Positions 1-64,000 of a DNA stretch of 64,000 nucleotides are shown piece by piece. The notes beneath the pieces were generated by a model. The model had not been told where the DNA came from, ran no database searches, and saw nothing but the letters and a program-made list of their open reading frames with translations. How positions within the stretch are numbered: the stretch's first letter is position 1; each line of letters starts with the position of its first letter. Both the position numbers and the translations under genes were made by a program. Origin of the DNA: Chloroflexia bacterium (GTDB lineage: Bacteria; Chloroflexota; Chloroflexia; QHBQ01; JADMIH01); contig DATINP010000033.1 of NCBI GenBank assembly GCA_035474135.1, forward strand, positions 2,334 through 66,333, given 5' to 3'.

Positions 1-4
1 GCAG

Positions 5-493
5 GTGCGCGATTGGCAACTTGCTCAGCTATCCCAGGCTGATAAAGACTTCATTGCCGCCTTCAAACCCACCGTCGAAGTAGCGCTCGAAGGCGGGGTC
101 AACCTCCTCTGCTTCCACGGTTCACCCACCTCGTTCGACGACATTATCCTACCGGAAACGCCCGAAGAAGAGTTCGTAGGCTTCCTGGGAGCATGGCGAG
201 GTCGCGTGATGACAGGAGGCCACACCCACCTCCAGCAGATACGGAGGCTGGGCGACTACTTCTTCTTCAACCCCGGCAGCGTTGGCGTGACCTATGATCG
301 CCATCAACCCGAAGAAAACGTTCAGTTGGACCACTGGGCCGAATATGCTGTGCTAACTTCCCACGAAGGACGCTTGAGCCTTGAGTTCCGTCGCGTGCCT
401 GTCGACGTGGATAAGCGCGTAGAAACGCTCATCGCAAGCGGCAGACCCTATGCAGACAGCTACGCAGCCCAGTACGGCGTGCGTGATAGCTAA
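5..493 (+). CDS. metallophosphoesterase (calcineurin-like) C-terminal portion; 5' end is outside the window
   Basis: ORF open to the window edge; GGHTH and NPGSVG motifs typical of the metallophosphatase fold. Confidence 0.5.
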   Translation: MRDWQLAQLSQADKDFIAAFKPTVEVALEGGVNLLCFHGSPTSFDDIILPETPEEEFVGFLGAWRGRVMTGGHTHLQQIRRLGDYFFFNPGSVGVTYDRHQPEENVQLDHWAEYAVLTSHEGRLSLEFRRVPVDVDKRVETLIASGRPYADSYAAQYGVRDS

Positions 494-581
494 TCCGTCA
501 TCTACTATCTTAATGACGTAGGCGTGACATAATGGGACAGGTTTTGCTTAGTTCCTTCGGGTACATTTCGCAGCGGGCGTT

Positions 582-785
582 CTACGACTCGTCCAAATAG
601 CCCTCTGCCGACAAGACTTCGATCAATTGAGATAAGCCTTCGTACTCCAGGATGACCGTATTGCCGGCCTCAATCACAGGCAAAATACCGTAGCCTTTTT
701 CGACATATTCCTGTCGGGCCTCTTTATCCAGGCTTACATTGCGGTCAATGAAGGCGATGTTCATGCGTGAAAGAAACTCCTTCAC
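582..785 (-). CDS. small glutaredoxin/NrdH-like fold protein lacking the CxxC motif (hypothetical)
   Basis: 67-aa ORF; spacing of its G.LPVI..G motif resembles the NrdH/glutaredoxin fold, but no cysteines are present. Confidence 0.3.
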   Translation of the reverse strand: MKEFLSRMNIAFIDRNVSLDKEARQEYVEKGYGILPVIEAGNTVILEYEGLSQLIEVLSAEGYLDES

Positions 786-990
786 ATCTTGACAAGGGCC
801 TCACATATTCCCACTATAAACCTGTACGGGTGGTTTACTGCTCATACTAATCCATGGAGTACCAGGCCGTTTGACTTACAACCTAGGACCCGTAATCTGC
901 GATCCGTTAGAACCATTTGACCATTAAAGTAGTATATATAACAGACAGGAATCTTTCGAGCGGTTCCTGCGCCGGAGCAGGAGGGAAACC

Positions 991-1329
991 ATGGCTGGAG
1001 ACACATGGCGCTCACGCGAGGCAGAACTCATAGCGAAATATGCCGAACGACTGGTGCCCATCGACGAGGGAGACGACCAGGGCGGCGAGAAGAAACCCGC
1101 GATCGCTTCGCCCAAGTCGTCATCCAAGAGCAAAGATGATGAATTGGAGCTGAGCTACATGAACGGCGCGCCGCCGAGAGATCTGCTCAACTACAAGAAC
1201 ATGGACCTGGAAATGTCGCTGTGGGCCAAGACAGGCACAGGCTGGATGTCTCTAGGCGTGATGATCCTGTTCGCATTTGCCTGTTTTATTCTGGCGATCG
1301 TGCTGTGGCTGCTGCGTGTCGGCGCGTGA
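991..1329 (+). CDS. hypothetical protein with C-terminal transmembrane anchor
   Basis: 112-aa ORF; hydrophilic Lys/Ser-rich N-terminal part and a single C-terminal hydrophobic helix (MSLGVMILFAFACFILAIVLWLL). Confidence 0.3.
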   Translation: MAGDTWRSREAELIAKYAERLVPIDEGDDQGGEKKPAIASPKSSSKSKDDELELSYMNGAPPRDLLNYKNMDLEMSLWAKTGTGWMSLGVMILFAFACFILAIVLWLLRVGA

Positions 1330-1336
1330 CGAGGGC

Positions 1337-3028
1337 TCAAGGGTTAGTAAGCGACCACCCCGCTATTGTGTCGAAACGGCTCGCCGGGGACAGCATATCC
1401 GCATCGGGCAAAGTCACTCCTTGGGCGGGCGCAATGGTGGCGTAATTGTACAGTGGAGTGGACAGCACCACGGCCGGCACGTCACTGATGAAGGCTTGTG
1501 CAAAATCGCAATAGAGCGGCGCGCGCGCTTCTATACTCGCGGTCGAACGAGCCGTTGCCAGCGCCTTGTCAGCCGCCGCGTTGTGCCACCCGGCAAAATT
1601 GAGACCTCCCGTAACCGCCTGCGACGAGTGCCAGTAGTCGTACAGGTCGAGGTCTGCTCCCGCGGCCTCCCAGCCTGCCAGCGCAACATGGAACGCACGC
1701 GGACCAAGATAGTCGCGCAGGAACGCGTCACGCCCAACCGCCGCAAGACGAGCGTCCACACCCACTGCCCGTAGCTCGTCCACGATCCCCTGGGCCAGCG
1801 TTACATTAGTGGACACGTCCGAGTTCGCCGCCAGCACCACCGTCATCGTTACTCCACCCCGAACTCGAATGCCGTCCGCACCCAACTTCCACCCGGCCTC
1901 ATCAAGCAATTGAGATGCTTCTGTGGGGTCATAGGGTTGGGCGGGAGCGCAGGAAGCGTTGTATGCCCATGAATGGGGAAGGATCGGGCCGTCCAGGGGC
2001 GCGCTCACATGGTCCTTTTCATCGGCAAGCACCGCCCGGTCAAGCGCGATCTCGAACGCCCTGCGGGTTTCCACCTTGTTAAAAAGAGGCGAGTCGACAT
2101 TGAGGATCAGCATGTTGTAACGTGCCAGGTTCTGCGTGTGGAGCGTAACGCCGGGCACCGCCTCTACCTCGGCCAGGTTCTCGGCGGGTATGTGGCCGAG
2201 GCCTTGTACCTCGCCCAGCTTTAGTCCCGTCAGCGCCGCGCCAAACGTCGGGTAGGGACGGAACCAGATACGCTCGATCTCGCCTGTCGTTGGGGGCAAA
2301 AACGAGTTGGGTACCAATAGCACCCCGCCCGCGGTGGGGGTCGCCACATTTGGCACGGTAGTCGTAACCGGGGTGGCACCCTCTACCTGAGAACCGGGCG
2401 CGCTTATGTGCGCGTAACGCCAGGGACCGGAACCCACGGGAGCCATGTTCAGGGCTGACTTCGCCAACTCGGAGGCTTTCACGCTCTCCCACAGGTGGCG
2501 GGGCAATATTCCCAGCGTCGTATACTGAGGGAATGCCGCGTTCGACTGGGGTAGCTTGAGTACCAGGCTGGCAGTAGGCACGATAGTTATGTCAACTCCA
2601 TGCCAAGGAAGGGCCAACGCAGGATCGCCGGGAAAGTCTGCTGACTGGAGCAGGTTGAGAGTAAAGGCGACATCGTCTACAGTCAGCGGGGTGCCGTCTT
2701 GCCAGTGCAGGTCGGGCTTGAGGGTGAAGGTAAAGATGGTGCTATCGGCATTTGCGGTCCAGCCTGACGCCAGGTCGGGCACGAGTTTGCCTTGAGTATC
2801 CACGCGTGAGAGGCCGCTGTAAATAAGGTGTGTCAGGTCGAGGTCGGTATCCGAGGTCGCCAGCAAAGGGTTGACCAGATGGGGTGCGCCGATCATAGCC
2901 TCGACGTAGGTTTGGCCCGCAACAGGACTAACCGTCGGGCGCGCCTGCGCCCCAATTACGAGGATTACCAACAGAAGGGCCACACCAAGCAGGCCTGCTA
3001 TGGCCTGGGGCTTAAAAGTAGATCGCAT
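1337..3028 (-). CDS. ABC transporter substrate-binding protein, family 5 (peptide/nickel type)
   Basis: 563 aa; N-terminal signal/anchor (LLGVALLLVILVIGAQA); conserved SBP_bac_5 block DLASGW...FTLKPDLHWQDGTPLTVDDVAFTL. Confidence 0.8.
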   Translation of the reverse strand: MRSTFKPQAIAGLLGVALLLVILVIGAQARPTVSPVAGQTYVEAMIGAPHLVNPLLATSDTDLDLTHLIYSGLSRVDTQGKLVPDLASGWTANADSTIFTFTLKPDLHWQDGTPLTVDDVAFTLNLLQSADFPGDPALALPWHGVDITIVPTASLVLKLPQSNAAFPQYTTLGILPRHLWESVKASELAKSALNMAPVGSGPWRYAHISAPGSQVEGATPVTTTVPNVATPTAGGVLLVPNSFLPPTTGEIERIWFRPYPTFGAALTGLKLGEVQGLGHIPAENLAEVEAVPGVTLHTQNLARYNMLILNVDSPLFNKVETRRAFEIALDRAVLADEKDHVSAPLDGPILPHSWAYNASCAPAQPYDPTEASQLLDEAGWKLGADGIRVRGGVTMTVVLAANSDVSTNVTLAQGIVDELRAVGVDARLAAVGRDAFLRDYLGPRAFHVALAGWEAAGADLDLYDYWHSSQAVTGGLNFAGWHNAAADKALATARSTASIEARAPLYCDFAQAFISDVPAVVLSTPLYNYATIAPAQGVTLPDADMLSPASRFDTIAGWSLTNP

Positions 3029-3084
3029 GAGAATAACGAAAAAGCCTGCCTGGTGGCAGGCCGAAAGCGGGTTATTTAGACCTG

Positions 3085-3318
3085 CTAGGGAGTGATCACG
3101 TAGCTACCGATCAGAGCCACTAAGAAGAAGACTACGGCAAGCGCGATCGTGAACTGGAAAAGGCGCTTCTCGAAACCGCGGCGTGTGCGGTATACGGACG
3201 AAGCTTCACCGCCGAAGATGCCACCCATGCTTGAACCTTTGGCCTGCATGACCAGCACAGCGATAAGTACAATGGCAAGTATGATCTGTATTATGCCGAG
3301 AGCGGTTCTTAAATCCAC
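3085..3318 (-). CDS. secG: preprotein translocase subunit SecG
   Basis: 77 aa with two TM helices and the SecG signature LVMQAKGSSMGGIFGG. Confidence 0.85.
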   Translation of the reverse strand: MDLRTALGIIQIILAIVLIAVLVMQAKGSSMGGIFGGEASSVYRTRRGFEKRLFQFTIALAVVFFLVALIGSYVITP

Positions 3319-3459
3319 TGTGAAACTACTCCTCTTAGATAGAACACGGGCATGGTCCTATTTGCGCCATGACTCGTCTATTATACAGGTTGAGGCGTAG
3401 CAGTGCAAGGAAGGGGCGACAGGCGACGATTGACGACGGACGATCCATGACGCATCTGC

Positions 3460-3488
3460 TTGCCCAGACCCGATTCTTATGATATAAT
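3460..3488 (+). promoter_or_regulatory. candidate sigma-70-type promoter for rpsO-pnp (TTGCCC, 17 nt spacer, extended -10 TGATATAAT)
   Basis: -35 at 3460-3465 and TGnTATAAT at 3480-3488, about 150 nt upstream of the rpsO start. Confidence 0.4.
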
Positions 3489-3639
3489 TACCGGGTATTG
3501 CCTAAAGAGGGTCAAGGGAAAAGAAAGAAGTTATAACAGACAAAGCAGGATTCCCCTCTCAGCAAAGAGGTTTTCGAGAACTGCCCTGACAAGCGGGGCT
3601 AAGTGGCACAAATAGAGGTGCCCGCAGGAGGTTTCATCT

Positions 3640-3930
3640 TTGGCATTGCTGCAAGAGCGCAAGAAGGAAATAGTCAGTAAGTACCAGGTTCATGGTACAG
3701 ACACAGGCTCACCTGAAGTACAGGTCGCCATCCTCACCACACGTATCAACGACCTTATTGCACATTTCAAGGCCCATACGCACGATCATCATTCGCGCCG
3801 CGGCCTCTTGAAAATGGTTGGTCGCCGCCGCCGTCTTCTCTCTTATCTGGCGAAGAACGACATTAACCGCTACCGCGAACTGATCTCCAGCCTCAATATC
3901 CGCGACATCCTCAATCGCCCCGGCGCATAA
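3640..3930 (+). CDS. rpsO: 30S ribosomal protein S15
   Basis: TTG start preceded by AGGAGG; sequence ...[49 protein letters not shown]... aligns with S15; conserved rpsO-pnp synteny. Confidence 0.9.
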
Positions 3931-4093
3931 TTGCCTGCCCGGGGCATATTTATTGGCTGTCGATAAGGTGTCGACGGCCATCCTCGCATGAGAAAAGAAA
4001 TGAGAACGGAGAAGCAAGAACCTCGTTTCTCCTGTGCCGATCCCGATCCCTCATTTCTGTAATCTCATTTCTCAATCCCACCAGGAGACATAA

Positions 4094-6502
4094 GTGAACA
4101 CAGAACCAAAACAATTCAGCATCAATCTTGCTGGCCGCGAATTGACCATAGAGGTCGGTCGCGTGGCCGAGCAGGCTTCGGGTGCTTGTACTGTGCGCTA
4201 CGGCGATACAGTAATCCTCGCGGCTGTAGTCGCTGCCAAGGAGCCACGCGAAGGCGCAGACTTCCTGCCCCTTACTGTTGATTACGAAGAGAAGATGTAC
4301 GCCGCAGGCAAAATCCCCGGCGGCTTCATCAAGCGCGAAGGCCGGCCCACAGAAAATGCCACACTGACATCGCGCCTCACCGACCGCCCTATCCGCCCCC
4401 TTCTGCCCAAGCAGTGGCGCGCGGAGATCCAGGTGACAATCACTACACTGTCCACCGACCAGGTAACTGAGCCTGAAATCCTCTCTATCATCGGCACCTC
4501 CGCCGCCATGCTCCTCTCTGACCTTCCCTTCGCGGGTCCGGTCGGCGCGGCCAAAGTCGGCTACATCAACGGTGAGTTCGTGCTCAATCCCACCGCCCAG
4601 CAGTTCCAGGAATCGGAGTTAGAACTGAGCCTCGCGGGAACCGAGGATGCCGTGTCAATGGTCGAAGCCAGCGCACACGAGCTTCCCGAAGATATCATGC
4701 TGGAAGCCGTCAAATTCGGTTTCGAGCAAGGGGTCAAGCCAGTCGCCGCTCTGCAAAGACAGATCGTCGAGGCTTATCAGCCCAAGAAGCGCGACTGGCA
4801 GCCTCCCGTCGCCGACACCTCCTTTACCGATGAGGTAACGGCATGGATCGGCACTCGTATGGCCGACGAAACTCACGACTCGGACAAAACGGTACGGGAA
4901 GACCGCACCAACGCCCTCCGCGCCGAAACGATTGCTCACTTCACTGAGTCTGCTGATCTTTCGGATGAGGACAAGGCGAAAATCACCGCCAATGTGAACA
5001 AGGCCTTCGACGTCCTTCTGAAAGAGGAAGTTCGCAACGCGATCCTCGTGCGCGGCGAGCGCCCCGATGGACGCGGTCCCAAGGACATCCGCCCTATCAG
5101 TATCGAAGTGGGCGTCCTCCCACGCACCCACGGCTCGGCCCTGTTTACACGCGGCCAGACCCAGGTGCTCTCGGTCGCCACTCTCGGTACAGGCGCTGAC
5201 GAGCAAATGCTCGATGGCCTCGGCATCGAGGACACCAAGCGCTACATTCATCACTACAACTTCCCGTCCTACTCGACCGGCGAAACCCGCCGAGGCCGAG
5301 GGCCATCACGCCGCGATATCGGCCACGGTGCGCTGGCCGAGCGTGCTCTTGAGCCTGTTCTGCCTTCCCAGGCTGATTTCCCCTACGTGATACGCGTTGT
5401 AAGCGAAGTGCTATCCTCCAACGGCTCCTCGTCTATGGCCTCTGTGTGCGGCAGCACCCTTTCGCTCATGGACGCAGGTGTCCCGATCAAGGCCCCGGTC
5501 GCAGGCATCGCGATGGGCCTCGTCGAGAGCAAGGATGGCACCCAGCACAAGGTCCTCACCGACATCCAGGGCATCGAAGACGCACTGGGCGACATGGACT
5601 TCAAAGTCGCGGGCACATCCGAGGGCGTTACCGGCCTCCAACTTGACCTCAAGACACAGGGGCTGGCATTCGCTATCATGGAAGAAGCCTTCGCACAGGC
5701 TCGTGAAGCTCGCCTCTTTATCCTCGACAAGATGCAGGAAGTGCTGGCCGAGCCTCGCCACCAGCTTTCCGCTTATGCACCGCGCATTCTCCGTATCAAG
5801 ATCAACCCCGAGAAGATCGGCGCGCTGATTGGTCCCGGCGGTAAGAACATAAGAGGCATCACCGAAAAGACAGGTACCAAGATCGACGTTGAGGAAGATG
5901 GCACAGTGCTGGTGGCCTCGACCGACGGCGAGAGTGCCAAGCAGGCAATCCGCATGATCGAGGGCCTCACTAAAGAAGCCGAGGTGGGCGAAATCTACCT
6001 GGGCAAGGTGGTTCGCATACTTCCCTACGGCGCATTCGTCGAAATCCTGCCCGGCAAAGACGGCCTCGTGCACATCTCCGAACTTGCAGATTACCGCGTC
6101 GAAAACGTGGAAGACGTGGTAAGCCTGGGTGACGAGATCAACGTGATGGTAATCGACGTTGACCGCCAGGGCAAAGTTAGCCTGTCGCGCAAGGCCGTAC
6201 TCACCGGCGAAATGCCCCCGCCCCGCGCCGAGCGCGAGCGCAGTGGCTTCGGCGGTGGCGGTCGAGATCGAGGTCCCCGCGAAGGCGGTGGCGGTGGCGG
6301 ATATAACCGCGGCGGCCCCGGTGGCGGCGGCGGCGGTGGCGGCTACAACCGTGGTGGTCCAGGCGGTGGCGGTGGCGGTGGATATAACCGCGGCGGCCCC
6401 GGTGGCGCTCCCGGCGGTGGTGGCTACAATCGCGGCGGTGGCGACCGGCCCCCCCGCGAAGGCGGCGACCAGGGTTCACAAGAGGGCGGCAACCGCTGGT
6501 AA
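4094..6502 (+). CDS. pnp: polyribonucleotide nucleotidyltransferase (PNPase) with Gly-rich GGYNRGG-repeat C-terminal tail
   Basis: GTG start with RBS; two RNase PH-like domains, KH (KIGALIGPGGKNIRGI) and S1 (GKVVRILPYGAFVEI) domains, then an ~95-aa low-complexity tail. Confidence 0.95.
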   Translation: MNTEPKQFSINLAGRELTIEVGRVAEQASGACTVRYGDTVILAAVVAAKEPREGADFLPLTVDYEEKMYAAGKIPGGFIKREGRPTENATLTSRLTDRPIRPLLPKQWRAEIQVTITTLSTDQVTEPEILSIIGTSAAMLLSDLPFAGPVGAAKVGYINGEFVLNPTAQQFQESELELSLAGTEDAVSMVEASAHELPEDIMLEAVKFGFEQGVKPVAALQRQIVEAYQPKKRDWQPPVADTSFTDEVTAWIGTRMADETHDSDKTVREDRTNALRAETIAHFTESADLSDEDKAKITANVNKAFDVLLKEEVRNAILVRGERPDGRGPKDIRPISIEVGVLPRTHGSALFTRGQTQVLSVATLGTGADEQMLDGLGIEDTKRYIHHYNFPSYSTGETRRGRGPSRRDIGHGALAERALEPVLPSQADFPYVIRVVSEVLSSNGSSSMASVCGSTLSLMDAGVPIKAPVAGIAMGLVESKDGTQHKVLTDIQGIEDALGDMDFKVAGTSEGVTGLQLDLKTQGLAFAIMEEAFAQAREARLFILDKMQEVLAEPRHQLSAYAPRILRIKINPEKIGALIGPGGKNIRGITEKTGTKIDVEEDGTVLVASTDGESAKQAIRMIEGLTKEAEVGEIYLGKVVRILPYGAFVEILPGKDGLVHISELADYRVENVEDVVSLGDEINVMVIDVDRQGKVSLSRKAVLTGEMPPPRAERERSGFGGGGRDRGPREGGGGGGYNRGGPGGGGGGGGYNRGGPGGGGGGGYNRGGPGGAPGGGGYNRGGGDRPPREGGDQGSQEGGNRW

Positions 6503-6538
6503 GTAACTGACAGTTATGCTGTTTACGCAAAATAAGCT

Positions 6539-6571
6539 AGAGGGGGATGGCACTACTGCCTGTCCCCCTCT
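6539..6571 (+). terminator. stem-loop terminator candidate downstream of pnp
   Basis: AGAGGGGGA...15-nt loop...TCCCCCTCT, followed by a T-containing stretch. Confidence 0.45.
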
Positions 6572-6598
6572 GTCTTTAACTCAGGAGGCAATCCTAAT

Positions 6599-7144
6599 AT
6601 GAACGTACTCGAAGCGATCCGGCGCAAGCGCACCGTTCGCAAATATACCGACCAGCCTATCCCGCAGGACACGGTCGAACAAATCCTGTATGCAGGTCGC
6701 CGCGCTCAATCCTCCAAGAACCTGCAACCCTGGCACTTCATCGCCATCCAGAGCCGCGACACATTGACCGCCCTCTCCAAACTGGGCGACTACGCGACCC
6801 ATCTCCCGACCGCCGCGCTGGCCATTGCCATAATCACGCCGGATCCTGCGTCCCAGTACGCGGTCATGTTCGACGCAGGGCAGGCCGCAGCCTACATGCA
6901 GCTTGCCGCGCTCGACCTGGGCATCGGCTCGGGCATTATTACACTGCATAGGGCCGAACCTTCGCGAGAGATTCTCGGCTATCCCTCCAACCTCCACCTC
7001 CTGTTTTTGCTGGCCTTCGGCTATCCACAGGATCCCACAGCCGCGTTCAGCCCCGCATCGAGGCCGGGGGGCCGCTTGCCCACCAGCGAGATAATCCACT
7101 ACGAGCACTGGCAATCCCAAAGCCCAGCACAACCGGCAGAGTAG
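6599..7144 (+). CDS. nitroreductase family protein
   Basis: 181 aa; N-terminal RRTVRKYTDQPIP...NLQPWHFIAIQS block typical of NADH-nitroreductase fold. Confidence 0.8.
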   Translation: MNVLEAIRRKRTVRKYTDQPIPQDTVEQILYAGRRAQSSKNLQPWHFIAIQSRDTLTALSKLGDYATHLPTAALAIAIITPDPASQYAVMFDAGQAAAYMQLAALDLGIGSGIITLHRAEPSREILGYPSNLHLLFLLAFGYPQDPTAAFSPASRPGGRLPTSEIIHYEHWQSQSPAQPAE

Positions 7145-7523
7145 CACGAGGGAGAATAGGGGACTTCTAGGACACGTACGACCGCGCCCCGTCAAGCCCT
7201 GATAGGGGAATAAGCAAGTTCTCGACTGTTTCCGGTCAGACATTCCGGAGCATCTTGTAAGTGGCGAAACATTGTTCGCTTTGAATTCGTAATCATGTAT
7301 AATAGTCGCGACTTACAAACATAAAACCCAAATACGAAACGACCAAGGGATACGACACATGGCTAGGCAATGTCCGACCCAACCGTTCTCTGTTCGTGGC
7401 GAGCCGACGCTTAGAGTAGCCCACTCTAGTCAGGCTCCCACTCAAACACGCCCCGCTCTCCAGTCCACTGAACCAACTCGGCGCAATAGCAGCTCACAAC
7501 TGCCCGGTCCGCGCCTGTCCCCA

Positions 7524-8927
7524 ATGCTGGGGTGGTGGCCCAATGTACTGCCCATGCTCCGCGATCCCGCGATCAGCATGTTGCACCTCTGGTATCGCTA
7601 CGGCGACGCGGTATCCCTCGGCAACTATCGCGATGCGCCCATCCTGATAGTATTTTCGCCCGAGTACAACCGCTACGTTCTGACCAATAACGATATCTTC
7701 TACAGCCTCGATGTCAACAGCGGCGACGCACTGTTCAAAGTTCCGCCCGACACCTCGGCGGCGCGCCTCCTCTCCGGCATCGCGTCCATGAACGGTGAAG
7801 AACATACCGCGCATCGCCGCCTCCTCATGCCCAGCTTCCATAAGAAGCGCGTGGATGCCCTGCGTGACTCGATGGTTGAGTGCGTCGAGAACCATATCGC
7901 CGGCTGGCGCGATGGCGACCCGCGCATCCTCGTCAACGAAATGCTCGATCTCACTCTCGCCGTAGCAATCGTGGGCCTTATCGGTTTAAACCCTGCCGAA
8001 GAAGGCAAGCGCGTACGCAACCTGATCGAGCAGTGGAGCCAGCGCGGACTCACCCCACAGGTGGCTCTCCTCCCATACGACCTCCCCGGCACGCCCTATC
8101 GCCGCTTCCGCGTGCTGTCAGAACAGGTCGAAGCCGAACTGATCGAGGTAATCAAGCGCAAGCGCACCCGCGTCGGCTCGGCAGACGACGGCAACGAGGG
8201 CGATGCTCTCGCCCTGCTTATCCACGCGCAGGACGAAGACGGCACACTTCTTTCCGACAGCGACCTGATAGGGCATCTCAGCACTCTGTTCACCGCAGGC
8301 CACGAAACCACGGCCTCGGCCCTCACCTGGACGCTTTTCCTGCTCACCCAGCATCCCCACATACTAGCTGACCTCGTGGACGAACTCGACGGCGTATTGC
8401 ACGGTGATGCCCCGTCCCTCGAACAGCTACACAACCTCCCCCTGCTCGATAACATAGTGAACGAGGGGCTGCGGATGTTCCCGCCCGGCATGTGGATCTT
8501 CCGCACTGCTGTCAAGCCGTTTGAGCTTGGCCCCTACTCGCAGCCCGCCTTTTCCCAGCTTATCTTCAGCCCCACTGTTACCCACTACCGCCCCGACCTC
8601 TATCCGAATCCTCATACGTTCGACCCGCATCGATGGGAGACTATAAACCCTACGCCCTACGAATACCTGCCGTTCGGCGGCGGTCCGCGCCGTTGCCTCG
8701 GGGCAACCTTTGCCCTGCTTGAGATCAAGTTGGCGCTCTCCATTATCCTCCAGCGCTGGCGCATCGAGGTTCCCCACCGCCACCGCGTTGACCGCAGCGG
8801 CACGATTCTGTCCCGACCGAAAGACGGCCCACCCATCACTATCCACAAACAGGACCGCCACTTCGTCCACAGCGCAGTTCGGGGCAATATCCATGATCTC
8901 GTAGACTTCGGCCCCACCTACAAATAA
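7524..8927 (+). CDS. cytochrome P450 monooxygenase
   Basis: heme-ligand loop FGGGPRRCLGATFA, EXXR motif (ETTAS...EGLRM), AGHETT I-helix motif; start placed at the internal ATG 7524 because the 55 upstream codons of the ORF-track ORF (from 7359) look non-coding. Confidence 0.85.
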   Translation: MLGWWPNVLPMLRDPAISMLHLWYRYGDAVSLGNYRDAPILIVFSPEYNRYVLTNNDIFYSLDVNSGDALFKVPPDTSAARLLSGIASMNGEEHTAHRRLLMPSFHKKRVDALRDSMVECVENHIAGWRDGDPRILVNEMLDLTLAVAIVGLIGLNPAEEGKRVRNLIEQWSQRGLTPQVALLPYDLPGTPYRRFRVLSEQVEAELIEVIKRKRTRVGSADDGNEGDALALLIHAQDEDGTLLSDSDLIGHLSTLFTAGHETTASALTWTLFLLTQHPHILADLVDELDGVLHGDAPSLEQLHNLPLLDNIVNEGLRMFPPGMWIFRTAVKPFELGPYSQPAFSQLIFSPTVTHYRPDLYPNPHTFDPHRWETINPTPYEYLPFGGGPRRCLGATFALLEIKLALSIILQRWRIEVPHRHRVDRSGTILSRPKDGPPITIHKQDRHFVHSAVRGNIHDLVDFGPTYK

Positions 8928-8945
8928 CTTTACTATCCAACAACT

Positions 8946-9116
8946 ATGAATAACTCCACAGCCTACTCGCTTACCAGCCTGTTCTTGATTGGTGCTCCGG
9001 TGTTGCCTGCCACAGGCGAAGCCGCCAACCCGACTATATTCATCGTTATTCTCGTGATCGCCACCCTCGCGATCATCGCCGGTATTTTTCTGCTCCGCCG
9101 CAAACCCCCCATCTAA
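8946..9116 (+). CDS. 56-aa peptide: hydrophobic N-terminus followed by LPATG, a hydrophobic segment and RRKPP tail (sortase-sorting-signal-like)
   Basis: ATG..TAA ORF directly after the P450 gene; below the ORF-track size cut-off; translated by hand. Confidence 0.25.
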   Translation: MNNSTAYSLTSLFLIGAPVLPATGEAANPTIFIVILVIATLAIIAGIFLLRRKPPI

Positions 9117-9179
9117 CTAGCAACTGCCTCGTGGTAATCAATGTTATAATTGAGGGGATTAGCAAAATAAAGGAGCGAC

Positions 9180-9551
9180 ATGCAAGACGAAATGACAGAT
9201 AAGAAGCGAGCCAGATGGGTGCCCGTAGCCAATGCCACCACCATACCCTCAGGCCAATTCACCTGCGTATCAATTGAGGGCCAGGATATAGACATTTTCA
9301 ACATCGATGGCCAATACTACGCTATGGGTGATGTTTGCACGCACGCAGCCACTCCCCTCTCAGAAGGCGAGTTCTACGAAGACATGCGCGGCTGGGTAAT
9401 AGAGTGCCCCCTGCACGGCTCTCAGTTCGACGTCACTACCGGAGAAGCGGTCTCACTCCCCGCCACAGGTAACGCAGGCAAATACGAAGTGTGCGTAGAA
9501 GACGGCCAAGTACTTGTCAACCCCGATCCGGTCACGCCTTTCGGAGCGTAG
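9180..9551 (+). CDS. Rieske [2Fe-2S] domain ferredoxin
   Basis: CTH...17 residues...CPLHG Rieske ligand boxes (CxH-X15-17-CxxH); 123 aa; sits between the P450 gene and the convergent wbaP-like gene. Confidence 0.8.
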   Translation: MQDEMTDKKRARWVPVANATTIPSGQFTCVSIEGQDIDIFNIDGQYYAMGDVCTHAATPLSEGEFYEDMRGWVIECPLHGSQFDVTTGEAVSLPATGNAGKYEVCVEDGQVLVNPDPVTPFGA

Positions 9552-9603
9552 AGCAAGCGTCAGACGCCAAAAATACAATCGTGTTGACGCGTGACATTCC
9601 GGC

Positions 9604-11181
9604 TCAGTAGGCCCCTTCACCTCGAACCCAGGTGGGAATCGTCTTTAGAATTATACGCACGTCCATGGCGGGCGACCAATTCTCAGCGTAGTAGAGATCG
9701 AGCTTCACCATATCCTCGAAGGATAGATCCGACCTGCCGCTCACCTGCCACAGTCCCGTAAGGCCAGGCGTCACGTCCAGCCGCTTAAGGTGCCAGTCGT
9801 CGTAGCGCTCTACCTCGTCGGGGGTAGGCGGGCGTGGCCCGACCAGGCTCATTTCGCCCTTCAGGATATTGAACAACTGGGGCAACTCGTCCAACGACGT
9901 GCGCCGGATAATCTTGCCAAAGGAAGTCCTGCGCGGATCGTCCCGTAACTTGAACACAGGCCCTTCACGCTCACTCTGATACATAAGTGCGGCTTTTCGC
10001 TCTTCGGCGTCCTCGTACATGGAGCGGAACTTGTAGCACACGAAGGGAGTACCGCCCTTGCCCACGCGCTTTTGCCTGAATAGCACCGGGCCGGGCGACG
10101 TTAGCCGCACAAATAGAGCAATCAACAGCATCGGTACGCACGCCACCACCAGCATCACCAAGGCCAGCGTCGTATCCATCATGCGCTTTACAAACAGGTT
10201 GAAGCCCCGCAAAGCTACATCTTTCACACCTATCAAGGGCACGCCGTTCAGTTCGTCGATGCGAACCTCGTTGAAACGCATCTCAAAGAGGTCAGGGACC
10301 AGCTTAAAGTCTACTCCGAACTCGCGACAGCTATCGATGATCTCCAGGATTTGCGTGTGATGCATTGCAGGGAGAGTCACTATCATTTCATGCAAGTCCT
10401 GGCTCTCCAGGATGCGTCGCACGTCATTGATACTACCTAGCTTGCGTAATTCTCCGTTTCGAGGTTTGATGGGCACTCGCCAGTCACGGCGAAGTGGGTC
10501 CGTCGGATCTGACACATAACCCGCCAACTGGTAACCCAACTCAGGCCGCTCTACTATATCCTTCATAATGCGCTGGCCCGCCAGTCCCGCGCCGACCACT
10601 ACGGTACGCCTGATATTGATCCCCCGCTGCCACAGCCACATACGCAGAGCGCGATAAGCCATGCGCTCCAGGATGAACACCACCAGGGTACAAGCGCCCA
10701 GGAAGATAAAGAGCATCCTGCTGGGCAGCACAGGGTTAAGCAGCAAAGCGCCCAACGTCAAAACAGCCACTCCTATAACAGACCCTATCGTGATAAGGCG
10801 CATATGGTCGAGCCACGACGCACCACGAGGCAGGGCATATAAGCCTCTAGCCTGGAAGGTCAGGAGAGTTATTCCCACAAAGGCCACGATGTACCAGGTA
10901 AATGCCGAAAGCGGGCGGAAAGATTCCGGCGCAACGTCACTTCCAAGCTCGGCGCCATATCGAAGCCAGTAAGCAAGCACAAATGCTGCCCCCAACAGGA
11001 GGCCATCGGCCAACAACCGTAGCGCGATAAGCGCATATCGTGTTCTTCGCGCTCTACGCATACGCTCCTCGCCGGTACCAACGAGCGTCAAGTGCCGCCC
11101 GCCTGCTAACGAAATTTTGTCTTCTGTCATTTTTGGGCCGGTATCCACGCCAGGAACCGGCTGGTATTCAGGAGCTTCCAA
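9604..11181 (-). CDS. polyprenyl-phosphate hexose-1-phosphate transferase (WbaP/PslA-like initiating sugar transferase)
   Basis: multi-TM N-terminus plus C-terminal bacterial sugar-transferase domain (MMDTTLALVMLVV...SPGPVLFRQKRVGKGG..F.CYKFRSM...LDELPQLFNILKGEMSLVGPRP). Confidence 0.85.
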   Translation of the reverse strand: MEAPEYQPVPGVDTGPKMTEDKISLAGGRHLTLVGTGEERMRRARRTRYALIALRLLADGLLLGAAFVLAYWLRYGAELGSDVAPESFRPLSAFTWYIVAFVGITLLTFQARGLYALPRGASWLDHMRLITIGSVIGVAVLTLGALLLNPVLPSRMLFIFLGACTLVVFILERMAYRALRMWLWQRGINIRRTVVVGAGLAGQRIMKDIVERPELGYQLAGYVSDPTDPLRRDWRVPIKPRNGELRKLGSINDVRRILESQDLHEMIVTLPAMHHTQILEIIDSCREFGVDFKLVPDLFEMRFNEVRIDELNGVPLIGVKDVALRGFNLFVKRMMDTTLALVMLVVACVPMLLIALFVRLTSPGPVLFRQKRVGKGGTPFVCYKFRSMYEDAEERKAALMYQSEREGPVFKLRDDPRRTSFGKIIRRTSLDELPQLFNILKGEMSLVGPRPPTPDEVERYDDWHLKRLDVTPGLTGLWQVSGRSDLSFEDMVKLDLYYAENWSPAMDVRIILKTIPTWVRGEGAY

Positions 11182-11314
11182 TCTTAAACCTGCATAGCCT
11201 TCGGCCTACGGCGTTACAACCGCATCTCCCCATAAACGTTAATAGTTTAGTGCCGCGTGCCGTCGAAATTTAGCTTCCAATAAGCCGATATATTATAGCA
11301 TACAAGCCTCACGT

Positions 11315-13594
11315 TTGCCCCATTTTAAATCTATGTGTATAATGTGGTTTAAGCAAAGATCGAGCCATCATAGGCGCCAAGCCCAATTCTTGCAAGGAAG
11401 CAAGTTTGGTGCCATTTTCTATGCTCCGCACTTTGCGTATGCCGGTATAGAGCCAGGAGGAACTAAATCGTTGTCAAAGCAGACCGCTTCCCGGAGCGGA
11501 TCGGGTAATCGTGGCGCGCGCCGCAAGGACACTCAGCCGGACGGAGTATCCCCAGCAGAACGCACCACAGAAGACATAAGTCAGGCAACCGGTGGTCACC
11601 CCACGGGCGGTGGCAAGCAGCACTCTACTTCTTCCTCATCCTCAACTCCTTTCCTGCAGAACTCCAACGGCTCAAATTCGAATCATGCCGCGATGTCGGC
11701 GGACGACCCGGCCCTATTGAGCGTGGGCGGTCTTCCTATTTCTCCCGTCTTACCTACCACAGCCGAATACATGCAGATGCGAACCTCGCGAAGGCGCAGG
11801 TGGTTGCGGTTCGGTATCTTTATAGTGTTGATCGCCCTGATCTCCGAGAGCATTTGGCTCTCACCCTTCAGCGACAGCGCGGCGAACGCGGTCCCTCGCC
11901 AGCCTGATCCTATCCCCCTCGCAGAAGTCCAACCGTATGGTGTGAACACTTTCCTCCACAAAGAGGTAGATAGCTGGAAGAAAGATAAAACCATGCAAAT
12001 GGCCAAGGACCTGGGCGTGGGGTGGATCAAGCAGCAGTTTCCCTGGGCCGAGATTCAATTCAGCCCAAGCTCTGATCCCAAGATTGGCTATTGGGATAAC
12101 AAGAACGGCCAGAGCGCCTGGACCAAGTACGACAATATCGTGAGCCTTGCCCAACAGTATGGCTTGCGAGTTGTAGCGCGTATTGATAGCGCGCCTCTCT
12201 GGTCACACCCCGGTAACCCCGACCCCAAGGCTCCGCCGGACGCCGCGCACATGGCCGATTTCGGCGACTTTGTCGGCACCTTCGTAAACCGCTACCGAGG
12301 CAGTATCGCCGCCATCCAGGTCTGGAACGAACCTAACCTCAAGGGCGAGTGGGCAACGGGCAATCCCGTCAATGCTGCTGAATACACAGACCTGCTCAAA
12401 GTAGCGTATACAGCCGCCAAAAACGTCAATCCCGATATCATAGTGCTGGCCGCACCCCTCGCCACAACCTTCGAGTCCCTTGGCTATGCCGGCAACTTGA
12501 ACGAACTGGACTACATGCAGGACATGTACGACGCAGGCGCAAAGCCCTACTTCGACGCTATGGCTGCCAATGCCTACGGCACCACATTCGCCCCCGAAGA
12601 CCCACCATCACCTGACAGACTGAACTTCCGCCGAGTCGAGCTTTTGCATGACATCATGGTCAAAAACGGTGACGCTAACAAAGCGGTCTGGTTCAACGAG
12701 TACGGCTGGAATAGCTCACCTGACGACATAACAAATGTGCCCTGGGGCCGCGTCACGACCGAACAACAGGGCGACTATACCGTGCGCGGCATCCAATACG
12801 CCCGCCAGAACTGGCCCTGGGCGGGAGTATTCACTATATGGTATCTGCGCCAGGTCGGAGATATTCCCCGCACCAACAGTGAATTCTATTTCGGCCTCGT
12901 TGATCCCGACTTCAGGACGAGCGTTGCTTACGACCGTATCCAGGCTGCAGCCACCGTCCTCGACAGCGTGGCCGGGCCAGGAGTGTGGGGTCCTCTCACG
13001 GCACCTGTCACATCTGACCCACGCTGGCGCATTCGACTGGGCGACGTCACAGGGGGCATGTATCTGGCGCCCTCGGCCCTCGATATTAGCCTGAGCGTAC
13101 CGTTCAAAGGGACAGACGTATCGGTGCAGCTGGTGCCCCTCCAGAGCGCGGGTGCGATCACCGCCACGCAAACCGTTGGTGCCCGCTATTATGTGACCAT
13201 AGACGGTTCGTCACGCTCCGTGATCTCTGACCTACCTCGCGACGCAAGCGGCAATGCTTATATAGACGTCCCCGCTGTGGGCGCACCTCTCAATCTCGTG
13301 GTTGCGAAAGGGATCAATGCTGAATTCCAGACCGGGCAGCACACCCTTGGGATAAGGGTCGCCGCCAACCCGGCCGGGGTACAGCCACCGCTTGGTGGCC
13401 GCACATATGCGCCCCTCGTGCAAAGCCCTAACCTGCCGGGCATTGGCCTAATCACGGTTGAAGCTCACCGCTCCTATATTCTATTCGCCCTCTTGACGCT
13501 GGCGCTTCTCCTGGCGGGTGCATATCTCGTCTGGCTATTACGTAAGCCGCCCCCACCCTTGCCTGGGCCTGATTCTGCGGCTCCCGGGCGCTGA
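11315..13594 (+). CDS. membrane-anchored clan GH-A (GH5/GH39-like, PslG-like) glycoside-hydrolase-domain protein; start uncertain (alternatives at 11693 and later)
   Basis: low-complexity N-terminus, one TM helix (FGIFIVLIALI), TIM-barrel hydrolase motifs IQVWNEPN (acid/base) and FNEYGW (nucleophile); second TM near the C-terminus; stop TGA overlaps the next ATG by 1 nt. Confidence 0.6.
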   Translation: MPHFKSMCIMWFKQRSSHHRRQAQFLQGSKFGAIFYAPHFAYAGIEPGGTKSLSKQTASRSGSGNRGARRKDTQPDGVSPAERTTEDISQATGGHPTGGGKQHSTSSSSSTPFLQNSNGSNSNHAAMSADDPALLSVGGLPISPVLPTTAEYMQMRTSRRRRWLRFGIFIVLIALISESIWLSPFSDSAANAVPRQPDPIPLAEVQPYGVNTFLHKEVDSWKKDKTMQMAKDLGVGWIKQQFPWAEIQFSPSSDPKIGYWDNKNGQSAWTKYDNIVSLAQQYGLRVVARIDSAPLWSHPGNPDPKAPPDAAHMADFGDFVGTFVNRYRGSIAAIQVWNEPNLKGEWATGNPVNAAEYTDLLKVAYTAAKNVNPDIIVLAAPLATTFESLGYAGNLNELDYMQDMYDAGAKPYFDAMAANAYGTTFAPEDPPSPDRLNFRRVELLHDIMVKNGDANKAVWFNEYGWNSSPDDITNVPWGRVTTEQQGDYTVRGIQYARQNWPWAGVFTIWYLRQVGDIPRTNSEFYFGLVDPDFRTSVAYDRIQAAATVLDSVAGPGVWGPLTAPVTSDPRWRIRLGDVTGGMYLAPSALDISLSVPFKGTDVSVQLVPLQSAGAITATQTVGARYYVTIDGSSRSVISDLPRDASGNAYIDVPAVGAPLNLVVAKGINAEFQTGQHTLGIRVAANPAGVQPPLGGRTYAPLVQSPNLPGIGLITVEAHRSYILFALLTLALLLAGAYLVWLLRKPPPPLPGPDSAAPGR

Positions 13595-16500
13595 TGCGTC
13601 TCGCTCGTCCTCTCGTCAATGATATTTCGGCCAACCCTATTGCCAGGGCCGTCCTTGCCTGCCTGCTGCTGGCCACCTGCGTGGGATCCCTCGTGGGTGT
13701 TTCGTACGTCGATAATTACGTAAACGCCGGGGTCGCCTGGGGCGGGCCTCCACCTGACATCCCCCTCGCTGACGTAGACCCCATGGGGGTGAATCTCTTC
13801 CTTGAGAAAGAGCCTGACCCCGCCAACGTGGTCAAATCGCTCGACATGGCGCAGGCGGGCGGCTTCAAATGGATCAGGCAAGACTTCGCCTGGAACGACA
13901 TCGAGATCAGCGCCAAGGGCAATTTCACTGACACCCGCAACCCCGGCAACCCCGTCAGTTCCTGGGCCAAGTACGACTTCATTGTGGACCAGGCAGTCGC
14001 CCACGGCATTACTATTATGGCCCGCCTCGATAGCCCGCCTGTGTGGGCGCGCAAGCCCGGCGACGACCTGGAGACCTACCACAAAGGCCCACCCGCCAAT
14101 AACAACGACTACGGAGACTTTGTGGCCGCCGTCGCTGCGCGCTACAAGGGCAAGATCAAGTACTACCAGATATGGAACGAGCCAAACCTGTTAGGCGAAT
14201 GGGGAGGCCACCCTGTCAACGCCGAACAATACGTGGCCCTGCTGAAGGTGGCACACGACCACATCAAGGCCGTTGACCCCGACGCCGTGATTGTGTCGGC
14301 GGCTCTCGCGCCCACCACCGAGGAGAGCGCGGCCAACCGCAGCGACATCCTGTTCCTCGAAGATATGTACCGCGAGGGAGCTAAGCCCTATTTTGACATT
14401 ATGTCAACTATGATCTATGGGCTGGGTCAGCCGCCGAGCGACCGCCGCACCGACTTCAAGCGGTTGTCTTTCTCGCGCCCTGTGCTCTTGCACGAGGTAA
14501 TGGAGCGTAACGGCGATGCTCTGAAGCCGATCTGGATCAGTGAGTACGCCTGGCTCAGCTACCCCGACGACCTGCAACAACGGCTCAATCTCTCGCCGGA
14601 CGAGTGGGCTGCGTTCCAGGCCAAGAACATCTGGGGCAAGAGCGTAGATGAGCAGACGCAAGGCCAGTATCTCGTAGAGGGCTACGAGCGCGCCCGCGAC
14701 GAATGGCCCTGGATGGGCGTGATGTTCGTGTGGCACCTGCGCAACCCCGACGGCGACCCTCTCGAACCGGCCACCTACTTCTCCATCCTCAACCAGGATT
14801 TCACCCCACGGCCCGCGTACCTCGCCCTCCAGGAATACAGCAAGGTGGTACCGTCAACGCCCACTCCTCAATCGAAGCCCCTGCTGAACGCGCTGGGCTT
14901 CCCCTTCCTGTACGCGCTGTTTGGCCTGTTGGCGCTGGCATCGTTCGCCTTCCTCGGCCTGTCGGTGGGCGAGTGGGCACGTGCAGCACTGAACCGACCG
15001 CGAGGCCGCTACAGCGAGCGCACGCGTGAGACCGCACGCAACGGCGCGGCAATCGTAGGCATGGGGGCATGCTACGCACTCTTCTACGTGGTGGGCAATC
15101 TGCCGGTGATAGTCGTCGCGCTGGCGGGCTACCTGGTAATAGCCTTCTTCAAGCCGCAGGCAGCGCTGGCCTTCGTCGCCTTCTCGATACCGTTCTTCTG
15201 GTATCCCAAAGTCTATGGAAGCCAGCACTTTCCCGTCGCCGAAACCCTCGTAGTGATGGCTTTCGCCGCGCTTATAGCCCGCCGCACAGTTGCGGCCTTA
15301 CTACCTCGCCTGTGGGCGCGCCTCGGGCAACCCGGCATGTCGCCAATAACATCACAAGCCGTCGTGGTCGACCTGCGCGCCACCAAGCCCATTCCCATCA
15401 ACGAACCAATTTCTGCGCCTGAGCAAGCTCCCGTCGCTGAGGCACCGGAAGCCGTCGACCTCAGCCCCGCCGAGTGGCCTGCACGTCCCAGGGAGTTGAT
15501 AGCCGAGCTTGCCAAACCGCTCCCTCTCAATGGGGAAAGAGAAGAGAGCAGGGCTGCCGCCCGACGCAGGAGGTCGGACGACGCGCTCCCACAGGCCAAT
15601 TACCTCGACCCACTCCTAGCACGCTTTCGAGCATGGAACAGGCAGGATGCGTTTGCCGCGCCTGCAGTTGCGCTTCTCCTGATCGGCGCGCTTTCCATGC
15701 TGACTCTCGCCAATCATGATTTCGCACCCGATAGCGCCCGTGCGTACCGTTGGATCGTAATCGAGCCGGTCCTCCTCTACTTCCTGCTGACCGACATAAT
15801 CCGTACGAAGCGCGGCCTGGTGCGCGTACTCGACTTCTTCGTGGGCGCAGGGGTGTTTGTGGCCTTTATCGGTTTGTGGCAGTTCGTAGGAGGCAGCAAC
15901 ACGCTGGCTGTAGAGGGCGTGAGCCGCGTCATGAGCGTCTACGAGCACCCCAACAATCTGGCTCTATACCTCGGTAGGGTGGCGCCATTCGCAGCCTGCA
16001 CAGCCCTTTTCCTACCCTGGGGGTGGCGCAAGCTGCTCTATGCGCTGGCCGCTCTCCCACTGTTCGCTACTTTCCTGCTCACTTACTCACGCGGCGCTTG
16101 GGTGGGCGCGGCAGTTGCTATCGTGCTGGCGGTGAGTATCGGCCTACGCTGGCCCCTCAGCAGAGAATCCGCAAAGCCCACTCGCGCCTTCCGCGCGTGG
16201 CTGACTGCGGTGGGCGTGGGCGCTGTGGCGGTCGCAATTGCGGTGGTCTTCTTATTCCCTAGCCTGCCCGACCGCTTCATCAACCCTGATAGCGGTGTGA
16301 AGCGGATCGACATCTGGGTCAGCGCCCTCAAGATGGGCCGGGACCACCCCTTCTTCGGCATCGGCCAGGACCAGTTCCTGAACCAGTACCAGCTAAAGAA
16401 CCTCGACGGCACCTACCACTACATCACGAAGGCCCAGGTCGCCGAGCTCTACACGTCTCACCCCCACAATATCGTGTTGGACTGGTGGCTCTCATTAGGT

Positions 16501-16788
16501 ATAATGGGTCTGCTCGTGCTTGTATGGCTCCTGTGGCGCTACTATCGGGAGGCCATAAACCTTGCGAGGTGGTGCGCGTCCAAGGCAGCCTCGGATGCGC
16601 TCCTGCGTGCGGTAGTAATTGGCCTGATCGCCGCCATGACCGACTTCCTGGTACACGGCCTGGTCGACAACTCGTACTTCCTGATGGACCTCGCACTGAT
16701 CTTCTGGCTGAGTTGCGGCGCTATACAGTTAGGTCGTATGCTTTATGTGGACGGGGGACGGCAGACGGCAGACGGCGGTAGGAATTGA
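13594..16788 (+). CDS. fusion protein: N-terminal clan GH-A hydrolase-like domain (paralog of the previous gene) plus C-terminal multi-TM O-antigen polymerase/ligase (Wzy_C-like) domain
   Basis: YQIWNEPN and WISEYAW catalytic-type motifs, then 10+ TM helices with LTYSRGAWVGAAVAIVL and RIDIWVSALKMGRDHPFFGIGQDQF (O-antigen-ligase family signatures); 1064 aa in one frame. Confidence 0.65.
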   Translation: MRLARPLVNDISANPIARAVLACLLLATCVGSLVGVSYVDNYVNAGVAWGGPPPDIPLADVDPMGVNLFLEKEPDPANVVKSLDMAQAGGFKWIRQDFAWNDIEISAKGNFTDTRNPGNPVSSWAKYDFIVDQAVAHGITIMARLDSPPVWARKPGDDLETYHKGPPANNNDYGDFVAAVAARYKGKIKYYQIWNEPNLLGEWGGHPVNAEQYVALLKVAHDHIKAVDPDAVIVSAALAPTTEESAANRSDILFLEDMYREGAKPYFDIMSTMIYGLGQPPSDRRTDFKRLSFSRPVLLHEVMERNGDALKPIWISEYAWLSYPDDLQQRLNLSPDEWAAFQAKNIWGKSVDEQTQGQYLVEGYERARDEWPWMGVMFVWHLRNPDGDPLEPATYFSILNQDFTPRPAYLALQEYSKVVPSTPTPQSKPLLNALGFPFLYALFGLLALASFAFLGLSVGEWARAALNRPRGRYSERTRETARNGAAIVGMGACYALFYVVGNLPVIVVALAGYLVIAFFKPQAALAFVAFSIPFFWYPKVYGSQHFPVAETLVVMAFAALIARRTVAALLPRLWARLGQPGMSPITSQAVVVDLRATKPIPINEPISAPEQAPVAEAPEAVDLSPAEWPARPRELIAELAKPLPLNGEREESRAAARRRRSDDALPQANYLDPLLARFRAWNRQDAFAAPAVALLLIGALSMLTLANHDFAPDSARAYRWIVIEPVLLYFLLTDIIRTKRGLVRVLDFFVGAGVFVAFIGLWQFVGGSNTLAVEGVSRVMSVYEHPNNLALYLGRVAPFAACTALFLPWGWRKLLYALAALPLFATFLLTYSRGAWVGAAVAIVLAVSIGLRWPLSRESAKPTRAFRAWLTAVGVGAVAVAIAVVFLFPSLPDRFINPDSGVKRIDIWVSALKMGRDHPFFGIGQDQFLNQYQLKNLDGTYHYITKAQVAELYTSHPHNIVLDWWLSLGIMGLLVLVWLLWRYYREAINLARWCASKAASDALLRAVVIGLIAAMTDFLVHGLVDNSYFLMDLALIFWLSCGAIQLGRMLYVDGGRQTADGGRN

Positions 16789-16940
16789 AACGCAAAGACG
16801 CAAAGGATTTAAGAGAGATCACGAAGATCACGAAGGGTAAGAGATCACGAAGAGTTAAGAGGGATTAAGGGTTTGACGCATGACGTATGACGCATAACGC
16901 GTTACCACAGTCGTCGGTCGTCAGTCGTCAGTCGTCAATC
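16757..16940. repeat. intercistronic tandem-oligomer element A: (GACGGCA)x3, (GATCACGAA)x3, (TGACGCA/TGACGTA)x3 with a TAACGCGTTA palindrome, (CAGTCGT/CGGTCGT)x4
   Basis: read directly; lies between the polymerase-fusion gene stop (16788) and the UXS gene start (16960); the first block encodes the protein tail DGGRQTADGGRN. Confidence 0.85.
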
Positions 16941-16959
16941 CGAAAAGGGGGCAGTTACT

Positions 16960-17922
16960 TTGCACATCGTAGTCACCGGCGGCGCGGGCTTCATCGGCTC
17001 TCATCTTTGCGAGGCCTTGCTTGCCCAGGGCCATTCCGTCACCGCTATTGACAACTTCCTGACAGGCAACCGCCGGAATATCGCCCATCTGCACGACAGT
17101 CCTCTCTTCCAACTGTTGGAGCACGACATAGTGCAGCCTCTCGACACGCCAGCGATCAATGCCCTGCCACCCGTGGACGCCGTGTTTCACCTCGCCAGCC
17201 CGGCATCACCCGCCGACTTCAGCCGCATCCCCCTCCAGATTGCCATCATCAATTCGCAGGGCACTCATAATGTGCTCGCTTTCGCGGTCAAGCACAGGGC
17301 ACGCTACCTGATCACATCCACATCAGAGGCATACGGTGAACCCGAAGTCCACCCACAGACCGAAGACTACAATGGCAACGTCAGCACTACCGGCCCGCGC
17401 GCCTGTTACGACGAGGGCAAGCGATTCGGCGAAGCTATAACCTCGGTCTACGTGCGCGAGCAGGAACTCGATGGGCGCATCGTGCGTATTTTCAACACCT
17501 ATGGTCCCCGCATGAACCCGCAGGATGGCCGCTCGGTCCCCAACTTCATAACCCAGGCTTTGCTCGGCAAACCGCTGACGATCTACGGCGACGGCAGTCA
17601 GACCCGCTCTTATTGCTACGTAAGCGACATGGTGGCCGGGTTGATCGCGGTAATGTTCGCCCCGCCCGAAACCAAAGGCATGATATTCAACGTGGGCAAC
17701 CCTGACGAGCGCACGATAAAGGACTTCGCCGAGACCATACGCGACCTCTGTGGTTCTGCCTCCACGATTGACTACCTTCCCGCCCTCCAGGACGACCCTT
17801 CCCGTCGCTGTCCCGACATCACACGCGTCACTAAGGCGCTCGGCTGGCAGCCCACTGTGCCCCTGGAGAAGGGTCTACCCGCCACGATTGAGTGGTTCCG
17901 CACACAGGTATGGCCCAACTAG
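16960..17922 (+). CDS. UDP-glucuronate decarboxylase (UDP-xylose synthase)-like NAD-dependent epimerase/dehydratase
   Basis: TTG start after AAAAGGGGG; GGAGFIGSHL Rossmann motif, YDEGKR catalytic YxxxK, high similarity to the UXS/ArnA-decarboxylase type along its length. Confidence 0.75.
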   Translation: MHIVVTGGAGFIGSHLCEALLAQGHSVTAIDNFLTGNRRNIAHLHDSPLFQLLEHDIVQPLDTPAINALPPVDAVFHLASPASPADFSRIPLQIAIINSQGTHNVLAFAVKHRARYLITSTSEAYGEPEVHPQTEDYNGNVSTTGPRACYDEGKRFGEAITSVYVREQELDGRIVRIFNTYGPRMNPQDGRSVPNFITQALLGKPLTIYGDGSQTRSYCYVSDMVAGLIAVMFAPPETKGMIFNVGNPDERTIKDFAETIRDLCGSASTIDYLPALQDDPSRRCPDITRVTKALGWQPTVPLEKGLPATIEWFRTQVWPN

Positions 17923-17945
17923 CGATCCGCAGGCCGCGCTTCTCC

Positions 17946-19415
17946 ATGCCGACCGCTACGGCCGGCCTGCCGCGTTGGGTATGGCCTCTGGGCATCGCGT
18001 TGGCGGCTCTAGCCGGCCTTGCACCTCCACTGGTGAGCCTGGGTGTACTGGTGGCCGGACTGGTTGTGTTCATCCTGCTCAAGAAGCCCTTGTGGGGAGC
18101 CTACGCCCTCGTGCTGAGCGTGCCCGTGCAGGATACTGTAAAACTGCCTGGCGGGATCAATGTCACGCAGGCGGCATTCGTGCTTGTGCTGGGCATCTGG
18201 TGGTTCTGGATGGCTCTGCGGAGCGACCGCCGCCTGCACATCACTCCCATCGGCGTGACTCTCCTGTTGTTCCTCACCTGCACCCTGCCCAGCCTGTGGG
18301 TGACCACCTCTCTACCTGACAGCCTCGCTGAGATCTCGCGCTGGATAGTGACGATCCTCTCCTACATCATCATCGTGAACTCGGTGCAGAGTCGACGCGA
18401 AGTAACGAGCCTTATTGTAGTAATGCTCACAGCGGGTATGTCCGAGGCTCTGCTAGGTCTTGTGCAGGCGTATGGCGGCCTCGGCCCGGCCAGTTTCAAC
18501 GTGGGCGGCCTGCTCACCCGAGCCTATGGAACGATCGGCGCGCCCAACTCGTTCGCGGGCTATATCAACATGAGCGTGCCTTTAGCATTCGCTCTCGCGG
18601 CCTACCACTGGGGCAAATGGGCCACCGCCCGCCGCGCCGCGCCATACCTTGACCGCCCCGACTTTATGTCATGGCAGCGTTTGCGCGTCCCGCTCCTCGT
18701 GTCCCTAGTGGCCTTTCTACTCTTCTGGACCGTGGTCACAAGCCTCTCGCGAGGAGCCTGGATCGGGCTGGCGTTTGGAGTGCTGGTGATGGTGTTGTCG
18801 CTCGGCCAGCGGGCCAAGGGCGCGATCACCGGACTGCTCGCTGCCCTGATCATACTCGCGGGCCTGACGGGGCTGAACGCGGTGCCACCCGTGATAGCGG
18901 ACCGCTTCACCCAGCTAACCAGCCAGTTGCAGATATTCGACCCGCGCGGCATCACCCCCAACCCCGACAACTACGCGCTAGTCGAGCGCATGGTGCACTG
19001 GATGGTGGCGGGCAACATGTTCCTCTCAAGCCCCATCGTGGGCGTAGGCATAGGCAACTTCAACACGCTGTTCAACAAGTTCGGCGTGCAGGGCTGGCCC
19101 TATTCTCGGGGCCATGCCCACAACTACTACCTAAATCTGCTTGCTGAAGTGGGCATCGTGGGCCTCACGGGCTACCTGATCATGATAATTACGACATTCG
19201 CGGTGGCCTACCGCGCCCTGCGCCGCGTGCGCGCACGCAAGGACCTGTATGGCGAAATGATAGTGATCGGTGCGCTGGGCGTGCTGGCCACCTTCGTCAC
19301 GCACAACTTCTTCGAGAACCTGCACGCCCTCAACATGGGCATCCAGTGGGGCGCGGCGCTTGCGCTATTCACTCTGGTGTGGCTCAGACCCGAACAGCCC
19401 GGGAAAGGAGCCTGA
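17946..19415 (+). CDS. O-antigen ligase/polymerase family membrane protein (second Wzy-like protein)
   Basis: about 12 TM helices; LSRGAWIGLAFGVLV and HWMVAGNMFLSSPIVGVGIGNF family motifs; ORF-track start 17892 would overlap UXS, internal ATG 17946 preferred. Confidence 0.65.
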   Translation: MPTATAGLPRWVWPLGIALAALAGLAPPLVSLGVLVAGLVVFILLKKPLWGAYALVLSVPVQDTVKLPGGINVTQAAFVLVLGIWWFWMALRSDRRLHITPIGVTLLLFLTCTLPSLWVTTSLPDSLAEISRWIVTILSYIIIVNSVQSRREVTSLIVVMLTAGMSEALLGLVQAYGGLGPASFNVGGLLTRAYGTIGAPNSFAGYINMSVPLAFALAAYHWGKWATARRAAPYLDRPDFMSWQRLRVPLLVSLVAFLLFWTVVTSLSRGAWIGLAFGVLVMVLSLGQRAKGAITGLLAALIILAGLTGLNAVPPVIADRFTQLTSQLQIFDPRGITPNPDNYALVERMVHWMVAGNMFLSSPIVGVGIGNFNTLFNKFGVQGWPYSRGHAHNYYLNLLAEVGIVGLTGYLIMIITTFAVAYRALRRVRARKDLYGEMIVIGALGVLATFVTHNFFENLHALNMGIQWGAALALFTLVWLRPEQPGKGA

Positions 19416-19416
19416 C

Positions 19417-20352
19417 TTGCGCTCACTCGTAACCGGCGCTGCCGGCTTTATCGGCTCCCATCTTTGCGAAACTCTGCTGGCGGCGGGACATGAGGTGGTG
19501 GGCCTCGACGCCTTCATCCCGTACTACCCGCGCGCGATCAAGGAAGCCAACCTGTCGGGCCCACGTGCCAATCCGCATTTCACTTTCTACGAACTTGACT
19601 TGCGAACCGGCGACCTGGCCCCTGCTCTTGAGGGTGTGGACGCCGTGTTCCACCTGGCGGCAATGGGTGGCCTGGTGCTTAGCTGGACGCACTTTGACCT
19701 CTACATGACCTGCAATATTCAGGCAACCGAGCGTCTGCTGGCGGCCATCCGGCAGACCGGGAAGGTGGACAAATTCATCTACGCCAGCACCTCCAGCATC
19801 TACGGCAGCGACGTGACAGGCCCCGAAACCGCCACACCCCACCCGGTGTCGCCTTATGGCATCACGAAGCTAGCGGGCGAGCATCTTGTGCAGGCTTACG
19901 ACCGCCAGTTCGGCGTCCCATCCACCATCCTGCGCTACTTCTCGGTGTACGGCCCGCGCCAGCGTCCCGACATGGGCTACTACATTTTCACGGACGCGAT
20001 CCTGCACGGCAAGCCGATTACAGTGTTCGGCGACGGCAACCAACTGCGCGGCAACACTTACGCCACCGACATAGCCCGCGCCACCCTCCTGGCCCACGAC
20101 AGGTTCGAGCGCGGCGCGATATACAACCTGGGCGGCTCGGAAGAAGTGAGCGCGAACCAGGTGATCGCCCTCCTGCAAGAGATCATCGGCAAGCGCACAG
20201 AGGTGCAATACGCCCCCGCCCGCCCCGGCGAGCAAAGCCGCACGCTGGCCGACACCACACTCGCCCAGCAACGCCTCGGCTTTGTGCCCCAGATGTCCCT
20301 GCGCTCGGGGTTGGAAGAGCAGGTGCGCTGGCAGACGGGTCTTAGCTCTTAG
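19417..20352 (+). CDS. NAD-dependent nucleotide-sugar epimerase/dehydratase
   Basis: TTG start 2 nt after the preceding stop; TGAAGFIGSHL Rossmann motif, YGITKLAGE (YxxxK); upstream part of the ORF-track ORF is the overlap with the previous gene. Confidence 0.8.
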   Translation: MRSLVTGAAGFIGSHLCETLLAAGHEVVGLDAFIPYYPRAIKEANLSGPRANPHFTFYELDLRTGDLAPALEGVDAVFHLAAMGGLVLSWTHFDLYMTCNIQATERLLAAIRQTGKVDKFIYASTSSIYGSDVTGPETATPHPVSPYGITKLAGEHLVQAYDRQFGVPSTILRYFSVYGPRQRPDMGYYIFTDAILHGKPITVFGDGNQLRGNTYATDIARATLLAHDRFERGAIYNLGGSEEVSANQVIALLQEIIGKRTEVQYAPARPGEQSRTLADTTLAQQRLGFVPQMSLRSGLEEQVRWQTGLSS

Positions 20353-21871
20353 ATCTACGACTCAGAATCGACCGGAAGGATGCAAGTTCCCCTGACGTGA
20401 ACGGACGCAGGAGGAGCAGCACCAGGCCGTATGCCAGTGCGAAGCCAATGCCTGCCCCCACGTAGAGCGCGAAGGCGGTGGTGTCTGACTTCCATTGCAC
20501 AAACAGCGACCAGCCCAGCCACATCAACGCGCCCGCAACCAGGCCCGCCACCAACGGCTTCCAGGCCAGCGCCACGACGGGCACAGGCCCGATAAAGCGT
20601 CCCACCCACACCAGGAACGGGCCGAGCAGCACCAGTTCGCTCAGCACCGTGGTCAGCGCGGCGCCGTTGATACCAATCAGCGGGATCAGCACCAGGTTCG
20701 CGATCACGTTGAAGGCGACCGTCAGCGCGAAAGCCCCCGTGATCAATCTCTGCTTGTCGAGCGCGATCAGCACGTACTGCGTGACCCCGTTCACAAAGCT
20801 AAAGGGTAGGAAGAAGATCAATATTTGCAGGGCGACAGGCGAGTCGGGCAGATAGATCTGCTTGCCCCCTGTCACTATCGTGATCAGCAGGGGCGCGAAC
20901 CACACGGTCATCACCACGATCAGCCCGGCAAGCACCAACAGCACCTTCAAAGCAAACCCGTACTCGTAGTTCAGGCGGGAGATATCGTCACGCGCGTGGC
21001 GGGCCATCCGTGGGAAGAGCGCCAGCGTCACTACGGGCGTGATCAGGAGCACAAAGTTGAGGTAGCTGTACGCCGCCTGGTACTTCTCCACGCCCAGGTC
21101 GCCCAGCACAGGCTGGATGATAAACTGGTCCACCCGAAAGAAAAGCCCCACCAACAGAGCGTTCAGCATCAGCGGCCAGCCCGTTTTCAGCAGGGCCACA
21201 GCCGCATCGCGACTTAGCCGCAGGCCTGCGACCGGCGCGCCCACCTCCGGGAAATCGCGCCGCAGGATACGTGCGAAATAGAGCGCGGTCGCAAGCGTGG
21301 ACAGCAACGAGGCCAGCGCCAACCCGATAATGCCCCACCCCAGCGCAAGCGCGCCCAGCCCCAACGCTACGTTCAGTACCGACGTGCCGATGCCCACCAG
21401 CGCGGGCACTGTCATGCGCTCGTAGGCGTTCAGCAAGGACGTAACCGTGCCGGAGAACGCGCCCGGCAGAAGGGACAGCGTGAGCACCACGACAGTCCAC
21501 GCTCCCGCCGTGCCCAGGTCGAACAGGCTAGTGTAAATCAGGATAAACAGACCCACAGGCACGAACAGCAAGAGGCTGATGAACAGACGCAAAGCCAGCG
21601 TCTGCCGGAAATCGTCCCGCACCGCCTCAGCCGACCCGCGCTCCTTGGCTACTTCGCGTGTTAGGAGTGTGCCAAGTCCCCACTCGGAGATCGTGCTTGT
21701 GTAAAGCAGAACGTAACCCGCCAGGAAGTAGGCCCCCAGTTCGCCGCCGCCGAGCGCGCGGTACAGCACCACCGCATACCCCAGCAGCAGCACCTTTGTG
21801 ACGATTTGTGCCATGAACGGGTTGAACGCATTTGACGCTACCCGCCGAGCCACTCCTACTTCGCTCTCCAT
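20342..21871 (-). CDS. polysaccharide biosynthesis protein / Wzx-type flippase (MOP superfamily)
   Basis: about 14 TM helices, length and hydropathy typical of Wzx/MurJ-like exporters; start ATG 21871 (TTG 21874 alternative). Confidence 0.7.
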   Translation of the reverse strand: MESEVGVARRVASNAFNPFMAQIVTKVLLLGYAVVLYRALGGGELGAYFLAGYVLLYTSTISEWGLGTLLTREVAKERGSAEAVRDDFRQTLALRLFISLLLFVPVGLFILIYTSLFDLGTAGAWTVVVLTLSLLPGAFSGTVTSLLNAYERMTVPALVGIGTSVLNVALGLGALALGWGIIGLALASLLSTLATALYFARILRRDFPEVGAPVAGLRLSRDAAVALLKTGWPLMLNALLVGLFFRVDQFIIQPVLGDLGVEKYQAAYSYLNFVLLITPVVTLALFPRMARHARDDISRLNYEYGFALKVLLVLAGLIVVMTVWFAPLLITIVTGGKQIYLPDSPVALQILIFFLPFSFVNGVTQYVLIALDKQRLITGAFALTVAFNVIANLVLIPLIGINGAALTTVLSELVLLGPFLVWVGRFIGPVPVVALAWKPLVAGLVAGALMWLGWSLFVQWKSDTTAFALYVGAGIGFALAYGLVLLLLRPFTSGELASFRSILSRRSKS

Positions 21872-21887
21872 CAAAACCTCTTTGTTT

Positions 21888-22009
21888 GGACCAGTGACCG
21901 GTGACCAGTGACCAGTGGCAGGTGACCGGTGACCAGTGCGTCATGCGTCATGCGTCATACGTCATACGTCATGCGTGACTTACGATCTAAGATCTACGAT
22001 CTAAGACTC
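21888..22009. repeat. intercistronic tandem-oligomer element B: (GTGACCA/GTGACCG)x7, (CGTCATG/CGTCATA)x5, (GATCTAA/GATCTAC)x4
   Basis: read directly; lies between the hypothetical-gene stop (22021) and the flippase start (21871). Confidence 0.85.
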
Positions 22010-22020
22010 TCGCCTTCGTC

Positions 22021-22536
22021 TTACCTGCCCAGCATTTGCAGCCCGATAATTAGCAGCACTGTCAGCATCATCAGCAGAATCGCGCCCATACCAGCGCAGC
22101 CCATAATAATTATGCTGTGCTGGGCTTTCTTTGCCCGCTGCGCACGCTCTTCGTCGAACACCACCTGCCCGGTCACTATGCCGTTATAGCGGTCGCCCAG
22201 CCCCCGCGCCTCCATGAGAGTCCGCATCGTGCCGAGATGCGCTTGCTCGTACTCGGCAAGGTCCTTCTTGGTACGCACGGGCGCGTTCCTGTTCGGCGTG
22301 TAGTTGGGCATCTCCTTCCACAGGTCGTACGCATCGGCGCCCAGGCTCTCTCCCTTGCCCGACAGCACGTCTTTGTACCGCTCCTGCCGGGCGGGGTCGC
22401 GACTGGTCAGCAGGAACATCACCGTTGCATCCCACTGCTCGCGCGAAGGCGGCCCCGCGCGCTTGTCGAGCGCAAAGGCGGCCCACTTGCTGTACAGTTT
22501 ATCGAATGGATCGCTGGTTTGTTCGTTGTCTGCCAT
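22021..22536 (-). CDS. hypothetical protein with C-terminal transmembrane anchor
   Basis: 171 aa, soluble N-terminal part and one C-terminal TM helix (IIIMGCAGMGAILLMMLTVLLIIGL); embedded in the glycan locus. Confidence 0.4.
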   Translation of the reverse strand: MADNEQTSDPFDKLYSKWAAFALDKRAGPPSREQWDATVMFLLTSRDPARQERYKDVLSGKGESLGADAYDLWKEMPNYTPNRNAPVRTKKDLAEYEQAHLGTMRTLMEARGLGDRYNGIVTGQVVFDEERAQRAKKAQHSIIIMGCAGMGAILLMMLTVLLIIGLQMLGR

Positions 22537-22612
22537 AGTGTCCTATTAACTTAATGACCTGAGTACGCCGAAAATGGACAGCTTTTCCATAGCCCATTCG
22601 GGCACATTTTCC

Positions 22613-22665
22613 GGACGACGCTTGACTTACGATCTAAGATCTACGACTCGTTTTACGACCGACGA
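22613..22665. repeat. intercistronic tandem-oligomer element C: GACGACG, (GATCTAA/GATCTAC)x3, CGACTCG/CGACCGA
   Basis: same 7-mer families as element B; overlaps the last codons of the GT4 gene (tail RKTSRRS). Confidence 0.7.
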
Positions 22666-23851
22666 ATCTCTCGTACACTTGCAGCACCTGTTCCGCAGCT
22701 GTCTCCCATGTAAACCGAGCGGCTCTTGCCCGACCCGCATCGCTCAGGGCGCGCCGCAGGTCTGCATCACCAAGCAAGCGTGAAATGCCGCCCGCGATAC
22801 TCTCTACCGAGCGCGCATCCACCACGAGAGCCGCTTCCCCCACTACCTCAGCCAGCGCATCATCCTCGGACACGAGTACGGGCGTGCCGCACGACATCGC
22901 CTCGGCGACCGGCAGGCCGAAGCCTTCGTAGAGGCTGGGGTAAGCGAACACCTCGGCCATCCTGTAAAGCAACGGCAGGTCGCGTTCGTCCACGTAGTCC
23001 ACGAACACCACGCGCGCTCCTGTGCTCGCACTCTCGCTGTTCACCCGCGTACCCGCCGCCAGTATAGGCTCGTACAACCAGCCCTTGCGTCCTGCCAGCA
23101 CCAGCGCGACTTTCTCATCGCCCGTCATGGCGCTGACAGCCTGCGCGTAGCCCTCAATCAGCCGAACCAGGTTCTTGCGCGGCTCAAGAGTACCGACATG
23201 CAGCACAAACCTCTCAGGCAGACCGAGTTCCTGCCGCAAGCGAGCACTTTGCGCTTGCTCGTCCACAATCTCTCCGCGCCCCGCTGCCCTGAACCGCTCG
23301 TCTACTCCATTATGCACTACGGTTACTTTCTCCGGGGCGACGCCCATCAAGCGCACAAGGTCACGCTTCGTCTGCTCTGACACGGCGATGATCCCGTCTG
23401 CCCGGCGTACTGCCCCGGGCACAGTCTTGCTCAGGAACCCTGCAAGGCCCGGCTCGGCGCACTCCGGTACGACCAGAAACGACAGGTCATGCACAGTAAT
23501 TATATCGGCACCGGTACGGTGAGGCGGCGACACGAAATCAGGCGAATGGAGCAGATCGCAGCGACCGGTGAACAGGTCTACAGGGATAGGCAGCCGCAGC
23601 CGTTGCCACACCGCAAACATCTGGCGTACCGAAAGCGGCACAGCCACTCCCCTGAAGTTGGGGTGCGCCTTCATAAGTGCCCGCGCTTGCTGCTCCTCAG
23701 GCGTGCCGCGCGGCAGACCTCTGTTCGCGTAAAAGAGAGAGTAGCGATTGTCAGCGTCGAGCCGCGCCAGCGCCGCCACCAGTGACCGCGTATAGCGGGC
23801 CACCCCCGCGCCGGGATATATGCCGGTTGTATAGTCCAGAGCAATATGCAT
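22634..23851 (-). CDS. glycosyltransferase family 4 (GT-B fold, group 1)
   Basis: EGFGLPVAEAMSCGTPVLVSE EX7E motif and GT4 architecture; 405 aa. Confidence 0.85.
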   Translation of the reverse strand: MHIALDYTTGIYPGAGVARYTRSLVAALARLDADNRYSLFYANRGLPRGTPEEQQARALMKAHPNFRGVAVPLSVRQMFAVWQRLRLPIPVDLFTGRCDLLHSPDFVSPPHRTGADIITVHDLSFLVVPECAEPGLAGFLSKTVPGAVRRADGIIAVSEQTKRDLVRLMGVAPEKVTVVHNGVDERFRAAGRGEIVDEQAQSARLRQELGLPERFVLHVGTLEPRKNLVRLIEGYAQAVSAMTGDEKVALVLAGRKGWLYEPILAAGTRVNSESASTGARVVFVDYVDERDLPLLYRMAEVFAYPSLYEGFGLPVAEAMSCGTPVLVSEDDALAEVVGEAALVVDARSVESIAGGISRLLGDADLRRALSDAGRARAARFTWETAAEQVLQVYERFVGRKTSRRS

Positions 23852-23854
23852 GGT

Positions 23855-23923
23855 GAACGACGACGGACGGCGGACGGCGGACGACGTACCACTCAGTCGT
23901 CTGTCGTCTGTCGTCCGTCGTCC
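23855..23923. repeat. intercistronic tandem-oligomer element D: (GACGACG/GACGGCG)x4 then (CAGTCGT/CTGTCGT/CCGTCGT)x5, an imperfect hairpin
   Basis: read directly; lies between the UPF0104-gene stop (23931) and the GT4 start (23851). Confidence 0.8.
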
Positions 23924-23930
23924 TTTCTCA

Positions 23931-25256
23931 CTACTTCCGTCTGCTTAACAGATACAGGATGATGCCGCCCGCGATCAGACTCCAATAGTTGATCAGCCTG
24001 TCGAGCAGAGCTATGGACACGGCCAGATTGTGGTTGTCAACGAACAGGGTCATCGCCAACACCACCGCACCTTCGACCAACCCCGCGCCACCCGGAGTGA
24101 GGGGCAGGGTCGTGAGCAAAGAACTTAGCAGGGCGATGAAGATCACAGCTGAGATGGTCACCTCGTGCGCGTCAAGCGAACGCGTCACGAAAAAGAGCCT
24201 GCCCGCCTCGCACAGCCAGATCAGAATAGTATATCCCAGCAACACGGGCAGGCTGCGGCGCTTGAAAGAGCGCAAAATGCCCTGCTGGAACGACGCGAAC
24301 TTGCTCTTGAACCGACTGGGTACAAACCTGAGCATCAGGTCACCGAAGAAACGCAGGCCCACCAATCCCACTATGAGGGCAATCACCATGAGCGCGCCCA
24401 CTATCATCACCAGCCCCAGGTTGAAATCGCTGCTATTGGCGTCGCTCGCCAGGCGGTTACTCACCAGTGTGAATGAAGCGGCCAGCAGGCCAAACAACAC
24501 CAACAGGTCGATCACCCTCTCGGCGAGGATCGTTCCTATAGTGCTGGAGAAAGACACACCCGAGTTGCGCTTGAGCAGGTAGCTTCGGTATGCATCGCCC
24601 AGTTTGGCGGGTACGATGCAGTTGACGAACCACGACAGATAGATGATCTCCACTAACCCGTTCACATTGGGTAGATGGACGTCGGGCTCTTTGTCCAGGC
24701 CCACATTCTGTATCAACTGCTTCCAGCGCAGGCCGCGCAACCAGAAAGCCGAGTAGTAAATTACGAAGCCCAGCAGAAGCATGAGCGGGTTCGCGGTGAG
24801 CATGGTCGCCCACGTATCGGCGGGGTTGATATCGAGGCGAGTGAAAATGAAGATCAGTATGCCGAGAGCAAGCACAAAGGAGATAATAGTGCGGAAGTTG
24901 AGCAGCTTGTGGCTCAACCAGTTGCGGTCTTCGGCTATATCTTCTACGGGCCTCGACAGGACAGGCGCCTCGGCCTCCATGGCAGCCTTTTCAGCTTCGG
25001 AAATAGGCGTTTCGCCGGTGTCAACATCGATCTCGGGCAGATCGATCAGGTCGTGCAGGCGGGGGGATGTGGTCGTGTAAGCTTTATCACCATCTTGGGG
25101 TTCCGACGAGCGAAACCTGGCATTTTGCAGCGACTCTTCAGCACCTGGCTCACCCTCTACATCCTGCTGGGTGCTGTCTGACTTTTGGTATCCATCACCG
25201 GTTGTGTGTGTACCGGCGCGCAACCTGGGATCCTCTATGACGGGCCTCCACTCCAA
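23931..25256 (-). CDS. flippase-like (lysyl-phosphatidylglycerol-synthase TM-region / UPF0104 family) membrane protein with disordered N-terminus
   Basis: about 100-aa acidic low-complexity N-terminus then 8 TM helices with the conserved K...GD...R block (AKLGDAYRSYLLKRN) of this family. Confidence 0.5.
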   Translation of the reverse strand: MEWRPVIEDPRLRAGTHTTGDGYQKSDSTQQDVEGEPGAEESLQNARFRSSEPQDGDKAYTTTSPRLHDLIDLPEIDVDTGETPISEAEKAAMEAEAPVLSRPVEDIAEDRNWLSHKLLNFRTIISFVLALGILIFIFTRLDINPADTWATMLTANPLMLLLGFVIYYSAFWLRGLRWKQLIQNVGLDKEPDVHLPNVNGLVEIIYLSWFVNCIVPAKLGDAYRSYLLKRNSGVSFSSTIGTILAERVIDLLVLFGLLAASFTLVSNRLASDANSSDFNLGLVMIVGALMVIALIVGLVGLRFFGDLMLRFVPSRFKSKFASFQQGILRSFKRRSLPVLLGYTILIWLCEAGRLFFVTRSLDAHEVTISAVIFIALLSSLLTTLPLTPGGAGLVEGAVVLAMTLFVDNHNLAVSIALLDRLINYWSLIAGGIILYLLSRRK

Positions 25257-25370
25257 AAAAAGCGCGGCACACGTTGGGCCGCTCGCTCATTCTCACTATT
25301 TTAGCATAAACAGTCGCATTCTGCCCCTATGCTCGATAAGTGATGCATAACTTTTCCACAAGATGTATAA

Positions 25371-27011
<1,641 letters not shown>

Positions 27012-27058
27012 CGACTAAGGGGAGTGGATCTGCACGATAGCATAACCACTCCCTTCTT

Positions 27059-27301
27059 TCAGCGCCTGCGGACCACACGCGTGCCCTTCGCGCTCTCGTC
27101 GCTGTCAATCACGGCGCGGCTTCTGTCGTGAATAGTGTCGGTCGAATCACGTACTTCTTCGCCCGTGCGCTCTCGCCAACGCTCTGTTTCATCGCTCGCG
27201 TTCTGCATATCACCGCTCATGTCTCTCTGTCTGCGGTTTCGAGCACGACCTACATCTTTGCTGTCTTTTGTGTTACCTTCGTTCTGAACTTGTTCGCTCA
27301 T
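27059..27301 (-). CDS. small highly charged hypothetical protein
   Basis: 80-aa ORF rich in R/D/E/S with no hydrophobic segment; coding status uncertain. Confidence 0.3.
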   Translation of the reverse strand: MSEQVQNEGNTKDSKDVGRARNRRQRDMSGDMQNASDETERWRERTGEEVRDSTDTIHDRSRAVIDSDESAKGTRVVRRR

Positions 27302-27472
27302 GGGGCGTACCTCTCTTATGTAAACTGGTATTTGGCGTGGGTTGTGTGATCAACGAACCGCCTGCTGTATACTGAAAAAGCACGTTACATGCCAGTAGCC
27401 GGGCTGTCCTACTACACATCGCCGCTGGCACAGGACTTGCACATATCCAACCTGCAGGCGCTCCTCTAATAT

Positions 27473-28552
27473 TTGCCCTCTCAGCACACTATGTCTATCA
27501 ACGAGCCCGACCTACAACCAACAGATAACGATCCTTCGTCCGCACCCGCATCTGACCTGGAACCTGATGTGGATAGCGATAACGAGATCGCGCTTACCGC
27601 CGACCTTCATTCCACGCCTGTAGTTGAAGAAGATACCCACTCAGCACCTATAGATTATCCCGCAACCCCCGTCCCGCTTACAGCAGAAGAAGTTCTGCTC
27701 GCTGAAGAGAAAGCAGCGCAGGCTGAACAACCGGCCACACCGGCTCCCCCGGTGGCACAGGCAGCACAGGCTGCGCAAACGGTCGTGGGCAGCGCAAAAC
27801 AGGCTGCCCAGCAGGTTACCGCTGCCGTTCAGCAAAGCGCTCAAAAGATCACCGTACCCCCTCGACAGGCGATCTATCGAGGTAAACGGTTCCTGGCGAT
27901 TTACGGGGGATTGTCCGGCGCCGCGGCTATTGTGGCCCTGCTGGCACGTAAGCACCGTTACTTCGTGGGCGATATAGGCATCGCCCACATCATCCAGAAC
28001 CCCAAATCACGCCTGTACAATGCCCTCATGCACGCCGTAAGCGAGCTCGGCTGGCGATGGATAAGCGTGGGCACGAGGGCATCAGTCACCACGCTTATGT
28101 GGGCGGCGGGATTTCGCATGGAGAGCGCGTTCACCCTCTCGACCTGGTCGGGCGATGTACTTACGGGCCTGATCAAGTCGCGCGTACTACGCCCACGGCC
28201 CACCAGGGACCTTGTGCGCGTGGTGAGCCAGTTGGGCGAGGCCAGTTTCCCCTCGGGGCATGTCGTACACTACGTGACCTTCTACGGCTTCCTGTTCTAC
28301 CTGGTCTTTACCCACCTGAAGAAGCGATGGTTCCGCACGGCTCTGCTCACACTTATGGCGGGCTTGATTCTGCTGGTAGGGCCTTCGCGTGTTTATATGG
28401 GGCACCACTGGCCCTCAGATGTGGGCGGGGCCTATCTGGTGGGCACACTCTGGCTTGGCCTTATCATAATCGCCTACATCGAGACCAAGGCCAACTACAC
28501 GCTCAATTCCCAGCCGCCATTCTTCATTAAGCGAAACGCTCAGCTTTCGTAA
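27473..28552 (+). CDS. PAP2-superfamily membrane phosphatase with long disordered N-terminus
   Basis: PAP2 motifs KSRVLRPRP, PSGH, SRVYMGHHWPSD; about 150-aa Ala/Gln/Pro-rich N-terminal region. Confidence 0.75.
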   Translation: MPSQHTMSINEPDLQPTDNDPSSAPASDLEPDVDSDNEIALTADLHSTPVVEEDTHSAPIDYPATPVPLTAEEVLLAEEKAAQAEQPATPAPPVAQAAQAAQTVVGSAKQAAQQVTAAVQQSAQKITVPPRQAIYRGKRFLAIYGGLSGAAAIVALLARKHRYFVGDIGIAHIIQNPKSRLYNALMHAVSELGWRWISVGTRASVTTLMWAAGFRMESAFTLSTWSGDVLTGLIKSRVLRPRPTRDLVRVVSQLGEASFPSGHVVHYVTFYGFLFYLVFTHLKKRWFRTALLTLMAGLILLVGPSRVYMGHHWPSDVGGAYLVGTLWLGLIIIAYIETKANYTLNSQPPFFIKRNAQLS

Positions 28553-28588
28553 ATACCGGCTATTCGATTCCCAGCCGGCAACGAAAAG

Positions 28589-28621
28589 GATCGCCCGTCG
28601 GTTTTTGACCCTCGGGCGATC
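28589..28621. terminator. bidirectional stem-loop between convergent genes
   Basis: GATCGCCCG / CGGGCGATC 9-bp stem with a T5-containing loop. Confidence 0.5.
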
Positions 28622-28656
28622 CCTCTAAAATCCCTGGTGTGCCTTGCGGCCAGAAA

Positions 28657-29217
28657 CTACAGGTCGGCAGAACCTATTGCATCGTCAGCATCGTCCGCGA
28701 GATCATCAGCTGCGTTCGCCAGGTTACCGGCCGCGTCGTCTGCGGCGCCCGCCAGATCGTCCACAGCGCCACTGGCTCTGTTCGACAGATCATCTAAGGC
28801 ACCTCCCACGTTATCGGCTGCATCATCTGCTGCGCCACGTGCTCTATCGAGAGTGTCGTCGGCCGCCCGGCCCAGATCGCCTGCCGCGCCTCCGATGTTG
28901 TCGGCAGCGTCATCGACGGCACCGCGCGCATTATCAAGGGCGTCGTTGGCCGTCCTGTCGAGATTGTCGGCGGCATCGCTTGCCATACCCCCCACGTTGT
29001 CTGCGGCATCCTGAGCAGCATTCGCAACGTTATCGGCAGCGTCGGTGGCGGTATCTTGCGCGCCCCCGAAGGCACCGCTAATACCTTCGCCTATCTTGTG
29101 GAAGAAATCCCCGATCTTGTCACCGAGGCTCTCGCCCGCATCCGAAACTGTATTCGCTGCGTCGTCGACTGCCTGTCCGGCGTTGTCCAAAGCGTCATCA
29201 TAGTTATTATCGTCCAT
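28657..29217 (-). CDS. acidic Asp/Ala-rich repeat protein with 11-residue periodicity (function unknown)
   Basis: start at ATG 29217 with AGGGGAA RBS; about 13 consecutive 11-mers of the type DAADNVxxxAx; 33-nt periodicity visible in the DNA. Confidence 0.5.
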   Translation of the reverse strand: MDDNNYDDALDNAGQAVDDAANTVSDAGESLGDKIGDFFHKIGEGISGAFGGAQDTATDAADNVANAAQDAADNVGGMASDAADNLDRTANDALDNARGAVDDAADNIGGAAGDLGRAADDTLDRARGAADDAADNVGGALDDLSNRASGAVDDLAGAADDAAGNLANAADDLADDADDAIGSADL

Positions 29218-29420
29218 GAGTGTTCCCCTTTTCACGATTTGTGTGAGGTCAAATGGCCATTGCGCGTGGCACTGAAAATTCACTAAGGCAAGCCGCTATC
29301 ATCAGGCTCATTGTACCTATTTCCCTATTGGGCGACAACTCACCCTTACCAAAGTACCGCACGCTTCCGCATGCTTATCCCTTATACTAGTGTCAGCAAA
29401 CCTCGGGAGATATATCGTAA

Positions 29421-30737
29421 ATGCAAGATCCGAACGGTCAACCTGGTGCGCCGCAGCAAGGCGGTCCGACTCCACAGCCCAATAACTGGTACGGGCAACC
29501 CGTGCCACCACAACCACCCAATCAACCAAACCCGCCCTATAGCATCAACAAGGAGCCGCGCGCCCCTATGAGCAGCAAGGCACGCATCGCGCTGGCGATA
29601 GTGGCGTTGGTGGTGCTGGCGGGCCTCGTATTGCTGGCTGTCGCAGGACAGCTATTCATGTTCCTCGAAATCGGCATAGTGTTCGTGCCGCTGGCCGGGC
29701 TGGCGGCTCTTGCCTACGTCGGGGCACGCACCCCTGCGGCCTCGATAGGAGCCTATCTACTCCTGGTGTTCACAGGCATCGGAGTCCTTTTTAACTCCCT
29801 CACCTATATACTGTTCGGCGTGGTCAAGGATTGGGACAAGTTCAACGACCTGTTATCCAATCCCACAGGCGTCGACCGCGCCACCATCCTTGACATATTC
29901 TCTCCGGATGCGGGGCCGCGCCTTCTCCTGGGGGTACTGCTTCTCTTTATCGCGGCTATTTTATCGGCGGCAATGCTCGTCAAGCCCGTGCGCAAAGCGG
30001 TAGCGCGCATTATGCCCATTGACCCCGACAACTTCGTCCACAAGATAGCCCTGTCCATCCTCACGCTGATCCTGCTCACTTCGTTTATCCCGCTGATTGT
30101 GCTGGGCGGCATTCCGCCTTTACTCACACTCGTAACAGGAGCGGGCAACGGTGCACTAAACAACGCTCTCAGTATCGGCCCGGAAAGTCTTGTATACCAG
30201 TTCATCTGGACCATACCCGCGGCCCTCGTTGCGGCGGGTTGGCCCATCGTGCGCACCCTCCGCGCCGCCTTCGTCCGGTTGGGGTTTGTGCGCCCCAGTC
30301 TCACCCAAGTCGGCTTCGGTGTCGGCTTCGGACTGGCGCTGGCCGCCATCGCGGCTTTCGTTATCGATCCCGGCATCAATGCCATATGGCAGTCACTCGG
30401 GTGGCCCACAACTGACGCTAATGCATTCAACCAACTGCTCAGCGACGTGGTCACACCGCTTGGCGCTGTGCTTATAGGGGTAACAGCAGGCGTGGGCGAA
30501 GAGATGGCTGTGCGCGGCCTGCTCCAGCCACGTATCGGCCTTATCGCCTCCAACCTGGTGTTTACCAGCCTCCACGCCTTCCAGTACGGCCCCGACGCGC
30601 TTCTGAGCGTATTTGTAATTGGCCTGATCCTCGGCATCGTCCGCGCTCGCTCCAATACCACCACCTCGGCTATAGTTCATGGAGTGTATGACTTCGCGCT
30701 CGTGATATCAAGCATCATCTTCGTTGTAAACCCATAA
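29421..30737 (+). CDS. CPBP-family (CAAX protease / Abi) intramembrane metalloprotease with Pro/Gln-rich N-terminus
   Basis: multi-TM; motifs GVGEEMAVRGLL (EExxxR) and FTSLHAFQYG, HGVYDF; N-terminal 50 aa are PQ-rich. Confidence 0.7.
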   Translation: MQDPNGQPGAPQQGGPTPQPNNWYGQPVPPQPPNQPNPPYSINKEPRAPMSSKARIALAIVALVVLAGLVLLAVAGQLFMFLEIGIVFVPLAGLAALAYVGARTPAASIGAYLLLVFTGIGVLFNSLTYILFGVVKDWDKFNDLLSNPTGVDRATILDIFSPDAGPRLLLGVLLLFIAAILSAAMLVKPVRKAVARIMPIDPDNFVHKIALSILTLILLTSFIPLIVLGGIPPLLTLVTGAGNGALNNALSIGPESLVYQFIWTIPAALVAAGWPIVRTLRAAFVRLGFVRPSLTQVGFGVGFGLALAAIAAFVIDPGINAIWQSLGWPTTDANAFNQLLSDVVTPLGAVLIGVTAGVGEEMAVRGLLQPRIGLIASNLVFTSLHAFQYGPDALLSVFVIGLILGIVRARSNTTTSAIVHGVYDFALVISSIIFVVNP

Positions 30738-31908
30738 CGCCCACCACCAGCCCGCGCTCCTCGCTCTTGCGCACCATCAGGCCGCCTACCAACACGCACA
30801 GCCCAAATGTCACGCCCATCACGAACAGGGGTAAGCGAAAATCAGCCTCGTAGAGCAGGCTGAACCCGTTGGCGCCCACAAACGCCCCGGCAAGCCCTAT
30901 GGACGAGTAGACACCCTGCACCCGCCCTCGTATCTCGTTCACTGTGGAAGCCGCGACATGCGAGTCGACCGAGGGCTGCATCAAAGCGTAGATGCCTGCG
31001 TGCGCAAACCCCAGAAGCAACATGGGCCAGGCCACGCTTAGCAGGCCATACATCAGGTAGATCGGGATCTGCGCCACTCCAAAGATGAGTATAGTGGTCG
31101 ACCTGCGCACACGGTCTGCAATCCTGCCTCCTACGGGCGACAGCAACGTGGTGGGCAGTCCCCACACTATGTATGTCAGCCCGATCAAACCCACGGAAGC
31201 GCCCAGGTTGTCGTGCATCCAGATGGGGAAAAGCGTCTGGTCAAACCCCAGCCACAGATAATCACCAAACACCAGTACATAAGCGCCCAATAGCGGCAAA
31301 GACAACAGTTCTCGCGCAGTGACACGCCGGCGTGTCTCGGCAGTCTGCGAGTGGCTCTGCGGAGCCTCGCTAATCAGCAACATGACCACTAATACCGCCA
31401 GGATACGAGCCACAAATGCCCCGATAAATACATACTGGTATCCAAACACGGCCAGCCCGCTGCCAATACCCGGCCCCAGCAGCCAGGTCGCATTGAAGAA
31501 GGCGTTGAACAGCCCGTAGGCCTCGCCCCTCTTTTCCGGCGCTGTCCTGTCTGCTATCAAGGCTCTTGCCGGGGGCAGCATCGTGGCGCTGGCAATGCCC
31601 TCAACAAAGCGCAAGAGCACGAACAGCAGCGGGTCGGCTATCACCAGGTAGAGAAGCGACACGACTGCCTGCCATAACAGACCGGCTACCATGAGCCTCT
31701 TGCGCCCCCAGCGGTCGGCCAGCCACCCCATTGGGTACTGGAAAATGAAGTTCGACAACAGAAACGCGCTCGCCATAGCCCCGATCACGGCCAACGACGC
31801 GCCTTCTTGCTCGACGAAGAGCACCCGTACGGGCACCACCATGCTCGAACCAATATACGCTGCGAAAACCCCGATAGATATCGCCAGCACAGTTTTATCG
31901 CGCCACAT
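30715..31908 (-). CDS. MFS transporter
   Basis: 12 TM helices, MFS-type loop motif GWLADRWGRKRLM between TM2 and TM3. Confidence 0.8.
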   Translation of the reverse strand: MWRDKTVLAISIGVFAAYIGSSMVVPVRVLFVEQEGASLAVIGAMASAFLLSNFIFQYPMGWLADRWGRKRLMVAGLLWQAVVSLLYLVIADPLLFVLLRFVEGIASATMLPPARALIADRTAPEKRGEAYGLFNAFFNATWLLGPGIGSGLAVFGYQYVFIGAFVARILAVLVVMLLISEAPQSHSQTAETRRRVTARELLSLPLLGAYVLVFGDYLWLGFDQTLFPIWMHDNLGASVGLIGLTYIVWGLPTTLLSPVGGRIADRVRRSTTILIFGVAQIPIYLMYGLLSVAWPMLLLGFAHAGIYALMQPSVDSHVAASTVNEIRGRVQGVYSSIGLAGAFVGANGFSLLYEADFRLPLFVMGVTFGLCVLVGGLMVRKSEERGLVVGVMGLQRR

Positions 31909-32092
31909 AAGCTGTTCGCCCCAACCTATCTCGTGCCGTAGATCTGTGACCTACGCTCATAAGCCATTGGCCATCGCGTATGACGTGCGAAGCATGACTC
32001 CGCGCTACATCAGCCAAAGCAGTATAAGGCCTTTAGGGTAAGATGCAACAGGCATCACACCCAATCAAAACGCTAGAATTAGCCTCAGGAGA

Positions 32093-32122
32093 CTTGACAG
32101 TACTACACTCAATCCTTATAAT
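32093..32122 (+). promoter_or_regulatory. dnaJ-hspR promoter (TTGACA, 16 nt spacer, TATAAT) overlapped by a HAIR-like inverted repeat CTTGACA-N7-ACTCAAT
   Basis: exact -35 and -10 hexamers at 32095-32100 and 32117-32122; inverted repeat at 32093-32113 matches the HspR operator consensus CTTGAGT-N7-ACTCAAG at 11 of 14 positions. Confidence 0.45.
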
Positions 32123-32208
32123 AAGAATGTACTCACATGTCTGCTGACGCAGGCACGAAATGATGCAAAGTACTCACTTATAGATTCACTAATTTCCGGT
32201 TCATAAAT

Positions 32209-33267
32209 ATGCAATATAAAGACTATTACAATACGCTGGGCATCAAGAAAGGCGCTTCCGAAAAAGAGATCAAGTCGGCATATCGTAAGCTGGCTCGCAA
32301 GTTCCACCCTGACCTGAACCCCAACGACCGCGAGGCCGAGGCCAAGTTCAAGGAGGTAAACGAGGCCTACGAGGTGCTGGTTGATCCCGAAAAGCGCAAG
32401 AAGTACGACGAGTTCGGCTCCGAATGGGAGAGCTACCAGCATACCCAGGGTACGCCGGGCGGGTTCGACTTCTCGCAGTATTCCCAGTCCTACGGCAACG
32501 GAGGGGCGGGTGGCGTTCGTTACACCACTACGGGAGGCGAAGGCGCCGAGGACTTCTCCGACTTCTTCGAGATGCTCTTTGGCCGAGGCTCACGCGCAGC
32601 AGGCGCTAGTCCCTACTATTCGGGCGGGCGCGCTCGTACAATACCCCGCGTGGGCGAAGACTATGAGCATCGCCTGGACGTCACCCTTGAAGAAGCCTTC
32701 ACGGGCACACAGCGTGTGCTACAGATGGACGTGCCGGAAGGATGCCCCACCTGTAACGGCACGGGCGTGGTTGGCAACAAAGTGTGTCCTACCTGTAACG
32801 GCACGGGCACTGTATCGCGAACCAAGCGCCTGGAGGTCAAGATTCCGGCGGGTGTACACACAGGGTCACGAGTGCGAGTCAGCGGCGAAGGCGGCTCAGG
32901 GTCGGGCGGGGGCGGACGTGGCGATCTCTATTTGAAGGTCAGCGTTCTGCCCAATGCGCGCTTCGAGCGCAAAGGCGACGACCTGTACACGAATGTCCAG
33001 ACCCCCGCCTACACAGCCATACTTGGAGGCGAGGTAGAAGTACCCACTCCTAAAGGCACGAGACTTGCTCTGAAAATACCGTCAGGCACGCAGAACGGAC
33101 GCACCTTCAAGCTTACCGGCCAGGGGATGCCCAACCTGAAGCAGCAAGGCAAAAGAGGCGACCTTTACGCTCGCATCGAAGTACAGCTTCCTACCCAGTT
33201 GGACGAGCGTGAAAAGCAACTTTATGAGGAGCTGCAACGTATATATAATGAGCGAGTGGGAGGTTAA
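32209..33267 (+). CDS. dnaJ: DnaJ-family chaperone (J-domain, G/F region, a single CxxCxGxG pair, C-terminal substrate domain)
   Basis: J-domain with HPD (KFHPDLNP), Gly-rich region, CPTCNGTG and CPTCNGTG only (two of the usual four zinc motifs). Confidence 0.85.
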
Positions 33268-33269
33268 GT

Positions 33270-33713
33270 ATGAGTACTGAAACCAACCATGGACTCGAAA
33301 AGAGGGTAGGGCCAAAGCAGGAGGAAACACGCAAGGACCGCTCCCACGCCACATCTGAAGCGCGAAAACGGCAGAATGCCACTGTCAATGCCGAAGGGCA
33401 TCCCCGCTACGTGATCAGTATAGCGGCCCAAATCCTGGGAGTACATCCACAAACGCTCAGGCTGTACGAGCGCGAAGGGCTTGTCGAACCGCAACGAAGC
33501 GGTGGCAAAATCCGCCTTTACTCCGAGCGCGACATCGAGCGGGTACGTTCGATAATGCGGCTCACCAACGATCTAGGGGTCAACCTTGCGGGCGCAGACG
33601 CCATCCTTTATATGAGAGAGCGAATGCTCAGGCTCTATGAGGAAATGGATCGCATGCGCGAAGACCTTCTGTCCGAGTTGGAAGAGTTACGCCGCGAACT
33701 CGATGTTGAATAG
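33270..33713 (+). CDS. hspR: MerR-family heat-shock transcriptional repressor HspR
   Basis: MerR-type HTH (YVISIAAQILGVHPQTLRLYEREGLVEPQRSGGKIRLYSERDIERV); 2 nt after the dnaJ stop with GGAGG RBS; clpB downstream, as in actinobacterial HspR regulons. Confidence 0.65.
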   Translation: MSTETNHGLEKRVGPKQEETRKDRSHATSEARKRQNATVNAEGHPRYVISIAAQILGVHPQTLRLYEREGLVEPQRSGGKIRLYSERDIERVRSIMRLTNDLGVNLAGADAILYMRERMLRLYEEMDRMREDLLSELEELRRELDVE

Positions 33714-34025
33714 TGGTATAGTAGATGATAGGCGATTGCCGTCGCGGACGTTCGTGGTATGATTGCCCACCAGTCGATACCGCGCCCACCTCGTGCAAAT
33801 CAATAATCCCCCCGGTCGTTCAGGTTATACTACCCCTATTCCCATTACCCCTACACGCACAGCATCCGGCCACCCGCAAAGGTCATACCACCTACGGCAT
33901 AGCATAAGATACACAATAAGAGGTACACAACACTTAACCCAGGTAAGCATAGCATGGATGTAGAAAAGACGAATATAATAGAGACTACTTCTCGGAATAT
34001 GAGAGAGAAAAGAGAGAGCTGAACC

Positions 34026-36479
<2,454 letters not shown>

Positions 36480-36480
36480 C

Positions 36481-36554
36481 ATAGCGCAACTCGGCTAAGA
36501 AGTAAGGTGTAGTCAGTTGCGACTACACCTTACTTCTTAGCCGAGTTGCGCTAT
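36481..36554. repeat. perfect palindrome: two 34-bp arms separated by a 6-nt loop (AGTTGC), immediately after the clpB stop
   Basis: ATAGCGCAACTCGGCTAAGAAGTAAGGTGTAGTC ... GACTACACCTTACTTCTTAGCCGAGTTGCGCTAT; reverse-complement checked by hand. Confidence 0.9.
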
Positions 36555-36715
36555 AGGGGTTGACAAATAGGGCATAAGCTGGTAAATAATAACTTAAAAC
36601 AAGTCTGCCGAATCTAACGATGGCTTTCGGTTGTCGATCATTAGCTTCATGCATTCTCTATGAGCAGATTGTTTGGAACTTAGAGAGGATCAGTTTGCTG
36701 GGAAGGAGCTTCGTG

Positions 36716-38046
36716 ATGGGAAAACTAATGCAAACAGGCGGGCTGCTAGCCATGATGGTAATTATGCTCAGTATCAATATCTCCTCTGTGCGGGCTTCTC
36801 AAGCTATCAATAAGCACGAAGTGCCATTGTCACTATGTTCAGGCTTCAGTGATGTGCAGGATACCGACTTTTTCTGCCATTTTCTGACAGTTATGGTAAA
36901 CAATGGAGATATCACCGGTTATCCAGATGGAACGTTTCGCCCTATAACGGGGTCACTAGAGGTGAGTTCTCCAAAATACTGATTGAGGGATTCGATCTCT
37001 GTTGCAACACCAGTGGAGGGCCACATTTCGCTGATGTTCCAGTGGGATCCACTTTCTATAATTGGATAGAGACAGCCTACAACAGGGGAGTCATCACCGG
37101 TTACAGTGACATGGGACATTGTGGTACACAGATACCATGTTTTTTGCCAGGTGCCAACCTTACACGCCAGCAAATGGCTAAGATGATCGCTATAACTGCT
37201 GGCTTTGGTGAATCCACAACGGGTAGGCCAGCCAGTTACTATGATATGACTAGCGGAAACACCTTCTTTTCTTATGTTGAGAACCTGGTAATGCACGCTG
37301 TGGCAAATCCGTTTGCTGCTTCCAATCCTCCCTACTGCCCATCATCCACCCAACCCTGTTTCTATCCTGGTGAAAATGCAACTCGCGCCGATATAGTAGC
37401 AAATGTTATGAACGCTCACCTGTCTAACGGCTACGGTCAGGTATTCGCAGCGAAAAGTGGAACATACACTGGTGTATCGGTTTATATTACAACTCCTGAT
37501 AATCCGGTCTCTGGTGTGCAGTTTATTGATGCACCTGTTGGTATGACCACCAAGACTAACGGGAAATTTATAGAATCAGGTCCAACAAAGGACTGCATTC
37601 CAAACTGCGGGAGTGGTTACTTATACCTGCATCCTTATGGGAGTTGGGGCAATTGGTATAGCGGTGGTCAGGATATCCTTAGAACTGTCTATCTCGCTTC
37701 AGGGGGTAGGTACGGATACAAGACAATCTATTTTGGCGGATCGGGTGGGCAGTGGCAGTCACAATATTGTGATGCGACTGGCTGCCGGGGAATTGTTTCA
37801 TCAGGCGACCTTGGAACAACCCTTCCGTATGTAGCAACAGGCGTCGAAGCCAACGCTAGAAACGTAAGCGTTGGACCGGTAACCTCATCCTATGCACAGT
37901 ACTTTTTGAACGGATCATGGTTCTACTGGTGCTATGACCCAACATTGCCACCCTGGAAGACAGCGTACCCTCCTAGCGGAATCAAGGGTAGTATTGGTTC
38001 ATGTAGCACTTATGACTATAGTTGGACAATTACCAACACTCCTTAG
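36716..38046 (+). pseudogene. secreted SLH-domain (three SLH-like repeats) protein, reading frame broken by a +1 shift at a G4 run (36949-36952)
   Basis: signal peptide MGKLMQTGGLLAMMVIMLSINISSVRASQA; SLH repeat 1 ...GDITGYPDGTFRP in frame 2 ends at 36982, and its expected continuation VTRGEFSKIL is read in frame 1 and merges into ORF 37042-38046 (SLH repeats 2-3 plus a Cys/Gly/Tyr-rich C-terminal domain). Confidence 0.55.
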
Positions 38047-38055
38047 GAGAAAACC

Positions 38056-38787
38056 ATGAGAACACACGGGAATTCCCATCAGTGGCGTAAATGGACCGCA
38101 ATTTTGATTGTTGGTGGCCTAACAATTAGCATGGCTCTCATCTATCTGTCCCTTACCTCGACTAAAGGCGGCAATCTTTCCGCTATTATGCCTGACACAC
38201 AAGGAGCCAATTTCCATTATGGTACCGAGAGTCTAGTTGGAGCTTCTCCAGATGAGGTAGGGCAGTATGCTTTAGAGTATGTACAACACCACCTTGAAGT
38301 AAGCGGTGAGCCTCAGGTTGTGCTTGCACGGTTTATCACGCAAGCAGAACGACCTTCGCTTGGGCTCGGCTGCCCACAAGCGAAGTTGACAATAGAAGAT
38401 CCACCAGAGATTCTAGTCATTCTTAGTGGCGACTTCGATGTAAGCAAAGCGATCAGCGGGTTGGCAACCAAACCACCTTGGCACTTCAAGTACGTAGCGT
38501 ACATCTTTGATCTGTGGTCTGCAAGTCATACAACATTTATTTACTCCCGGAATGGCGCCCAATTCAGGACTGCTCTAAACGATCCGACTATCCCATCAGA
38601 TGGCCCTAATGCAGAAGCTTCTCCTATCTGCCCCACGCCACTGCCAGATCAGGTTCTACTGCATTATGGGGATATTGCTCCCACAATTCAGATTCCTGAA
38701 GGACCGGCTGTGGGAAGTCCGACACCAGTATCTCCAATACCATCAGAGATCGTTCCCCCTCCATTACCTACATACGGATCAAAATAA
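38056..38787 (+). CDS. hypothetical membrane-anchored protein (islet gene)
   Basis: 243 aa; N-terminal TM (WTAILIVGGLTISMALIYLSL), Pro-rich C-terminus; lower GC than surroundings. Confidence 0.4.
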   Translation: MRTHGNSHQWRKWTAILIVGGLTISMALIYLSLTSTKGGNLSAIMPDTQGANFHYGTESLVGASPDEVGQYALEYVQHHLEVSGEPQVVLARFITQAERPSLGLGCPQAKLTIEDPPEILVILSGDFDVSKAISGLATKPPWHFKYVAYIFDLWSASHTTFIYSRNGAQFRTALNDPTIPSDGPNAEASPICPTPLPDQVLLHYGDIAPTIQIPEGPAVGSPTPVSPIPSEIVPPPLPTYGSK

Positions 38788-38951
38788 ATCCTAAAACGAC
38801 AGGACACAGTATAGCGCGCCCATCGTTGAATAATGAGCAATGTGACCAAGCCTTAGCAGGGCTACTGTGGCTATATTCTTCGAACTCTTGCCTGCTGCAC
38901 CCACTACAACGTATCAAGCGTGGGGCCGTTCACCACGATGCACTCAGATTT

Positions 38952-39046
38952 AGCAAGCGTCTGCTGAAAGGCAACGTGAAGACGGGCGACACGATCACCG
39001 CAGGCTATACTCCCGAAGAAGGCACAACCTTCGCCGTAGAGAAGAC
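38952..39046 (+). repeat. 95-bp duplicate of the clpB 3' coding end (direct repeat of 36360-36454, 94/95 identical)
   Basis: hand alignment of the two sequences; creates the chimeric ORF 38826-39077 ending ...KRLLKGNVKTGDTITAGYTPEEGTTFAVEKT. Confidence 0.9.
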
Positions 39047-39322
39047 CGAGACGGAAGAAGTCAGCATCAAAGCCTAAACTCTAACAATCACAAATACGAA
39101 AGAAGCCCTCGCCAAATAGCGGGGGCTTTCTTCATGCCATTTTAGGGGCGAAGTCATTCCACCTTCAGGTCACGGCACATTACGGCTCAGCCAATGATGC
39201 TAGCTCCATAATAGACCAGTACACGATCAACACTACGAAGATAAGCGCGAGCAGGCAACCAAGAATGGGTTGGACTTTATTCTTCATTCTACATACTTCC
39301 ACAACGGGCGGCGGTTAGCGGT

Positions 39323-40804
39323 TCATAGGTCCACGCCGTTGACTGCTTTGTACAACTCGTGCTGCCTCTCAAGGCCACGCCTGTAGACCTCATACCGCGC
39401 CATGTCGGGCCGGAACGTTTCGCCGAACGTCGTGGGTACCTCCGAATACTCAGCGATATGACCAAGACCCCGCAAAGCCAGTATCGCCGCACCCTTCGAA
39501 CTTGCCTGTTCCTCGCCTGACATGGTCACAGGGCGGCCCAGCACATCCGCCAGCATCTGCACCCAACCTGGAGTACCAAGCAGAGCGCCGCCACTCGCCA
39601 CGATGTGCTCAGGCTCAGGCAGCGCACGGCGCATCAGGTCGTACACGGACGCGAGCCTGTAGGCAATTGCCTCCTGTGCGGCCCGCAAGATCTCGACCGG
39701 GCGGGTAGCAGACGAAATGCCCGCGATGGTCATGCGCGCCGATGGGTTCCAACCCGGACTGCGCTCGCCGGCGATAAAGGGTAGCATCGTCAGGCCATGG
39801 GCATCGGGCGGCAGGCTGGCAGCGGCAACCTCCAATGCCTCGAAGTCCGTCACCCTGAGCGTATCGCGCAGCCACGCGAACACATTTCCGCCCTCCGACA
39901 ACGCCCCTCCCACAAGGGCAGTCGCGCTATCCTGCCTGTAGCACCAAAGGCCCGGCGGCACGCTACTTATCTCCGTAGGCACGAGCGCACGTATCGCCGC
40001 GCTGGTGCCGACCTGCACTGCCCACTCTCCCGGCGAATAACAACCACTGCCCAGATTGCTCGTCAGGCCGTCGCCCACACACGGAAACCAAATCGCGTCC
40101 TTCAATGCAGGCCACCGCGCCGCGAACTGCGGGCGAAGTCGGGCGAAGCCGCTGCCAGCATCCACGAGCGGGGGAAGGTGTAGACGGTCAACCCCAATAA
40201 GCGCAAGCAGCCAATCATCCCAGTCAGCGGTGTGCCGGTTGAGCAGCCCCGACCATGATGCGACCGAGGTGCTTTGCGCGTACCTGCCGAACAAGCGGGC
40301 GTAAATGAAGTCGCCCAGTGTAACCCACAGCGCCGTACGCTCCCATACCGCGGGCATCGTTTCGCGCACCCATACGAGGCGCGCAGGCAGATACGCAGTA
40401 TGCAGGGAACAGCCGGTGCGCTCGTAAATCTCACCCGCGCCCGGCACACGTTTGAGCGCCTCCGCCTGGGCGGCACAGCGTGTATCGGCCCAGGTATAGA
40501 CAGGAGTAGTGGCGCGCCCCAACGCGTCCACACCGAGCACGTTCGACACCAGGGAGCAAAAGCCTACGCCCGCAATGGAGACGGACTTCGCTCCAGCACT
40601 GGCAAGGGTGCGGTCTATCGCGGAAAAGAGGGCATCACAAAGAGCATCCGGGTCGAGATCGGCCCCGCCGTCCGGTGTCGAGCGCATTTCGTACTTCGCC
40701 TGTGTTTCATACTCGGCAAGCCGCCGCGCCCCACCGGCAAACAAGTTCACGCGCAGGGAAGACGACCCGATGTCAATTGTCAGCAGGGGTGAATCGTAGA
40801 CCAT
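39323..40804 (-). CDS. FGGY-family carbohydrate kinase (gluconokinase/xylulokinase-like)
   Basis: N-terminal LTIDIGSSSLRV phosphate-1 motif and C-terminal ASGGALLGTPGWVQMLADVLGRPV block typical of FGGY kinases. Confidence 0.8.
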   Translation of the reverse strand: MVYDSPLLTIDIGSSSLRVNLFAGGARRLAEYETQAKYEMRSTPDGGADLDPDALCDALFSAIDRTLASAGAKSVSIAGVGFCSLVSNVLGVDALGRATTPVYTWADTRCAAQAEALKRVPGAGEIYERTGCSLHTAYLPARLVWVRETMPAVWERTALWVTLGDFIYARLFGRYAQSTSVASWSGLLNRHTADWDDWLLALIGVDRLHLPPLVDAGSGFARLRPQFAARWPALKDAIWFPCVGDGLTSNLGSGCYSPGEWAVQVGTSAAIRALVPTEISSVPPGLWCYRQDSATALVGGALSEGGNVFAWLRDTLRVTDFEALEVAAASLPPDAHGLTMLPFIAGERSPGWNPSARMTIAGISSATRPVEILRAAQEAIAYRLASVYDLMRRALPEPEHIVASGGALLGTPGWVQMLADVLGRPVTMSGEEQASSKGAAILALRGLGHIAEYSEVPTTFGETFRPDMARYEVYRRGLERQHELYKAVNGVDL

Positions 40805-40883
40805 AGATCATGGATCCTGAGCCAACTTCGGATGACCGACAACCGGCGCGGTATGTTATCTGCGAGCCTTCAACCGTCAGCTA

Positions 40884-41921
40884 CTATAGCCCGTTCAGTA
40901 TGTCCGCGATAGCACGTGCAGCTTTCACGTTCTCTTCCGGCGAGTCGGGCGCAATTGAGCAAGCCGGGCCAAACATGAACCTGCGACCGCCTGTCTGCTC
41001 TCGCGCCATACGCGCCTCGGCTTTCACCATGGCAGGAGTGCCGTCCCGTAAGGTTTCATTCCTCCAGCCGCCGATCACCGTCTTCGACGTATTCAACTGT
41101 ACCTCACGCAACCCGGGGTTACCCGGCGAGCCTACGGCCCAGTTGATAGCGTGCACAGGGTAGTCGGCCAGCGCGAAGAGCAGATTGTTGTTCTTGCAAA
41201 CGTGCAACACGTTTAACGGCGCACCCTGCACAGCCGCCAGCACGCGCTGGTCATACGGCCTGCCCCACTCGGCGTACTGCTTTTCGTCCAGCAGGTCGCG
41301 GCTGGCCCAGTCGGTGGTGGCGAAGAAGATGCCGCATGCGCCCGCCTTGATACATGCGCCCGCGAAGTCTGTGAAAGTAGCTGTTATTATGTCAAGTGCA
41401 CCCTTTAGCACATCCGGGTGATTCTGCATCAGGTCTGGAAGCGCAGTTGCGGGATCATCAACAAGGTCGGCAGCGATTGAAAGTGGGCTGAATATGGTTT
41501 CGATGAAATAGGTTTCGCCACCCAGACTTTCGCCGATGCGCTCCAACGCCTCTAACTGCTCGCCGAGCGCACCTTCTCCCACCGGAAGAATCTTGAGCTT
41601 GCCCCAGTCCTCCAGCGACTCAATAGGGAATTTCGTTACGGCGGGCTTGTCGAGCGGCCCGCCTGCGCCGTAGTCGGTTGTTACGCCCCAGTCCTCCACA
41701 TGATAGGAGGCTCGCGGGTTCACCTTCATCCAGTCCCAGTCGTACTTTTTGTGGAAGGCCAGCATCGCGCCCGCGAGATCCTCCGCCGAGCGCTCGCAGT
41801 CGAAGAAGTGCCGCCAGAGCGTCACAGGAGGGCGGTCTATAGGTGCATTGGTCAGAGCAGCCTCAATACGTGCCTTTTTGCTCATTTTACCCGCTACCGT
41901 CGCGTCCATAGGTGTAGGCAT
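40884..41921 (-). CDS. uroporphyrinogen-decarboxylase (URO-D) family protein
   Basis: N-terminal IDRPPVTLWRHF block resembles the URO-D/MtaA family signature; 345 aa. Confidence 0.55.
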   Translation of the reverse strand: MPTPMDATVAGKMSKKARIEAALTNAPIDRPPVTLWRHFFDCERSAEDLAGAMLAFHKKYDWDWMKVNPRASYHVEDWGVTTDYGAGGPLDKPAVTKFPIESLEDWGKLKILPVGEGALGEQLEALERIGESLGGETYFIETIFSPLSIAADLVDDPATALPDLMQNHPDVLKGALDIITATFTDFAGACIKAGACGIFFATTDWASRDLLDEKQYAEWGRPYDQRVLAAVQGAPLNVLHVCKNNNLLFALADYPVHAINWAVGSPGNPGLREVQLNTSKTVIGGWRNETLRDGTPAMVKAEARMAREQTGGRRFMFGPACSIAPDSPEENVKAARAIADILNGL

Positions 41922-42314
41922 CTATTGTCCCCTTTAATTGCTATAATCGGCGGCCCTAGTTCACCCTCAGGCCGCGTACCCAACACCGAATTATGCACGT
42001 TCACCGCCTATCTGGCAAGATGGACGACTGCGTTATTCCTCATGCCGGGTTTGCCTGTTGTCGGTAGGTTTTGTGATGCGAGGTATTCGGGTAGCAAGAT
42101 TACGTGTCAGCCAAAGGAGTAGCCAAGATTACGTAGCAGTGCGTGGGAGAGGTACGTAACTCTGCGTAATCTATGTAGTAAAGGCACGAAAAACGAACAA
42201 AAATGCTAGCAATCGTGCTTTTGTTCTGGTTATAATCGCAAAGTTGTCCGTGCCCTATGGCCAACGATATGTACAACGTGCAATAACTCACCTATAAAAG
42301 GAGCCTTTATAACC

Positions 42315-42950
42315 ATGCATTCGTTCCCTGCGTCTTCTCGGAAGCATAGATCAATCATTGCTATCTTTGCCGCACTTCTCGCGGTATCCCTTTTCGCATT
42401 CACGTTCACCGCCCCCACGACCAATCAGGCCAGCGCTACCACAGTACGCACGCCCTTCCTCACTCTCCCCTTCGAATCTACATCCAATATGGAAATCCTT
42501 TCCGGCTGGTACTATAACCGGGGAGGCTACCACGGTGGCATCGACTTCATCAACGGCAACTACAACCACGTTAGCGGCTGGCGCACATTCCCCATCATCG
42601 CGGCTGCCGACGGCGAGGCTTGTGGCAACTGTTCTTCGCGACAGGGCAACGCTGTCTTCATCAAGCACAAAATCGACGGCGTGACCTACTACACATATTA
42701 CGGCCACATGGCCTCGATCTCGAAAGATATTCCCCTGGGTTCGCAATCGCGCACGGTTGAAGTCAAGCGAGGCCAGTACCTGGGCATGGCAGGCGACACA
42801 GGCGCAAGCGGCCTGCTTCACCTTCACTTCGCGCTGATGAACGCATACAGCACCCCTCTCGACCCCTACAACATCCATAGGCTGCGCGGCTCCTATCCCG
42901 CCCCCAACGACGGCCAGTTCCCCGGCATAGGGTGGTTCCTGGGCAACTAG
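42315..42950 (+). CDS. secreted M23-family (LytM-like) metallopeptidase
   Basis: signal peptide; HxxxD (HGGIDF) and GDTGASGLLHLHF (HxH) zinc-ligand motifs. Confidence 0.8.
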   Translation: MHSFPASSRKHRSIIAIFAALLAVSLFAFTFTAPTTNQASATTVRTPFLTLPFESTSNMEILSGWYYNRGGYHGGIDFINGNYNHVSGWRTFPIIAAADGEACGNCSSRQGNAVFIKHKIDGVTYYTYYGHMASISKDIPLGSQSRTVEVKRGQYLGMAGDTGASGLLHLHFALMNAYSTPLDPYNIHRLRGSYPAPNDGQFPGIGWFLGN

Positions 42951-43291
42951 CCCGCTCACCGATACAACCGGTAACTCAATACGAATCAGAAACCCCCGCC
43001 GGTGCGGGGGTTCTGCCATTAAGGAGGAAGGAGTGGAAGATTTTCTAACATTCACCTGTCGTTAAAGTATACGCACAGGGTTACAAATCGGATTTCAACG
43101 CAATTTGGTCCGGTTTGCCCGATCATGTAATTGTCTCGTAAGCCTTCCGTAAGGCGATTTACGACCGTGTAACTGCCACCTGCGATGATTAGCCCAGCCG
43201 GTAAATATGGTTCTCACAATTGGGTGAGGCCTGTACCGAAGCCAATCAGAAGGGAGCTAACAAAGACCTCCCTATGCCATGGAGGAATGAA

Positions 43292-44509
43292 ATGGACAAA
43301 ATCGCAGGAAAGCTGTTCTCGAAGTACGCCCGGTTATTCGTAGTGGCTGCCCTATTGCTGGCATCCTTTGTAGTCGTGGGCGGCAGCGCTTCAGCCGAAG
43401 GACGGCCCGCCTCGGGCACGGTCTACACCCTCGCCAATGCCGCCGCGGGCAACGCTGTCGCAGTCTATGACAGGGCGCCGGACGGCACACTTGCCCTGGC
43501 GTATACTGTCCCCACGGGCGGCCTCGGCACGGGAGCCAGCCTGTCTTCTCAGGGCGCGCTCGCCATCAGCGATAACGGACGCTGGCTCTTCGCGGTCAAC
43601 GCGGGCAGCAACGATATTTCCGTGTTCGACACGAACGGTGCCGGCAGGAAAGCCGATGCCACGACCCCCACAGCGAACAGTGCCGATCACCATAATCAGC
43701 AGTTGCGCTTGGTTGACCGTATAGCGTCAGGTGGCACCGATCCGGTGAGCCTCACCTCGCACGACGACATCCTCTACGTGCTGAACGCGGGCGTGCCCAA
43801 CAATATAACCGGCTTCCAGGTTGGGCACGGCGGCACGATCAGCCGCATCAACGGGTCTACTCAACCGCTGAGTGGTGCAAACACCGGCCCTGCCGAAATT
43901 CAGTTCAGTAACAATGGCCGCGTACTGGTCGTTACCGAAAAGGCAACCAACAAACTGGATACGTACACCGTCAACTCTCACGGCCGCGCAGATGGCCCCA
44001 ACGTCCAGAACTCGGCCGGCACGACCCCTTATGGCTTCGCGTTCGACAGCCGCAACCACCCCATCGTATCCGAGGCATTCGGAGGCGCCGCTAACGGCTC
44101 AGCCGCGTCATCCTACGCCCTCAACAATGCCGGCACTCTCACCACAGTCAGCGCGTCTGTACCGACCAACCAGACCGCCGCGTGCTGGGTAGCCATAAGC
44201 AAGAACGGCAGATTCGCCTACACCGCTAACGCGGGTAGCGGCAGCATAACGGGCTACAGCATAACGGGCTACAGCATAGCGCACGACGGCAGCCTCACGC
44301 TGCTCGACCCCAGCGGCATTACAGGAGTAACGGGCAACGGCAGTACGCCCACAGACCTGGCGGTAAGCAGCGACGGCAAGTTCCTCTACTCGCTGGACGC
44401 AGGCAGCCATGCCTTCTCCGGCTTCCAGATCGGCCACGACGGCAGCCTGACGCCGGTCAGCACCACGACGGGTCTGCTTCCGGGCACTGTGGGCCTGGTT
44501 GCGCGCTAA
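43292..44509 (+). CDS. secreted beta-propeller protein, lactonase-like family (tentative)
   Basis: start ATG 43292 with GGAGGA RBS; signal peptide; repeated NxGS.xIS/V.F blade-like units; contains an in-frame 15-bp tandem duplication (SITGYSITGY). Confidence 0.45.
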   Translation: MDKIAGKLFSKYARLFVVAALLLASFVVVGGSASAEGRPASGTVYTLANAAAGNAVAVYDRAPDGTLALAYTVPTGGLGTGASLSSQGALAISDNGRWLFAVNAGSNDISVFDTNGAGRKADATTPTANSADHHNQQLRLVDRIASGGTDPVSLTSHDDILYVLNAGVPNNITGFQVGHGGTISRINGSTQPLSGANTGPAEIQFSNNGRVLVVTEKATNKLDTYTVNSHGRADGPNVQNSAGTTPYGFAFDSRNHPIVSEAFGGAANGSAASSYALNNAGTLTTVSASVPTNQTAACWVAISKNGRFAYTANAGSGSITGYSITGYSIAHDGSLTLLDPSGITGVTGNGSTPTDLAVSSDGKFLYSLDAGSHAFSGFQIGHDGSLTPVSTTTGLLPGTVGLVAR

Positions 44510-44579
44510 CGTACAGGTACCTGGGACAAAGGGGGATTGCAACACCGCAATCCCCCTTTGCTTATTGTAAAATAGGCCT

Positions 44580-46586
44580 GTGAATATCACGCCGTCCGAC
44601 GAAGATCACCGACCCGTCGCTGAACCGAAAACACTCTTTGCACCGGTGCCCATCCTATTAGGTTGGGCGCTCGGCCTGGCAGGTGTGCTGCTGTTGCTGC
44701 CGCGCTTGCTCCAGTTCGTGCAGATAACGTCGGCTTTCATCGCGTGGCCCTGGCAGTTCGACTTTTCGGAGGGGGTGAACCTGAACGCGGCCATGCAACT
44801 CGCCGCGGGCCACAATATCTACCACCCCGGCGATCCGAGCAGTTTCATCTCGGCGCCCTATCCACCCTTCTTCTATCTGCTCACAGCGCCCCTCTCCTGG
44901 CTCACAGGGCCTTCCCTCGCCGGGGGGCGGGTGTTATCCCTCCTCGCCACGCTTGCCGTTAGCGTGCTTCTAGCGGTCGCCGTGGGCAAAGCCACGCGCT
45001 ACTGGGGCGCGGGCGTAGTGGCGGGCGCGCTCTGGCTCACCTTCTCGCCGGTGATGATCTGGGCCGCGCTTTATACCCAGCACATTTTCGCGCTCGCACT
45101 GGCCCTGGGGGGTCTCGTGTGGGTCATGCTCAAACCCGATGCCCAACGACTGGCTTTCGTGATCGGCCCCCTATTGTTCGCGCTGGCCTTTTTCACGAAG
45201 CAGTCCGCCGTGGATATGGCCGCCGCCGCCACGCTCTGGCTACTCTTGCGAGATCCCAAAAGGGGATTGCGATTCGGCTTTCTGCTGGCCGGGTTGGTGC
45301 TGGTGCCTTTCTTCGCGGCCAACCTGCTGTTGAAAGGCGGCCTCTGGGAACACGTCATTACGAACCAGGGTCTGCCCTCTAGCGACCGGCGTTTCACCCG
45401 CCTGCTTGGCCGCCTGTGGGGCGAACACTGGCCCGTGTTGAGCCTGAGCCTTGCCGGAGTACCTGCTGTTATTGCGGCGCTGGCCCTCTCGTGGCGCAAA
45501 CGAGCAACAGTGCTGGGTAGCCCGTTCACGCTGGCCCTGTTCTATTTCGTGATAGCTTTCGCATCGGTGCTGGTGCGGCTAGGGCGGACGGGTGTCAACT
45601 ACAACCATTTCATTGATTGCCTGCTGCCGGCGTGTCTGCTGTTCGGTCTGGCTCTCGGCTGGCTGTTGCGCACAATCGAAACGCGCCGCGATATGTCTCG
45701 GCTGTTTGCGAGTGTGGGTGTAGGATGCCTGGCAGTAGTGCTGGTCGTGCAGGTCCTTGCATTTACCGACCCGCACAACTGGTACAGCGGCATCTGGCCC
45801 AGTCCTGCCGCCGACAAGCAGATGCAGGCGTGGTCGGACCGGGTGGCAGCCACTCCGGGCGATATGTTTTCGGAGGACGAATACCTGGTGCTGAGGAACG
45901 GCAAGAGCGTGCTATACGATGACGACTTCATGTTCATGACGCTGGCGGGCCTCGGCAAATGGGATCAATCCGTGTTCGTGCAATCGTTGCGCGACCGCAG
46001 GTTCGGCCTGGTAATCCTTCAGAGCGGTAGCACGCGCTTCACGCCCGAGGCATCACAGGCGCTGGATTCAAGCTATACGATGAAGGTGCAAAGCAACCTG
46101 GTGATCTACGAGCCAAAGCCTGTTCCATTGGCCCCACAGGTCGCGCTCAGTTGCACGCTGGAAGGGTTTGGCGATTCAGTGTCATTACTCGGGTATGCAC
46201 TCCCTCCTGGTGTGGCATGGGATGGTGTGCGACAGGGCGAGATATTGCACGTCACCCTCTACTGGCAAGCCTCAAGCAAGATAGCAGGCGACTATGCAAC
46301 CGATGTGCAGTTAATTAGCGAATCGGGAGAAAAAGTAGCTAGCCAGGACAATCCGCACACCGCCGCAGACAAGCCCACCACGGACTGGCAGCCAGGCAAG
46401 ACAGTGCTCGACTCCGCGGGCCTCACCCTCCCCCCCACGCTGGCCCCCGGCCGCTACAAACTAATCGCAGGCATGTATCGCAACCAGAACGGCACCCTGA
46501 CCGACCTGAACCCCACCTGCCAACCCCCAACGCAGGACGGCAACGCGGTCACGCTGGGCTGGGTGAATGTAGTAGGCAATAAGTGA
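44580..46586 (+). CDS. large polytopic membrane protein with C-terminal extracytoplasmic domain, GT-C-like (ArnT/PMT-type) glycosyltransferase candidate
   Basis: about 11 TM helices in the first 400 aa then a 250-aa soluble domain; architecture only, no diagnostic motif recognised. Confidence 0.4.
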   Translation: MNITPSDEDHRPVAEPKTLFAPVPILLGWALGLAGVLLLLPRLLQFVQITSAFIAWPWQFDFSEGVNLNAAMQLAAGHNIYHPGDPSSFISAPYPPFFYLLTAPLSWLTGPSLAGGRVLSLLATLAVSVLLAVAVGKATRYWGAGVVAGALWLTFSPVMIWAALYTQHIFALALALGGLVWVMLKPDAQRLAFVIGPLLFALAFFTKQSAVDMAAAATLWLLLRDPKRGLRFGFLLAGLVLVPFFAANLLLKGGLWEHVITNQGLPSSDRRFTRLLGRLWGEHWPVLSLSLAGVPAVIAALALSWRKRATVLGSPFTLALFYFVIAFASVLVRLGRTGVNYNHFIDCLLPACLLFGLALGWLLRTIETRRDMSRLFASVGVGCLAVVLVVQVLAFTDPHNWYSGIWPSPAADKQMQAWSDRVAATPGDMFSEDEYLVLRNGKSVLYDDDFMFMTLAGLGKWDQSVFVQSLRDRRFGLVILQSGSTRFTPEASQALDSSYTMKVQSNLVIYEPKPVPLAPQVALSCTLEGFGDSVSLLGYALPPGVAWDGVRQGEILHVTLYWQASSKIAGDYATDVQLISESGEKVASQDNPHTAADKPTTDWQPGKTVLDSAGLTLPPTLAPGRYKLIAGMYRNQNGTLTDLNPTCQPPTQDGNAVTLGWVNVVGNK

Positions 46587-46641
46587 CAAGCGACTGCGCA
46601 GGAGTATTGAGGGGGTTTCGTGGGTCGTCTCCCGCCCCGAT

Positions 46642-47592
46642 CTAGCCGTGCGGCGGGTCGGGTCGATTCGCGACCGCCAGAATTTCCCTCGTGCGGGCTG
46701 TGTCCGCGTCCATCTGCTTGATGAGAGGCTCTATGCCCTCATAGCGCACCTGCGGGCGCAGATGCTCCACAAAGTAGGCGGTTAGTGTTTCGCCGTACAG
46801 GTCGGCGTCGTAGTCCACAATGAACACTTCCACCAGGCGAGCGTCGTCATCGAACGTGGGCCGGGTGCCGATGCTGGTCAGGGAAGGCAGCATCTCGCCC
46901 GTAGCAGGGCGGCTACACCAGGTTGCGTATACGCCATCGGCCGGCAAAGCCTGGTTAGGCAGCAATGCGAGATTGGCAGTGGGATAACCCAACTCACGCC
47001 CACGTCGTGACCCCGGTACAACAGTGCCTGGCACAGTCTGATAATGTCCCAGGAGACGAGCCGCCAGCGCCACATCGCCCGACATAACTGCCCCGCGCAC
47101 GCGAGTACTGCTCACAGGCTCACCGTCCACTTCCACCAGGGGCGCGATGTGGAGAGTATAGCCAAGCTGTTCGCCCAGCGCGGCCAGCACGTCAGTGTTG
47201 CCGGTGCGGCCATGCCCCAGAGCGAACCCGTCCCCCTCCCACAATTCATTGAAGGGAAGATAGCGCCGCACCCAAGCGATAAAATCGGGTGCCTCTACCT
47301 GGGACAACTCCCTGGTGAAGGTCACCACGATCAGTTCGTCCAGCCCTGTCTCCGCGAGGAGACGGGTCTTCTCGGGCAAGCGCGTCAGATAGGCCACAGG
47401 CTGGCCGGGCCTCAGCACCTCCCGTGGCGCAGGCTCGAAGGTCAGCGCAACGGCAGGTATGCCCTTCGCGCGCGCACTCGCCACAGCACCGTCTATAAGA
47501 GAGCGATGCCCCAAGTGTACGCCATCAAACGAGCCGATGGTCAATATTCCAGGCCCCGGCTCTCTAGCGGTCAGATCGGTTAGTACTCTCAT
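46642..47592 (-). CDS. ribF: bifunctional riboflavin kinase / FMN adenylyltransferase
   Basis: LTIGSFDGVHLGHRSLI nucleotidyltransferase motif and C-terminal riboflavin-kinase domain (PTANL, GxY..W). Confidence 0.9.
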   Translation of the reverse strand: MRVLTDLTAREPGPGILTIGSFDGVHLGHRSLIDGAVASARAKGIPAVALTFEPAPREVLRPGQPVAYLTRLPEKTRLLAETGLDELIVVTFTRELSQVEAPDFIAWVRRYLPFNELWEGDGFALGHGRTGNTDVLAALGEQLGYTLHIAPLVEVDGEPVSSTRVRGAVMSGDVALAARLLGHYQTVPGTVVPGSRRGRELGYPTANLALLPNQALPADGVYATWCSRPATGEMLPSLTSIGTRPTFDDDARLVEVFIVDYDADLYGETLTAYFVEHLRPQVRYEGIEPLIKQMDADTARTREILAVANRPDPPHG

Positions 47593-47602
47593 AATTCAGA
47601 CT

Positions 47603-48217
47603 TCAAGCTCCATCTTCCCGAACTTCTTTTTCAGCAGTCTGCATGGCGTTCGCAGCTTCGGACATCTCGCGCAGGTGTGTAATCGCTTCTTCGAGCGACC
47701 CATCTTCGCTACCGGTGCGAGTCTGCCCTAGCGACAACCTTACCTGTTTGGCCGTTTCGCGCATCTTTCGTATCTGGGCAAGCTCCGGCTGCAGCTCGTT
47801 CTCTACAGCATTGTATTGTACCTTTTGAACGCCCAATGCCGCCACTCGCCCGGACACGTGCCACATCTGATCCAGCGCCCTCAGTGTGTTCTGCTTGAAC
47901 TCGACCGCCTGGGTGGTCAGCACGCCCGACCTTGTTGCATCGTCGATCCCCGCCCGCAAGGTTTGTAGCTCTTTCACGGCGCGCATGATCTCGGTCGAGA
48001 TCGGCCAGTTGGGGAGTTGCGACCCCAACAGTTTGAGCACCGAGTCATCCATGCGGCTCGTGTTCAACAACCTTAAAGCCTCAAGCATATTCTCAGGCTC
48101 GATAGTACCCTGCGAACGCCTCTGCAACACAAATACTGCGATAAGGCCTAATACAACCAGCAGCGCCACGCAAATCAGCGCGAACCACCATGGGTTGGAG
48201 CCTATCCAATCAAACAT
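47603..48217 (-). CDS. hypothetical membrane-anchored coiled-coil protein
   Basis: 204 aa, N-terminal TM helix then helical/charged region; sits between truB and ribF in the nusA operon. Confidence 0.4.
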   Translation of the reverse strand: MFDWIGSNPWWFALICVALLVVLGLIAVFVLQRRSQGTIEPENMLEALRLLNTSRMDDSVLKLLGSQLPNWPISTEIMRAVKELQTLRAGIDDATRSGVLTTQAVEFKQNTLRALDQMWHVSGRVAALGVQKVQYNAVENELQPELAQIRKMRETAKQVRLSLGQTRTGSEDGSLEEAITHLREMSEAANAMQTAEKEVREDGA

Positions 48218-48259
48218 GTAACATCAACCTCGTTTCTACTTCATCCCCATGCAAGCGGG

Positions 48260-49171
48260 CTATCTGCCTGCTGCAAACACCTTCTTTGGGTGCCACATCT
48301 CGCTTGCTTCGTCCCATTCAGCTATTGCGAGCAAACTGCCATTGGTGCCTCTGAGGGCCGCCAACCTGTTGTTATCCGCTTTACCGGCAGGTAAAGGCAG
48401 TGCCTTGCCATGCAAGACATCCTGCTCGCCTGCTTCGTCTACATTATACACAGGCCAACCCGCCAGAATACTCTCAGGCGGGCGCAGGCTCTCGTGCCAG
48501 GTACCTGCACCGAACGCAGATTCCATCCCCTCAAGAGTTATGGCATCATCCAGAGTAAACGCTCCCACCCGAGTGCGCACAAGCCCACCAAGATAGGCTC
48601 CCGTGCCAAGGGCCACGCCAAGATCGTATGCCAACGACCGTATGTACGTGCCTTTACTGCACTCTACGAAAAGTTGGAGTGTCGGAGGCGTGTAAGCCTC
48701 AATGTCCAATTTGCTGATTGTCACTCGGCGCGCTTTGCGCTCGACTTCGATGCCTTGGCGCGCCAGATCATACAGCTTCTTGCCTCCCACCTTCAACGCG
48801 GAGTGCATAGGTGGAACCTGCTCAATAGTACCCCGAAACTCTGACAGGGCCTTCTCTATGGTCGAGAGATCGGGCATGACAGCATCGGGCGTGGGCGTGA
48901 TCGTGCCTTCGGCATCATACGTGTCGCTCGTGGCCCCCAGGATTACGACCGCACGGTATGCTTTATCGGCCTCGGCCAGATATTCCACGAGCCGGGTGGC
49001 CGCGCCCACCACTACAGGCAGCACGCCCGTAGCCATAGGATCAAGCGTGCCGGCGTGCCCTACCCGGTCACGCGTTGCAGATTCGGGGTTACGAATTATG
49101 CGCCGTACGCGTGCCACTACGTCATGCGAAGTCATGCCCTGTGGCTTATCAATAACAAAAATGCCGTCCAT
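48260..49171 (-). CDS. truB: tRNA pseudouridine(55) synthase
   Basis: FVIDKPQGMTSHDVVARVRRI catalytic-Asp motif, C-terminal PUA-like region; start at the internal ATG (MDGIF) because the upstream ORF extension is the repeat element. Confidence 0.9.
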   Translation of the reverse strand: MDGIFVIDKPQGMTSHDVVARVRRIIRNPESATRDRVGHAGTLDPMATGVLPVVVGAATRLVEYLAEADKAYRAVVILGATSDTYDAEGTITPTPDAVMPDLSTIEKALSEFRGTIEQVPPMHSALKVGGKKLYDLARQGIEVERKARRVTISKLDIEAYTPPTLQLFVECSKGTYIRSLAYDLGVALGTGAYLGGLVRTRVGAFTLDDAITLEGMESAFGAGTWHESLRPPESILAGWPVYNVDEAGEQDVLHGKALPLPAGKADNNRLAALRGTNGSLLAIAEWDEASEMWHPKKVFAAGR

Positions 49172-49192
49172 TAGTGGGTCCACCTGGCGATT

Positions 49193-49253
49193 AGACGACA
49201 GACGACGGTTAGTGGGTACTGTCGTCCGTCGTCGGTCGTCCGTCGTCCGTCGC
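49193..49253. repeat. intercistronic tandem-oligomer element E: AGACGACAGACGACGG, 12-nt loop, then (GTCGTCC/GTCGTCG/GTCGGTC) repeats
   Basis: read directly; lies between the nrnA stop and the truB start; encodes the nrnA tail DDGRPTTDD. Confidence 0.8.
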
Positions 49254-50309
49254 ATCGAGCACAGCTTTGCAAGCCTCTATGAACAGCCTGTCGGCTTCAG
49301 CCCCGATGGCGGGTATGGTAGCGCCAGCGGCCTGGGTATGGCCTCCACCACCGAACTTGCGTGCAATGCTTGCGACGTCTACCCCGGGATTACTGCGTAT
49401 CGAGGCGCGAGTAGTGCCGTCGTCACGCTCCTTCAGCACCGCCGCCACCTTCACGGCTCCGCGCACGGTCGCCAGGTAGCTCGACAGCCCCTCAAGCTCT
49501 TCTTCTTTCGCCCCGGCCGAGTTCAACATCTGCGGCGTTACGTGTATATAAATCACACGCCCGTCTGCACCCAGTGACACGCTCCCAAGAGCCTTGCTCC
49601 ACAGCATGATGGTGGATAGCGGCCTGGTATTGAATACCTCGTCAATGATGTTGTAGAGGTCGCCACCGCGCTCCATCATATAGGCGGCTATCTTGAGCGA
49701 ACGCGAGGTGGTAGAGGGCGTCCTGAATCCGAGAGTGTCGGTAACAACGCCCAGCAAGATGTACCGGGCTATATCAGCGTCCACCGCCCATCCCAGTTCG
49801 TTGAGGGCCGCCGCAACCTGCTCTGCGCAAGCGGCAGCGTTCACATCCAGAAGTTGCAAGTCGCCAAAGCGCACATTGGTAGCGTGATGGTCCATGTTGA
49901 GGACTTTCACCCCGCCCTCGCCCCGCAGCATGGCCTCGTTAGCGGTGAAGAACCCGCCGGTACGTGCCGGGTCGCTTATGTCAAGGCAGGCTATGTGCGT
50001 GGGCGGCGGGCCAGGCGGCACGTCACCTATGAAGACGTCGGCGGGATTGTAGAATGGCGCATACACGTCGGGGATGGGGTCGGTCGACACCACGACACAA
50101 TCATACCCGCGCATTTTCAGCGCAGTCCCAAACGCCAGCGTAGACCCGAGCGAATCGCCATCAGGGCTGACGTGAAGGGGTATCCAGATGCGCCCTGCAC
50201 CTTGCAGCCACTCGGCGATCTTCGTGTACTGAGGCATGGTCCATGCAGGTACGCGCTCGTCGGGCACGCTGCTCGATTCAGGTTCAGATTGGGTGTTATT
50301 GTTACTCAT
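49209..50309 (-). CDS. nrnA: DHH-family bifunctional oligoribonuclease / pAp phosphatase NrnA
   Basis: DHH motif region (HVSPDGDSLGS...DHH) and DHHA1 domain; start chosen at MSNNNTQ so as not to overlap rbfA. Confidence 0.75.
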   Translation of the reverse strand: MSNNNTQSEPESSSVPDERVPAWTMPQYTKIAEWLQGAGRIWIPLHVSPDGDSLGSTLAFGTALKMRGYDCVVVSTDPIPDVYAPFYNPADVFIGDVPPGPPPTHIACLDISDPARTGGFFTANEAMLRGEGGVKVLNMDHHATNVRFGDLQLLDVNAAACAEQVAAALNELGWAVDADIARYILLGVVTDTLGFRTPSTTSRSLKIAAYMMERGGDLYNIIDEVFNTRPLSTIMLWSKALGSVSLGADGRVIYIHVTPQMLNSAGAKEEELEGLSSYLATVRGAVKVAAVLKERDDGTTRASIRSNPGVDVASIARKFGGGGHTQAAGATIPAIGAEADRLFIEACKAVLDATDDGRPTTDDSTH

Positions 50310-50352
50310 CGGGGAATCACAACTTGCGGGCTGGAGCTCATTGCCGCGATCT

Positions 50353-50727
50353 TTACGTGGTAGGCTCCGGCTTTTCCGACGTTGTTTCAGCATCGTGCAA
50401 CTCGGTGAGCAGGCGATTGATGCGATCGCTATATTCCAGGCTCCTATCGAGCTTGAACTGCACCTCTGGCACACTGCGTGTGGTCAGGCGGGTGGCTACT
50501 TCGTGGCGCACGAATCCACGCGCACTTTCCAGCGCGACCATGCTTGCCTTCTGGTCTTCGGGCGTTCCCATCACGCTTACAAAGACGCGCGCGTACTTGA
50601 GGTCTCGACTGACCTCCACCCGCGTCACCGTCACAAACCCCAGCCGTGGGTCCTTCAACTCGCGCTGGATCAGATACGAGACGATGTGTTGTATTTCTTC
50701 CGCAACTTGTATATGCCTTGTGTTCAT
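50353..50727 (-). CDS. rbfA: ribosome-binding factor A
   Basis: RIAEEIQHIVSYLIQRELKDPRLGFVTVTRVEVSRDLKYARVFVSV matches RbfA along its length. Confidence 0.9.
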   Translation of the reverse strand: MNTRHIQVAEEIQHIVSYLIQRELKDPRLGFVTVTRVEVSRDLKYARVFVSVMGTPEDQKASMVALESARGFVRHEVATRLTTRSVPEVQFKLDRSLEYSDRINRLLTELHDAETTSEKPEPTT

Positions 50728-50732
50728 GCTTC

Positions 50733-50850
50733 TCTCAATTCTCAATTCTCAATTTTGAATTCTTAATTAAGCCGTGCCATCCGGTTTGCGTAACCTGGTC
50801 GGACTGCCACATCTTCATTAATTAAGAATTCAAAATTGAGAATTGAGAAT
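50733..50850. repeat. AT-rich pair of 33-bp inverted repeats flanking a 47-bp GC-rich core (MITE-like or large RNA hairpin) in the infB-rbfA spacer
   Basis: ATTCTCAATTCTCAATTTTGAATTCTTAATTAA ... TTAATTAAGAATTCAAAATTGAGAATTGAGAAT; the left arm contains (AATTCTC)x3. Confidence 0.85.
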
Positions 50851-53004
50851 TTATTTTACGGCTATTTGCTCTTTCCTGTAGAACTCCAGGGTATCGCCTT
50901 CCTCGAAGTCGTTGAAGTTGGTCAGCGAGATGCCGCACTCGTAGCCCTGAGCCACGTCGCGTACATCGTCCTTGAACCTCTTGAGGGCCGAGACCGTGCC
51001 ATCATAGATGACAGCGCCGTTCCTCAGTAAGCGTACCTGTGCGTTGCGCGTGGCCTTGCCTTCAGTTACGATCAAGCCAGCGGCCTGCTCGTTCTTCGGG
51101 AGGCGGAAGACCGCACGCACTTCGGCGTAGCCGTCGGTTACGTCGTGGAATGTCGGCTCAAGCAGACCCTTCATTGCCAGCTCGATGTCCTCCGACAACT
51201 TATAGATGATATCGTAGAACCTGATTTCGATGCGGTTCTTGTCGGCTGCCCGCTTCGCGGCGGCATCAGGCCGTACGTTGAACCCAACGATAATCGCGCT
51301 TGAAGCGACGGCCAGCGCCACGTCCGACTCGGTGATCCCGCCCGTTCCACGGTGCAGGATTGACACCTTCACGTCCTCGTTGGTCAGCTTCTGTAAGGTC
51401 TGCGTAATCGCTTCCAGCGAACCTTGCACGTCGGCTTTGAGGATAAGGCGTAATTCTTTTACCTTGCCGGCCTGTATCTGGGCGAACAGGTCGTCCAGGT
51501 TCACGGACTTGATGCTCTGGGCTGCTTCCTCGAACCGGCGAATACGCGCCCTCTGATCAGCGATCTCTTTCGCTGTAGTTTCGTCGGGCGCTACTACTAG
51601 CGTATCACCCGCCTGGGGCACACCCGATAGGCCAAGTATTTCTGCCGGGGTCGATGGTTCTGCTTTACGCAGCTTGCGACCCTTGTCGTCTTGCATAGCC
51701 CTTACACGGCCCCAGGTCGCCCCTGCCACGACATAATCGCGCAGATTGAGCGTGCCGTTGCCGATAAGCACGGTAGCAATTGGACCACGGTTTCTGTCCA
51801 TCTCGGCTTCGACTATAGTGCCTGTGGCGCGCCTCTGTGGGCTGGACTGCAGGTCGCCCAGTTCTGCCACCAGCAGGATCGTCTCCAACAGGTCCTGTAT
51901 GCCGGTGCCTGCGCGGGCCGATACCTTGATATACTCGGTATCGCCTCCCCACTGGGTCGGCACAAGGCCCTGATCCGAAAGCTGGGTCATTACACGGTCA
52001 GGGTTGGCTTCCTCGCGATCCATCTTGTTGATAGCAACCACGATAGGCACGTTGGCAGCCTGTGCATGGGCCAATGCCTCCAGTGTCTGGGGCATAACTC
52101 CGTCGTCTGCCGCCACCACCAGCACAACGATGTCCGTGATCTGGGCGCCGCGGGCGCGCATGGCTGTAAAGGCTTCGTGGCCCGGTGTGTCCAGGAACGT
52201 GATCTTCTTGCCCTGCAACTCGACCTGGTATGCACCGATGTGCTGGGTGATGCCACCTGCCTCGGTGGCGATCACGTTAGCTGAGCGGATGGTATCGAGC
52301 AGTTTGGTCTTGCCGTGGTCTACATGGCCCATGATAGTAACCACGGGCGGACGCAATGATTGCCTGCTTGTATCTGCCGCTTCCTGTTCGGCGGTCAGCA
52401 ATTCTCCCAGGTCTTCTTCTACTTCCAGTTTGGCTTCGGTTACTTCGTAACCCATGCCGATAGCAGCTATTGCAGCCGTTTCATAGTCAATTTGCTGGTT
52501 GATCGTGGCGAGTACCCCGTGCTTGATCATTTCGGCGATCACTTTTGTGGGGTTCACGTTCATCAGTTCGCCAAGCTCTTTGACGGTTAAATAGGGCGGA
52601 ATAGCTACTTTGGGCGTAGGGCGTTCCACACCCAGGCCAAGCCCGCGTGCGGCCCCGAAGCCACGAGTAGAGGCTGCCGCGCCGCCACCGCCACCTCGGA
52701 AGCCGCCTCTGCCGCCCCCGAAGCGATTGCTGCCGCCGTTTTGCCCACCGAATCCGGGTCGAGCCCCACCGCCGCCTGGGCCGGTCCTGTTAAAGCCGCC
52801 TGGGCGGGCTGCACCGCCCCTCGCCGGGGGTCGTCCCCCGCTAGGGCGTCCGGGTGCTCCCGGGCCACCGCCCGGCCTGCCACGTCCCGGTGTGCGCGGT
52901 GTGCGCCCAGGACCACTCGCTTCTTCTTCCGGCGTATCATCGCCTGCACCTGCATCACGTCCGCTAGTGGGCGCAACAACTACGTAATCTATTTTCTTTG
53001 GCAT
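50851..53004 (-). CDS. infB: translation initiation factor IF-2 with Gly/Arg/Pro-rich N-terminal region
   Basis: G-domain motifs [19 protein letters not shown](R/K); C-terminal beta-barrel domains; 717 aa. Confidence 0.95.
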
Positions 53005-53128
53005 TTAATACCTCCTTGATCGCAGATCAGGGATCCAGGACCGTAAGTCGAAGTTTGTAATTAACTGAATAGTAGATATTGTTATTTACCTCCGGCACAT
53101 AAGCTACGATCTTCGATTCGCGGCCTTA

Positions 53129-53428
53129 TCACTCGTCCGCAATCCCCTCTCCATATGCTTGCAATGCGGCTTTATCTTCTGCCGTAATTGCCGTTTTTAG
53201 TGCGTATTCCAGCACTTTACCTTTTAATGCTTTATCCCAACATTCTCTTGACTTATGCAGGTAGGCTCCCCTGCCTGCCTTCTTGCCTGTTTCATCCACT
53301 TCAACTGTACCGGTTGCGGTTCGTACCACCCGCACCAGACCCCGTTTAGCCTCAGTGCTGCGGCAGGCCACGCAGGTGCGCTGCGGCACGTGTTTGGGTC
53401 GTGGTTGCTTTGCTGTTTTTGCGCTCAT
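53129..53428 (-). CDS. ylxR: YlxR-family (DUF448) RNA-binding protein of the nusA-infB operon
   Basis: RTCVACRSTEAKRGLVRVV...GRGAYLH signature; position between nusA and infB. Confidence 0.8.
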   Translation of the reverse strand: MSAKTAKQPRPKHVPQRTCVACRSTEAKRGLVRVVRTATGTVEVDETGKKAGRGAYLHKSRECWDKALKGKVLEYALKTAITAEDKAALQAYGEGIADE

Positions 53429-53456
53429 CCTCTACTTCTTTTCACCTGAACTTGCA

Positions 53457-54674
53457 CTAGGCTTCCGCTTCGACCTCTGCGGCTACATGTTCGACCTGCA
53501 ACTCCTGGTCGTCTTCAACAGGTTCGCCTGTTACGTAGCCGTTCTCATCTATGGCGTGACCATTATTAGCCGCTTCGGCCCTCAGCATATCGACCGCGCG
53601 GCGCGCCAGTTCTTCGTCGTCCATCTCTTCCGAATCTTCGTCCGAAAGGGCGCTCTTGATGTCAATTCTCCAACCTGTTAGCTTGGCAGCGAGACGAGCG
53701 TTCTGCCCTTCTTTGCCTATCGCTAGTGACAGCATTCTTTCTGGGACGAGCACAGACGCTGTCTTGTGTTCCTCGTTGAGTTCGACCGACAGCACCTGAG
53801 CCGGCGATAGGGCGTTCGCGATGTACACGGACATATCCGGGTCCCAGAGCACCACGTCTATTTTCTCGCCGCCCAGTTCGTCCACAATCTTCTGGATGCG
53901 CTGGCCTTTCATGCCCACGCACGACCCTACAGGGTCAACGTTGGCCTGGCGTGCGGCCACCGCTACTTTCGAGCGCATACCCGACTCGCGGGCGATGCTC
54001 TTGATCTCGACAGCGCCACTGTGTATCTCCGGCACTTCAAGTTCGAACAAACGCCGCAAGAAAGCGCGGTCGGCGCGCGATACGATTAGCTGCGGTCCCT
54101 TCTGGTTCTTCTGCAACACTTCCAGCAAAAGCACTCGCATACGAGTGCCTGATCGGTATCGCTCGCTCTTTACCTGGTCCTTGGGCTGGAGAATAGCTTC
54201 TGCCCTCCCCACTTCCAAAATCCAGTTGCCGTTCTGGTCCTGGCGTTGCAGGTTTGCAAGCACAATATCGCCTTCGCGGTCACTGAACTCGCCTACCACG
54301 CGGTCGCGCTCGGCCTCGCGTATCCTCTGCATAACCACCTGCTTGGCGGTCTGCGCGGCAATTCTGCCAAAGTCGGCAGGCGTGGTCTCTTTTTCAAGCA
54401 TGTCGCCGACCTGGGCTTCCGGGTTGGTAGAACGTGCCTCGTCAAGCGACACCTCTGTGGATGGATCTTCTACTTCGAGGGCCACGGTGCGCCGCTCAAA
54501 CACGCGAGCATCTCCTGATTGCAGGTCCAATTTCACGGCCACGTTCTGGTCGGTACCGGCGATACGCCTGTATGCGGTTATTATTGCGTCCTCGATACCC
54601 CGCAAAATAGCTTCGCGGGAAATATTGCGTTCTGATGCTATCTGGTTTATAGCGGCATAAAGATCACTCTTCAT
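53457..54674 (-). CDS. nusA: transcription termination/antitermination factor NusA
   Basis: N-terminal RNAP-binding domain, S1 and two KH domains (GxxG boxes); 405 aa. Confidence 0.95.
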
Positions 54675-54786
54675 CGAAGCCCTCCATACGACAAAAAAAG
54701 TGGGGGTGGCCCACTTTTAGAGCGTTACACAAATTGTTTCGGCCCTCACCCAATCCTAAGAAGGGGCGCTACCTATATATATTATA

Positions 54787-57081
54787 CTACTTTTGGCCCT
54801 CTTCTACAATATTTACCGCCCTGAAACCCACGGTCAACACGCGCTGATCAGGCGAGCCTGGATCGAGAGAAGCGGGCGTTTGGCCTGCCTCCGGCGTTGT
54901 TATGTCAACTTGCGTTATCCCGGCCTGCCAGGTGCGCGTTGGGGTCTCTATAGACACATAATCGCCCACAGGCACCACCCCAATATACAGCGTTTCTGCT
55001 CCCACTGCCAGCAGCGCATGTCTCGACGTGCCAAGCGCCGTGCCCTCCAGATGAAGACTGCCCGTGATCGTGTGCGGAGCGAACACGCACAGGGCGGCGT
55101 GTCCCTCCTGTACCCACCGGAAGGGCTGCCCACCCGACTGCTCAATGGGGTACCACCCTGCGCCTATGTGGAACGACGCACCGGCACTAGTCAGGTCTTC
55201 GGACTTCACGGTGTGAATATCCAGATAGTCCCCCGCGAAGATAAGCTTATCGGGCTGCTCTACCTGGCTTAATATCTGTTGGTAGGCCACTAGCTCGTTC
55301 TCAGGCACCGAATCGTCGGCGCGCCCGCTCAGGCTGGTATAAAGGGATATGTAGCGTATCCCGTAGAAGTTCAGCACATCAAGCGGCTTGTTCACTACCA
55401 GGGGCGAGGCAATGTCCACGCGAGGCACATCGAGGGGCGAGATGAAGCCCCAGAAAGCGCTGCACGAGTCGATGATAGGGCTGTCGTAATTCCTGGATAG
55501 ATAGCCCGCCATGATCGGCTTGTCGTGTACTGTTTGCAGGAGCATCCGCCGTCCTGTCGTCTCTGACTGCTGAGTAGCAAAAGGCAATTCCATCAGCCCG
55601 CCGTCAGGTGAATGCGTCAGGGTCGTATATGCCCGGTAGAAAGGTAGGCGGTCCACTGTCTCCATAAAGCGCGGGTGTATGGGCAGTTCCACCAGCAGAC
55701 CAATCACCACAAGCCCTAGCACAATGCCCGTGCGTCCGCCCGGCTTTGCGACCCGTCGCAAGAGCCACACCAGTCCCCACCCCGCGAGCACGCCCATGCA
55801 CAGCCGAGCCAGCACAACAAATCGCTCCGGCTTGGCGATAGCGTCCATGCCGGGCAAGCCCTCGAACATTGCAAAGGGCAGGGGGATGCCCGTATTGTTG
55901 CGCGCCACTTGCAGCACAGGGCCAAGCGCGAGCAGAAGCGCCAGCACCATCAACCCGGTCCAGAAGCGCGCCGATGGCCTGCGCCACATTACAATCGCGC
56001 CCAGCAGCGCCAGCGCGAGCGCTATATAGCCTAATCCCACATAGTCATGCAAAGGAGGCTCATTTAACCCCGGATTGTCCTGCCATGTCCCAAATACCAG
56101 GTGGTCGTGCGGAGGGGCAACAAAGCTGAGAAGGTCGGCAGAGTGGGTTAGCCTGTGCTCGGGGTCGGCGGCGACCGCGAGGCGGGGGTCGTTATGATCA
56201 CGCGCCAGCCCTACTGCGAGGGGCAACAGCAATACAAGTGCCGTAACTACCGCCAACGAGGCAGGTGCGACCATGTCCTTCAGCACCAACCAGGGCGACC
56301 TGTATCGAAGCCCGATCACTAGCCTGTAGAGCACGAGCGCCACGCTGAATAGCACCAGGTATACGGCATAATAGAGACTGCTGTAAGCAGCCAGCGCAAG
56401 GAAAACCCCTGCCAACAAGCCGAACTTCCAGCGCCCCCTGTCACGTACATCGGGCGTCCAGCGTCCGTCGCCCACCGTCGCGCGCATCCACATCTCGGCG
56501 TACAGAGGCATCCACTGTAAGGAGAGGACCTCGGGCTGGCCCTTCAGCGCGTCCAGTGTGTAAGGGGTAAAGGCGAACACCAACCCACCAAGAAACGCCG
56601 CTACGTAGCGCGGGTCGAATCGCAACGAATGCGAAGCTACCGGCGCATCCTGCTCGCCTCCGCCCGAACCCAACACGTACAGTACCAGCCGAAACGCACC
56701 GTACCCCGAAAGCGTAAAGCCGAGGAGCAACACGGTGTTGTACGCGGCAGGTAGGCCGAGCAACAGTTGCGGTATCAGCCCCAGCAGACAGAGTGGCAAT
56801 GCCAGAGTGTGGTAGTAAAGGTCTGTACCGTACGGATAATAGAGAAGGTCTGTGTGGAACGGGTTAGTAAAATGCAGAAGGCTCTCTTTTGTCCACCACA
56901 GGTTCCACAGGTTCTGGTCGCGATCGGCGGTAAGGTCGCCAGGCACACCCGTTGTAAAGTGCAGAATAACCGGATAGGTGACCACAAGAGCCAGCAGAAA
57001 ATATCCCAGCAAGCCGAGCCAATGCGCCCGCGCCCCGGCCCACGCTCGCTTGGTCTGGCCGCCCTCGAAGTCACTAGTCAT
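54787..57081 (-). CDS. large polytopic membrane protein of unknown function (GT-C/YfhO-like architecture, tentative)
   Basis: 764 aa with more than 12 TM helices and a C-terminal soluble domain; no diagnostic motif recognised. Confidence 0.35.
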   Translation of the reverse strand: MTSDFEGGQTKRAWAGARAHWLGLLGYFLLALVVTYPVILHFTTGVPGDLTADRDQNLWNLWWTKESLLHFTNPFHTDLLYYPYGTDLYYHTLALPLCLLGLIPQLLLGLPAAYNTVLLLGFTLSGYGAFRLVLYVLGSGGGEQDAPVASHSLRFDPRYVAAFLGGLVFAFTPYTLDALKGQPEVLSLQWMPLYAEMWMRATVGDGRWTPDVRDRGRWKFGLLAGVFLALAAYSSLYYAVYLVLFSVALVLYRLVIGLRYRSPWLVLKDMVAPASLAVVTALVLLLPLAVGLARDHNDPRLAVAADPEHRLTHSADLLSFVAPPHDHLVFGTWQDNPGLNEPPLHDYVGLGYIALALALLGAIVMWRRPSARFWTGLMVLALLLALGPVLQVARNNTGIPLPFAMFEGLPGMDAIAKPERFVVLARLCMGVLAGWGLVWLLRRVAKPGGRTGIVLGLVVIGLLVELPIHPRFMETVDRLPFYRAYTTLTHSPDGGLMELPFATQQSETTGRRMLLQTVHDKPIMAGYLSRNYDSPIIDSCSAFWGFISPLDVPRVDIASPLVVNKPLDVLNFYGIRYISLYTSLSGRADDSVPENELVAYQQILSQVEQPDKLIFAGDYLDIHTVKSEDLTSAGASFHIGAGWYPIEQSGGQPFRWVQEGHAALCVFAPHTITGSLHLEGTALGTSRHALLAVGAETLYIGVVPVGDYVSIETPTRTWQAGITQVDITTPEAGQTPASLDPGSPDQRVLTVGFRAVNIVEEGQK

Positions 57082-57321
57082 AGCCCGCTCATATTAGCAA
57101 ATGTACCGCCGGGGCACAAGACGCTCGGCGAGCATCGCAACTGAGCGAGGCATGTAAATTTGTTCATCAAATTGTAAGAATTGAACTGTATGCTTATTAT
57201 TGCAATATAGTTGCAGTTATTAGTGGACTTCAAAAACCGAGTCGCTCTGGAGCTAATCCTCTAATGGCAATGGACCTATATGACATGCATAGGGTCTGCT
57301 TGACCATAAGGCACTGTCGTA

Positions 57322-60300
57322 TTGCCACCTATACCAGGTGCCCGAGGACAGACAAGAGAACAGGGGTTGAATATGGGTACAACACTTCAGCAGCCACCTA
57401 CCTCGGAGCGGCACGAAAATAGTGCCGACGGCCCGCTGATGCCCAGCGATGTTGGCACGACCAAACCTATCCCCATCCCTATTGCAAAGGTAAGAAGCCG
57501 AAGCAAGCGCATCTGGTTTGATGTGCCCTTCATGCTTGTCATGCTCATATTGGGCGCATCGGTATTATCGGGAGACAACAACGTTGAAGGCGGGTTATTA
57601 GGTTGGCGTGCCGCTTTACTCCTCTTCTATACTTTCGCCATAGTCCTGAACATTATCCACGGAATCACGCAAGTCAACGCTCTTGATGCTCCTTTTTGGA
57701 AGGGCAGAACCCTGCTCGGCATCACCAATGTCGCGTTCGATCTACTCTTTGCGCTTGGCTTAGTTCTGCTACATGCGCAAGATGAGACTATCATGCTCGC
57801 AATGGTGCTGGCGCTTGCAAGCACCAGATTGCTCGAACAGATCGCCATGCGACCGGCATCTTTTGTGGTCCTATCTGCAGCACTGGCCGGCGCTCTTTTT
57901 GACATTTATCGCTCTCTCGATACATCTGTGCCCGCGCTGCCGGCAATGCAACATATAGAGATCCTGATCACCATTGCAATCTTCTTGATCCTGGGCTACG
58001 TGGTGCGCCAGCGCGCGCTAGTTCACGACGGCAAACTCAGCAGGATATTAGACCGGGCCCGTATGCATGCTGATTTCAATGCTGAAGCCATGCCCAGGCA
58101 GATATTGCGCAATACCCTGCTCCAGGGCAGCATCAAAGCCATCAACTCAGCAGTTGAGCTAGACGACGTATTGATGATGATAGTCAACAACGCAGTACGT
58201 GTGCTGAAGGGTGAGCAAAGCACCATCGGACTTATAGACGAAGAGAGTGGCGACCTCGTTGTCCGGTGTGCAACCGGAATAAACAGCACGCAATTGACAG
58301 GAAGGCATTTCCTCCCAGGGGTCGGAGTAGCGGGTTGGGTAATAAAGAATGGTCAACCGGCCTTGATCAATGATGTCTCTATCGATCCTCGATATATCAG
58401 GCCAGTTGGTGACAAGGCAATCGGGCGAAACACACGTAGTCTTGTGTGCGTGCCTCTAATTATTGAGCAGAAGGTTATAGGGGCACTCAGCGTCACGCAC
58501 TCACTTCCGAACGTCCTCACAGAAGATGACCAGGATCTTATAGCCAGCTTTGCCGAAGAAGCAGCCCTGGCCGTGTACAAGAGCCAATTGCTCAGCAAGC
58601 TCACTCACCAACGCAACGAGCTTGCCAGGCGCGAAGAATTGATCGTGGGCCTCAGTCAAATCACCCAGAGTGTGCTCAGCAGCCTGGACCTGCCCCTGGT
58701 GCTCAATACCATTATTTCACGCATGGGCGAACTGGCCCGATTTGACCACGCACTTATCTACTTGCGCAGCGAACGCACAGGTGAACTTCAATTGGCTGCA
58801 GTAGGTGGCGATGGACCATATGCCGCAAGTATGGAACTCCGGGAAGGGACACCCGTGCTGGAGTGGTGGAATGAAACGTCAAGCTCGCGTGTGTTTAAGT
58901 GGCAAGCAGATAATTTGTCTTTGCTCTGCCTGCGGCTGGTAAACGACGGCGAATCAGTCGGTTGCATCCTGCTTGCCCACAAGACAGACATCCCATTCAG
59001 CAAAGAAGAGTTTGACGCAGTTGCAAAGATGGCGGATGCCGCCACAATTGCCATAATCAAAGCAAGACTGTTCAGTCAGGTCACCGCCCAACAGCAACAA
59101 ACGTCAGCCCTGTATCGCTTGATGCTGGGAGTGAACGGGGCACGCAACCGTCGAGAGTTGGCCCAGATAGTGACCACAAGGTTACACAAGTTCACAGGAG
59201 CGAAATCCACGGCGCTGCTCATGGAAGATTACGAACAATCACGTATTACGATCTGGGCATCAGAGGGAGAGTGGGCACGCAAAGATGCCTCTCATGTATC
59301 GCTTTCGACGCAGGGTGACCCTTTCATTGGCAGTACAATATCGGCCCTCTTTGAAGCCGATCCCTTCGATTTGCTCGTAATTGAAGACGCACCTGTACAG
59401 GTGAAGGTCGCTTATGGCTGCAATAACTGCATGACCATCCCTTTCTCCAATAGCAACCGCATCTATGGCTTGCTTGTAATCGAGTTGCAGGATTACACCT
59501 TAATGACTGAAGAAGCCAAGGAAATGGTGCGCCTTGCGGTTTCCCATAGCACAGTTGCCCTGGAAAGAGCAGAATTATTCGAAGCGACAGTGCTGTCTAT
59601 GCGCCAGTCCAGTATGTTATATACAATTGCTACCCAGGTGCGCGCTTCCACTGATATTGCATCAGTGGTAGAGATGACGGTACAGGGCGCGTTGAATGCG
59701 CTCCCTCTTCAATCATGCGAACTATATCTTCTGGAGGGCAATGGCGAGCAACTAAAATTGCACAACCGGGTGATTGCACATAACACTAATGAAGATAATT
59801 TGGCTCTTGGACCCGAGACAGTATCTCTGCTTACTGATCCTCTGCTGGTTGATGTGCTTCGCTCTCCAGGATTGATCCAGGCGGATTTTGGCGGCTCGTT
59901 CCTTCCTGTTCGCCGCAGCACAGGCCAGAATATGTGGCATGACACACCTAGCCAGAACTCGCCAGGGCTGCCGGAGCGGCCTCAGGTGCTACTAGCACGC
60001 TTGATGGGAACAGAAGAGGCCCTTGGCGTGGTACGTTTTACAGCAAGGATACCTCCCGAAGAATTCGTACATAACTACTCTACCTTCTGTCAAACACTGC
60101 TGACGCATACGGGGGCCGCGCTCGAACGTAGCTTCCTGTACGAACAACTGCTGGACAGGAAACAGGAAATCGAAGCGGTAGTCCTTTCTATCAGCGACGG
60201 CGTAGTTGTTATAGATGCCGACCTCAATGTGCTAATCAATAACGACCTGGCCTCCAAGTTGCTTGGCTTGTCTGATGTCCAGGAGAACTCAAAGGCGCTT

Positions 60301-61257
60301 GTAGACATCCTTCATGAAGTCGATCTGCTCACCATGCTACGGGGTTGCATCGCTGACTACAAACCAAGTAGCAAAGAAGTGGAGTTGGCGCTGGACGGTA
60401 GTTTACGTGCTTACGCGGCCACAGCGCAACCGATTCTGAGTACCCATGAGGGGGCTATTCTGGGAGCGGTGCTCACGCTACGAGACGTCACGGAAGAACG
60501 AGAAAATGAGAAAGCCAAGTCTGACTTCCTCTCAATGGTCTCGCACGAGTTGCGCACACCTCTTAATTCAATCTACGGCTTCCTCGCCATCATACTATCC
60601 GGCAAGGCCGGTCCGCTCAGCGATCTACAGACAGACTTCCTGAGCACCGCCAAACAGGAGGCATCGGTCCTCAAGCGACTCATCAACGACCTGATAGACT
60701 ACTCAAGATTGGAGAAGCGCTTACTTCGCATGGAGATGGCGCCGGTTGACTTCTCTTCGCTGGCGACCCGTGTGATACGCAGCGCTTCCGCCAGGATGGA
60801 GCAGGATGAGCTAACCCTTGCCAGCCATATACCTAATGGGATGATGGTGCTAGGGGACGAGGTGCGCTTGCAACAGGTTTTTGATAACCTCCTGGAAAAT
60901 GCCGCCAAGTTCACCGATCCCGGAGGCGAGGTCTCCTTCCACTGCGACGCTGAAGAAGGGCGCATCAAGATACGGGTCATTGACAGCGGTTGTGGCATTC
61001 CGCAATCGCAGATCGACTCTATATTCGAGCGTTTCTTCCAGGCCGACAATCATTCCAGCCGTCGCAGGCAGGGCCAGGGTCTCGGACTTGCTATATGCAA
61101 ACATATAGTCGAGGCCCACGGGGGATTGATCTGGGCCGAAAGTACAACGGGCGTGGGCACCACGATGTATGTGGAGCTGCCTGTTCTCTCGAAAGATGGA
61201 GAAATGGCTACTCAGTTCTCCGGAGACCTAACATTCGCCGCTCAAAAGCAACAATAG
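57322..61257 (+). CDS. multidomain sensor histidine kinase (N-terminal TM region, several GAF/PAS-like modules, HisKA, HATPase_c)
   Basis: H-box MVSHELRTPLNSIYGF; N, G1 and G2 boxes (NLLENAAKF, DSGCGIP, GQGLGLAICK); 1311 aa; no adjacent response regulator. Confidence 0.85.
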   Translation: MPPIPGARGQTREQGLNMGTTLQQPPTSERHENSADGPLMPSDVGTTKPIPIPIAKVRSRSKRIWFDVPFMLVMLILGASVLSGDNNVEGGLLGWRAALLLFYTFAIVLNIIHGITQVNALDAPFWKGRTLLGITNVAFDLLFALGLVLLHAQDETIMLAMVLALASTRLLEQIAMRPASFVVLSAALAGALFDIYRSLDTSVPALPAMQHIEILITIAIFLILGYVVRQRALVHDGKLSRILDRARMHADFNAEAMPRQILRNTLLQGSIKAINSAVELDDVLMMIVNNAVRVLKGEQSTIGLIDEESGDLVVRCATGINSTQLTGRHFLPGVGVAGWVIKNGQPALINDVSIDPRYIRPVGDKAIGRNTRSLVCVPLIIEQKVIGALSVTHSLPNVLTEDDQDLIASFAEEAALAVYKSQLLSKLTHQRNELARREELIVGLSQITQSVLSSLDLPLVLNTIISRMGELARFDHALIYLRSERTGELQLAAVGGDGPYAASMELREGTPVLEWWNETSSSRVFKWQADNLSLLCLRLVNDGESVGCILLAHKTDIPFSKEEFDAVAKMADAATIAIIKARLFSQVTAQQQQTSALYRLMLGVNGARNRRELAQIVTTRLHKFTGAKSTALLMEDYEQSRITIWASEGEWARKDASHVSLSTQGDPFIGSTISALFEADPFDLLVIEDAPVQVKVAYGCNNCMTIPFSNSNRIYGLLVIELQDYTLMTEEAKEMVRLAVSHSTVALERAELFEATVLSMRQSSMLYTIATQVRASTDIASVVEMTVQGALNALPLQSCELYLLEGNGEQLKLHNRVIAHNTNEDNLALGPETVSLLTDPLLVDVLRSPGLIQADFGGSFLPVRRSTGQNMWHDTPSQNSPGLPERPQVLLARLMGTEEALGVVRFTARIPPEEFVHNYSTFCQTLLTHTGAALERSFLYEQLLDRKQEIEAVVLSISDGVVVIDADLNVLINNDLASKLLGLSDVQENSKALVDILHEVDLLTMLRGCIADYKPSSKEVELALDGSLRAYAATAQPILSTHEGAILGAVLTLRDVTEERENEKAKSDFLSMVSHELRTPLNSIYGFLAIILSGKAGPLSDLQTDFLSTAKQEASVLKRLINDLIDYSRLEKRLLRMEMAPVDFSSLATRVIRSASARMEQDELTLASHIPNGMMVLGDEVRLQQVFDNLLENAAKFTDPGGEVSFHCDAEEGRIKIRVIDSGCGIPQSQIDSIFERFFQADNHSSRRRQGQGLGLAICKHIVEAHGGLIWAESTTGVGTTMYVELPVLSKDGEMATQFSGDLTFAAQKQQ

Positions 61258-61385
61258 TCAGGGCTTGATAGCGCCGTCGCTGGGCCTCCAGTCGGCACAC
61301 GAAAAGGTACCCGCTTAAAAGAAGAGCAGCAGTGGTTGCATACCACTGCTGCTCTTCTTTCTGGTTATTGGATCGTCAGGTTACA

Positions 61386-63482
61386 CTAGTTGTGGGAAGC
61401 AAACTGCATATCGTCCACGAAGTAAGCAGGCTGAGCGCTGCCTTTACTATCCTGCAGGACGATCGCGCTGATTACCCGGTTGGTTCCATTCAGGTCGGCA
61501 AGAGGTATGGATACCTGTCGCCAGGTATTTCGAGCGATACTGCCTCCACTGATGTACTGGTTCAGCGGAAGCGAAACTAGATACGTGCCATCGGCAGCAG
61601 CCAGATTTACATCAACGCGCTGGCCTGAACTGGTTCCACCATTGATCCAGAAGGTCAGGCGGTCATAGGGTGTCGTGTTGAAGCCATTGTGCGCCAGTTG
61701 GAAACCTCCCCAGGCTGACGTGTATTTTATGCGGACCGATTTGGTGCCACTATGCACGTACGCCGTACTTGCGAGGTCGATCGTCGAACGCCACGACCAG
61801 TCCTGCCAACCAGGCTGTAGGGCATCAATGTATACAGGCGACACTACGCTACTGGTCGCGGTGGCTCTTGGCGTATTTGTAGCCCTTGGTGTATTTGTAG
61901 CCGGCACGGACGTATTAGTAGCTGCGCGAGTTGGCGTGCGCGTGGCCGTACGTGTTGGAGTGTTCGTAGCTACAGGAGTTGTACTTGTCCTGGCTGTGGC
62001 CGTGCGTGTGGCTGTTCTGGTAGCCGTCGGTACTGATGTATTGGTAGCTACAGACGTCGCGCTTGATCTAGGTGTGGCTGTACGGGTCGCCGTACGCGTA
62101 GCCGTGGCAATTGCTGTCCTCGTGGCTGTAGCTGTACGTGTGGCTGTTGCTATCGCTGTCCTTGTGGCCGTGGGAACGCCAACGGTGCTAGTAGGAATCG
62201 GTGTGGGAGTACCCTGAGTTCCACCGGGCAAAGGCAAGGTGCCTCCGCTATAATAAGCGCCCGTATTGACGCGTATATAACCGCCATCGTCATCAGCAAC
62301 AGTCGCAACCATGTTATTTCCGTTGATGGGTGCGGGGTTGGTAACGCCGTCCCCCTTCGAATCGAAGTAGTGCGACTGTCCGCCGGCTCCGGCCCCAAAC
62401 ATGAGACCGATTACCCCGTAATTAGCCCAGAGGCTCATGTGAGCGCGTCCGTTGCTTGAATTCAGGAAGTACTCCGGGCGATTGTCCTGGTAGTGCCCAT
62501 CGGTGTTGTTCTCGCTCCTGTATACTTCATTGCCGTTCGGCACCTGCCACATCAATGAGCGTTTGTTGGTAGCAGAGTCAATGCGACCGAGCCAGGCAGC
62601 TATCGTATCGAAGCTAGGCTCCTGAGAGCTATCATGCCACCAGCGATCCGAGCCGTAAGTAATCTGGTAGAAAGCGGCATCACGATCAAGCGGCGAGAAG
62701 AAGTTGAGACCATAGCCTGGTCCGAAGCTGTTGTGGTAAGTAGCTGTGCGGTCGGCATGCCCCTGCCAGTCGTAGTTGGGGTCGTTGCGCAGAGCGATCG
62801 TTAGGTCATAGTCCGCACCCCACAGCGAAAGGTCCTGGCCCAGCACTACATGGGGCGCATAGAGGTCTCGCAACTTAACGAGAGCCTGCCAGTAGTTGCG
62901 GAAGTTATCTGGCATACCTGCCAGTTCGGGCATACCTGAGCCGCCTACCTTGGTCGGTTGTAGGGCTGCATCATCGTTGGTATTGGACGAATTTTGCATC
63001 ATGACCCCATCGAGGTCCGGCTCAACGTTGACAAATGCAGCTCCACCGTCATTCATCTGTTGCATCAGCGTCTTAAAGTCGGTGTAGTACGATCTCATTG
63101 TGGTGGCATTGTTGAGGTTACTGTACTCGTCGTAGCTGGGCGCCGACTGCAATATCATGTAGTAGACGAAGCCGGGGATATACCCTCTCTGACGAGACTG
63201 CGATACGTAGTTACCCGCGTAATTGGTCCCCCAGGACTGCCAGCCCTCCCCCGTGTTTGCGCCGCCTGCCAGATACTGGTAGCGGTAGTCATAGGGGACT
63301 TCGGAGTGCATTTGCGAAAGGTCGCCGTTGAAAAGTCCGTAGCCGAAATGGTTAGGAAGGCCAGGGGGAATAGGTGGAAGAGCGGCTGCGTTGGTGTTCT
63401 GAGGTCTCTGGCCGCCTACCTCGAATCCTAAGACGGCAAACAGAATCGTCAGTGCCATTGAAATACGAATAATCTTTTTCAT
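61386..63482 (-). CDS. secreted carbohydrate-active protein: N-terminal putative glycoside-hydrolase-like domain, Thr/Ala/Arg-repeat linker, C-terminal CBM-like beta-sandwich domain
   Basis: start ATG 63482 with GGAGG RBS and signal peptide MKKIIRISMALTILFAVLG; about 100-aa (TATR)n linker; C-terminal domain with a CBM-like aromatic/Gly pattern (GWQDW, WGGFQL, FWINGG). Confidence 0.5.
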   Translation of the reverse strand: MKKIIRISMALTILFAVLGFEVGGQRPQNTNAAALPPIPPGLPNHFGYGLFNGDLSQMHSEVPYDYRYQYLAGGANTGEGWQSWGTNYAGNYVSQSRQRGYIPGFVYYMILQSAPSYDEYSNLNNATTMRSYYTDFKTLMQQMNDGGAAFVNVEPDLDGVMMQNSSNTNDDAALQPTKVGGSGMPELAGMPDNFRNYWQALVKLRDLYAPHVVLGQDLSLWGADYDLTIALRNDPNYDWQGHADRTATYHNSFGPGYGLNFFSPLDRDAAFYQITYGSDRWWHDSSQEPSFDTIAAWLGRIDSATNKRSLMWQVPNGNEVYRSENNTDGHYQDNRPEYFLNSSNGRAHMSLWANYGVIGLMFGAGAGGQSHYFDSKGDGVTNPAPINGNNMVATVADDDGGYIRVNTGAYYSGGTLPLPGGTQGTPTPIPTSTVGVPTATRTAIATATRTATATRTAIATATRTATRTATPRSSATSVATNTSVPTATRTATRTATARTSTTPVATNTPTRTATRTPTRAATNTSVPATNTPRATNTPRATATSSVVSPVYIDALQPGWQDWSWRSTIDLASTAYVHSGTKSVRIKYTSAWGGFQLAHNGFNTTPYDRLTFWINGGTSSGQRVDVNLAAADGTYLVSLPLNQYISGGSIARNTWRQVSIPLADLNGTNRVISAIVLQDSKGSAQPAYFVDDMQFASHN

Positions 63483-64000
63483 TTTAGACTCCTCTTGCTG
63501 GGCGAGGTGAAGTAGATGATAACAAGTGGGAGTGATTGGAAAGAACTGTGAGACTCTCCGGAGTGTGCTTGCCCGGGCAGCAATGGTTGCTAGTGCAGCG
63601 GGTGTGCAAATTGGTGTAACCCCTGCGCTACATGAATGGTGGCTCAACGAGCCTATTCAGTTTGATGAAGGAAATAAAAGTCGCCGATTAGGCGTCAATA
63701 GGAAGAAGAGTTGAAGGTCGACCACCGGTCGGTGGTTAGCATCCACATAGCAAATTGTATGCCATGTGCTTCCTACAGCCTGGTGAGCCACCTACCGCAG
63801 CGGACCAGGCGCCTGCTGTGGAGAGTAATATTTCCCATCAACTACTCGACTACTATGTCGGGACGACTGTACGTCCATTACTAAACTGTACCAAAATCGC
63901 GAACGCACTTGCAAGCCGTATAGTAGTACAGATTACGTAAACTTTGCGTAGCCTTATACGTAACCTACAAATACTGTTATCTACGTATTAATGCTTACGC

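Follow-up and report, generated by a model that had tools for sequence, protein, structure and literature searches.

Introduction

In the bacterial RNA-decay condensates known so far, the disordered regions that form the basis belong to RNase E or to DEAD-box helicases; polynucleotide phosphorylase (PNPase) has hitherto counted as a folded client unable to condense alone. In the BR-bodies of Caulobacter, the disordered region of an RNA-decay enzyme, RNase E, organises condensates that include PNPase. The Caulobacter PNPase has no tail and does not phase-separate alone; as a client, its activity is reportedly stimulated within the RNase E condensates. A basic C-terminal peptide of Caulobacter RNase E, EKPRRGWWRR, docks in a pocket on PNPase that is hydrophobic, and binding is lost when either Trp is mutated (PMC3376730). 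In P. aeruginosa the intrinsically disordered regions (IDRs) of the helicases RhlE1 and RhlE2 strengthen RNA binding and unwinding and favour phase separation, and the RhlE2 IDR alone suffices to bind RNase E (PMC11260450). E. coli CsdA likewise bears an R/G-rich tail that drives condensation (bioRxiv 10.64898/2026.09.17.752289).

Related regions occur on other RNA-binding proteins. The N-terminal RGG region (168 aa) of the DDX3-type protein LAF-1 holds 24 Arg (14.3%), 11 Tyr (6.5%), one Phe and no Lys, and its phase separation is driven by Arg and Tyr. In FUS most of the RNA affinity comes from RGG regions beside the folded domains, and the RRM needs three or more appended RGGs in order to bind RNA (PMC5570134). 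The Gly-rich region of the cyanobacterial protein Rbp1 is reportedly important in cold adaptation (PMC9333190). In the literature we found no description of an RGG, Gly-rich or disordered C-terminal tail on PNPase, and nothing on PNPase or RNA decay in Chloroflexota (Chloroflexi). Here we describe such a tail on a PNPase encoded in a 64,000-nucleotide stretch of DNA from a Chloroflexia bacterium (hereafter, the window).

Results

A canonical PNPase with a C-terminal extension

The gene, its neighbours and the last folded domains of its product are as follows.

3640–3930, forward strand: rpsO (ribosomal protein S15), the ORF directly upstream of pnp
4094–6502, forward strand: pnp (polynucleotide phosphorylase), 802 aa with the tail, GTG start, TAA at 6500–6502
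5789–5962, forward strand: KH domain, residues 566–623 (Pfam KH_1, E = 1.2e-11)
5978–6193, forward strand: S1 domain, residues 629–700, the last folded domain (Pfam S1, E = 6e-19; AF2 strands to residue 698)
6534–6576, forward strand: terminator-like hairpin followed by GUCUUU, 32 nt past the pnp stop

The product is 100% identical to NCBI HST03439.1 (MAG TPA Chloroflexia bacterium; P0001 among our homologues), and its Pfam domains follow the canonical PNPase order, with RNase_PH twice, then RNase_PH_C, PNPase, KH_1 and S1, all above gathering scores. The PDB entries that it matches best are PNPases of bacteria (E = 2.8e-236), and the solved PNPases align with it only to residue ~700–717, close to where AF2 places a short helix (residues 700–704) just past the S1 strands. 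A 96-aa Ribosomal_S15 gene also lies upstream of pnp in three relatives (L081, L082, L083), so the rpsO-pnp pair is conserved. Downstream, the RNA of 6500–6585 folds with –32.4 kcal/mol (z = –4.98 against shuffles); a simple terminator scan missed this hairpin owing to its loop-length limit and direct folding detected it. An Rfam search of the window returned 0 RNA families.

After S1 the reading frame runs on for 102 residues with no stop until the TAA. A first-pass annotation, made from the sequence alone, had recognised this low-complexity extension at a length of about 95 residues, and the stretch GGGGRDRGPREGG and the ending REGGDQGSQEGGNRW that it described are both present. The extension divides as follows.

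6194–6241, forward strand: post-S1 linker AVLTGEMPPPRAERER (residues 701–716), near-identical in all close homologues
6242–6499, forward strand: low-complexity Gly/Arg/Tyr/Asn/Pro tail proper (residues 717–802), predicted disordered
6284–6451, forward strand: four GG..YNRGG units, spacing 42/39/42 nt, ABAB codon pattern
6485–6499, forward strand: C-terminal tip GGNRW, with a conserved Arg-Trp terminus

Gly makes up 48 of the 102 residues (47%, versus 8.7% in the PNPase core; binomial p ~4e-24). The remainder includes 13 Arg (12.7%), 10 Pro, four Tyr (3.9%), one Phe, one Trp and no Lys, with Ser and Gln at 2% each and Asp plus Glu at 9%, giving a net charge of +4. The aromatic residues are regularly spaced, 13–14 residues apart, and the GC content is 76% versus 60% in the core. 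In an alignment of 78 sequences the linker shows no variation at L703, T704 or G705, and conservation of at least 90% at A701 and P708. Four copies of GG(G)nYNRGGPGG had been counted initially; four YNRGG units do exist (starting at nt 6284, 6326, 6365 and 6407), but PGG follows only three of them, the fourth reading YNRGGGDR. The repeat period proposed at the same time, 33–39 nt, has to be replaced by the actual unit spacing of 42, 39 and 42 nt; TRF reported periods of 42 (3.8 copies) and 81 (1.8 copies, 88% match) at 6283–6438. From the ABAB pattern, a block of two units seems to have been duplicated recently. Two ORFs that overlap the tail, 6159–6506 (forward) and 6201–6530 (reverse), were rejected as genes, being frame shadows of the GGN repeat.

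The disorder check suggested for the tail gave the expected answer. In the AF2 monomer the core is confident, pLDDT drops from 70 to 42 along the linker (residues 701–716), and residues 712–802 are predicted disordered, with pLDDT 28–42 and zero secondary structure. The GGNRW tip has the lowest confidence in the chain (pLDDT 28).

The tail in close homologues and across Chloroflexota

We assembled 44 full-length close homologues (74–96% identity) from NCBI, JGI, ENA and Logan, each representing a separate 90%-identity cluster; since they share ancestry, counts among them are not independent events. All 44 carry tails of the same composition, 84–173 residues long, whose net charge remains within +1 to +8 despite a doubling in length. 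More widely, an R/G-rich tail was found in 118 of the 118 nearest homologues in which the tail is readable. One homologue (P0003) sits on a 1.06-Mb contig, and another (P0002) was recovered from two different samples with differing DNA and identical protein. Gly codons are used alike in tail and core, GGC more than GGT, with GGG at 0/48 in the tail and 3/61 in the core. Two shifted tails were seen: P0121 is a PNPase fragment whose tail has moved into an Ala/Val/Trp/Arg frame, and in the frameshifted tail of L002 the RW terminus is recovered in the shifted frame. The two findings that the first-pass annotation had named as fatal, relatives ending at S1 and an out-of-frame tail, both came out negative. 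The tail is thus confirmed as genuine and not an assembly artefact; the exact number of four units is that of the window assembly.

Farther from the window, we surveyed genome-contig matches in a broad sample at 48–58% identity, which does not consist of close relatives. Among the matches listed, 20 of 20 Chloroflexota PNPases have an R/G-rich tail of 31–163 residues, while outside the phylum 51 of 60 have at most 21 residues after S1 and nine of 60 have an R/G-rich tail. The initial impression that such a tail is unusual on a bacterial PNPase therefore holds for these 51 of 60 sampled non-Chloroflexota proteins, but within Chloroflexota the tail is the norm (20/20). This distribution marks the Arg/Gly-rich post-S1 extension, as judged from the sampled genes, as a phylum-wide trait of Chloroflexota; its Tyr-rich form belongs specifically to this subclade of Chloroflexia. 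In the subclade the tail grew by in-frame tandem duplication to about 85–175 residues, and it gained Tyr/Phe at regular spacing and an Arg-Trp C-terminus that is conserved.

Searching with the tail alone returned essentially nothing and missed even the self-match in the full-length PNPase, whether the window tail was used in the 5.8-billion word-indexed search, the poly-G-free P0005 tail was used in the same search at E <= 10, a full HMMER scan was run over 1.84 billion representatives, or the PDB was searched. Besides the frameshifted PNPase fragment P0121, the sole tail-only match was a marginal one, to P0130, a hypothetical protein of 96 aa. These searches are near-empty because of the HMMER composition correction and the saturation of words by poly-Gly. 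Sequence searches cannot trace such tails, and tail 'homology' therefore means compositional similarity.

Likeness to known disordered regions

The tail had at first been called FUS-like. An RGG/RG motif in the sense attributed to Thandapani and colleagues in 2013 is said to consist of di- or tri-RGG, or di- or tri-RG, with spacers of 0–4 residues. A regular-expression search of the window tail gave no match for tri-RGG, di-RGG, tri-RG or di-RG, and the tail so falls outside this strict definition; its four RGGs lie 11 residues apart. Among the close orthologues, di-RGG occurs in 16 of 44 and di-RG in 27 of 44. Nor is it a prion-like domain of the FUS type, which is S/Y/G/Q-rich and near-uncharged, given its Ser (2%), Gln (2%) and Arg (13%). 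It does have the composition of a LAF-1-like RGG IDR, being disordered (pLDDT <50, residues 712–802), Gly-rich and Lys-free, with Arg, Tyr and mixed charges. The comparison with FUS thus survives as nearness in composition to the RGG regions of LAF-1 and FUS, without a strict RGG box and without the FUS prion-like domain; the tail is closer to those regions and to glycine-rich RRM proteins than to the latter.

Tail and LAF-1 RGG share a similar Arg content, the lack of Lys, the dominance of Gly, Arg mixed with acidic residues, interspersed Tyr and a place on an RNA-handling enzyme. They differ in that the tail has about 60% of the Tyr density of LAF-1 RGG (~1.7-fold more in LAF-1) and is Pro-rich (10%). 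Unlike LAF-1 and FUS, it is bacterial and lies C-terminal to S1 on a phosphorolytic exonuclease trimer, and homology to them is not demonstrable. The rough Wang-type heuristic, 6.5 mM/(nTyr x nArg), which its quoting source itself doubts, would give ~125 uM for an isolated tail, weaker than for LAF-1 RGG (24.6 uM).

Closer in setting are the IDRs of the DEAD-box helicases RhlE1, RhlE2 and CsdA, which like the PNPase tail are Arg/Gly-rich disordered C-termini on bacterial enzymes of RNA metabolism. Those IDRs are highly basic, whereas the tail is Tyr-containing and near-neutral (+4) and sits on an exoribonuclease. In Caulobacter the IDR is on RNase E; in this Chloroflexia bacterium it is on PNPase itself, and it has neither charge blocks nor known microdomains. 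Glycine-rich RRM proteins such as Rbp1 and the GR-RBPs of plants, and also the RRM and uS3 proteins from metagenomes described below, likewise join a folded RNA-binding domain to a Gly/Arg/Tyr tail, with a different folded domain from that of PNPase and no catalytic core.

Similar regions on IF2 and other RNA-binding proteins

A six-frame scan for Gly located a second such region in the window.

52618–52887, reverse strand: N-terminal G/R/P/F-rich low-complexity region of IF2, within infB (50851–53004)

The infB product has Pfam IF-2, GTP_EFTU and IF2_N domains, and its residues ~31–130 include 40 Gly, 16 Arg, five Phe, three RGG and two FGG. An analogous RGG/FGG region on a neighbouring infB had been claimed; the region is there, but the gene lies in a nusA-infB-DHH-truB-ribF cluster ~44 kb from pnp. 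Such G/R-rich regions occur in two of the ~6 RNA-handling proteins of the window and in none of the ~40 others. A six-frame scan of 83 loci for other G/R-rich ORFs found only PNPase tails, the window IF2 and, where the DNA is GC-rich, out-of-frame shadow ORFs.

We also searched metagenomes for GYNRGGPGG as degenerate DNA and could read 25 in-frame protein contexts. All but one (24/25) are RNA-binding: 12 uS3 tails, eight RRM proteins, three PNPases and one IF2. Pfam confirmed seven of eight representatives as RNA-binding; the eighth, L106, had no hit. The motif is thus attached to folded RNA-binding domains of unrelated families (uS3, RRM, PNPase, IF2). For the suggestion that RNA-handling proteins share such tails lineage-wide, the two of ~6 proteins in the window and this motif, on metagenomic proteins that may belong to other lineages, give indirect support.

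Discussion

We consider it probable that the tail is an auxiliary disordered RNA-binding arm, translated and selected for its composition. With one tail per S1, the homotrimer would have three flexible arms around its KH/S1 face, at the RNA entry to the central channel. Arg and aromatic residues on a flexible Gly-rich chain could bind RNA non-specifically, and this may give the weak S1/KH sites greater avidity and aid the capture or remodelling of structured substrates, a role modelled on the RGG regions beside folded RNA-binding domains in FUS and on bacterial DEAD-box helicases. With ~13 Arg and six aromatics in each of its three tails, the trimer would be multivalent, which might lead to RNA-dependent clustering or condensation. 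A capacity of the tail to form condensates is possible and is the least certain step.

The C-terminal tip suggests a different emphasis. The Gly-rich tract might be a tether, as in an SSB-type linker and tip, with the Arg-Trp tip, perhaps together with the GEMPPPRAERER start, as the functional element, docking on an endonuclease of RNase E/G, J or Y type, a helicase, or a pocket on another PNPase trimer. RW ends 36 of the 44 close tails (GNRW in 22; an aromatic residue in 42 of 44) and 21 of 74 more distant Chloroflexota tails, although indels have reshuffled the intervening sequence, and it reappears in the shifted frame of L002. The eight GYNRGGPGG RRM proteins also finish Arg-aromatic (seven RRY, one RSW). 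A comparison with degradosome microdomains found both the conserved RW terminus and the conserved GEMPPPRAERER start, and the Trp-containing RNase E peptide of Caulobacter that binds PNPase (PMC3376730) and the RhlE2 IDR that suffices for RNase E (PMC11260450) are precedents. We looked, however, for docking of the RW tip onto the PNPase core in cis in the AF2 monomer and saw none, the last residues of many Chloroflexota tails are PRRR or otherwise non-aromatic, and a mere tether needs no conserved Tyr/Arg content, narrow net charge or composition. As a whole this explanation is unlikely, if worth keeping in mind, and it is compatible with RNA binding by the tail.

Could the tail be merely tolerated? 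GC-rich GGN repeats might slip longer and shorter at an end that the protein can do without, and selection might remove no more than the harmful frames or compositions. The 84–173 residue range of the close tails, the 23 gapped columns between proteins whose cores are 96% identical, the recent duplication indicated by the ABAB units and the 81-nt period at 88% identity, the high GC content and the fact that most sampled bacteria live without a tail would all fit. Yet an R/G-rich tail is kept in each Chloroflexota class sampled among the matches listed, net charge and termini are conserved, Lys is avoided completely, the aromatics are regularly spaced at 13–14 residues, and nearly all GYNRGGPGG contexts read in metagenomes are RNA-binding proteins. 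That 36 of 44 tails retain RW at the terminus shows the length changes to have been all in frame. Tail dN/dS is also low, 0.05–0.22 (0.046 against L081 and 0.22 in both L083 comparisons; core 0.037–0.077), with synonymous divergence near saturation (tail pS 0.56–0.62), although aligning a low-complexity region under protein guidance, as was done for these values, makes dN come out too low. Neutral slippage is accordingly a poor candidate, somewhat behind docking, and the best explanation, which as part of the RNA-binding reading we hold to be rather likely, is that selection maintains the composition of the tail rather than its exact sequence.

Finally, a mis-assembled repeat tract, or a read-through or out-of-frame tail foreign to the native protein, is scarcely conceivable and as regards the tail's existence effectively refuted, for although repeat tracts are error-prone and the P0121 tail is shifted and that of L002 apparently frameshifted, 44 cluster representatives, including the one on the 1.06-Mb contig, have an in-frame tail of the same kind and terminus, P0002 came from two samples differing in DNA, tail and core agree in codon usage and the stop is followed by a terminator.

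A bolder extension of the RNA-binding reading is that the PNPase of this Chloroflexia clade carries its own scaffold and is not an RNase E client, the three tails of each trimer driving RNA-dependent condensation into degradosome-like bodies and the RW tip, in the manner of the Trp-containing RNase E peptide of Caulobacter, linking trimers head to tail or recruiting a nuclease or helicase. This is a long shot, and binding of the RW tip to PNPase is pure conjecture. If true, it would represent an independent, exonuclease-centred organisation of bacterial mRNA decay and a bacterial counterpart to the eukaryotic RNP granules driven by RGG regions.

At a practical level, the tracts are frameshift-prone in some assemblies, and in MAGs of Chloroflexota a PNPase called as truncated or shifted needs care. 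The Chloroflexota PNPase tails offer a natural test of whether tails make an exonuclease RNA-capturing or self-organising, and a lead into RNA decay in this phylum. Together with the tails of uS3, RRM proteins and IF2, they are evidence that a Gly/Arg/Tyr 'grammar' of RNA-binding disordered regions may operate in bacteria as in eukaryotes.

A glycine- and arginine-rich tail on PNPase

The window's PNPase has the complete Pfam architecture of the enzyme (two RNase_PH domains, RNase_PH_C, the PNPase helical domain, KH_1 and S1). The protein is already in public databases, annotated plainly as PNPase (HST03439.1, 'MAG TPA Chloroflexia bacterium', 100% identity).

4094..6502, +: pnp, PNPase of 802 residues
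residues 566-623, +: KH_1 domain of PNPase (Pfam)
residues 629-700, +: S1 domain of PNPase (Pfam)
6534-6576, +: GC-rich hairpin followed by GUCUUU

The rpsO gene is immediately upstream. The hairpin, 32 nt past the pnp stop (-32.4 kcal/mol, z = -5), is likely an intrinsic terminator; a simple terminator scan of the window did not pick it up. Next come genes for a nitroreductase-family protein and a cytochrome P450 (6599-8927, +; 12575-14827 in L081, the pnp locus of a 96%-identical relative). The order SBP_bac_5, SecG, S15, PNPase, nitroreductase, P450 is kept in L081, and only in part in L083, another relative's pnp locus.

The first-pass annotation considered that the tail might prove to be out of frame; the S1 frame runs on for 102 uninterrupted residues, AVLTGEMPPPRAERERSGFGGGGRDRGPREGGGGGGYNRGGPGGGGGGGGYNRGGPGGGGGGGYNRGGPGGAPGGGGYNRGGGDRPPREGGDQGSQEGGNRW, which we read as translated in frame. 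Gly makes up 48 of these (47%, versus 8.7% in the core preceding the tail; binomial p about 4e-24), together with 13 Arg, 10 Pro, 6 Glu, 3 Asp, 5 Asn, 4 Tyr, 1 Phe, 1 Trp and no Lys; the net charge is +4. The gaps between successive aromatics are 18, 14, 13, 14 and 24 residues, with the four Tyr spaced at 13-14. The tail DNA as assembled has four YNRGG units, which start at nt 6284, 6326, 6365 and 6407 (spacing 42, 39 and 42 nt). The initial description of the sequence was thus correct, except that the period is 39-42 nt, not 33-39, and that PGG follows in 3 of the 4 units only. The units alternate between two codon patterns, one in units 1 and 3 and the other in units 2 and 4, in agreement with an 81-nt period detected by TRF in the tail DNA (88% identity), and this points to recent duplication of a two-unit block.

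The tail is predicted to be disordered: AlphaFold2, run with a 78-sequence alignment, modelled the core confidently and gave residues 712-802 a pLDDT of 28-42 and no secondary structure. Solved bacterial PNPase structures align with the protein only to residue ~698-717, and hence have no comparable tail.

Conservation of the tail in relatives

Rather than stopping at S1, all 44 full-length homologues with 74-96% core identity, drawn from NCBI, JGI, ENA and Logan assemblies, carry a tail (84-173 residues, median 116). They share a Gly/Arg/Asp/Pro/Tyr composition and the start AVLTGEMPxPRAERER; 36 of the 44 end in Arg-Trp, 22 of them in GNRW. Because the terminus is kept, all length differences are in frame, and tail length evolves fast.

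The composition is conserved under purifying selection. Compared with that of L081, the window's PNPase tail has 41.5 synonymous and 9.5 non-synonymous differences (pS 0.60), with a dN/dS of 0.046, lowered on the dN side by protein-guided alignment of low-complexity sequence, and 0.037 in the core; against L083 the values, read likewise, are 0.22 and 0.07. Gly codons in the tail (GGC 29, GGT 17, GGA 2, GGG 0) follow the preference of the core. The homologue P0002 (96% core identity) is found on contigs from two samples, with 21 synonymous differences in pnp DNA and an identical protein, and the homologue P0003 lies on a contig of 1.06 Mb. An artefactual tail is effectively excluded by the homologues from many assemblies, the two samples of P0002, the long contig of P0003, the selection, the in-frame length changes, the matching codons and the hairpin past the stop, and we regard the existence of the tail as secure.

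The PNPase tails of P0121 and of locus L002 (L002:5040-5580) are frameshifted within a GGN repeat. The shifted frame of L002 ends in PPERRW and recovers the RW terminus; the probable cause is an error in sequencing this long-read MAG. GGN tracts are error-prone in some assemblies, and MAG annotations can give truncated or wrong PNPase C-termini.

Distribution across bacteria

Among the matches listed, a broad sample of 80 named genomes, an R/G-rich tail of 31-163 residues was found in 20 of 20 Chloroflexota (including Anaerolineae, Dehalococcoidia, Chloroflexia, Sphaerobacteraceae, Limnocylindrales and Ardenticatenaceae), while 51 of the 60 listed others have 0-21 residues past S1. Scattered exceptions occur in Solirubrobacterales, a Coriobacteriia, an Eisenbacteria, a Selenomonadaceae, a few Clostridia and one Betaproteobacterium. 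The tail, first described as unusual for bacterial PNPases, is so overall, but in Chloroflexota it is the rule. Tails are shorter (median 53, a few 150-197) in Chloroflexota PNPases at greater distance (61-68% identity, n=74, one from Candidatus Chlorohelix allophototropha); they are built of GGDRGPRP-type repeats with just 0.5% Tyr, and end in RW in 21, in Phe or Tyr in 9 more and mostly in PRRR in the remainder. The long, Tyr-bearing, GNRW-tipped form is thus an elaboration inside one Chloroflexia subclade.

The tail motif on other proteins

Because of composition correction, tail-only homology searches were uninformative as to the kind of sequence, so we turned to metagenome contigs and looked there for exact G-Y-N-R-G-G-P-G-G, encoded as degenerate DNA. 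Of 38 loci, 13 were chance matches (short or out of frame); the remaining 25 encode 12 uS3, 8 RRM_1 proteins, 3 PNPases, 1 IF2 N-terminal region and 1 other low-complexity protein, with class representatives confirmed by Pfam.

L085, L090, L091, L094, L097, L099, L103, L108, L109, L114, L117, L118 (e.g. L117:16-1047, +): 12 metagenomic uS3 genes with a tail (Pfam KH_2 and Ribosomal_S3_C)
L087, L098, L104, L105, L111, L113, L116, L119: small bacterial RRM_1 proteins with Gly/Arg/Tyr tails containing GYNRGGPGG

The uS3 tails, most of them from samples Ga0123353, Ga0123355 and Ga0123356, are C-terminal, ~120 residues long and built of GGYNRGGPGG / GGDRG repeats, with up to 7 YNRG units in L117. 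The RRM_1 proteins end in RRY (7/8) or RSW (1/8), an Arg-aromatic ending that recalls the one on the PNPase tails. With 24 of 25 contexts RNA-binding, the motif is almost only an appendage of RNA-binding proteins, and this restriction is the strongest indirect pointer to an RNA-related tail. A 329-aa, N-terminally incomplete ORF (L106:3-989, +) is extremely G/R/P/Y-rich, with GGPGGYNRGGPGGYGPP in its sequence and, close to the C-terminus, an R8 run; it had no match in Pfam and may be another RNA-related disordered protein.

IF2 and the rest of the window

Residues ~31-130 of IF2 are rich in G/R/P/F, as the first-pass annotation had noticed, but infB is not a neighbour of pnp: it lies 44 kb away. 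Low-complexity, variable N-termini are common in IF2, so that this region alone is weak evidence. Gly/Arg-rich regions occur in 2 of ~6 RNA-handling proteins of the window (PNPase, IF2, NusA, TruB, S15 and a DHH phosphoesterase) versus 0 of ~40 others.

46642-54674, -: nusA-infB-DHH-truB-ribF cluster
53457..54674, -: nusA
50851..53004, -: infB (IF2)
49209..50474, -: DHH/DHHA1 phosphoesterase
48260..49255, -: truB
46642..47592, -: ribF
9604-25256: polysaccharide or cell-envelope gene cluster
57322-61257, +: sensor histidine kinase, 1311 aa (GAF, PAS, HisKA, HATPase_c)
11315-13594 (+), 44580-46586 (+), 54787-57081 (-), 61386-63647 (-): four large ORFs (759, 668, 763, 752 aa) without a Pfam match at E <= 1e-5

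In E. coli, rpsO-pnp comes after truB; here it is detached from the truB cluster, 40 kb off and on the opposite strand. The cluster at 9604-25256 encodes a Bac_transf sugar transferase, a Polysacc_synt flippase, a GT4 glycosyltransferase, an LPG_synthase_TM protein, two Wzy_C O-antigen-ligase-like proteins (one of 1064 aa) and two NAD-dependent epimerases/dehydratases.

Possible roles of the tail

Disordered Gly/Arg/aromatic tails are a well-known kind of element on RNA-binding proteins. The FUS-like RGG character first proposed holds in part: the composition is near that seen in LAF-1's RGG domain (168 aa, 14.3% Arg, 6.5% Tyr, no Lys), in which Arg and Tyr were shown to drive phase separation, with a Tyr density ~60% of LAF-1's, but it is unlike the FUS prion-like domain (tail Ser 2%, Gln 2%), and the window's PNPase tail falls outside the strict definition of di-/tri-RGG/RG spacing; 16-27 of 44 orthologues fall within it. 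In FUS, RGG repeats beside a folded RRM create RNA affinity, at least 3 RGGs being required (PMC5570134). Among bacterial proteins, RhlE (PMC11260450) and CsdA (bioRxiv 10.64898/2026.09.17.752289) have disordered C-terminal extensions that promote RNA binding, unwinding and condensation, and the one on RhlE2 also promotes RNase E binding.

As to function, we infer throughout. Since each subunit's tail leaves the S1 domain, the homotrimer would have three flexible Arg/aromatic arms round the RNA-entry face. These arms would, with somewhat better than even chances, contribute avidity and non-specific affinity for RNA, and may aid with structured substrates; if so, RNA-dependent clustering through multivalent tails is possible, though doubtful. 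Caulobacter PNPase, which unlike the window protein has no Gly/Arg tail, does not phase separate alone and is a client of RNase E condensates, recruited through an RNase E peptide that is C-terminal, basic and contains Trp (PMC3376730).

Partly overlapping with the RNA-binding arms, and rather unlikely by comparison, the conserved RW tip could be a docking motif and the tract its flexible tether. Less probable still is neutral, slippage-driven expansion, which the selection signatures of the tail disfavour.

Our literature search found no description of a Gly/Arg-rich or disordered PNPase tail, and nothing on RNA decay in Chloroflexota. What is new is such a tail on PNPase, phylum-wide, with a Tyr-rich, RW-tipped elaboration; it offers the bacterial RNA-decay and condensate field a clear, testable lead.

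Follow-up and report, generated by a model that had tools for sequence, protein, structure and literature searches.

The gene cluster described here, one for a cell-surface sugar polymer in a Chloroflexia bacterium, is real and has been inherited vertically; its conserved core, a previously unstudied operon, encodes a fusion of a sugar-cutting enzyme with a membrane enzyme that resembles O-antigen ligases. The locus lies in a 64,000-nucleotide stretch of a Chloroflexia MAG, the whole of which is called the window below. The reading that we prefer, with a rough probability of 0.55, is that of a chromosomal, vertically inherited assembly locus for a cell-envelope glycan, organized around a core operon that distant lineages of Chloroflexota also retain. 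All eleven gene assignments of the initial annotation were borne out by Pfam, NCBIfam and PDB searches with scores far above chance, and ten long ORFs were found at exactly the coordinates first given; three assignments were refined, namely those of the "GH-A" domains, the second SDR enzyme and both Wzy_C proteins. Bac_transf, two Wzy_C, Polysacc_synt, GT4 and hydrolase domains were recovered, and the genes are not scattered in relatives but remain together. As the families are confirmed by domain searches and the genes are linked in relatives, a lipid-linked Wzx/Wzy-style surface-glycan locus is a fair description of the window, but dependence on Wzx did not hold as a property of the conserved module. 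The single glycosyltransferase (GT) remarked upon earlier was also confirmed; there is one besides the initiating transferase, and Pfam scans of 28 more ORFs over the remaining window (27 of at least 150 aa and a 123-aa Rieske ORF) gave no further GT. Wzz/PCP, LCP and UDP-glucose dehydrogenase genes were not found within the window, which counts against the preferred reading. An SLH-domain ORF is present in the window at 37042-38046.

According to the preferred reading, UDP-GlcA from elsewhere in the genome would be converted to UDP-Xyl by the UDP-xylose synthase (UXS) and to UDP-GalA by a 4-epimerase. The initiating transferase (PGT) would start the glycan on polyprenyl phosphate, and cytoplasmic GTs, that is, the GT4 enzyme and/or GTs encoded elsewhere, would extend it. 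That one non-PGT GT stands beside two nucleotide sugars speaks against this reading; either GTs elsewhere would take part or GT4 would be the repeat-unit GT and not the anchor synthase. Wzx would move the lipid-linked glycan, carrying Xyl and/or GalA, to the outer face of the membrane, where both WaaL-like enzymes would take the polyprenyl-PP-linked glycan as donor for polymerisation and/or ligation. One of them may be a Wzy-type polymerase and the other a ligase that transfers the chain en bloc to an acceptor, most likely a membrane glycolipid that GT4 would synthesize and the UPF0104 protein would flip. This acceptor step would resemble those of TacL (teichoic acid to glycolipid, in a monoderm) and WaaL (O-antigen to lipid A-core). 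The PslG/GH39-like domains may trim, release or proofread the polymer, after the role proposed for PslG, and the product would be a lipoglycan or wall-associated polysaccharide containing Xyl and/or GalA. Several precedents have been reported: the GT4 and UPF0104 pairs of gpgSDF and hexSDF make a membrane glycolipid whose flipping is predicted (PMC12713373), TacL, a Wzy_C protein of a monoderm, joins a polymer carried on Und-PP to a glycolipid (PMC5727136), and the endoglycosidase PslG acts together with a Wzx/Wzy machinery (PMC13434223). Chloroflexi are without LPS, and a peptidoglycan-polysaccharide complex is present in them (PMC3368417).

The fusion protein (13594..16788, plus strand; 1064 aa, HST03446.1) carries an N-terminal clan GH-A domain and a C-terminal Wzy_C domain in Pfam, and it is a 100% match to an NCBI protein annotated 'O-antigen ligase family protein [Chloroflexia bacterium]'; its AlphaFold model has a pLDDT of 86.4 and a pTM of 0.74. 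The polytopic membrane domain (~aa 475-1060; 15016..16773, plus strand) scored 81.5 bits with Wzy_C, contains a disordered insert at aa 580-665 and matched WaaL both by profile against PDB (7tpg, 8e-13) and in Foldseek (E 2e-7). Among 32 homologues (alignment A1), R904, W908, G922-G924-D926-F928 and P957-H958 are invariant, H956 is nearly so and D1025 is conserved; the HPHN motif is thus retained. The second protein, Wzy2 (17910..19415, plus strand; 501 aa, HST03448.1), lies in an ORF of 17892-19415 whose start was corrected to ATG 17910 in agreement with the 501-aa NCBI protein. It scored 66.8 bits with Wzy_C and 2e-16 with WaaL by profile, and its model (pLDDT 83.5) found WaaL in Foldseek with an E of 6e-9 and a TM of 0.68, followed by FtsW. 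Its SRGAW, R..W and GHAHN motifs align to RGA, R..W and EHAHN of WaaL, and S280-R281-G282, R360, H402 and H404-N405 are invariant in a 28-sequence alignment (A2). It is clear from these data that the fold of both proteins is WaaL-like and that in each an HxHN motif aligns with EHAHN of WaaL. In the active site of WaaL and PglS, arginines serve the pyrophosphate and a histidine is catalytic (PMC12800693). Furthermore, Wzy2 and the C-domain of the fusion are paralogues (hhalign probability 99.9 over 392 columns), so that the two O-antigen-ligase-family proteins, correctly counted but earlier called atypical, form a conserved paralogous WaaL-like pair. Sequence and fold do not separate a polymerase from a ligase here, neither paralogue being nearer to classical Wzy, and this counts against the preferred reading.

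The same family contains O-oligosaccharyltransferases that share the WaaL active site (PMC12800693), and one or both Wzy_C proteins could be enzymes of this PglL/PglS type, transferring a flipped Und-PP-glycan to S-layer or SLH-domain proteins. The fusion profile does match a PDB oligosaccharyltransferase (9rmk, E 1e-5), an SLH-domain protein with a third GH39-like domain is encoded just upstream of the module in one distant locus (L005), and the window has its own SLH-domain ORF. However, WaaL is a far better match to the fusion as well as to Wzy2, the Wzy2 profile gave no OTase match at E below 1, and none of the possible target proteins accompanies the module consistently. Protein O-glycosylation would also leave the conserved GT4-UPF0104 pair and the fused hydrolase without a role, and we regard it as unlikely.

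The two hydrolases had been assigned to clan GH-A, which was confirmed, but they proved to be PslG/GH39-like and not generic GH5 enzymes. They are paralogues (41% identical, E 2e-82), and both retain both catalytic Glu residues. The hydrolase domain of the fusion (~aa 40-425; 13711..14868, plus strand) has a (beta/alpha)8 fold; its profile matched PslG at 7e-18 and GH39 xylosidases at ~1e-10 in PDB, and PslG 5bx9 was the best Foldseek match (E 4e-13) with GH39 xylosidases next. E196, in the NEP motif, and E317 are invariant in the 32 homologues of A1. Its N-terminal transmembrane segment, taken with the positive-inside rule, would place this domain outside the cytoplasm. GH_A (11471..13594, plus strand; 707 aa) is membrane-tethered with one transmembrane segment at either end, carries WNEPNL and NEYGW motifs, and gave a weak Cellulase/GH5 match in Pfam (23.8 bits); its nearest PDB sequences are GH39 5jvk (5e-7) and PslG (1e-5). 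Its longest ORF covers 11315-13594 on the plus strand, and the most likely start is TTG 11471, which is preceded by an AGGAGGA SD and is the start used in gene calls of relatives.

Two nucleotide-sugar enzymes are encoded on the plus strand. UXS, a UDP-glucuronate decarboxylase (16960..17922), matched human UXS1 over its full length at E 5e-102 in PDB, the next class being at 4e-43, and reached no NCBIfam equivalog cutoff. The SDR nucleotide-sugar 4-epimerase (19417..20352; ORF 19270-20352, start corrected to TTG 19417 with AAGGAG upstream) matched 6zl6 (E 4e-76) and MoeE5 (2e-61) better than GalE and RmlB types. Both 6zl6, from Bacillus cereus, and MoeE5 are UDP-GlcA 4-epimerases, and it is enzymes of this kind that the second SDR enzyme most resembles.

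PGT, a polyprenyl-phosphate hexose-1-phosphate transferase (9604..11181, minus strand), has six hydrophobic segments, including the N-terminal transmembrane segments, and scored 226.9 bits with Bac_transf and 67.7 bits with CoA_binding_3. In NCBIfam it reached 430 bits with TIGR03025 (cutoff 296) and 401 with the WcaJ equivalog, slightly below the cutoff of 411. Between it and the GH operon lies a divergent promoter region (11291..11343), which holds the best promoter-like site of the locus, TTGCCC-17-TATAAT at 11315-11343 on the plus strand (10/12 matches), and a block GTATTATAACATA, read on the minus strand as TGTTATAAT. Both blocks of the region are invariant or nearly so across six loci, while the intergenic DNA around them does not align, and they probably act as promoter. 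The Wzx-type flippase of the MOP superfamily (20342..21874, minus strand) has twelve hydrophobic segments and was recovered with Polysacc_synt (74.8 bits), Polysacc_synt_3 and MatE. Next in coordinate order comes a clade-restricted, tail-anchored protein of 171 aa (22021..22536, minus strand) with one C-terminal transmembrane segment; Pfam and NCBIfam searches gave no match, and only 30 homologues were found, any names given being 'hypothetical protein' and the sole organism name a Chloroflexia MAG. The position of this gene between Wzx and GT4 is kept in L001, L004 and L009.

The entire locus is retained in five relatives (L001, L004, L007, L008 and L009); those keeping the gene order show 50-75% identity, and in L004, L008 and L009 synteny reaches as far as the Rieske gene in the flank. 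In distant Chloroflexota the core consists of (GH), GH::Wzy_C, UXS, Wzy_C-2, (epimerase), UPF0104 and GT4, and in L005, L023 (Ca. Chlorohelix) and L085 its genes make up an operon on one strand. PGT and Wzx are linked to the locus in close relatives only, and neither was found within 10 kb of the core operon in the distant lineages; both are thus additions of the window's lineage, and Wzx dependence is a feature of that lineage that is not intrinsic to the module. UXS and Wzy2 lie downstream of the fusion in 12 of the 28 evaluable loci, and in every evaluable locus that has UXS, the fusion and Wzy2 genes co-occur with UXS between them. Some 50% of the fusion genes are solitary, with neither UXS nor Wzy2 as a neighbour; like the core operons without PGT or Wzx, this counts against the preferred reading. 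UPF0104 and GT4 are present in 4/7 loci with enough sequence, and two further loci end before them.

The distant operons also bring up a pathway free of Wzx, in which GT4 would put a sugar from UDP-Xyl or UDP-GalA on a membrane or polyprenyl lipid, UPF0104 would flip it, the WaaL-like enzymes would build or transfer the chain and the GH39-like domains would trim it, PGT and Wzx being a separate, recruited pathway. In favour of it, the core of L023 and L085 is tight and on one strand amid housekeeping genes, and the conserved core encodes two WaaL-like enzymes together with a single GT, a single flippase-like protein and just one nucleotide-sugar enzyme that is always present (UXS); moreover, the families nearest to the GH domain are PslG and GH39 beta-xylosidases. 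On the other hand, the known donors of WaaL-type enzymes are polyprenyl-PP-linked and need a PGT/PNPT initiator, which may be encoded elsewhere, and no GT4 enzyme is known that makes polyprenyl-P-sugars. In the window's clade, PGT also shares the conserved divergent promoter region with the GH operon, which speaks for a link in function, and this pathway seems about as improbable as protein O-glycosylation.

The GT4 glycosyltransferase (22634..23851, minus strand; GT-B, retaining, cytoplasmic, no transmembrane segment) scored 103 bits with Glycos_transf_1 and 60 bits with Glyco_transf_4 and fell below every NCBIfam cutoff; its best PDB matches are MshA-, SPS- and PimA-type GT4 enzymes, at 2.5e-19 at best. 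The UPF0104/LPG_synthase_TM flippase-like membrane protein (23931..25256, minus strand) scored 157 bits with PF03706 and 123.9 bits with TIGR00374 (cutoff 43.2), and in L005, L023 and L085 its gene is the immediate neighbour of GT4, with the same orientation. As such pairs act alone in Pseudomonas and Clostridioides, and the window pair is encoded on the other strand from the GH operon, at the end of the locus most distant from it, one could see two unrelated neighbours here, a Wzx/Wzy exopolysaccharide locus and an independent lipid-modifying module of the gpgSF/hexSDF kind. This is less probable still, since in L005, L023 and L085 the pair comes directly after Wzy2 or the epimerase, in the same orientation and separated by short gaps, no deacetylase partner is present, and the NCBIfam equivalogs of GlcN-PG synthase and flippase are far under their cutoffs (47 vs 480 and 19 vs 320).

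Heptamer elements between the units had been pointed out, and TRF recovered them in three intergenic gaps of the locus: between the fusion and UXS (16757..16937; GACGGCA, TGACGCA and CAGTCGT with a 9/17-nt array), between Wzx and the 171-aa gene (21889..22006; GACCAGT, TGCGTCA and GATCTAA) and between GT4 and UPF0104 (23859..23922), where the GACGGCG and GTCGTCT arrays are roughly reverse-complementary to one another. These repeats between gene blocks would suit a horizontally acquired glycan island, shuffled as initially proposed, and some Wzy2 homologues are called 'putative inorganic carbon transporter' by JGI, as if the Wzy_C genes encoded IctB-type transporters, but both ideas are very improbable and contradicted by the data: GC (0.597 in the locus, 0.569 in the flanks), GC3 and tetranucleotide profiles match the rest of the window, gene order is kept in L001, L004, L008 and L009 with synteny into the Rieske gene in the last three, heptamer arrays are common in many other intergenic gaps of the window and relatives, and the matches to IctB (TIGR00947) are weak (93 and 71 bits; cutoff 366).

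The preferred reading, an envelope glycan locus around the conserved core, can be compared with known systems. WaaL of Cupriavidus metallidurans (7TPG/7TPJ) is the best profile and fold match to both Wzy_C proteins, at an identity of only ~18-19%; its acceptor lipid A-core should be absent from Chloroflexia, and one window copy differs from it by an N-terminal GH39-like ectodomain and the 85-residue disordered insert. With the GH39 hydrolases (PslG; beta-xylosidases, e.g. XynB1), their top PDB matches by profile and by fold, the hydrolase domains have in common a conserved Glu as nucleophile, WNEPNL as acid/base motif and the (beta/alpha)8 fold, but they are only ~20% identical, are missed by the Pfam GH39 model with only a borderline GH5 match, and are membrane-tethered or fused to a 12-TM enzyme.

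Psl of Pseudomonas aeruginosa is a Wzx/Wzy pathway with PslA as PGT, PslK as Wzx, PslJ as Wzy and PslG as hydrolase. Like it, the window has a large Bac_transf PGT, a MOP-family flippase, a polytopic Wzy_C enzyme, a GT4 and, tethered to the membrane, a clan GH-A hydrolase that resembles PslG. Unlike Psl, the window locus is without a PCP (PslE/Wzz/Wzc) or OPX gene, has one GT only and two WaaL-like paralogues in place of one Wzy, and its hydrolase is duplicated with one copy fused to a Wzy_C enzyme; the host phylum is without LPS and a classical outer membrane, and PGT and Wzx are absent from the conserved core in distant relatives. The cytoplasmic GT4 adjoining a UPF0104 protein recalls gpgSDF (P. 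aeruginosa GlcN-PG) and hexSDF (C. difficile), but the window pair is without a deacetylase, stays far below the GlcN-PG equivalog cutoffs given above and is embedded in an operon of WaaL-like, UXS and hydrolase genes. By description, the locus can also be likened to TacL and type IV lipoteichoic acid of Streptococcus pneumoniae. Teichoic-acid genes, choline and LCP genes are absent from the window, and GT4 and UPF0104 have a putative role only in making the anchor; the monoderm-type setting and a Wzy_C-domain protein are shared. TacL ligates a Wzx-flipped Und-PP-linked polymer to a glycolipid, and it may thus serve as the model for one polymerase, one ligase and a glycolipid anchor.

The region 9604-25256 was found to hold ten long ORFs arranged in three transcriptional blocks, the first a single minus-strand gene (9604-11181), the second five plus-strand genes (11315-20352) and the third four minus-strand genes (20342-25256). 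When these ORFs were searched against Pfam and NCBIfam, all the gene assignments of the initial annotation were borne out. The product of the first gene (PGT) matched Bac_transf with 226.9 bits, along with CoA_binding_3, and TIGR03025 with 430 bits against a cutoff of 296; by family match, the initiating polyprenyl-phosphate sugar-1-phosphate transferase, a feature of the Wzx/Wzy pathway, is thus present. The Wzx flippase, with 12 hydrophobic segments, matched Polysacc_synt (PF01943) with 74.8 bits against a cutoff of 28.2, and the UPF0104 / LPG_synthase_TM protein reached 157 bits in Pfam. The locus also encodes two clan GH-A hydrolase domains, two Wzy_C domains, two SDR sugar-nucleotide enzymes and one GT4 glycosyltransferase; 28 further ORFs of the window gave no other glycosyltransferase. 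The 171-aa protein (22021-22536, minus strand) matched no Pfam or NCBIfam family and had just 30 homologues, all apparently from one clade.

Scanning of the ten locus ORFs and the 28 further window ORFs gave no match to a Wzz/GNVR-type polysaccharide co-polymerase (PCP), and the 28 further ORFs also gave no LCP protein and no UDP-glucose dehydrogenase; a co-polymerase (Wzz/Wzc) may be encoded by this genome outside the window. A tRNA scan of the window returned zero genes. Since the flanking genes (PNPase, P450 and a Rieske protein on the left; IMPDH, PAP2 and others on the right) are housekeeping or unrelated ones, the limits initially drawn for the locus were right. Two of these flanking genes deserve a remark of their own. 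The PAP2-family phosphatase (27473-28552, 359 aa with transmembrane segments), which follows IMPDH 2.2 kb past the locus, could be a carrier-recycling polyprenyl-pyrophosphate phosphatase. The PNPase ORF (4094-6502) ends in a tandemly repeated Gly-rich tail at 6283-6438, in which 42/81-nt repeats made of GGCGGT-type units encode GGGGYNRGGPGG-like repeats, an unusual C-terminal low-complexity extension for a PNPase.

The two hydrolase domains, one in the stand-alone gene GH_A and the other in a 1064-aa GH::Wzy_C fusion protein, are paralogues with 41% identity (E 2e-82), and their nearest solved structures by sequence, profile and fold were Pseudomonas aeruginosa PslG and the GH39 beta-xylosidases. 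For the fusion, a profile search of the PDB gave PslG at 7e-18, and the Foldseek search, carried out with a model of pLDDT 86.4, gave PslG at E 4e-13 followed by GH39 xylosidases; by both approaches its (beta/alpha)8 barrel was closest to GH39 members. No match to PF01229, the Pfam family of GH39, was obtained with the GH proteins of the window, which gave a borderline match to PF00150 (GH5) alone (22.6-23.8 bits); PF01229 was present in a few homologues. On sequence grounds the domains are best filed as PslG/GH39-like members of clan GH-A, with GH39 membership unproven, so that the clan proposed for them earlier stood and was narrowed. In the alignment of 32 fusion homologues, the acid/base residue E196 (in WNEPNL) and the nucleophile E317 were invariant down to 34% identity; the same motifs occur in GH_A, and PslG has WNEPNL at the aligned position. 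Because this acid/base motif and the nucleophile glutamate are invariant, it is very probable that both domains are active glycosidases of the retaining type. GH_A bears a transmembrane segment at either end. In the fusion, basic residues precede the N-terminal anchor, and the loop that follows the first transmembrane helix behind the hydrolase domain is basic as well; this anchor and basic-residue pattern of the fusion places the hydrolase domains, by prediction, outside the membrane.

The remaining part of the fusion and the second Wzy_C protein (Wzy2) gave 81.5 and 66.8 bits, respectively, against a Pfam cutoff of 31.7, and the C-terminal 590 residues of the former proved to be a paralogue of the whole of the latter (hhalign probability 99.9 over 392 columns). 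The O-antigen ligase WaaL (7tpg) was the best membrane-protein match in the PDB for both profiles (8e-13 for the fusion and 2e-16 for Wzy2). Foldseek against 7tpg gave E 2e-7 for the fusion and E 6e-9 with a TM score of 0.68 for Wzy2, and both models superposed best on WaaL, with FtsW second for Wzy2. The motifs SRGAW, R..W and HxHN were conserved in both families, in the fusion alignment as well as in a 28-sequence alignment of Wzy2, and in the Wzy2 family they line up with RGA, R..W and EHAHN of WaaL. The proposal for WaaL and PglS is that the arginines of these motifs bind the pyrophosphate and that the histidine serves as catalytic base (PMC12800693). As PDB profiles, hhalign and fold search all led from both paralogues to the ligase WaaL, sequence and fold do not separate polymerase from ligase here, nor tell either paralogue from a protein O-oligosaccharyltransferase. 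The name IctB, a bicarbonate transporter, which some databases give to such genes, was discounted because the matches (93 and 71 bits) fall far below the family cutoff of 366. In NCBI, the fusion was matched at 100% identity by HST03446.1 ('O-antigen ligase family protein [Chloroflexia bacterium]'), encoded on a 70.7-kb MAG contig. The proteins of the locus are already public under generic names.

Regarding the sugar-nucleotide enzymes, the UDP-xylose synthase (UXS) named earlier was well founded: in the PDB search human UXS1, a UDP-glucuronate decarboxylase, matched over its full length at E 5e-102, far ahead of the next enzyme class (4e-43). No NCBIfam UXS equivalog was matched at cutoff. 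The second SDR enzyme starts at TTG 19417, and its nearest PDB entries were 6zl6 (4e-76) and MoeE5 (2e-61), which we take to be UDP-glucuronate 4-epimerases. On that reading it would itself be a UDP-GlcA 4-epimerase, and both SDR enzymes would then draw on UDP-GlcA and supply UDP-Xyl and UDP-GalA.

The proteins of the window were then compared by tblastn with 86 retrieved loci. Five close relatives (L001, L004, L007, L008 and L009), with proteins 50-80% identical, match the locus in gene content, order and orientation, and the Rieske gene of the left flank is also retained in L004, L008 and L009. The sole difference lies between the epimerase and Wzx, where L001 (17137-19612), L004 (17462-20215) and the corresponding part of L009 carry genes for an ECF sigma factor and a DUF5667 protein. 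The DUF5667 protein is possibly an anti-sigma factor; in the window, where this pair is missing, the epimerase and Wzx genes converge with an 11-nt overlap (20342-20352).

Across species-representative genomes, the hydrolase domain has relatives on at least 591 stretches, and in 29 of the 86 loci a hydrolase and a Wzy_C domain share a strand in the arrangement of the fusion. Of 28 evaluable loci, 12 have UXS directly after the fusion, and in all 12 of them the second Wzy_C gene comes next. UPF0104 and GT4 genes were found in the neighbourhood in L001, L005, L023 and L085, the retrieved sequence being too short in L004 and L009. A tight same-strand operon in the order (GH), GH::Wzy_C, UXS, Wzy_C-2, (epimerase), UPF0104, GT4 is seen in L005, L023 (Candidatus Chlorohelix) and L085, the last being a complete Chloroflexota chromosome. 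The genes identified immediately beside it have housekeeping functions, encoding Lon protease and an oxidoreductase in L085 and an aminotransferase in L023; neither PGT nor Wzx was detected within 10 kb of the operon in these three loci. In Chloroflexus, Roseiflexus, Oscillochloris and Chloroploca the fusion gene occurs on its own, and in most retrieved loci of Thermomicrobiales and Anaerolineae the best hydrolase match has a C-terminal transmembrane anchor only and was likened to GH_A. From the linkage pattern across the retrieved loci, the evolutionarily stable unit is therefore this core, to which the present lineage has added PGT, Wzx and the 171-aa protein.

Two further observations were made on the retrieved loci. 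Before the core operon of L005 (3210-7988) lie genes for a 795-aa SLH-domain protein, a methyltransferase and a GT87-family membrane glycosyltransferase, and the SLH protein holds a third PslG-like GH domain with 30% identity to that of the fusion, which hints at a module linked to S-layer or secondary cell-wall polymers. Hydrolase homologues of 42-46% identity were also seen on contigs binned outside Chloroflexota, namely in MAGs of Sphingomonadaceae (L028, where it is accompanied by an epimerase, a PGT and a GT4), Acidobacteriota (L036) and Solirubrobacteraceae (L073); either the PslG-like gene was transferred horizontally with EPS loci or these contigs are mis-binned.

The initial annotation had described the locus as a shuffled island, and a horizontally acquired island was ruled out by composition and synteny: in a window of 57.6% G+C the locus has 0.597 as compared with 0.569 in the rest, its GC3 and tetranucleotide profile are ordinary, and its gene order is kept in relatives. 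Two stretches elsewhere, 36001-39000 and 60001-64000, have lower GC (0.48-0.51) and atypical tetranucleotides (correlation 0.48-0.53 versus about 0.8 elsewhere). The former carries an SLH-domain ORF (37042-38046) and a 243-aa ORF of unknown function, and the latter a 753-aa ORF that matches no Pfam family and has internal 18-nt repeats at 61867-62151; both may represent foreign or fast-evolving surface-protein genes.

The heptamer arrays reported before were recovered in three intergenic gaps of the locus. Tandem arrays of 7-nt units in 3-9 copies occur in the window at 16757-16937, 21889-22006, 23859-23922, 49221-49252 and 50733-50851, and in relatives at 7527-7617, 17739-17804 and 23035-23156 of L001 and within 13429-23157 of L009; they fill many intergenic gaps of the window and of related genomes beyond this locus. 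In orthologous gaps the unit sequence varies between genomes while the period stays at 7. Several arrays are adjacent, roughly reverse-complementary pairs (GACGGCG/GTCGTCT in the window, GTTGTCA/GACAACT in L001), which could form long hairpins, and TGACGCA and its complement TGCGTCA occupy two different gaps of the window.

The intergenic DNA between PGT and GH_A could not be aligned save for two blocks, which were invariant in six loci (window 11291-11343 with L001, L004, L007, L008 and L009). One reads TTGCC-17-TATAAT on the plus strand, and the other is GTATTATAACATA (TGTTATAAT on the minus strand). Because two promoter-like blocks are invariant amid otherwise unalignable DNA, we infer a conserved divergent promoter pair that would link PGT with the hydrolase operon within this clade. 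GH_A itself probably starts at TTG 11471, preceded by AGGAGGA, the longest ORF beginning 52 codons upstream (11315-11470), and the apparent conservation of MCIMWFKQ upstream of this start is a conserved -10 promoter box read as codons. Apparent conservation at the amino-acid level upstream of GH_A had prompted us to consider a riboswitch or leader RNA, which was rejected as the blocks are promoter-like hexamers and the SD/start region; Rfam gave no match at gathering thresholds in the whole window and none at E<=1 in 11150-11850.

An initiating transferase, a Wzx flippase and a Wzy_C enzyme together are the signature of lipid-linked en-bloc glycan assembly. What is firm here is which families the genes belong to, that their catalytic residues are conserved and how the genes are linked across the loci; whatever lies beyond is modelled on known systems. 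In the most economical model, a glycan with xylose and/or galacturonic acid would be built on a polyprenyl carrier and then flipped, one WaaL-like paralogue would polymerise it, the other would ligate it to a glycolipid that GT4 and UPF0104 provide, and the tethered PslG-like domains would trim or release it. The weak points of this model are the single glycosyltransferase for two nucleotide sugars, the lack of a chain-length regulator among the genes found, and the distant cores without PGT and Wzx. That distant lineages have the core operon without PGT and Wzx keeps alive a bolder reading, to which we would give rather long odds: the core of GH39-like::WaaL-like fusion, UXS, second WaaL-like protein, UPF0104 and GT4 would be a self-contained, Chloroflexota-specific envelope-polymer machine making a xylose-based lipoglycan or wall polysaccharide without classical Wzx/Wzy/Wzz. 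The fused retaining hydrolase would then be a transglycosylase or chain-length setter coupled to the ligase/polymerase, not a simple failsafe hydrolase, and the whole would be the first described assembly route for the peptidoglycan-polysaccharide complex of the LPS-free Chloroflexota.

Chloroflexota are abundant, their envelope architecture is debated, and their wall polysaccharides were chemically described decades ago. In the open-access literature we found no assembly genes assigned to these polysaccharides, and nothing specific on a GH-Wzy/WaaL fusion, on this operon or on O-antigen-ligase genes of Chloroflexi, which is weak evidence of absence. The phylum-conserved operon is a concrete candidate for envelope polysaccharide assembly in Chloroflexota. 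The covalent fusion of a PslG-like and a WaaL-like protein is, moreover, a natural 'Rosetta stone' bearing on the role of PslG-type enzymes in Wzx/Wzy pathways, as it suggests that such hydrolases act in physical contact with a lipid-linked glycan transferase. If the locus is just another EPS cluster, the gain would be a corrected annotation, with GH39-like in place of GH5, UXS and UDP-GlcA 4-epimerase for the SDR enzymes, and WaaL-like paralogues in place of bicarbonate transporters.

Among known systems, the locus would work like the Wzx/Wzy pathway with a PslG-type accessory hydrolase, and the components of that pathway are linked in L001, L004 and L007-L009. However, it differs in that no PCP was found, the polymerase is putative, and PGT and Wzx lie outside the conserved unit. 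The membrane-tethered endoglycosidase PslG, whose gene belongs to a Wzx/Wzy pathway that requires it, is proposed to clear misdirected polymer (PMC13434223). Among Wzy_C proteins, TacL of the monoderm S. pneumoniae ligates an Und-PP-linked teichoic acid chain to a glycolipid and is mechanistically WaaL-like (PMC5727136). Chloroflexi are reported to lack LPS and to possess a peptidoglycan-polysaccharide complex (PMC3368417), so the acceptor of a ligation here must differ from the lipid A-core used by WaaL. In the gpgSDF and hexSDF systems, a GT4 and a UPF0104 protein make, and are predicted to flip, a membrane glycolipid (PMC12713373). The present locus is without the deacetylase gene of these systems and scores far below the cutoffs of the family models for GpgS and GpgF (NF053787, 47 bits against a cutoff of 480; NF053789, 19 against 320), but it shares with them a GT4 adjoining a UPF0104 flippase-like protein.

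Follow-up and report, generated by a model that had tools for sequence, protein, structure and literature searches.

The DNA analysed here, a 64,000-nucleotide window of a Chloroflexia genome, encodes a 1064-aa protein (ORF2, 13594..16788; forward strand, as are all features below unless stated) in which a PslG-like glycoside hydrolase (GH) runs without an internal stop into a WaaL/Wzy-type membrane transferase (Wzy_C). We consider it somewhat probable that ORF2 is a bifunctional envelope enzyme of a Wzx/Wzy-type pathway that couples chain building with trimming or release, its transferase leaning towards a polymerase. If this is true, the fusion physically joins the making and the trimming of a cell-surface sugar polymer. 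ORF2 exists as given in a preliminary description of this DNA, and its sequence is the same as that of P0001, a database protein that carries the annotation ‘MAG TPA: O-antigen ligase family protein [Chloroflexia bacterium]’. Every motif quoted in that description is likewise present, namely WNEPN (residue 194), WISEYAW (314), TYSRGAW (830), and GIGQDQF (922) in ORF2, and WNEPN (285) and FNEYGW (408) in the preceding gene, ORF1.

ORF2 opens with a signal-anchor helix (TM1, aa 15-44, 13636..13725; helix 15-44 in the single-chain AF2 model, which has a pLDDT of 89.6 and a pTM of 0.78), whose N-terminus is placed inside the cell by hydropathy and the positive-inside rule, with three Arg in the 18 residues ahead of TM1 and an Arg-rich loop past TM2. 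Next is a PslG-like hydrolase domain with a (beta/alpha)8 fold, probably extracytoplasmic (aa 55-420, 13756..14853). Based on the same rule and the same model, this domain and the transferase are predicted to lie on the same, outward face of the membrane. That both ORFs encode PslG-like hydrolases of clan GH-A, as previously proposed, is borne out by comparison with the PDB, where PslG is the best or near-best match by sequence and the best by fold. Pfam gives marginal GH matches, at 23.8 and 22.6 bits where the cutoff is 23.5 (the former being the Cellulase match of ORF1), and the Pfam GH39 model matches neither GH domain. The two domains are indeed paralogs, with 41% identity over 384 aa (E 1e-77), well above what chance would give. 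The Glu of the NEP motif (Glu196 of WNEPN, 14179..14181), just past strand beta-4, aligns with the acid/base Glu165 of PslG (chain index 139), while the second Glu put forward as catalytic, the nucleophile Glu317 of WISEYAW (14542..14544), falls within strand beta-7 (residues 313-319) of the barrel in the model. Both catalytic positions are invariant in 71 fused and 53 standalone homologs, and from its sequence the GH domain of ORF2 looks active and PslG-like.

The hydrolase is connected to the transferase by a second helix (TM2, aa 430-466) and an accessory helix bundle (aa 475-569), together spanning 14881..15300 and delimited by hydropathy, the model, homolog alignment, split forms, and an HMM. 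TM2 is the counterpart of the C-terminal anchor of standalone GHs, and the bundle, which carries a conserved PK...FPxxE motif and an invariant Glu550, corresponds to the N-terminal module of unfused relatives (the module HMM matches 66 of them there). A disordered Arg/Lys-rich loop follows (aa 586-665, 15349..15588; pLDDT below 50), which ranges from 4 to 208 aa in homologs and is probably cytoplasmic; the wider loop 571-686 contains 16 Lys and Arg.

The transferase domain itself (aa 671-1061, 15604..16776), of the GT-C fold and acting on Und-PP-linked glycans in its family, scores well above the Pfam Wzy_C cutoff. In the alignment with WaaL, Arg833 of TYSRGAW (16090..16092) is equivalent to Arg191, Arg904 (16303..16305) to Arg265, and His958 of SHPHN (16465..16467) to His313. 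The last two are invariant (71/71 homologs each), and the first is Arg in 58 and Lys in 13 of the 71. In WaaL, Arg191 and Arg265 each bind a phosphate of Und-PP, and His313 is the proposed acceptor-activating base (PMC10920833). With this full catalytic set, the domain looks, as far as sequence can tell, active and WaaL-like. The preliminary description had called it a polymerase: its O-antigen polymerase/ligase motifs are there, but these data do not favour polymerase over ligase, because the best solved match is an O-antigen ligase and a nearby second Wzy_C protein (ORF3) has the same motifs and might just as well be the polymerase. NCBIfam ligase and oligosaccharyltransferase models all fall far below their cutoffs (RfaL 21 bits, cutoff 277; TfpM weak).

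The fusion is genuine, as shown by the unbroken frame and by its conservation in dozens of independent assemblies. Over 100 clusters of proteins, drawn from independent assemblies of Chloroflexota, have the same architecture; most of the 120 best clusters listed are of this type, about 1000-1200 aa long, and 35-81% identical. Full-length matches come from Chloroflexia, Chloroflexus, Oscillochloris, Chloroploca, Roseiflexaceae, Herpetosiphonaceae, Thermomicrobiales, Anaerolineae, Dehalococcoidales, and Chlorohelix. Loss of a stop or a shift of frame through faulty assembly or sequencing, joining what were a GH gene and a separate Wzy-like gene, might be invoked, and the preliminary description named such an error as a refutation; the source is a metagenome-assembled genome, the two parts lie in different frames at some related MAG loci, and one of these (L011) resembles a frameshift, with a GH-frame tail that reads as out-of-frame sequence. 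We nevertheless regard such an error as having a negligible chance here: besides the recurrence of the unbroken architecture, the junction (TM2 and the next helices) is modelled at a pLDDT above 90, and split forms end cleanly in a TM anchor and an Arg-rich tail, followed by a gene with its own start, unlike what a one-base error would leave.

In three such split forms (L022, L025, and L074) the gene directly upstream of the Wzy-like gene encodes a GH of the ORF2 type that ends in a TM anchor, and in a fourth (L067) the two genes are 1.1 kb apart; in the tree, the GHs of these forms group within the fused-GH clade. The split forms point to a functional link between hydrolase and transferase. 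Among the 150 nearest 50%-identity representatives of the membrane module, about 50 carry the GH domain and 66 are unfused, at least one of these having no GH gene upstream, which suggests that the GH is dispensable to the membrane module in many lineages. Conversely, GHs of both the ORF1 and the ORF2 type are commonly standalone, double-anchored proteins without a Wzy-like neighbour, including many of the ORF2 type; therefore, coupling is frequent and not obligatory. The fused proteins, named ‘O-antigen ligase family protein’ or ‘PslG’ in databases, are thus widespread rather than rare, and our literature search for a GH-Wzy_C fusion found no paper describing this architecture, in agreement with the preliminary description.

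ORF1 overlaps ORF2 by a single base, its stop and the ORF2 start sharing TGATG at 13592..13596, and not by the four-base ATGA given previously; the one-base overlap recurs, from gene coordinates, in a 68%-identical relative (L001). The open reading frame reported for ORF1 (11315-13594) exists, 11315 being just its longest possible start. The true start is likely the TTG at 11471, preceded by GGAGG, giving a protein of 707 aa (11471..13594), a length in line with its orthologs (701-711 aa), which span about 98-100% of this form; residues are counted on it here. Its AF2 model (pLDDT 83, pTM 0.79) comprises a disordered N-tail (aa 1-84), a TM helix (aa 97-130), a TIM barrel (about aa 145-500), a beta-sandwich (aa 504-664), and a C-terminal TM helix (aa 670-691). 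The membrane anchoring previously proposed is therefore borne out by hydropathy and the model, with anchors at both ends. PslG is the top Foldseek match of the model (E 1.5e-22, 511 columns), and phmmer against the PDB retrieves the GH39 enzyme 5jvk (4.7e-7) and PslG (8.5e-6). The putative acid/base is Glu287 of WNEPN (12329..12331, codon verified), and the putative nucleophile is Glu410 of FNEYGW (12698..12700), which lies in strand 405-413 of the model and in a motif aligned with TEIGW of 5jvk; each is invariant in 53/53 homologs. In the divergent intergenic region, a promoter-like site (TTGCCC-17-TATAAT, 11315..11343, a consensus match alone) coincides with the start previously given for ORF1; with five such sites against 3.0 +/- 1.7 in shuffles, it is weakly supported as a promoter.

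The surrounding genes form a polysaccharide locus of the Wzx/Wzy type. Divergent from ORF1 lies an initiating polyprenyl-phosphate hexose-1-phosphate transferase of the WbaP/WcaJ/PslA kind (9604..11181, reverse strand; Pfam Bac_transf 1.6e-67 plus CoA_binding_3; NCBIfam TIGR03025 EPS_sugtrans 430 bits, cutoff 296), which keeps this position in L001, L004, and L005. Directly downstream of the fusion is an NAD-dependent sugar-nucleotide epimerase/dehydratase of the extended SDR type (16960..17922; Pfam Epimerase 5e-50), for which no NCBIfam model reaches its cutoff; an SDR adjoins the fusion in at least 15 loci. ORF3 follows (17892..19415; Pfam Wzy_C 2.3e-18), a standalone protein 23% identical to the membrane domain of ORF2 (E 9e-11) and sharing its SRGAW, R...W, and HxHN motifs. 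It is kept beside the fusion across classes, and likewise beside one unfused relative, and may be its partner, as polymerase or as ligase. Further along are a second SDR epimerase/dehydratase (19270..20352; Pfam Epimerase 9.3e-57), kept in L001, L014, L017, and L018, a Wzx-type flippase of the MOP superfamily (20342..21874, reverse strand; Pfam Polysacc_synt 9.7e-21), kept in L001, and a GT4 glycosyltransferase (22634..23851, reverse strand; Pfam Glycos_transf_1 1.3e-29), which many loci have close to the fusion. The scanned ORFs of the window did not include a PslE/PslD-like co-polymerase or exporter. At least 15 loci from different classes keep the order standalone GH, GH-Wzy_C fusion, SDR, second Wzy_C. 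The fused gene of Chloroflexaceae, Roseiflexaceae, and Herpetosiphonaceae is solitary amid housekeeping genes.

We propose that this pathway makes a conserved cell-surface glycan. The WbaP-type transferase would initiate the repeat unit on polyprenyl phosphate, and GT4 and other glycosyltransferases, fed by the two SDR enzymes, would finish it. The WaaL/Wzy-type domain of ORF2 would bind the Und-PP-linked glycan, with the pyrophosphate held by Arg833 and Arg904 and the acceptor hydroxyl activated by His958, and would transfer it with inversion to give a beta linkage. Judging from the families, such WaaL-type inversion (alpha-linked Und-PP donor, beta product) would be compatible with PslG, a retaining beta-endoglycosidase. 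The preferred acceptor may be the lipid-linked repeat that follows, in which case ORF2 would be the polymerase and the other Und-PP-dependent step, the attachment to an anchor, would fall to ORF3. The retaining beta-glycanase domain, predicted to sit at the outer face between TM1 and TM2 beside the transferase, would cut the chain in the grip of the latter, so as to cap chain length, free the chain from its lipid carrier, or both. It is thus reasonable to infer that chain extension is coupled to trimming or release in ORF2, as a hard-wired version of the role proposed for membrane-associated PslG in the Psl system. There, optimal synthesis depends on membrane-associated PslG and on its catalytic Glu residues, and the role suggested for PslG was to cleave the polymer ‘at certain length’ (PMC6813494); its cleavage site lies between repeat units, which is the bond made by the polymerase (PMC13434223). 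ORF1 would represent the older paralog, free-standing, anchored at both ends and retaining the beta-sandwich, and may further process the same polymer.

Alternatively, ORF2 may be a WaaL/PglL-like ligase or O-oligosaccharyltransferase, and ORF3 the Wzy polymerase, a reading that we hold possible, if short of probable. A finished Und-PP-linked glycan would then be moved to a conserved acceptor (glycolipid, wall glycan, or protein), and the fused GH would trim glycan or acceptor before or after ligation, or undo a wrong ligation. The complete Arg/Arg/His set and the weak RfaL and TfpM matches agree with this, but these motifs cannot separate the two activities, because inverting polymerases of the same CAZy clan share conserved Args, some of them aligned to the ligase Args, and keep a residue aligned with the ligase His (PMC10920833); moreover, the NCBIfam matches are far under their cutoffs. 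The second Wzy_C gene is on hand as a polymerase, yet has the same motifs as ORF2. The family is unusually conserved across one phylum, and the fused gene is often placed outside glycan clusters, as is more usual for ligases and oligosaccharyltransferases than for a Wzy polymerase. Monoderm bacteria, too, have GT121 ligase-like proteins, of unassigned function (PMC10920833), although the classical acceptor would be absent in Chloroflexota because the LPS pathway is reported missing (PMC13319060).

It is also conceivable that the GH acts on an unrelated beta-linked glycan (for example, a polysaccharide from the environment, an old sheath, or a wall polymer), with the fusion serving for anchoring or co-expression only. 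This would fit the many standalone double-anchored GHs of both types and the many nutritional glycanases of clan GH-A, and sequence cannot predict a GH substrate. We judge it improbable, given that the nearest relative in structure and sequence is the biosynthesis-associated PslG and not a nutritional xylanase or cellulase, that a GH beside a Wzy-like gene recurs across classes in fused, split, and tandem forms, that an enzyme with both ends anchored is confined to the membrane surface and badly placed for foraging, and that Pfam scans of the window ORFs found no sugar-uptake genes in the cluster.

The preferred reading, a polymerase-leaning enzyme that also trims or releases its chain, has one of its closest known parallels in PslG of P. 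aeruginosa (CAZy GH39; PDB 4ZN2, 5BX9, and 9G17). The likeness extends to the TIM barrel, the NEP acid/base Glu, the beta-7 nucleophile Glu, the N-terminal membrane anchor, a locus of the Wzx/Wzy type whose initiating enzyme is WbaP/PslA-like and, in ORF1, the C-terminal beta-sandwich. However, identity is just 16-23%, and PslG, which works with a separate Wzy polymerase (PslJ), is itself free-standing and has a single anchor, whereas ORF1 has two anchors and the GH of ORF2 is covalently tied to the transferase. In the current Psl model, a PslE octamer shields PslJ from PslG (PMC13434223), while in ORF2 the hydrolase is tethered to the transferase; for the host phylum, Chloroflexota, neither an outer membrane nor LPS is reported to be present (PMC13319060).

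The transferase half resembles the WaaL O-antigen ligase of Cupriavidus metallidurans (PDB 7TPG and 7TPJ; CAZy GT121; Pfam Wzy_C) in its catalytic residues (R/K833, R904, and H958), which lie on a long outer loop near the C-terminus. It differs in the added N-terminal hydrolase and the extra bundle of about four helices, in that the lipid A-core acceptor should be missing, and in that ORF2 may be a polymerase. Hydrolases and lyases encoded together with synthesis machinery offer a further comparison: BcsZ, AlgL, PelA, PgaB, PssZ, and WssD belong mostly to synthase-dependent systems, and to our knowledge none is fused to a polymerising or ligating membrane enzyme. They are found in other exopolysaccharide operons, where normal production often depends on them (PMC6813494). 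A CAZy survey of these transferase families mentions a single bimodular enzyme of the Wzy_C/O-ligase type, the O-antigen ligase WadA of Brucella and Mesorhizobium (GT25 plus GT121; PMC10920833). There too, a globular carbohydrate-active domain is appended to a membrane transferase, which is taken to imply coupled action, but the added domain is a sugar-adding glycosyltransferase and not a sugar-cutting hydrolase, and WadA is reported from five genera, in a different phylum, whereas the ORF2-type fusion is phylum-wide.

The window has two adjoining reading frames on the forward strand: ORF1, a standalone PslG-like glycoside hydrolase (GH) whose longest frame spans 11315-13594 (+), and ORF2, a GH-Wzy_C fusion that follows directly at 13594-16788 (+). 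All motifs quoted for them in the preliminary description are present, WNEPN and FNEYGW in ORF1, and WNEPN, WISEYAW, TYSRGAW and GIGQDQF in ORF2. The junction reads TGATG (13592-13596), as was also described; however, this is not the four-base ATGA overlap that had been claimed at the same time, since the ORF1 stop and the ORF2 start share one base only, as they also do in a relative with 68% identity. Similarly, 11315 is only the longest possible start of ORF1, and a GGAGG followed by TTG at 11471 would give a protein of 707 aa. ORF1 orthologues have 701-711 aa and align nearly end to end with this shorter form, and given this agreement in length we favour the start at TTG 11471. A promoter-like TTGCCC-17-TATAAT coincides with 11315, which is weak evidence, and in the promoter and terminator scan, whose site counts did not clearly exceed those of shuffles, there is weak support only for the ORF1 start. 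The proposed tandem paralogy holds: across 384 residues, ORF1 and ORF2 share 41% identity in their hydrolase domains (E 1e-77), which at the level of sequence makes their paralogy certain.

Both hydrolase domains are related to PslG. In sequence searches against the PDB, the top match of ORF2 is PslG (3.9e-9), followed by GH39 xylosidases, and those of ORF1 are a GH39 enzyme and then PslG; moreover, a profile built from 71 fused homologues matches PslG at 2.8e-17. AlphaFold2 gave confident models of ORF2 (pLDDT 89.6, pTM 0.78) and ORF1 (pLDDT 83.1, pTM 0.79), in which the catalytic domain is the (beta/alpha)8 TIM barrel of clan GH-A, and PslG is the top structural neighbour of both in Foldseek (5.5e-14 for ORF2, 1.5e-22 for ORF1). 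In Pfam, Cellulase/GH5 is matched only marginally (23.8 and 22.6 bits against a cutoff of 23.5), and GH10 below threshold. Glyco_hydro_39 (PF01229) does not match ORF1 or ORF2 at E <= 0.01, and a few homologues have precomputed matches to PF01229 or PF02449. Because identity to PslG is ~16-23% and no Pfam GH39 match was obtained, we classify the two domains from their sequences as PslG-like hydrolases of clan GH-A, and not as members of GH39.

The glutamate of the NEP motif had been read as the acid/base, and HMMER indeed aligns WNEPN of ORF2 with WNEPN of PslG, whose Glu165 has this role (PMC11912335). In the models, the putative acid/base follows a strand (E196 after strand 190-193 in ORF2, E287 after strand 279-284 in ORF1), and the putative nucleophile lies within one (E317 in strand 313-319 of ORF2, E410 in strand 405-413 of ORF1). 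This second Glu falls in the seventh barrel strand in both cases, which is the clan GH-A arrangement, and FNEYGW of ORF1 aligns with VTEIGW of the GH39 enzyme 5jvk. Its identification as the putative counterpart of PslG Glu276 rests on its position in the modelled barrel. Both Glu are invariant in the fused (71/71) and standalone (53/53) homologues. From the Glu165 alignment, the beta-7 Glu of the models and this invariance, the hydrolase domains of ORF1 and ORF2 look catalytically competent by prediction.

The two proteins differ in what surrounds the barrel. In the model, ORF1 consists of a disordered N-terminal tail of 84 residues, a TM helix, the barrel, a beta-sandwich with strands across aa 504-664 (the Foldseek alignment with PslG covers 511 columns), and a further, C-terminal TM helix; such anchoring of a hydrolase by both ends is in itself unusual. 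ORF2 is without the beta-sandwich, and only ~30 aa separate its barrel from the next helix, TM2. An extra 80-140 aa are present at this position in 41 of the 71 fused homologues, consistent with a retained beta-sandwich. The tail of ORF1 (aa 1-84; 11471-11722, +) is cytoplasmic, rich in Ser, Gly and Thr, and modelled with pLDDT < 50; it is kept in relatives, orthologues of similar length aligning through it. In many Thermomicrobiales, Anaerolineae and other Chloroflexota, PslG-like GHs also exist as standalone proteins, in which the barrel and beta-sandwich are flanked by an N-terminal and a C-terminal TM helix. The loci concerned (L006, L007, L010, L012, L013, L015, L029, L034 and L041) showed no adjacent Wzy-like gene.

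Beyond its barrel, ORF2 continues, according to topology analysis and the model, with TM2 (aa 430-466), a conserved accessory helix bundle (aa 475-569; 15016-15300, +) that carries a PFFxxPK...FPxxE motif and in which Glu550 is invariant, an Arg/Lys-rich disordered loop of variable length (4 to 208 residues across the family), and a WaaL-like domain (aa 671-1061) of ~11 to 12 helices in the model. This domain has a WaaL-type fold and matches Wzy_C (PF04932) at aa 819-977 with 81.5 bits against a cutoff of 31.7. In CmWaaL, Arg191 and Arg265 each bind an Und-PP phosphate, and His313 is the proposed acceptor-activating base (PMC10920833). By profile alignment, they correspond to ORF2 Arg833 (R in 58 and K in 13 of 71 homologues), Arg904 and His958 (both 71/71). 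As this Arg/Arg/His set is aligned and conserved, ORF2 is predicted to include a WaaL/Wzy_C-type inverting transferase that is competent to act on Und-PP-glycans. By the positive-inside rule, both the N-terminus and the loop that follows TM2 would be cytoplasmic, so that the hydrolase domain would be extracellular, on the side of the membrane where the WaaL-type catalytic loop lies. The accessory bundle lies outside the 12-helix WaaL fold and forms the N-terminal module of 66 unfused relatives.

Four lines of evidence show that the GH-Wzy_C fusion reported from the sequence is real: a database protein, a genome scan, a cluster search and the existence of split pairs. ORF2 has an exact counterpart in the database, a protein from a Chloroflexia MAG, and the 120 best clusters listed consist mostly of proteins of ~1000-1200 aa with this architecture, their identity falling to ~35%. 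Other genomes were searched for the fusion, as the preliminary description had proposed, with each species represented by one genome; this gave 593 relatives, and full-length matches are present in Chloroflexia, Chloroflexus, Oscillochloris, Chloroploca, Roseiflexaceae, Herpetosiphonaceae, Thermomicrobiales, Anaerolineae, Dehalococcoidales and Chlorohelix. When the membrane module alone was used as query against 1.84 billion cluster representatives, 299 matches were obtained at E <= 1e-30; among the best 150, a GH domain is present in ~50, and 66, with lengths of 430-550 aa, are unfused and have the accessory bundle at their very start. Finally, the two halves are neighbouring genes in several lineages: three loci (L022, L025 and L074) encode a split pair, i.e. 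a GH with a TM anchor and an Arg-rich tail, then a Wzy-like gene with its own start, and in L067 the split genes are 1.1 kb apart. A sequencing artefact as the source of the fusion is rejected, the same architecture being found in many assemblies.

In a neighbour-joining tree of the GH domain, the split-form GHs are nested in the clade of fused GHs, and the ORF1-type GHs form a clade of their own. The duplication behind the two GH types is therefore old. Fusion and fission have both happened, a classical signature of functionally linked partners. The coupling is frequent and not obligatory, since many relatives of the membrane module are without a GH and many ORF2-type GHs are without a Wzy-like neighbour. 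Five fused homologues (P0076, P0078, P0079, P0090 and P0091, the last two from Anaerolineae) fall outside both main GH clades, and three of them (P0078, P0079 and P0090) have precomputed matches to Glyco_hydro_42 (PF02449); this suggests a more divergent, or possibly swapped, GH domain in some fusions. In a Chloroflexia MAG (L011, 9472-13153), an ORF2-type GH frame ends in Arg/Pro/Gly/Trp-rich sequence that looks out of frame and stops just ahead of the opening of a Wzy-like frame. Unlike the three clean splits, this break probably reflects a frameshift, either from faulty assembly or in a pseudogene.

The genomic context is that of a Wzx/Wzy-type cluster, extending from a WbaP/WcaJ-like initiating transferase (PHPT; 9604-11181, -), which exceeds the curated EPS_sugtrans cutoff, to a GT4 glycosyltransferase and a flippase-like membrane protein. 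ORF1 and ORF2 are followed by an SDR sugar-nucleotide enzyme (16960-17922, +), a second, standalone Wzy_C protein that we call ORF3 (17892-19415, +) and a second SDR enzyme (19270-20352, +), and the remainder includes a Wzx-type flippase and a small conserved protein ahead of the GT4. These pathway partners (PHPT, Wzx, GT4 and the two SDR enzymes) accompany the fusion in the window and in close relatives, and the order GH, GH-Wzy_C, SDR, Wzy_C is found in at least 15 loci of various classes. A second Wzy_C gene is also present directly 3' of the closest unfused relative. By contrast, the fused gene of Chloroflexaceae, Roseiflexaceae and Herpetosiphonaceae is surrounded by housekeeping genes and has no pathway partners next to it. 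Among the ORFs scanned in the window, neither a co-polymerase nor an outer-membrane exporter was found. The label 'UDP-xylose synthase' for the SDR neighbour was dropped, all NCBIfam models being far under cutoff.

Which bond the membrane domain of ORF2 makes is less straightforward, as it is not the sole candidate polymerase of the locus: ORF3 carries the same motifs and is conserved alongside. By sequence, ORF3 has no meaningful match in the PDB. ORF2 could be the polymerase of a polymerase-hydrolase, in line with the preliminary description, or it could be a ligase or oligosaccharyltransferase with ORF3 acting as the polymerase. The best solved match of the ORF2 membrane domain is a ligase, and the isolated position of the fused gene in some families is a ligase-like placement; the motifs of ORF2 and ORF3 are shared. 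We lean only slightly towards the polymerase-hydrolase, on the PslG precedent and on the simple answer that it would offer to chain length and release where no co-polymerase was found.

Other functional labels are rejected. A literal O-antigen ligase, transferring to lipid A-core, does not fit a phylum from which the LPS pathway is reported to be absent (PMC13319060), so the database name 'O-antigen ligase' is a family label and not a function; the NCBIfam RfaL equivalog scores 21.3 bits with ORF2 against a cutoff of 277. An IctB-type 'bicarbonate transporter' is rejected on its score (NCBIfam, 93 bits against a cutoff of 366). Moreover, the 'O-antigen ligase' label hides a two-enzyme architecture.

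In the mechanism that we propose, the transferase domain of ORF2 would take a flipped Und-PP-linked glycan and make a beta linkage to an acceptor, and TM1 and TM2 would keep the tethered beta-glycanase, a retaining enzyme, at the surface of the membrane, where it would cut the chain being handled, thereby limiting its length and/or releasing it. This agrees with the Psl literature, as membrane-associated PslG and its catalytic Glu residues are required for optimal Psl production, PslG being proposed to cut the polymer at a certain length (PMC6813494), and as it cuts between repeat units, i.e. at the bond formed by the polymerase (PMC13434223). From family knowledge, the stereochemistry would be compatible: the bond made by an inverting transferase from an alpha-linked donor would be beta, and enzymes of the PslG type are retaining beta-endoglycosidases. 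A stronger version, which we regard as unlikely, is that the tethered hydrolase stands in for a Wzz/Wzc-type co-polymerase as the chain-length and release device of the Wzx/Wzy pathway: kept a constant distance away from the active site of the polymerase, it would cut the growing Und-PP-linked chain, free a polysaccharide of defined length, and leave a lipid-linked stub for re-extension. If true, this would account for the release of a Wzy-made polymer from its lipid carrier in a bacterium without outer-membrane export machinery, and the existence of fused and split forms would amount to a natural experiment on hydrolase-transferase coupling.

Two questions are unsettled in Wzx/Wzy synthesis: why a locus that makes a polysaccharide also encodes an enzyme that breaks it down, and by what means the length of a completed chain is measured and the chain detached from its lipid carrier. 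For Pseudomonas, the evidence that places membrane-bound PslG within the synthesis machinery is indirect (PMC6813494), and the latest structural model keeps the polymerase shielded from PslG (PMC13434223). The phylum-wide covalent tether of a PslG-like hydrolase to a WaaL/Wzy-type transferase argues that proximity of the two activities has been selected. Having both on a single polypeptide makes their coupling accessible to point mutations, and the split and GH-less forms found in nature provide comparisons. A CAZy survey of these transferase families mentions a single bimodular member, WadA (GT25 + GT121) (PMC10920833), and we found no description of a GH-Wzy_C or GH-ligase fusion in the full-text literature searched, which is not proof of absence. 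The components were already known, as was the concept of a hydrolase associated with biosynthesis; the covalent architecture, its phylum-wide conservation and the coexistence of split and fused forms are new. In Chloroflexota, a phylum with a cell envelope that is still under debate, the fusion also marks a surface-glycan pathway that is conserved and uncharacterised.

Several other genes of the window deserve mention. The small protein between the Wzx flippase and the GT4 has 171 aa (22021-22536, -), a C-terminal TM helix and no Pfam or NCBIfam match; the 68%-identical relative (L001) has a 172-aa gene at the same position, and the protein appears to be an uncharacterised but conserved component of the cluster. 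At 7359-9551, upstream of the initiating transferase, lie a cytochrome P450 (7359-8927) and a Rieske protein (9180-9551), and the synteny of P450, Rieske and transferase is also present in L001. Three large ORFs have no Pfam match at E <= 1e-5: 44580-46586 (+, 668 aa), 54787-57081 (-, 764 aa) and 61386-63647 (-, 753 aa). Finally, an ORF at 37042-38046 (+) has a weak SLH domain match (E 9e-6, 26 bits against a cutoff of 20.8). SLH domains of other monoderm bacteria bind secondary cell-wall polymers, and this ORF could hint at the use of the glycan.

Follow-up and report, generated by a model that had tools for sequence, protein, structure and literature searches.

Between the genes for a Wzy_C/GH5 fusion protein and a UXS-like protein, on a MAG contig of an uncultured Chloroflexia bacterium, the spacer is packed with short tandem repeats, which raises the question of what kind of element this is, how it arises and whether it serves the genes on either side. 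The spacer was analyzed within the surrounding 64,000 nucleotides (the window) and in comparison with related genomes of the clade. It had been listed in a first-pass annotation as element A, alongside four further elements (B-E). Element A combines several short tandem repeats, chiefly with 7-nt units, into one compound cluster and belongs to the heptameric SSR / STRR-type class.

The repeat cluster and its site in relatives

Arrays were detected using Tandem Repeats Finder (TRF), supplemented for element A by direct reading of the sequence. The 184-bp block (16757-16940) had been described as four arrays; the block is real but comprises five, the unlisted one being the second in this list:

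16757..16776, + strand: block 1, (GACGGCA)x2.9 (TRF, sequence, translation, fold)
16790..16805, + strand: block 2, (ACGCAAAG)x2, an 8-mer array (TRF)
16816..16861, + strand: block 3, imperfect 9-mer (AGATCACGA)x3-4 (TRF)
16874..16904, + strand: block 4, (TGACGCA/TGACGTA)x3.9 (TRF and direct reading)
16908..16937, + strand: block 5, (CAGTCGT)x4.3 (TRF, direct reading, fold)

Block 1 extends over the final codons of the fusion gene (stop codon at 16786-16788) and supplies the 5' arm of a predicted long-range stem. Its partner, block 5, constitutes the 3' arm. A gap of 5 nt separates block 5 from AAAAGGGGG (16943-16951), the Shine-Dalgarno sequence of the UXS-like gene, for which the start codon is TTG at 16960. 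The units of block 4 cover 16874-16900, and the array ends, as annotated, in the palindrome TAACGCGTTA at 16895-16904. The translation of block 1 as the protein tail ...VDGGRQTADGGRN* was likewise recovered in the deposited protein HST03446.1, which is identical to the fusion protein of the window over all 1064 aa. Homologues of this protein have differing C-termini right after the conserved ...LSRMLY. The repeat-encoded tail is incidental, and arrays of this kind lengthen annotated proteins with meaningless sequence, HST03446.1 being an example.

The whole element is predicted to fold at -57.8 kcal/mol (z = -3.5), and it folds better as sense RNA. The outer blocks (GACGGCA)/(CAGTCGT) pair in 6-bp helices with one G.U each and 1-nt mismatches in between. 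The near-complementarity that had been claimed for all blocks therefore applies to this outer pair and not to the inner blocks, which lack mutual complementarity. Each outer arm folded alone gave no structure, and in place of the stacked hairpins that had been envisaged only one long-range stem is predicted. This stem would be melted whenever translation of the upstream gene passes through the 5' arm.

Gene order at the site is conserved in relatives. In those with a 67-68% identical flanking protein the spacer measures 17-31 nt, with only a ribosome-binding site inside, and in two relatives with an 81% identical flanking protein (L161 and L162) it measures 84-108 nt and carries different, unalignable arrays; a MAFFT alignment of the element A spacer with these two orthologous spacers matched only the flanking genes. 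The L161 spacer contains (CCTTTGCGA)x3, the reverse complement of a 9-mer related to block 2, and the L162 spacer contains (TCACGAACT)x3; the arrays of neither spacer fold (z = +0.5 and +0.8). An exact-sequence search with the UXS-like protein, run with an initial L and with an initial M, gave no match. A metagenome scan with the same protein recovered only relatives of at most 56% identity, which are uninformative for this site and were kept as a generic control. Element A is lineage-specific, without conservation even among close relatives, and is probably a near-neutral product of an array-forming process.

Elements B-E and the heptamer bias of the clade

The four further elements that had been reported between co-directional genes were located, and all five elements reside in co-directional spacers, three of them within the polysaccharide gene cluster:

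21889..22006, - strand: element B, direct arrays (GACCAGT)x7, (TGCGTCA)x5.7 and (GATCTAA)x3.3 (TRF, sequence)
22623..22646, - strand: identical repeat of 24 nt from element B (21976-21999), lying at the 3' terminus of the adjacent GT4 gene
23856..23925, - strand: element C, inverted (GACGGCG)/(GTCGTCT) arrays, arms of 27-30 nt, loop of 10 nt
49190..49252, - strand: element D, inverted (GACGACN)/(NGTCGTC) arrays (TRF, fold, translation)
50733..50851, - strand: element E, perfect 34-bp arms of (AATTCTC)-type heptamers, loop of 47 nt

Element B, between a 171-aa gene and a flippase-like gene, showed no significant fold (z = -0.35), and neither did the 24-nt second copy. Element C takes up the whole spacer between an LPG-synthase-like gene (stop codon at 23931) and a GT4 gene (ATG at 23851), without a Shine-Dalgarno sequence (z = -3.7); it folds better as antisense RNA (-56.2 versus -38.7 kcal/mol for sense). 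Element D separates a DHH/DHHA1 (nrnA-like) gene from truB, and its 5' arm is translated on the sense strand as the tail ...TDDGRPTTDDSTH*. Element E lies between the infB stop codon and the rbfA ATG and has a predicted fold of -53.7 kcal/mol (z = -9.3). The RNA folding anticipated for the elements as a group is thus predicted for the outer blocks of A, for C and for E, more weakly for D (z = -1.7), and not for B.

Several standard readings were set aside. None of the five elements possesses a U-tract terminator, and no T-run follows the 3' arm in D or in E; an intrinsic (Rho-independent) terminator was therefore rejected for A-E. A promoter/terminator consensus scan gave no promoter-like or terminator-like site inside elements A-C. 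The Rfam 15 covariance models produced no match at gathering score in the whole window and none at E <= 1 within 16700-17000, and for lack of an Rfam match a riboswitch was dropped. A small-ORF reading was abandoned as the elements hold no credible ORF, and a CRISPR reading as the units are 7-9 nt and without spacers.

The window yielded 12 period-7 TRF rows, 10 of which score at least 40, and such rows are present in all five elements; 100 dinucleotide shuffles of the window gave a mean of 1.14 rows, with none scoring at least 40. A similar bias was found in 392 kb of clade DNA, which covers part of the genomes. Here, intergenic arrays of period 7 number 102, and periods 14 and 21 add 15 and 3, respectively; no period outside the multiples of 7 exceeds 9. 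The density of period-7 arrays is 2.8/kb in clade intergenic DNA versus 0.35/kb in unrelated metagenome contigs totalling 570 kb. The same register is found in hairpins: among 118 intergenic hairpins with arms of at least 16 nt, 46 have arms that are periodic at lag 7, and the other lags from 4 to 12 together account for 6. The units themselves are diverse, with 69 distinct ones among 145 period-7 arrays at clade loci (counted in all contexts, on a locus set slightly larger than that of the 102 intergenic arrays).

With spacers delimited by crude longest-ORF gene calls, arrays were found in 28% of the co-directional, 21% of the convergent and 16% of the divergent spacers. Heptamer arrays are thus a pervasive spacer feature in the clade of the window organism, present in around a quarter of the co-directional spacers. 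They follow stop codons or occupy the final codons of a gene, and also occur across housekeeping operons. The enrichment of particular 7-mers that had been predicted did not hold for single motifs, which are ordinary in coding sequence; only their tandem arrays are confined to spacers, as had been proposed. Certain units (GACCAGT and AAACGTG among them) turn up again in several genomes at sites that are not orthologous, and units of the AGGGATC or CTAGGGG type are carried only by some relatives (L018, L024, L037).

Origin and possible role of arrays and hairpins

The element class appears to arise locally and to turn over fast, as judged from sequence comparison. The independent assemblies L165 and L166 are 99.98% identical over 6.7 kb and differ in one heptamer hairpin, with around 6+6 versus 3+2 units, a difference to which repeat collapse in short-read assembly could contribute. 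The copy-number variation between strains that had been expected is therefore seen in a hairpin of this class, which is not element A; no second strain of the window organism was encountered. Variant units are mirrored exactly between the two arms of hairpins (e.g. over 32/32 and 34/34 bp). Furthermore, the outermost 7 bp of the infB-rbfA stem in relative L001 equal the amplified unit of element E. Replication slippage with a strong 7-nt preference may amplify whatever local sequence exists, element E being a putative case in which the basal part of an older infB-rbfA stem, as in L001, was amplified, and arm-to-arm copying within a hairpin would maintain the complementarity of inverted arrays. 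Arrays would then grow, shrink and get replaced within species-to-genus time, made on the spot rather than spread by a mobile element of fixed sequence.

A hairpin with arms of at least 14 bp was found 3' of infB in 18 of 21 clade genomes, a count that is inflated by phylogenetic non-independence, against a background of 25% in other co-directional spacers. Its units vary by lineage (AATTACG, AATTCTT, AATTATG, AGTAGTC, AGGGATC and others). Arms from the same locus are 96% Watson-Crick paired versus 33% when arms are combined across loci, although the former value is partly built in since the infB hairpins were picked by complementarity. Retention of the hairpin despite replacement of its sequence indicates that the stem is selected there. 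The same retention across genera is seen, less regularly, at nrnA-truB, and at both junctions the stem itself appears to be under selection.

Many of the hairpins have a stop-hairpin-start geometry without a Shine-Dalgarno sequence. At the nusA-ylxR junction of L010, for example, the nusA stop codon TAA precedes the stem by 2 nt and the ylxR ATG forms the last bases of the 3' arm. Selection at the RNA level might leave an excess of G.U wobble on the sense strand, and this signature was sought in co-directional spacers without success: G.U-type mismatches number 9 on the sense and 18 on the antisense strand of heptamer hairpins, versus 22 and 22 in other co-directional hairpins. RNA-level selection is thus not demonstrable by this route.

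Based on the above, we favor, as the probable explanation, locally made heptamer arrays whose inverted forms act as mRNA punctuation between cistrons. The arrays lie in spacers that would be transcribed, and where they are inverted (A outer blocks, C, D and E) the polycistronic mRNA may fold into a long stem-loop, often one that occupies precisely the interval between the upstream stop and the downstream start. The likeliest role would be that of a 3' exonuclease barrier or an RNase III-type processing site. A second possible role is translational coupling, in which a ribosome terminating on the upstream gene would unwind the bottom of a stem where a start codon devoid of a Shine-Dalgarno sequence is otherwise buried.

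The alternative with the best standing holds that arrays and hairpins are functionless, the neutral debris of 7-nt-biased slippage and palindrome-generating replication errors in tolerant spacers. We consider it a possible though not a probable explanation. It accounts well for the very fast turnover, including the fact that element A is missing at its site in relatives, for the polymorphic copy number in near-identical strains, the high unit diversity, the missing sense-strand G.U bias and the unstructured arrays of element B, L161 and L162; moreover, the heptamer excess in bacteria has been proposed to result from polymerase slippage (PMC4692102). The per-kb array density, however, is around three times lower in divergent spacers, and the recurrence of the infB hairpin well above background, with its sequence replaced, is hard to reconcile with the absence of function. 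The same holds for the many stems that fit exactly between stop and start codon at the expense of the Shine-Dalgarno sequence, which would be costly unless compatible with downstream expression or needed for it.

A stronger version of the coupling idea, which we regard as unlikely, is that the stop-hairpin-start modules form a dedicated, clade-wide device that replaces the Shine-Dalgarno sequence, with stems renewed by 7-nt-register copying. The stem base would bring the upstream stop and downstream start codons together, and re-initiation across the hairpin by the terminating ribosome (a shunt-like transfer) could follow; alternatively, processing of the hairpin could give a nearly leaderless downstream mRNA. 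The 7-nt-register copying process would then be common to cyanobacteria, Beggiatoaceae and Xanthomonas.

A role at the level of DNA, as cruciforms, single-strand DNA hairpins or protein-binding sites, appears distinctly unlikely to us, taken over the whole range of functions that it could cover (replication, recombination, chromosome organisation, or contingency loci that tune neighbours such as the surface-polysaccharide cluster). It would agree with arms that are mostly perfect Watson-Crick without wobble preference on the sense strand, with the G.T pairs of the A, C and D stems, which are always on the + strand regardless of gene direction, and with polymorphic copy number. The presence of three of the five elements in the polysaccharide cluster points the same way, as does the (TGACGCA)n unit of block 4, which recurs 5 kb away on the sense strand of element B and is inverted between the two elements. 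Yet, elements across housekeeping operons do not suit such a function, the regular mismatches in the A and C stems would disfavor cruciforms, and with 69 different units a sequence-specific binding protein is implausible. On/off switching of reading frames can be discounted, given that arrays only overlap last codons or follow stop codons. The arrays do not classify as phase-variable contingency SSRs, as they lie outside 5' coding regions and no promoter-like site was found in A-C.

Spread by a transposase, as a REP/BIME-like or MITE-like mobile element, is very improbable. The extragenic placement between co-directional and convergent genes, the hairpin potential, the exact 24-nt copy of part of B in the next spacer and the unit types shared between non-orthologous sites would suit it, but there is no common consensus, orthologous spacers cannot be aligned, and the amplified unit of E derives from a local ancestral stem. 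BLAST of whole elements against 1.8 Mb of sequence returned array-level matches only, and on reading the sequences no target-site duplications were seen flanking elements A-E.

An assembly artefact, conceivable for palindromes and repeats on a MAG contig, has next to no chance, considering that a single sequencing read exceeds the arrays in length and that, as the first-pass annotation had made a condition, the class recurs in independent assemblies, dozens of them at orthologous positions and including contigs >1 Mb (the independent pair L163 and L164, 99.96% identical over 7.9 kb, shares a region without a heptamer array and attests no more than agreement between the assemblies).

As a natural experiment, the clade is a dense one: hairpins persist at given operon junctions although the sequence itself gets exchanged, arms seem to result from amplification of the basal part of an older stem (E versus L001), copy number shifts between near-identical strains, and stems are placed precisely from stop to start with removal of the Shine-Dalgarno sequence. 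Together, these features make the array-making process separable from selection on the stem. They also provide concrete junctions for work on mRNA processing or translational coupling, namely infB-rbfA, nusA-ylxR and nrnA-truB.

Comparison with known repeat systems

Knowledge of bacterial tandem heptamer repeats dates back to 1990. In E. coli, the extragenic palindromes of the REP/BIME type stabilise upstream mRNA, as in malE-malF; REPs have a conserved consensus of roughly 35 nt and are linked to RAYT transposases. The distribution of the window elements had been called REP/BIME-like, which is correct as to placement: the elements are extragenic, within operons or between convergent genes, with potential mRNA stem-loops, and array density across the clade is 4.6/kb for co-directional and 3.6/kb for convergent versus 1.5/kb for divergent spacers. 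They are not a REP/BIME sequence family, having no shared palindrome consensus, unalignable orthologous spacers and stems built from local tandem units of many kinds. REP/BIME serves as a plausible working analogy for function. A classification as MITE also fails, with no full-length or dispersed copies of whole elements in the window or at 166 loci and no flanking duplications.

The window elements are heptameric SSR / STRR-type intergenic repeats of a kind that has already been described, as evidenced by the 7-nt head-to-tail units, the many intergenic loci and the period-7 excess. The sequence logic had been presented as new, but tandem heptamers, inverted pairs included, have precedents in several bacteria (PMC2670836, PMC4692102, PMC4679880, PMC6749651). 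Such repeats are not mentioned in the Herpetosiphon genome paper, and a literature search on the classical STRR unit sequences retrieved nothing relevant.

Within the same phylum, satellites derived from the heptamer (GATAGRA)n are scattered through the genome of Chloroflexus aurantiacus (PMC6749651). They resemble the present arrays in their scattered, heptamer-derived nature; that paper deals with a single unit family read as transposed satellites, and hairpin architecture, position and turnover were outside its analysis. The TAACTGA direct repeats of Beggiatoaceae, some cyanobacteria and Bacteroidetes are intergenic and adjoin start codons, where they take the place of the Shine-Dalgarno sequence, and a role in translational regulation was proposed (PMC4679880). 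This replacement next to start codons is shared with the window class, while the TAACTGA unit is fixed, nearly always direct (one indirect set in 170) and positioned upstream of genes rather than from stop to start.

The GGGAATC arrays of Xanthomonas and GGGGA(T/C)T arrays of Nostoc are over-represented in intergenic DNA and mostly transcribed; Xanthomonas has 70-75 inverted heptamer pairs per genome that could form stem-loops, and between related species array length varies with retention of the repeat type (PMC4692102). Intergenic excess and inverted pairs with stem-loop potential are found in the clade as well, and length variation is seen there in one hairpin (L165 versus L166). The Xanthomonas and Nostoc arrays, however, belong to one G-rich unit family with G-quadruplex potential, whereas the units in the window have no G-tracts.

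A parallel in architecture is provided by the cyanobacterial STRRs, for which a Calothrix heptanucleotide report is cited in PMC4692102. Heptamers form a hairpin between hupS and hupL, for which roles in transcript stability and translational coupling were proposed (PMC2670836). An inverted-array hairpin of this type is recognized in the A outer blocks, C and E, more weakly in D and not in B. The elements are not STRRs in the strict cyanobacterial sense, considering the Chloroflexia MAG host and the far more diverse units (69 canonical ones among 145 arrays); 8-9 nt arrays are mixed in, as in element A, and many stems exactly fill the spacer from stop to start. Nevertheless, both systems consist of 7-nt tandem units that are intergenic, dispersed and often inverted into an intercistronic hairpin, and just as the hupS-hupL hairpin recurs at that junction in several cyanobacteria, the hairpins of the clade recur at junctions of their own.

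A clade-wide class of period-7 intergenic arrays

Reading of the sequence confirmed that element A, between the Wzy_C/GH5 fusion gene and the UXS-like gene, is made up as the first-pass annotation had described it, and the four further elements which that annotation placed between co-directional genes (B-E) were all found there. Arrays were called with Tandem Repeats Finder (TRF).

Repeat features of elements A to E (window positions, forward-strand numbering; arrays and clusters called by TRF)
16757-16776, element A: array (GACGGCA)x2.9
16790-16805, element A: array (ACGCAAAG)x2
16816-16861, element A: imperfect 9-mer array (AGATCACGA)x3-4
16874-16900, element A: array (TGACGCA)x3.9
16895-16904, element A: palindrome TAACGCGTTA
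16908-16937, element A: array (CAGTCGT)x4.3
21889-22006, element B: cluster of period-7 arrays, co-directional spacer
23856-23925, element C: cluster of period-7 arrays, co-directional spacer
49190-49252, element D: cluster of period-7 arrays, co-directional spacer
50733-50851, element E: cluster of period-7 arrays, co-directional spacer

TRF returned 12 period-7 rows for the window, 10 of which scored at least 40, against means of 1.14 and 0, respectively, in dinucleotide shuffles (n=100). The 7-mers that had been singled out as motifs are, taken one by one, ordinary in coding sequence, and within the window confinement to spacers holds for the tandem arrays only. An Rfam search of the window gave no family match, and a consensus scan of A-C recovered neither a promoter nor a U-tract terminator.

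A genome scan with IF-2 (infB) yielded 80 loci, the best 94% identical and the nearest all from uncultured Chloroflexia. The clade sample, which consisted of the window, the relative loci L001-L020 and the relatives of the element A site (L161-L166), comprised 392 kb, of which 36.9 kb was intergenic. This intergenic DNA held 102 arrays of period 7, 15 of period 14 and 3 of period 21, with at most 9 for each other period. The period-7 density was 2.8 per kb; infB loci at greater evolutionary distance had 0.34 per kb, and unrelated metagenome contigs (570 kb) had 0.35 per kb. Arrays were present in 28% of the co-directional, 21% of the convergent and 16% of the divergent spacers (4.6, 3.6 and 1.5 per kb, respectively) and are thus tied to gene 3' ends and operon junctions, though not exclusively. 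A custom inverted-repeat finder, run on the window and the 80 infB loci (arms of at least 16 nt), detected 118 intergenic hairpins; the arms were periodic at lag 7 in 46, and at the lags 4 to 12 other than 7 in 6 combined. The elements are real and belong to a clade-wide, period-7-specific class of intergenic arrays, and they share no common sequence. In fact, the 145 period-7 arrays of the window, L001-L026, L161-L163 and L165 represent 69 canonical units, with a mean G+C of 0.44 (genome around 58%). BLAST of the five elements gave nothing beyond array-level matches elsewhere, so they do not form a sequence family as REP sequences or MITEs do.

Folding of the elements and other repeats in the window

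The ORF upstream of element A (13594-16788; a Wzy_C match and a weak GH5 match) encodes HST03446.1 of a Chloroflexia bacterium MAG (100% identity). As had been stated, the first array is translated as its tail, the C-terminus being ...VDGGRQTADGGRN*. Downstream, ORF 16960-17922 encodes a UDP-sugar epimerase/decarboxylase-type (UXS-like) protein. The RNA fold of A (-57.8 kcal/mol, z = -3.5) had as its main feature a single long-range stem between the first and the last array, built of three 6-bp helices with one G.U each and 1-nt mismatches in between. Of the stacked hairpins envisaged before, the pairing of the outer arrays therefore stood, but the inner arrays did not pair with each other, and the arms of the stem folded singly were unstructured. 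Hairpins were clear in C (z = -3.7) and E (z = -9.3; perfect arms of 34 bp), the fold of D was weaker (z = -1.7) and RNA folding gave no structure for B (z = -0.35). The sense fold was the stronger in A (-55.9 vs -41.7 kcal/mol) and the antisense fold in C (-38.7 sense vs -56.2 kcal/mol antisense). In both A and D the stop codon of the upstream gene lies beyond the 5' arm, so that translation of that gene must melt the stem. The G.T wobbles in the arms of A, C and D fall on the + strand every time, irrespective of gene direction, and may reflect a replication-strand mutational bias. A (16757-16937), C and D are all built on GACGRCN/NGYCGTC units, and the GC skew is negative over most of the window.

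Long perfect hairpins with non-periodic arms also occur in the window, at 36481-36554 (34-bp arms), 61318-61360 and 44527-44560. The first (6-nt loop, -65 kcal/mol) begins 2 nt past the stop of the gene for a ClpC/ClpB-type ATPase (34026-36479). Its length would be unusual in a terminator, and it lacks a U-tract; a promoter-like TTGACA...TAAATA stretch follows. Directly after this hairpin, window 36000-38800 has a G+C of ~0.50 (~0.58 elsewhere) and three ORFs with atypical codon-position G+C, one of which (37042-38046) gives a weak SLH-domain match; this region is possibly acquired DNA.

An exact 24-nt duplicate, GACTTACGATCTAAGATCTACGA, is located within element B (21976-21999) and at the 3' end of the adjoining GT4 gene (22623-22646); neither copy folds significantly, and the pair is the only hint of an array segment spreading between adjacent spacers. 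The (TGACGCA)n array of A (16874-16900) and its reverse complement in B (21937-21976) form inverted repeats ~5 kb apart that flank the gene-orientation flip near 20340 and are a possible inversion substrate; the unit reads identically on the sense strand of each gene. Unrelated repeats within coding regions were a Gly-rich one of 42/81 nt (6283-6438, in ORF 4094-6502), one of 21 nt in infB, in the region for the N-terminal part (52681-52724), several of 18 nt (61867-62151, in ORF 61386-63647) and a perfect one of 15 nt x2.5 (44242-44278, in ORF 43220-44509).

Persistence of stems and turnover of arrays

At some junctions the stem persists while its sequence changes. Directly past the infB stop codon, a hairpin with arms of at least 14 bp was present in 18 of the 21 clade genomes, against 25% of the other co-directional spacers and 38% of those of at least 40 nt; L003 and L005 have weaker hairpins, judged by eye. 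In most genomes the arms are heptamer arrays, the unit of which varies with lineage: AATTCTC in the window, AATTCTT, AATTACG, AATTATG, AGTAGTC, AGGGATC, TCAGGGG, TGCGGAA or GATTGCA elsewhere, and GATAGCA-like in Anaerolineae and Caldilineae. Counted across the 14 pairs nearest the stem base in 26 loci, Watson-Crick pairing was 96% within a locus, a value partly built in by choosing the hairpins on complementarity, versus 33% across loci; arm identity between loci was likewise 33%, with all four pair types at every position. Variant units are mirrored exactly on the opposite arm (e.g. 32/32, 34/34 and 31/31 bp). L001, with an IF-2 94% identical, has a non-periodic stem at this site, the outermost 7 bp of which (ATTCTCA/TGAGAAT) are the unit amplified in tandem on both arms of element E. 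At the nrnA-truB junction, the site of element D, hairpins with other units were found in L001, L003, L015, L019 and L020.

In many co-directional cases the stem is the whole spacer, with the stop codon at most ~9 nt from the 5' arm, the start codon 0-17 nt past the 3' arm and no Shine-Dalgarno sequence; element C has this geometry. The rbfA ATG, fixed by the conserved rbfA N-terminus, lies 0-3 nt past the arm in ~15 genomes. In L010, the nusA stop TAA precedes a perfect stem (-51.6 kcal/mol) by 2 nt, and the ylxR ATG forms the final bases of the 3' arm.

Several relatives carry a heptamer hairpin at each of the rimP-nusA, nusA-ylxR and infB-rbfA junctions (e.g. L010 8045-8113 and 9535-9620, the latter with equivalents in L013 and L014), the ATG being part of the stem at nusA-ylxR. 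In the ylxR-infB spacer of the window (53005-53128) a hairpin is absent and the ribosome-binding site, AAGGAGG, is normal. In L015 (~7110-7540), (ATTTTGG) and (CCAAAAC) arrays past infB stand ~400 nt apart with an apparent inserted ORF between them, which suggests that the infB-rbfA hairpin has received an insertion in its loop.

The arrays themselves are quickly gained, lost and resized. Around element A, the gene order Bac_transf (reverse strand), unknown gene, Wzy fusion, UXS and Wzy_C is kept in four relatives.

Fusion-UXS spacer in the window and relatives (fusion protein identity; length; content)
L165: 67%; 17 nt; ribosome-binding site only
L163: 68%; 31 nt; ribosome-binding site only
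L161: 81%; 84 nt; (CCTTTGCGA)x3
L162: 81%; 108 nt; (TCACGTA)x2 + (TCACGAACT)x3
Window: 100% (itself); 171 nt; element A

Reverse-complemented, the L161 unit gives a 9-mer that is related to the ACGCAAAG unit of the window. The three long spacers are not alignable, and those of L161 and L162 do not fold significantly (z = +0.5 and +0.8). Element A thus lacks conservation even at 81% protein identity, and we take it to be a nearly neutral compound element left behind by the array-making process. The fusion-protein tails differ immediately past the conserved ...LSRMLY, making the repeat-encoded tail incidental. In L163 and L165 adjoining spacers hold their own heptamer or plain hairpins.

UXS-Wzy_C is a further spacer at which plain and heptamer hairpins alternate among relatives, with a ~35-bp non-periodic stem in L165 (8304-8471) and (GTTCGTG)x3 and (CTACCGA)x3 arrays in L163 (8219-8379); in the window the two genes overlap.

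The copy-number variation anticipated between strains was seen at one hairpin of the class, other than element A: L165 (a 1.43-Mb ENA contig) and L166 (an independent NCBI MAG) are 99.98% identical over 6.7 kb, and their (CAGTTGT)n/(ACAACYG)n hairpin has ~6+6 versus ~3+2 units. The independent assemblies L163 and L164 are 99.96% identical over 7.9 kb; the shared region has no heptamer array, so this comparison shows assembly agreement only.

Origin, role and relation to known repeats

Long-kept RNA stems should show more G.U than A.C mismatches on the sense strand. Such an excess was absent (G.U versus A.C: 9 versus 18 in heptamer hairpins, 22 versus 22 in others), and arm mismatches were rare overall (~6% of positions). 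Complementarity is therefore seemingly renewed at the DNA level or through frequent replacement, and slow compensatory RNA evolution as its source fits less well. Slippage in a 7-nt register on local sequence could generate the arrays, and copying between arms would keep inverted arrays complementary. The stems at conserved sites may act on polycistronic mRNA by halting 3' exonucleases or offering a site for RNase III-type processing, or else by translational coupling via a ribosome terminating at the stem base.

The perfect arms and the + strand G.T bias speak for a role of the elements at the DNA level, the unit diversity and the placement against one. What chiefly contradicts pure neutrality is the infB-rbfA occupancy, together with the stop/start geometry. 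Neither a consensus nor copies among the loci compared, nor target duplications at the elements, support a mobile element of the REP or MITE kind. An assembly artefact, a possibility raised at first, can be dismissed, since many independent assemblies carry the class.

Earlier work, as cited in PMC4692102, found an excess of heptameric repeats in many bacterial genomes, for which polymerase slippage was the proposed cause, and also tandem heptanucleotides in Calothrix. Xanthomonas has 70-75 inverted GGGAATC array pairs per genome (PMC4692102), Chloroflexus aurantiacus 22 scattered, (GATAGRA)n-derived satellites (PMC6749651), and in Beggiatoaceae TAACTGA arrays take the place of Shine-Dalgarno sequences (PMC4679880). 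Several cyanobacteria share hairpins of 7-bp repeats (STRRs) at the hupS-hupL junction, for which transcript stability and translational coupling were proposed as roles (PMC2670836), and Nostoc heptamer repeats influence reporter expression (bioRxiv 10.1101/2022.06.06.494920). Our literature search found no description of the present hairpin architecture or turnover in Chloroflexia. The window elements fail the tests for REP, MITE and terminator, but share the defining features of the heptameric SSR/STRR type, save for the host and a fixed unit set; length variation between strains was seen at the L165/L166 hairpin of the class. The REP/BIME-like distribution suggested by the first-pass annotation holds, and in their action the elements would probably resemble REP sequences and STRR hairpins. 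They are useful above all as a dense comparative system in which to address what heptamer arrays do, a question of long standing.
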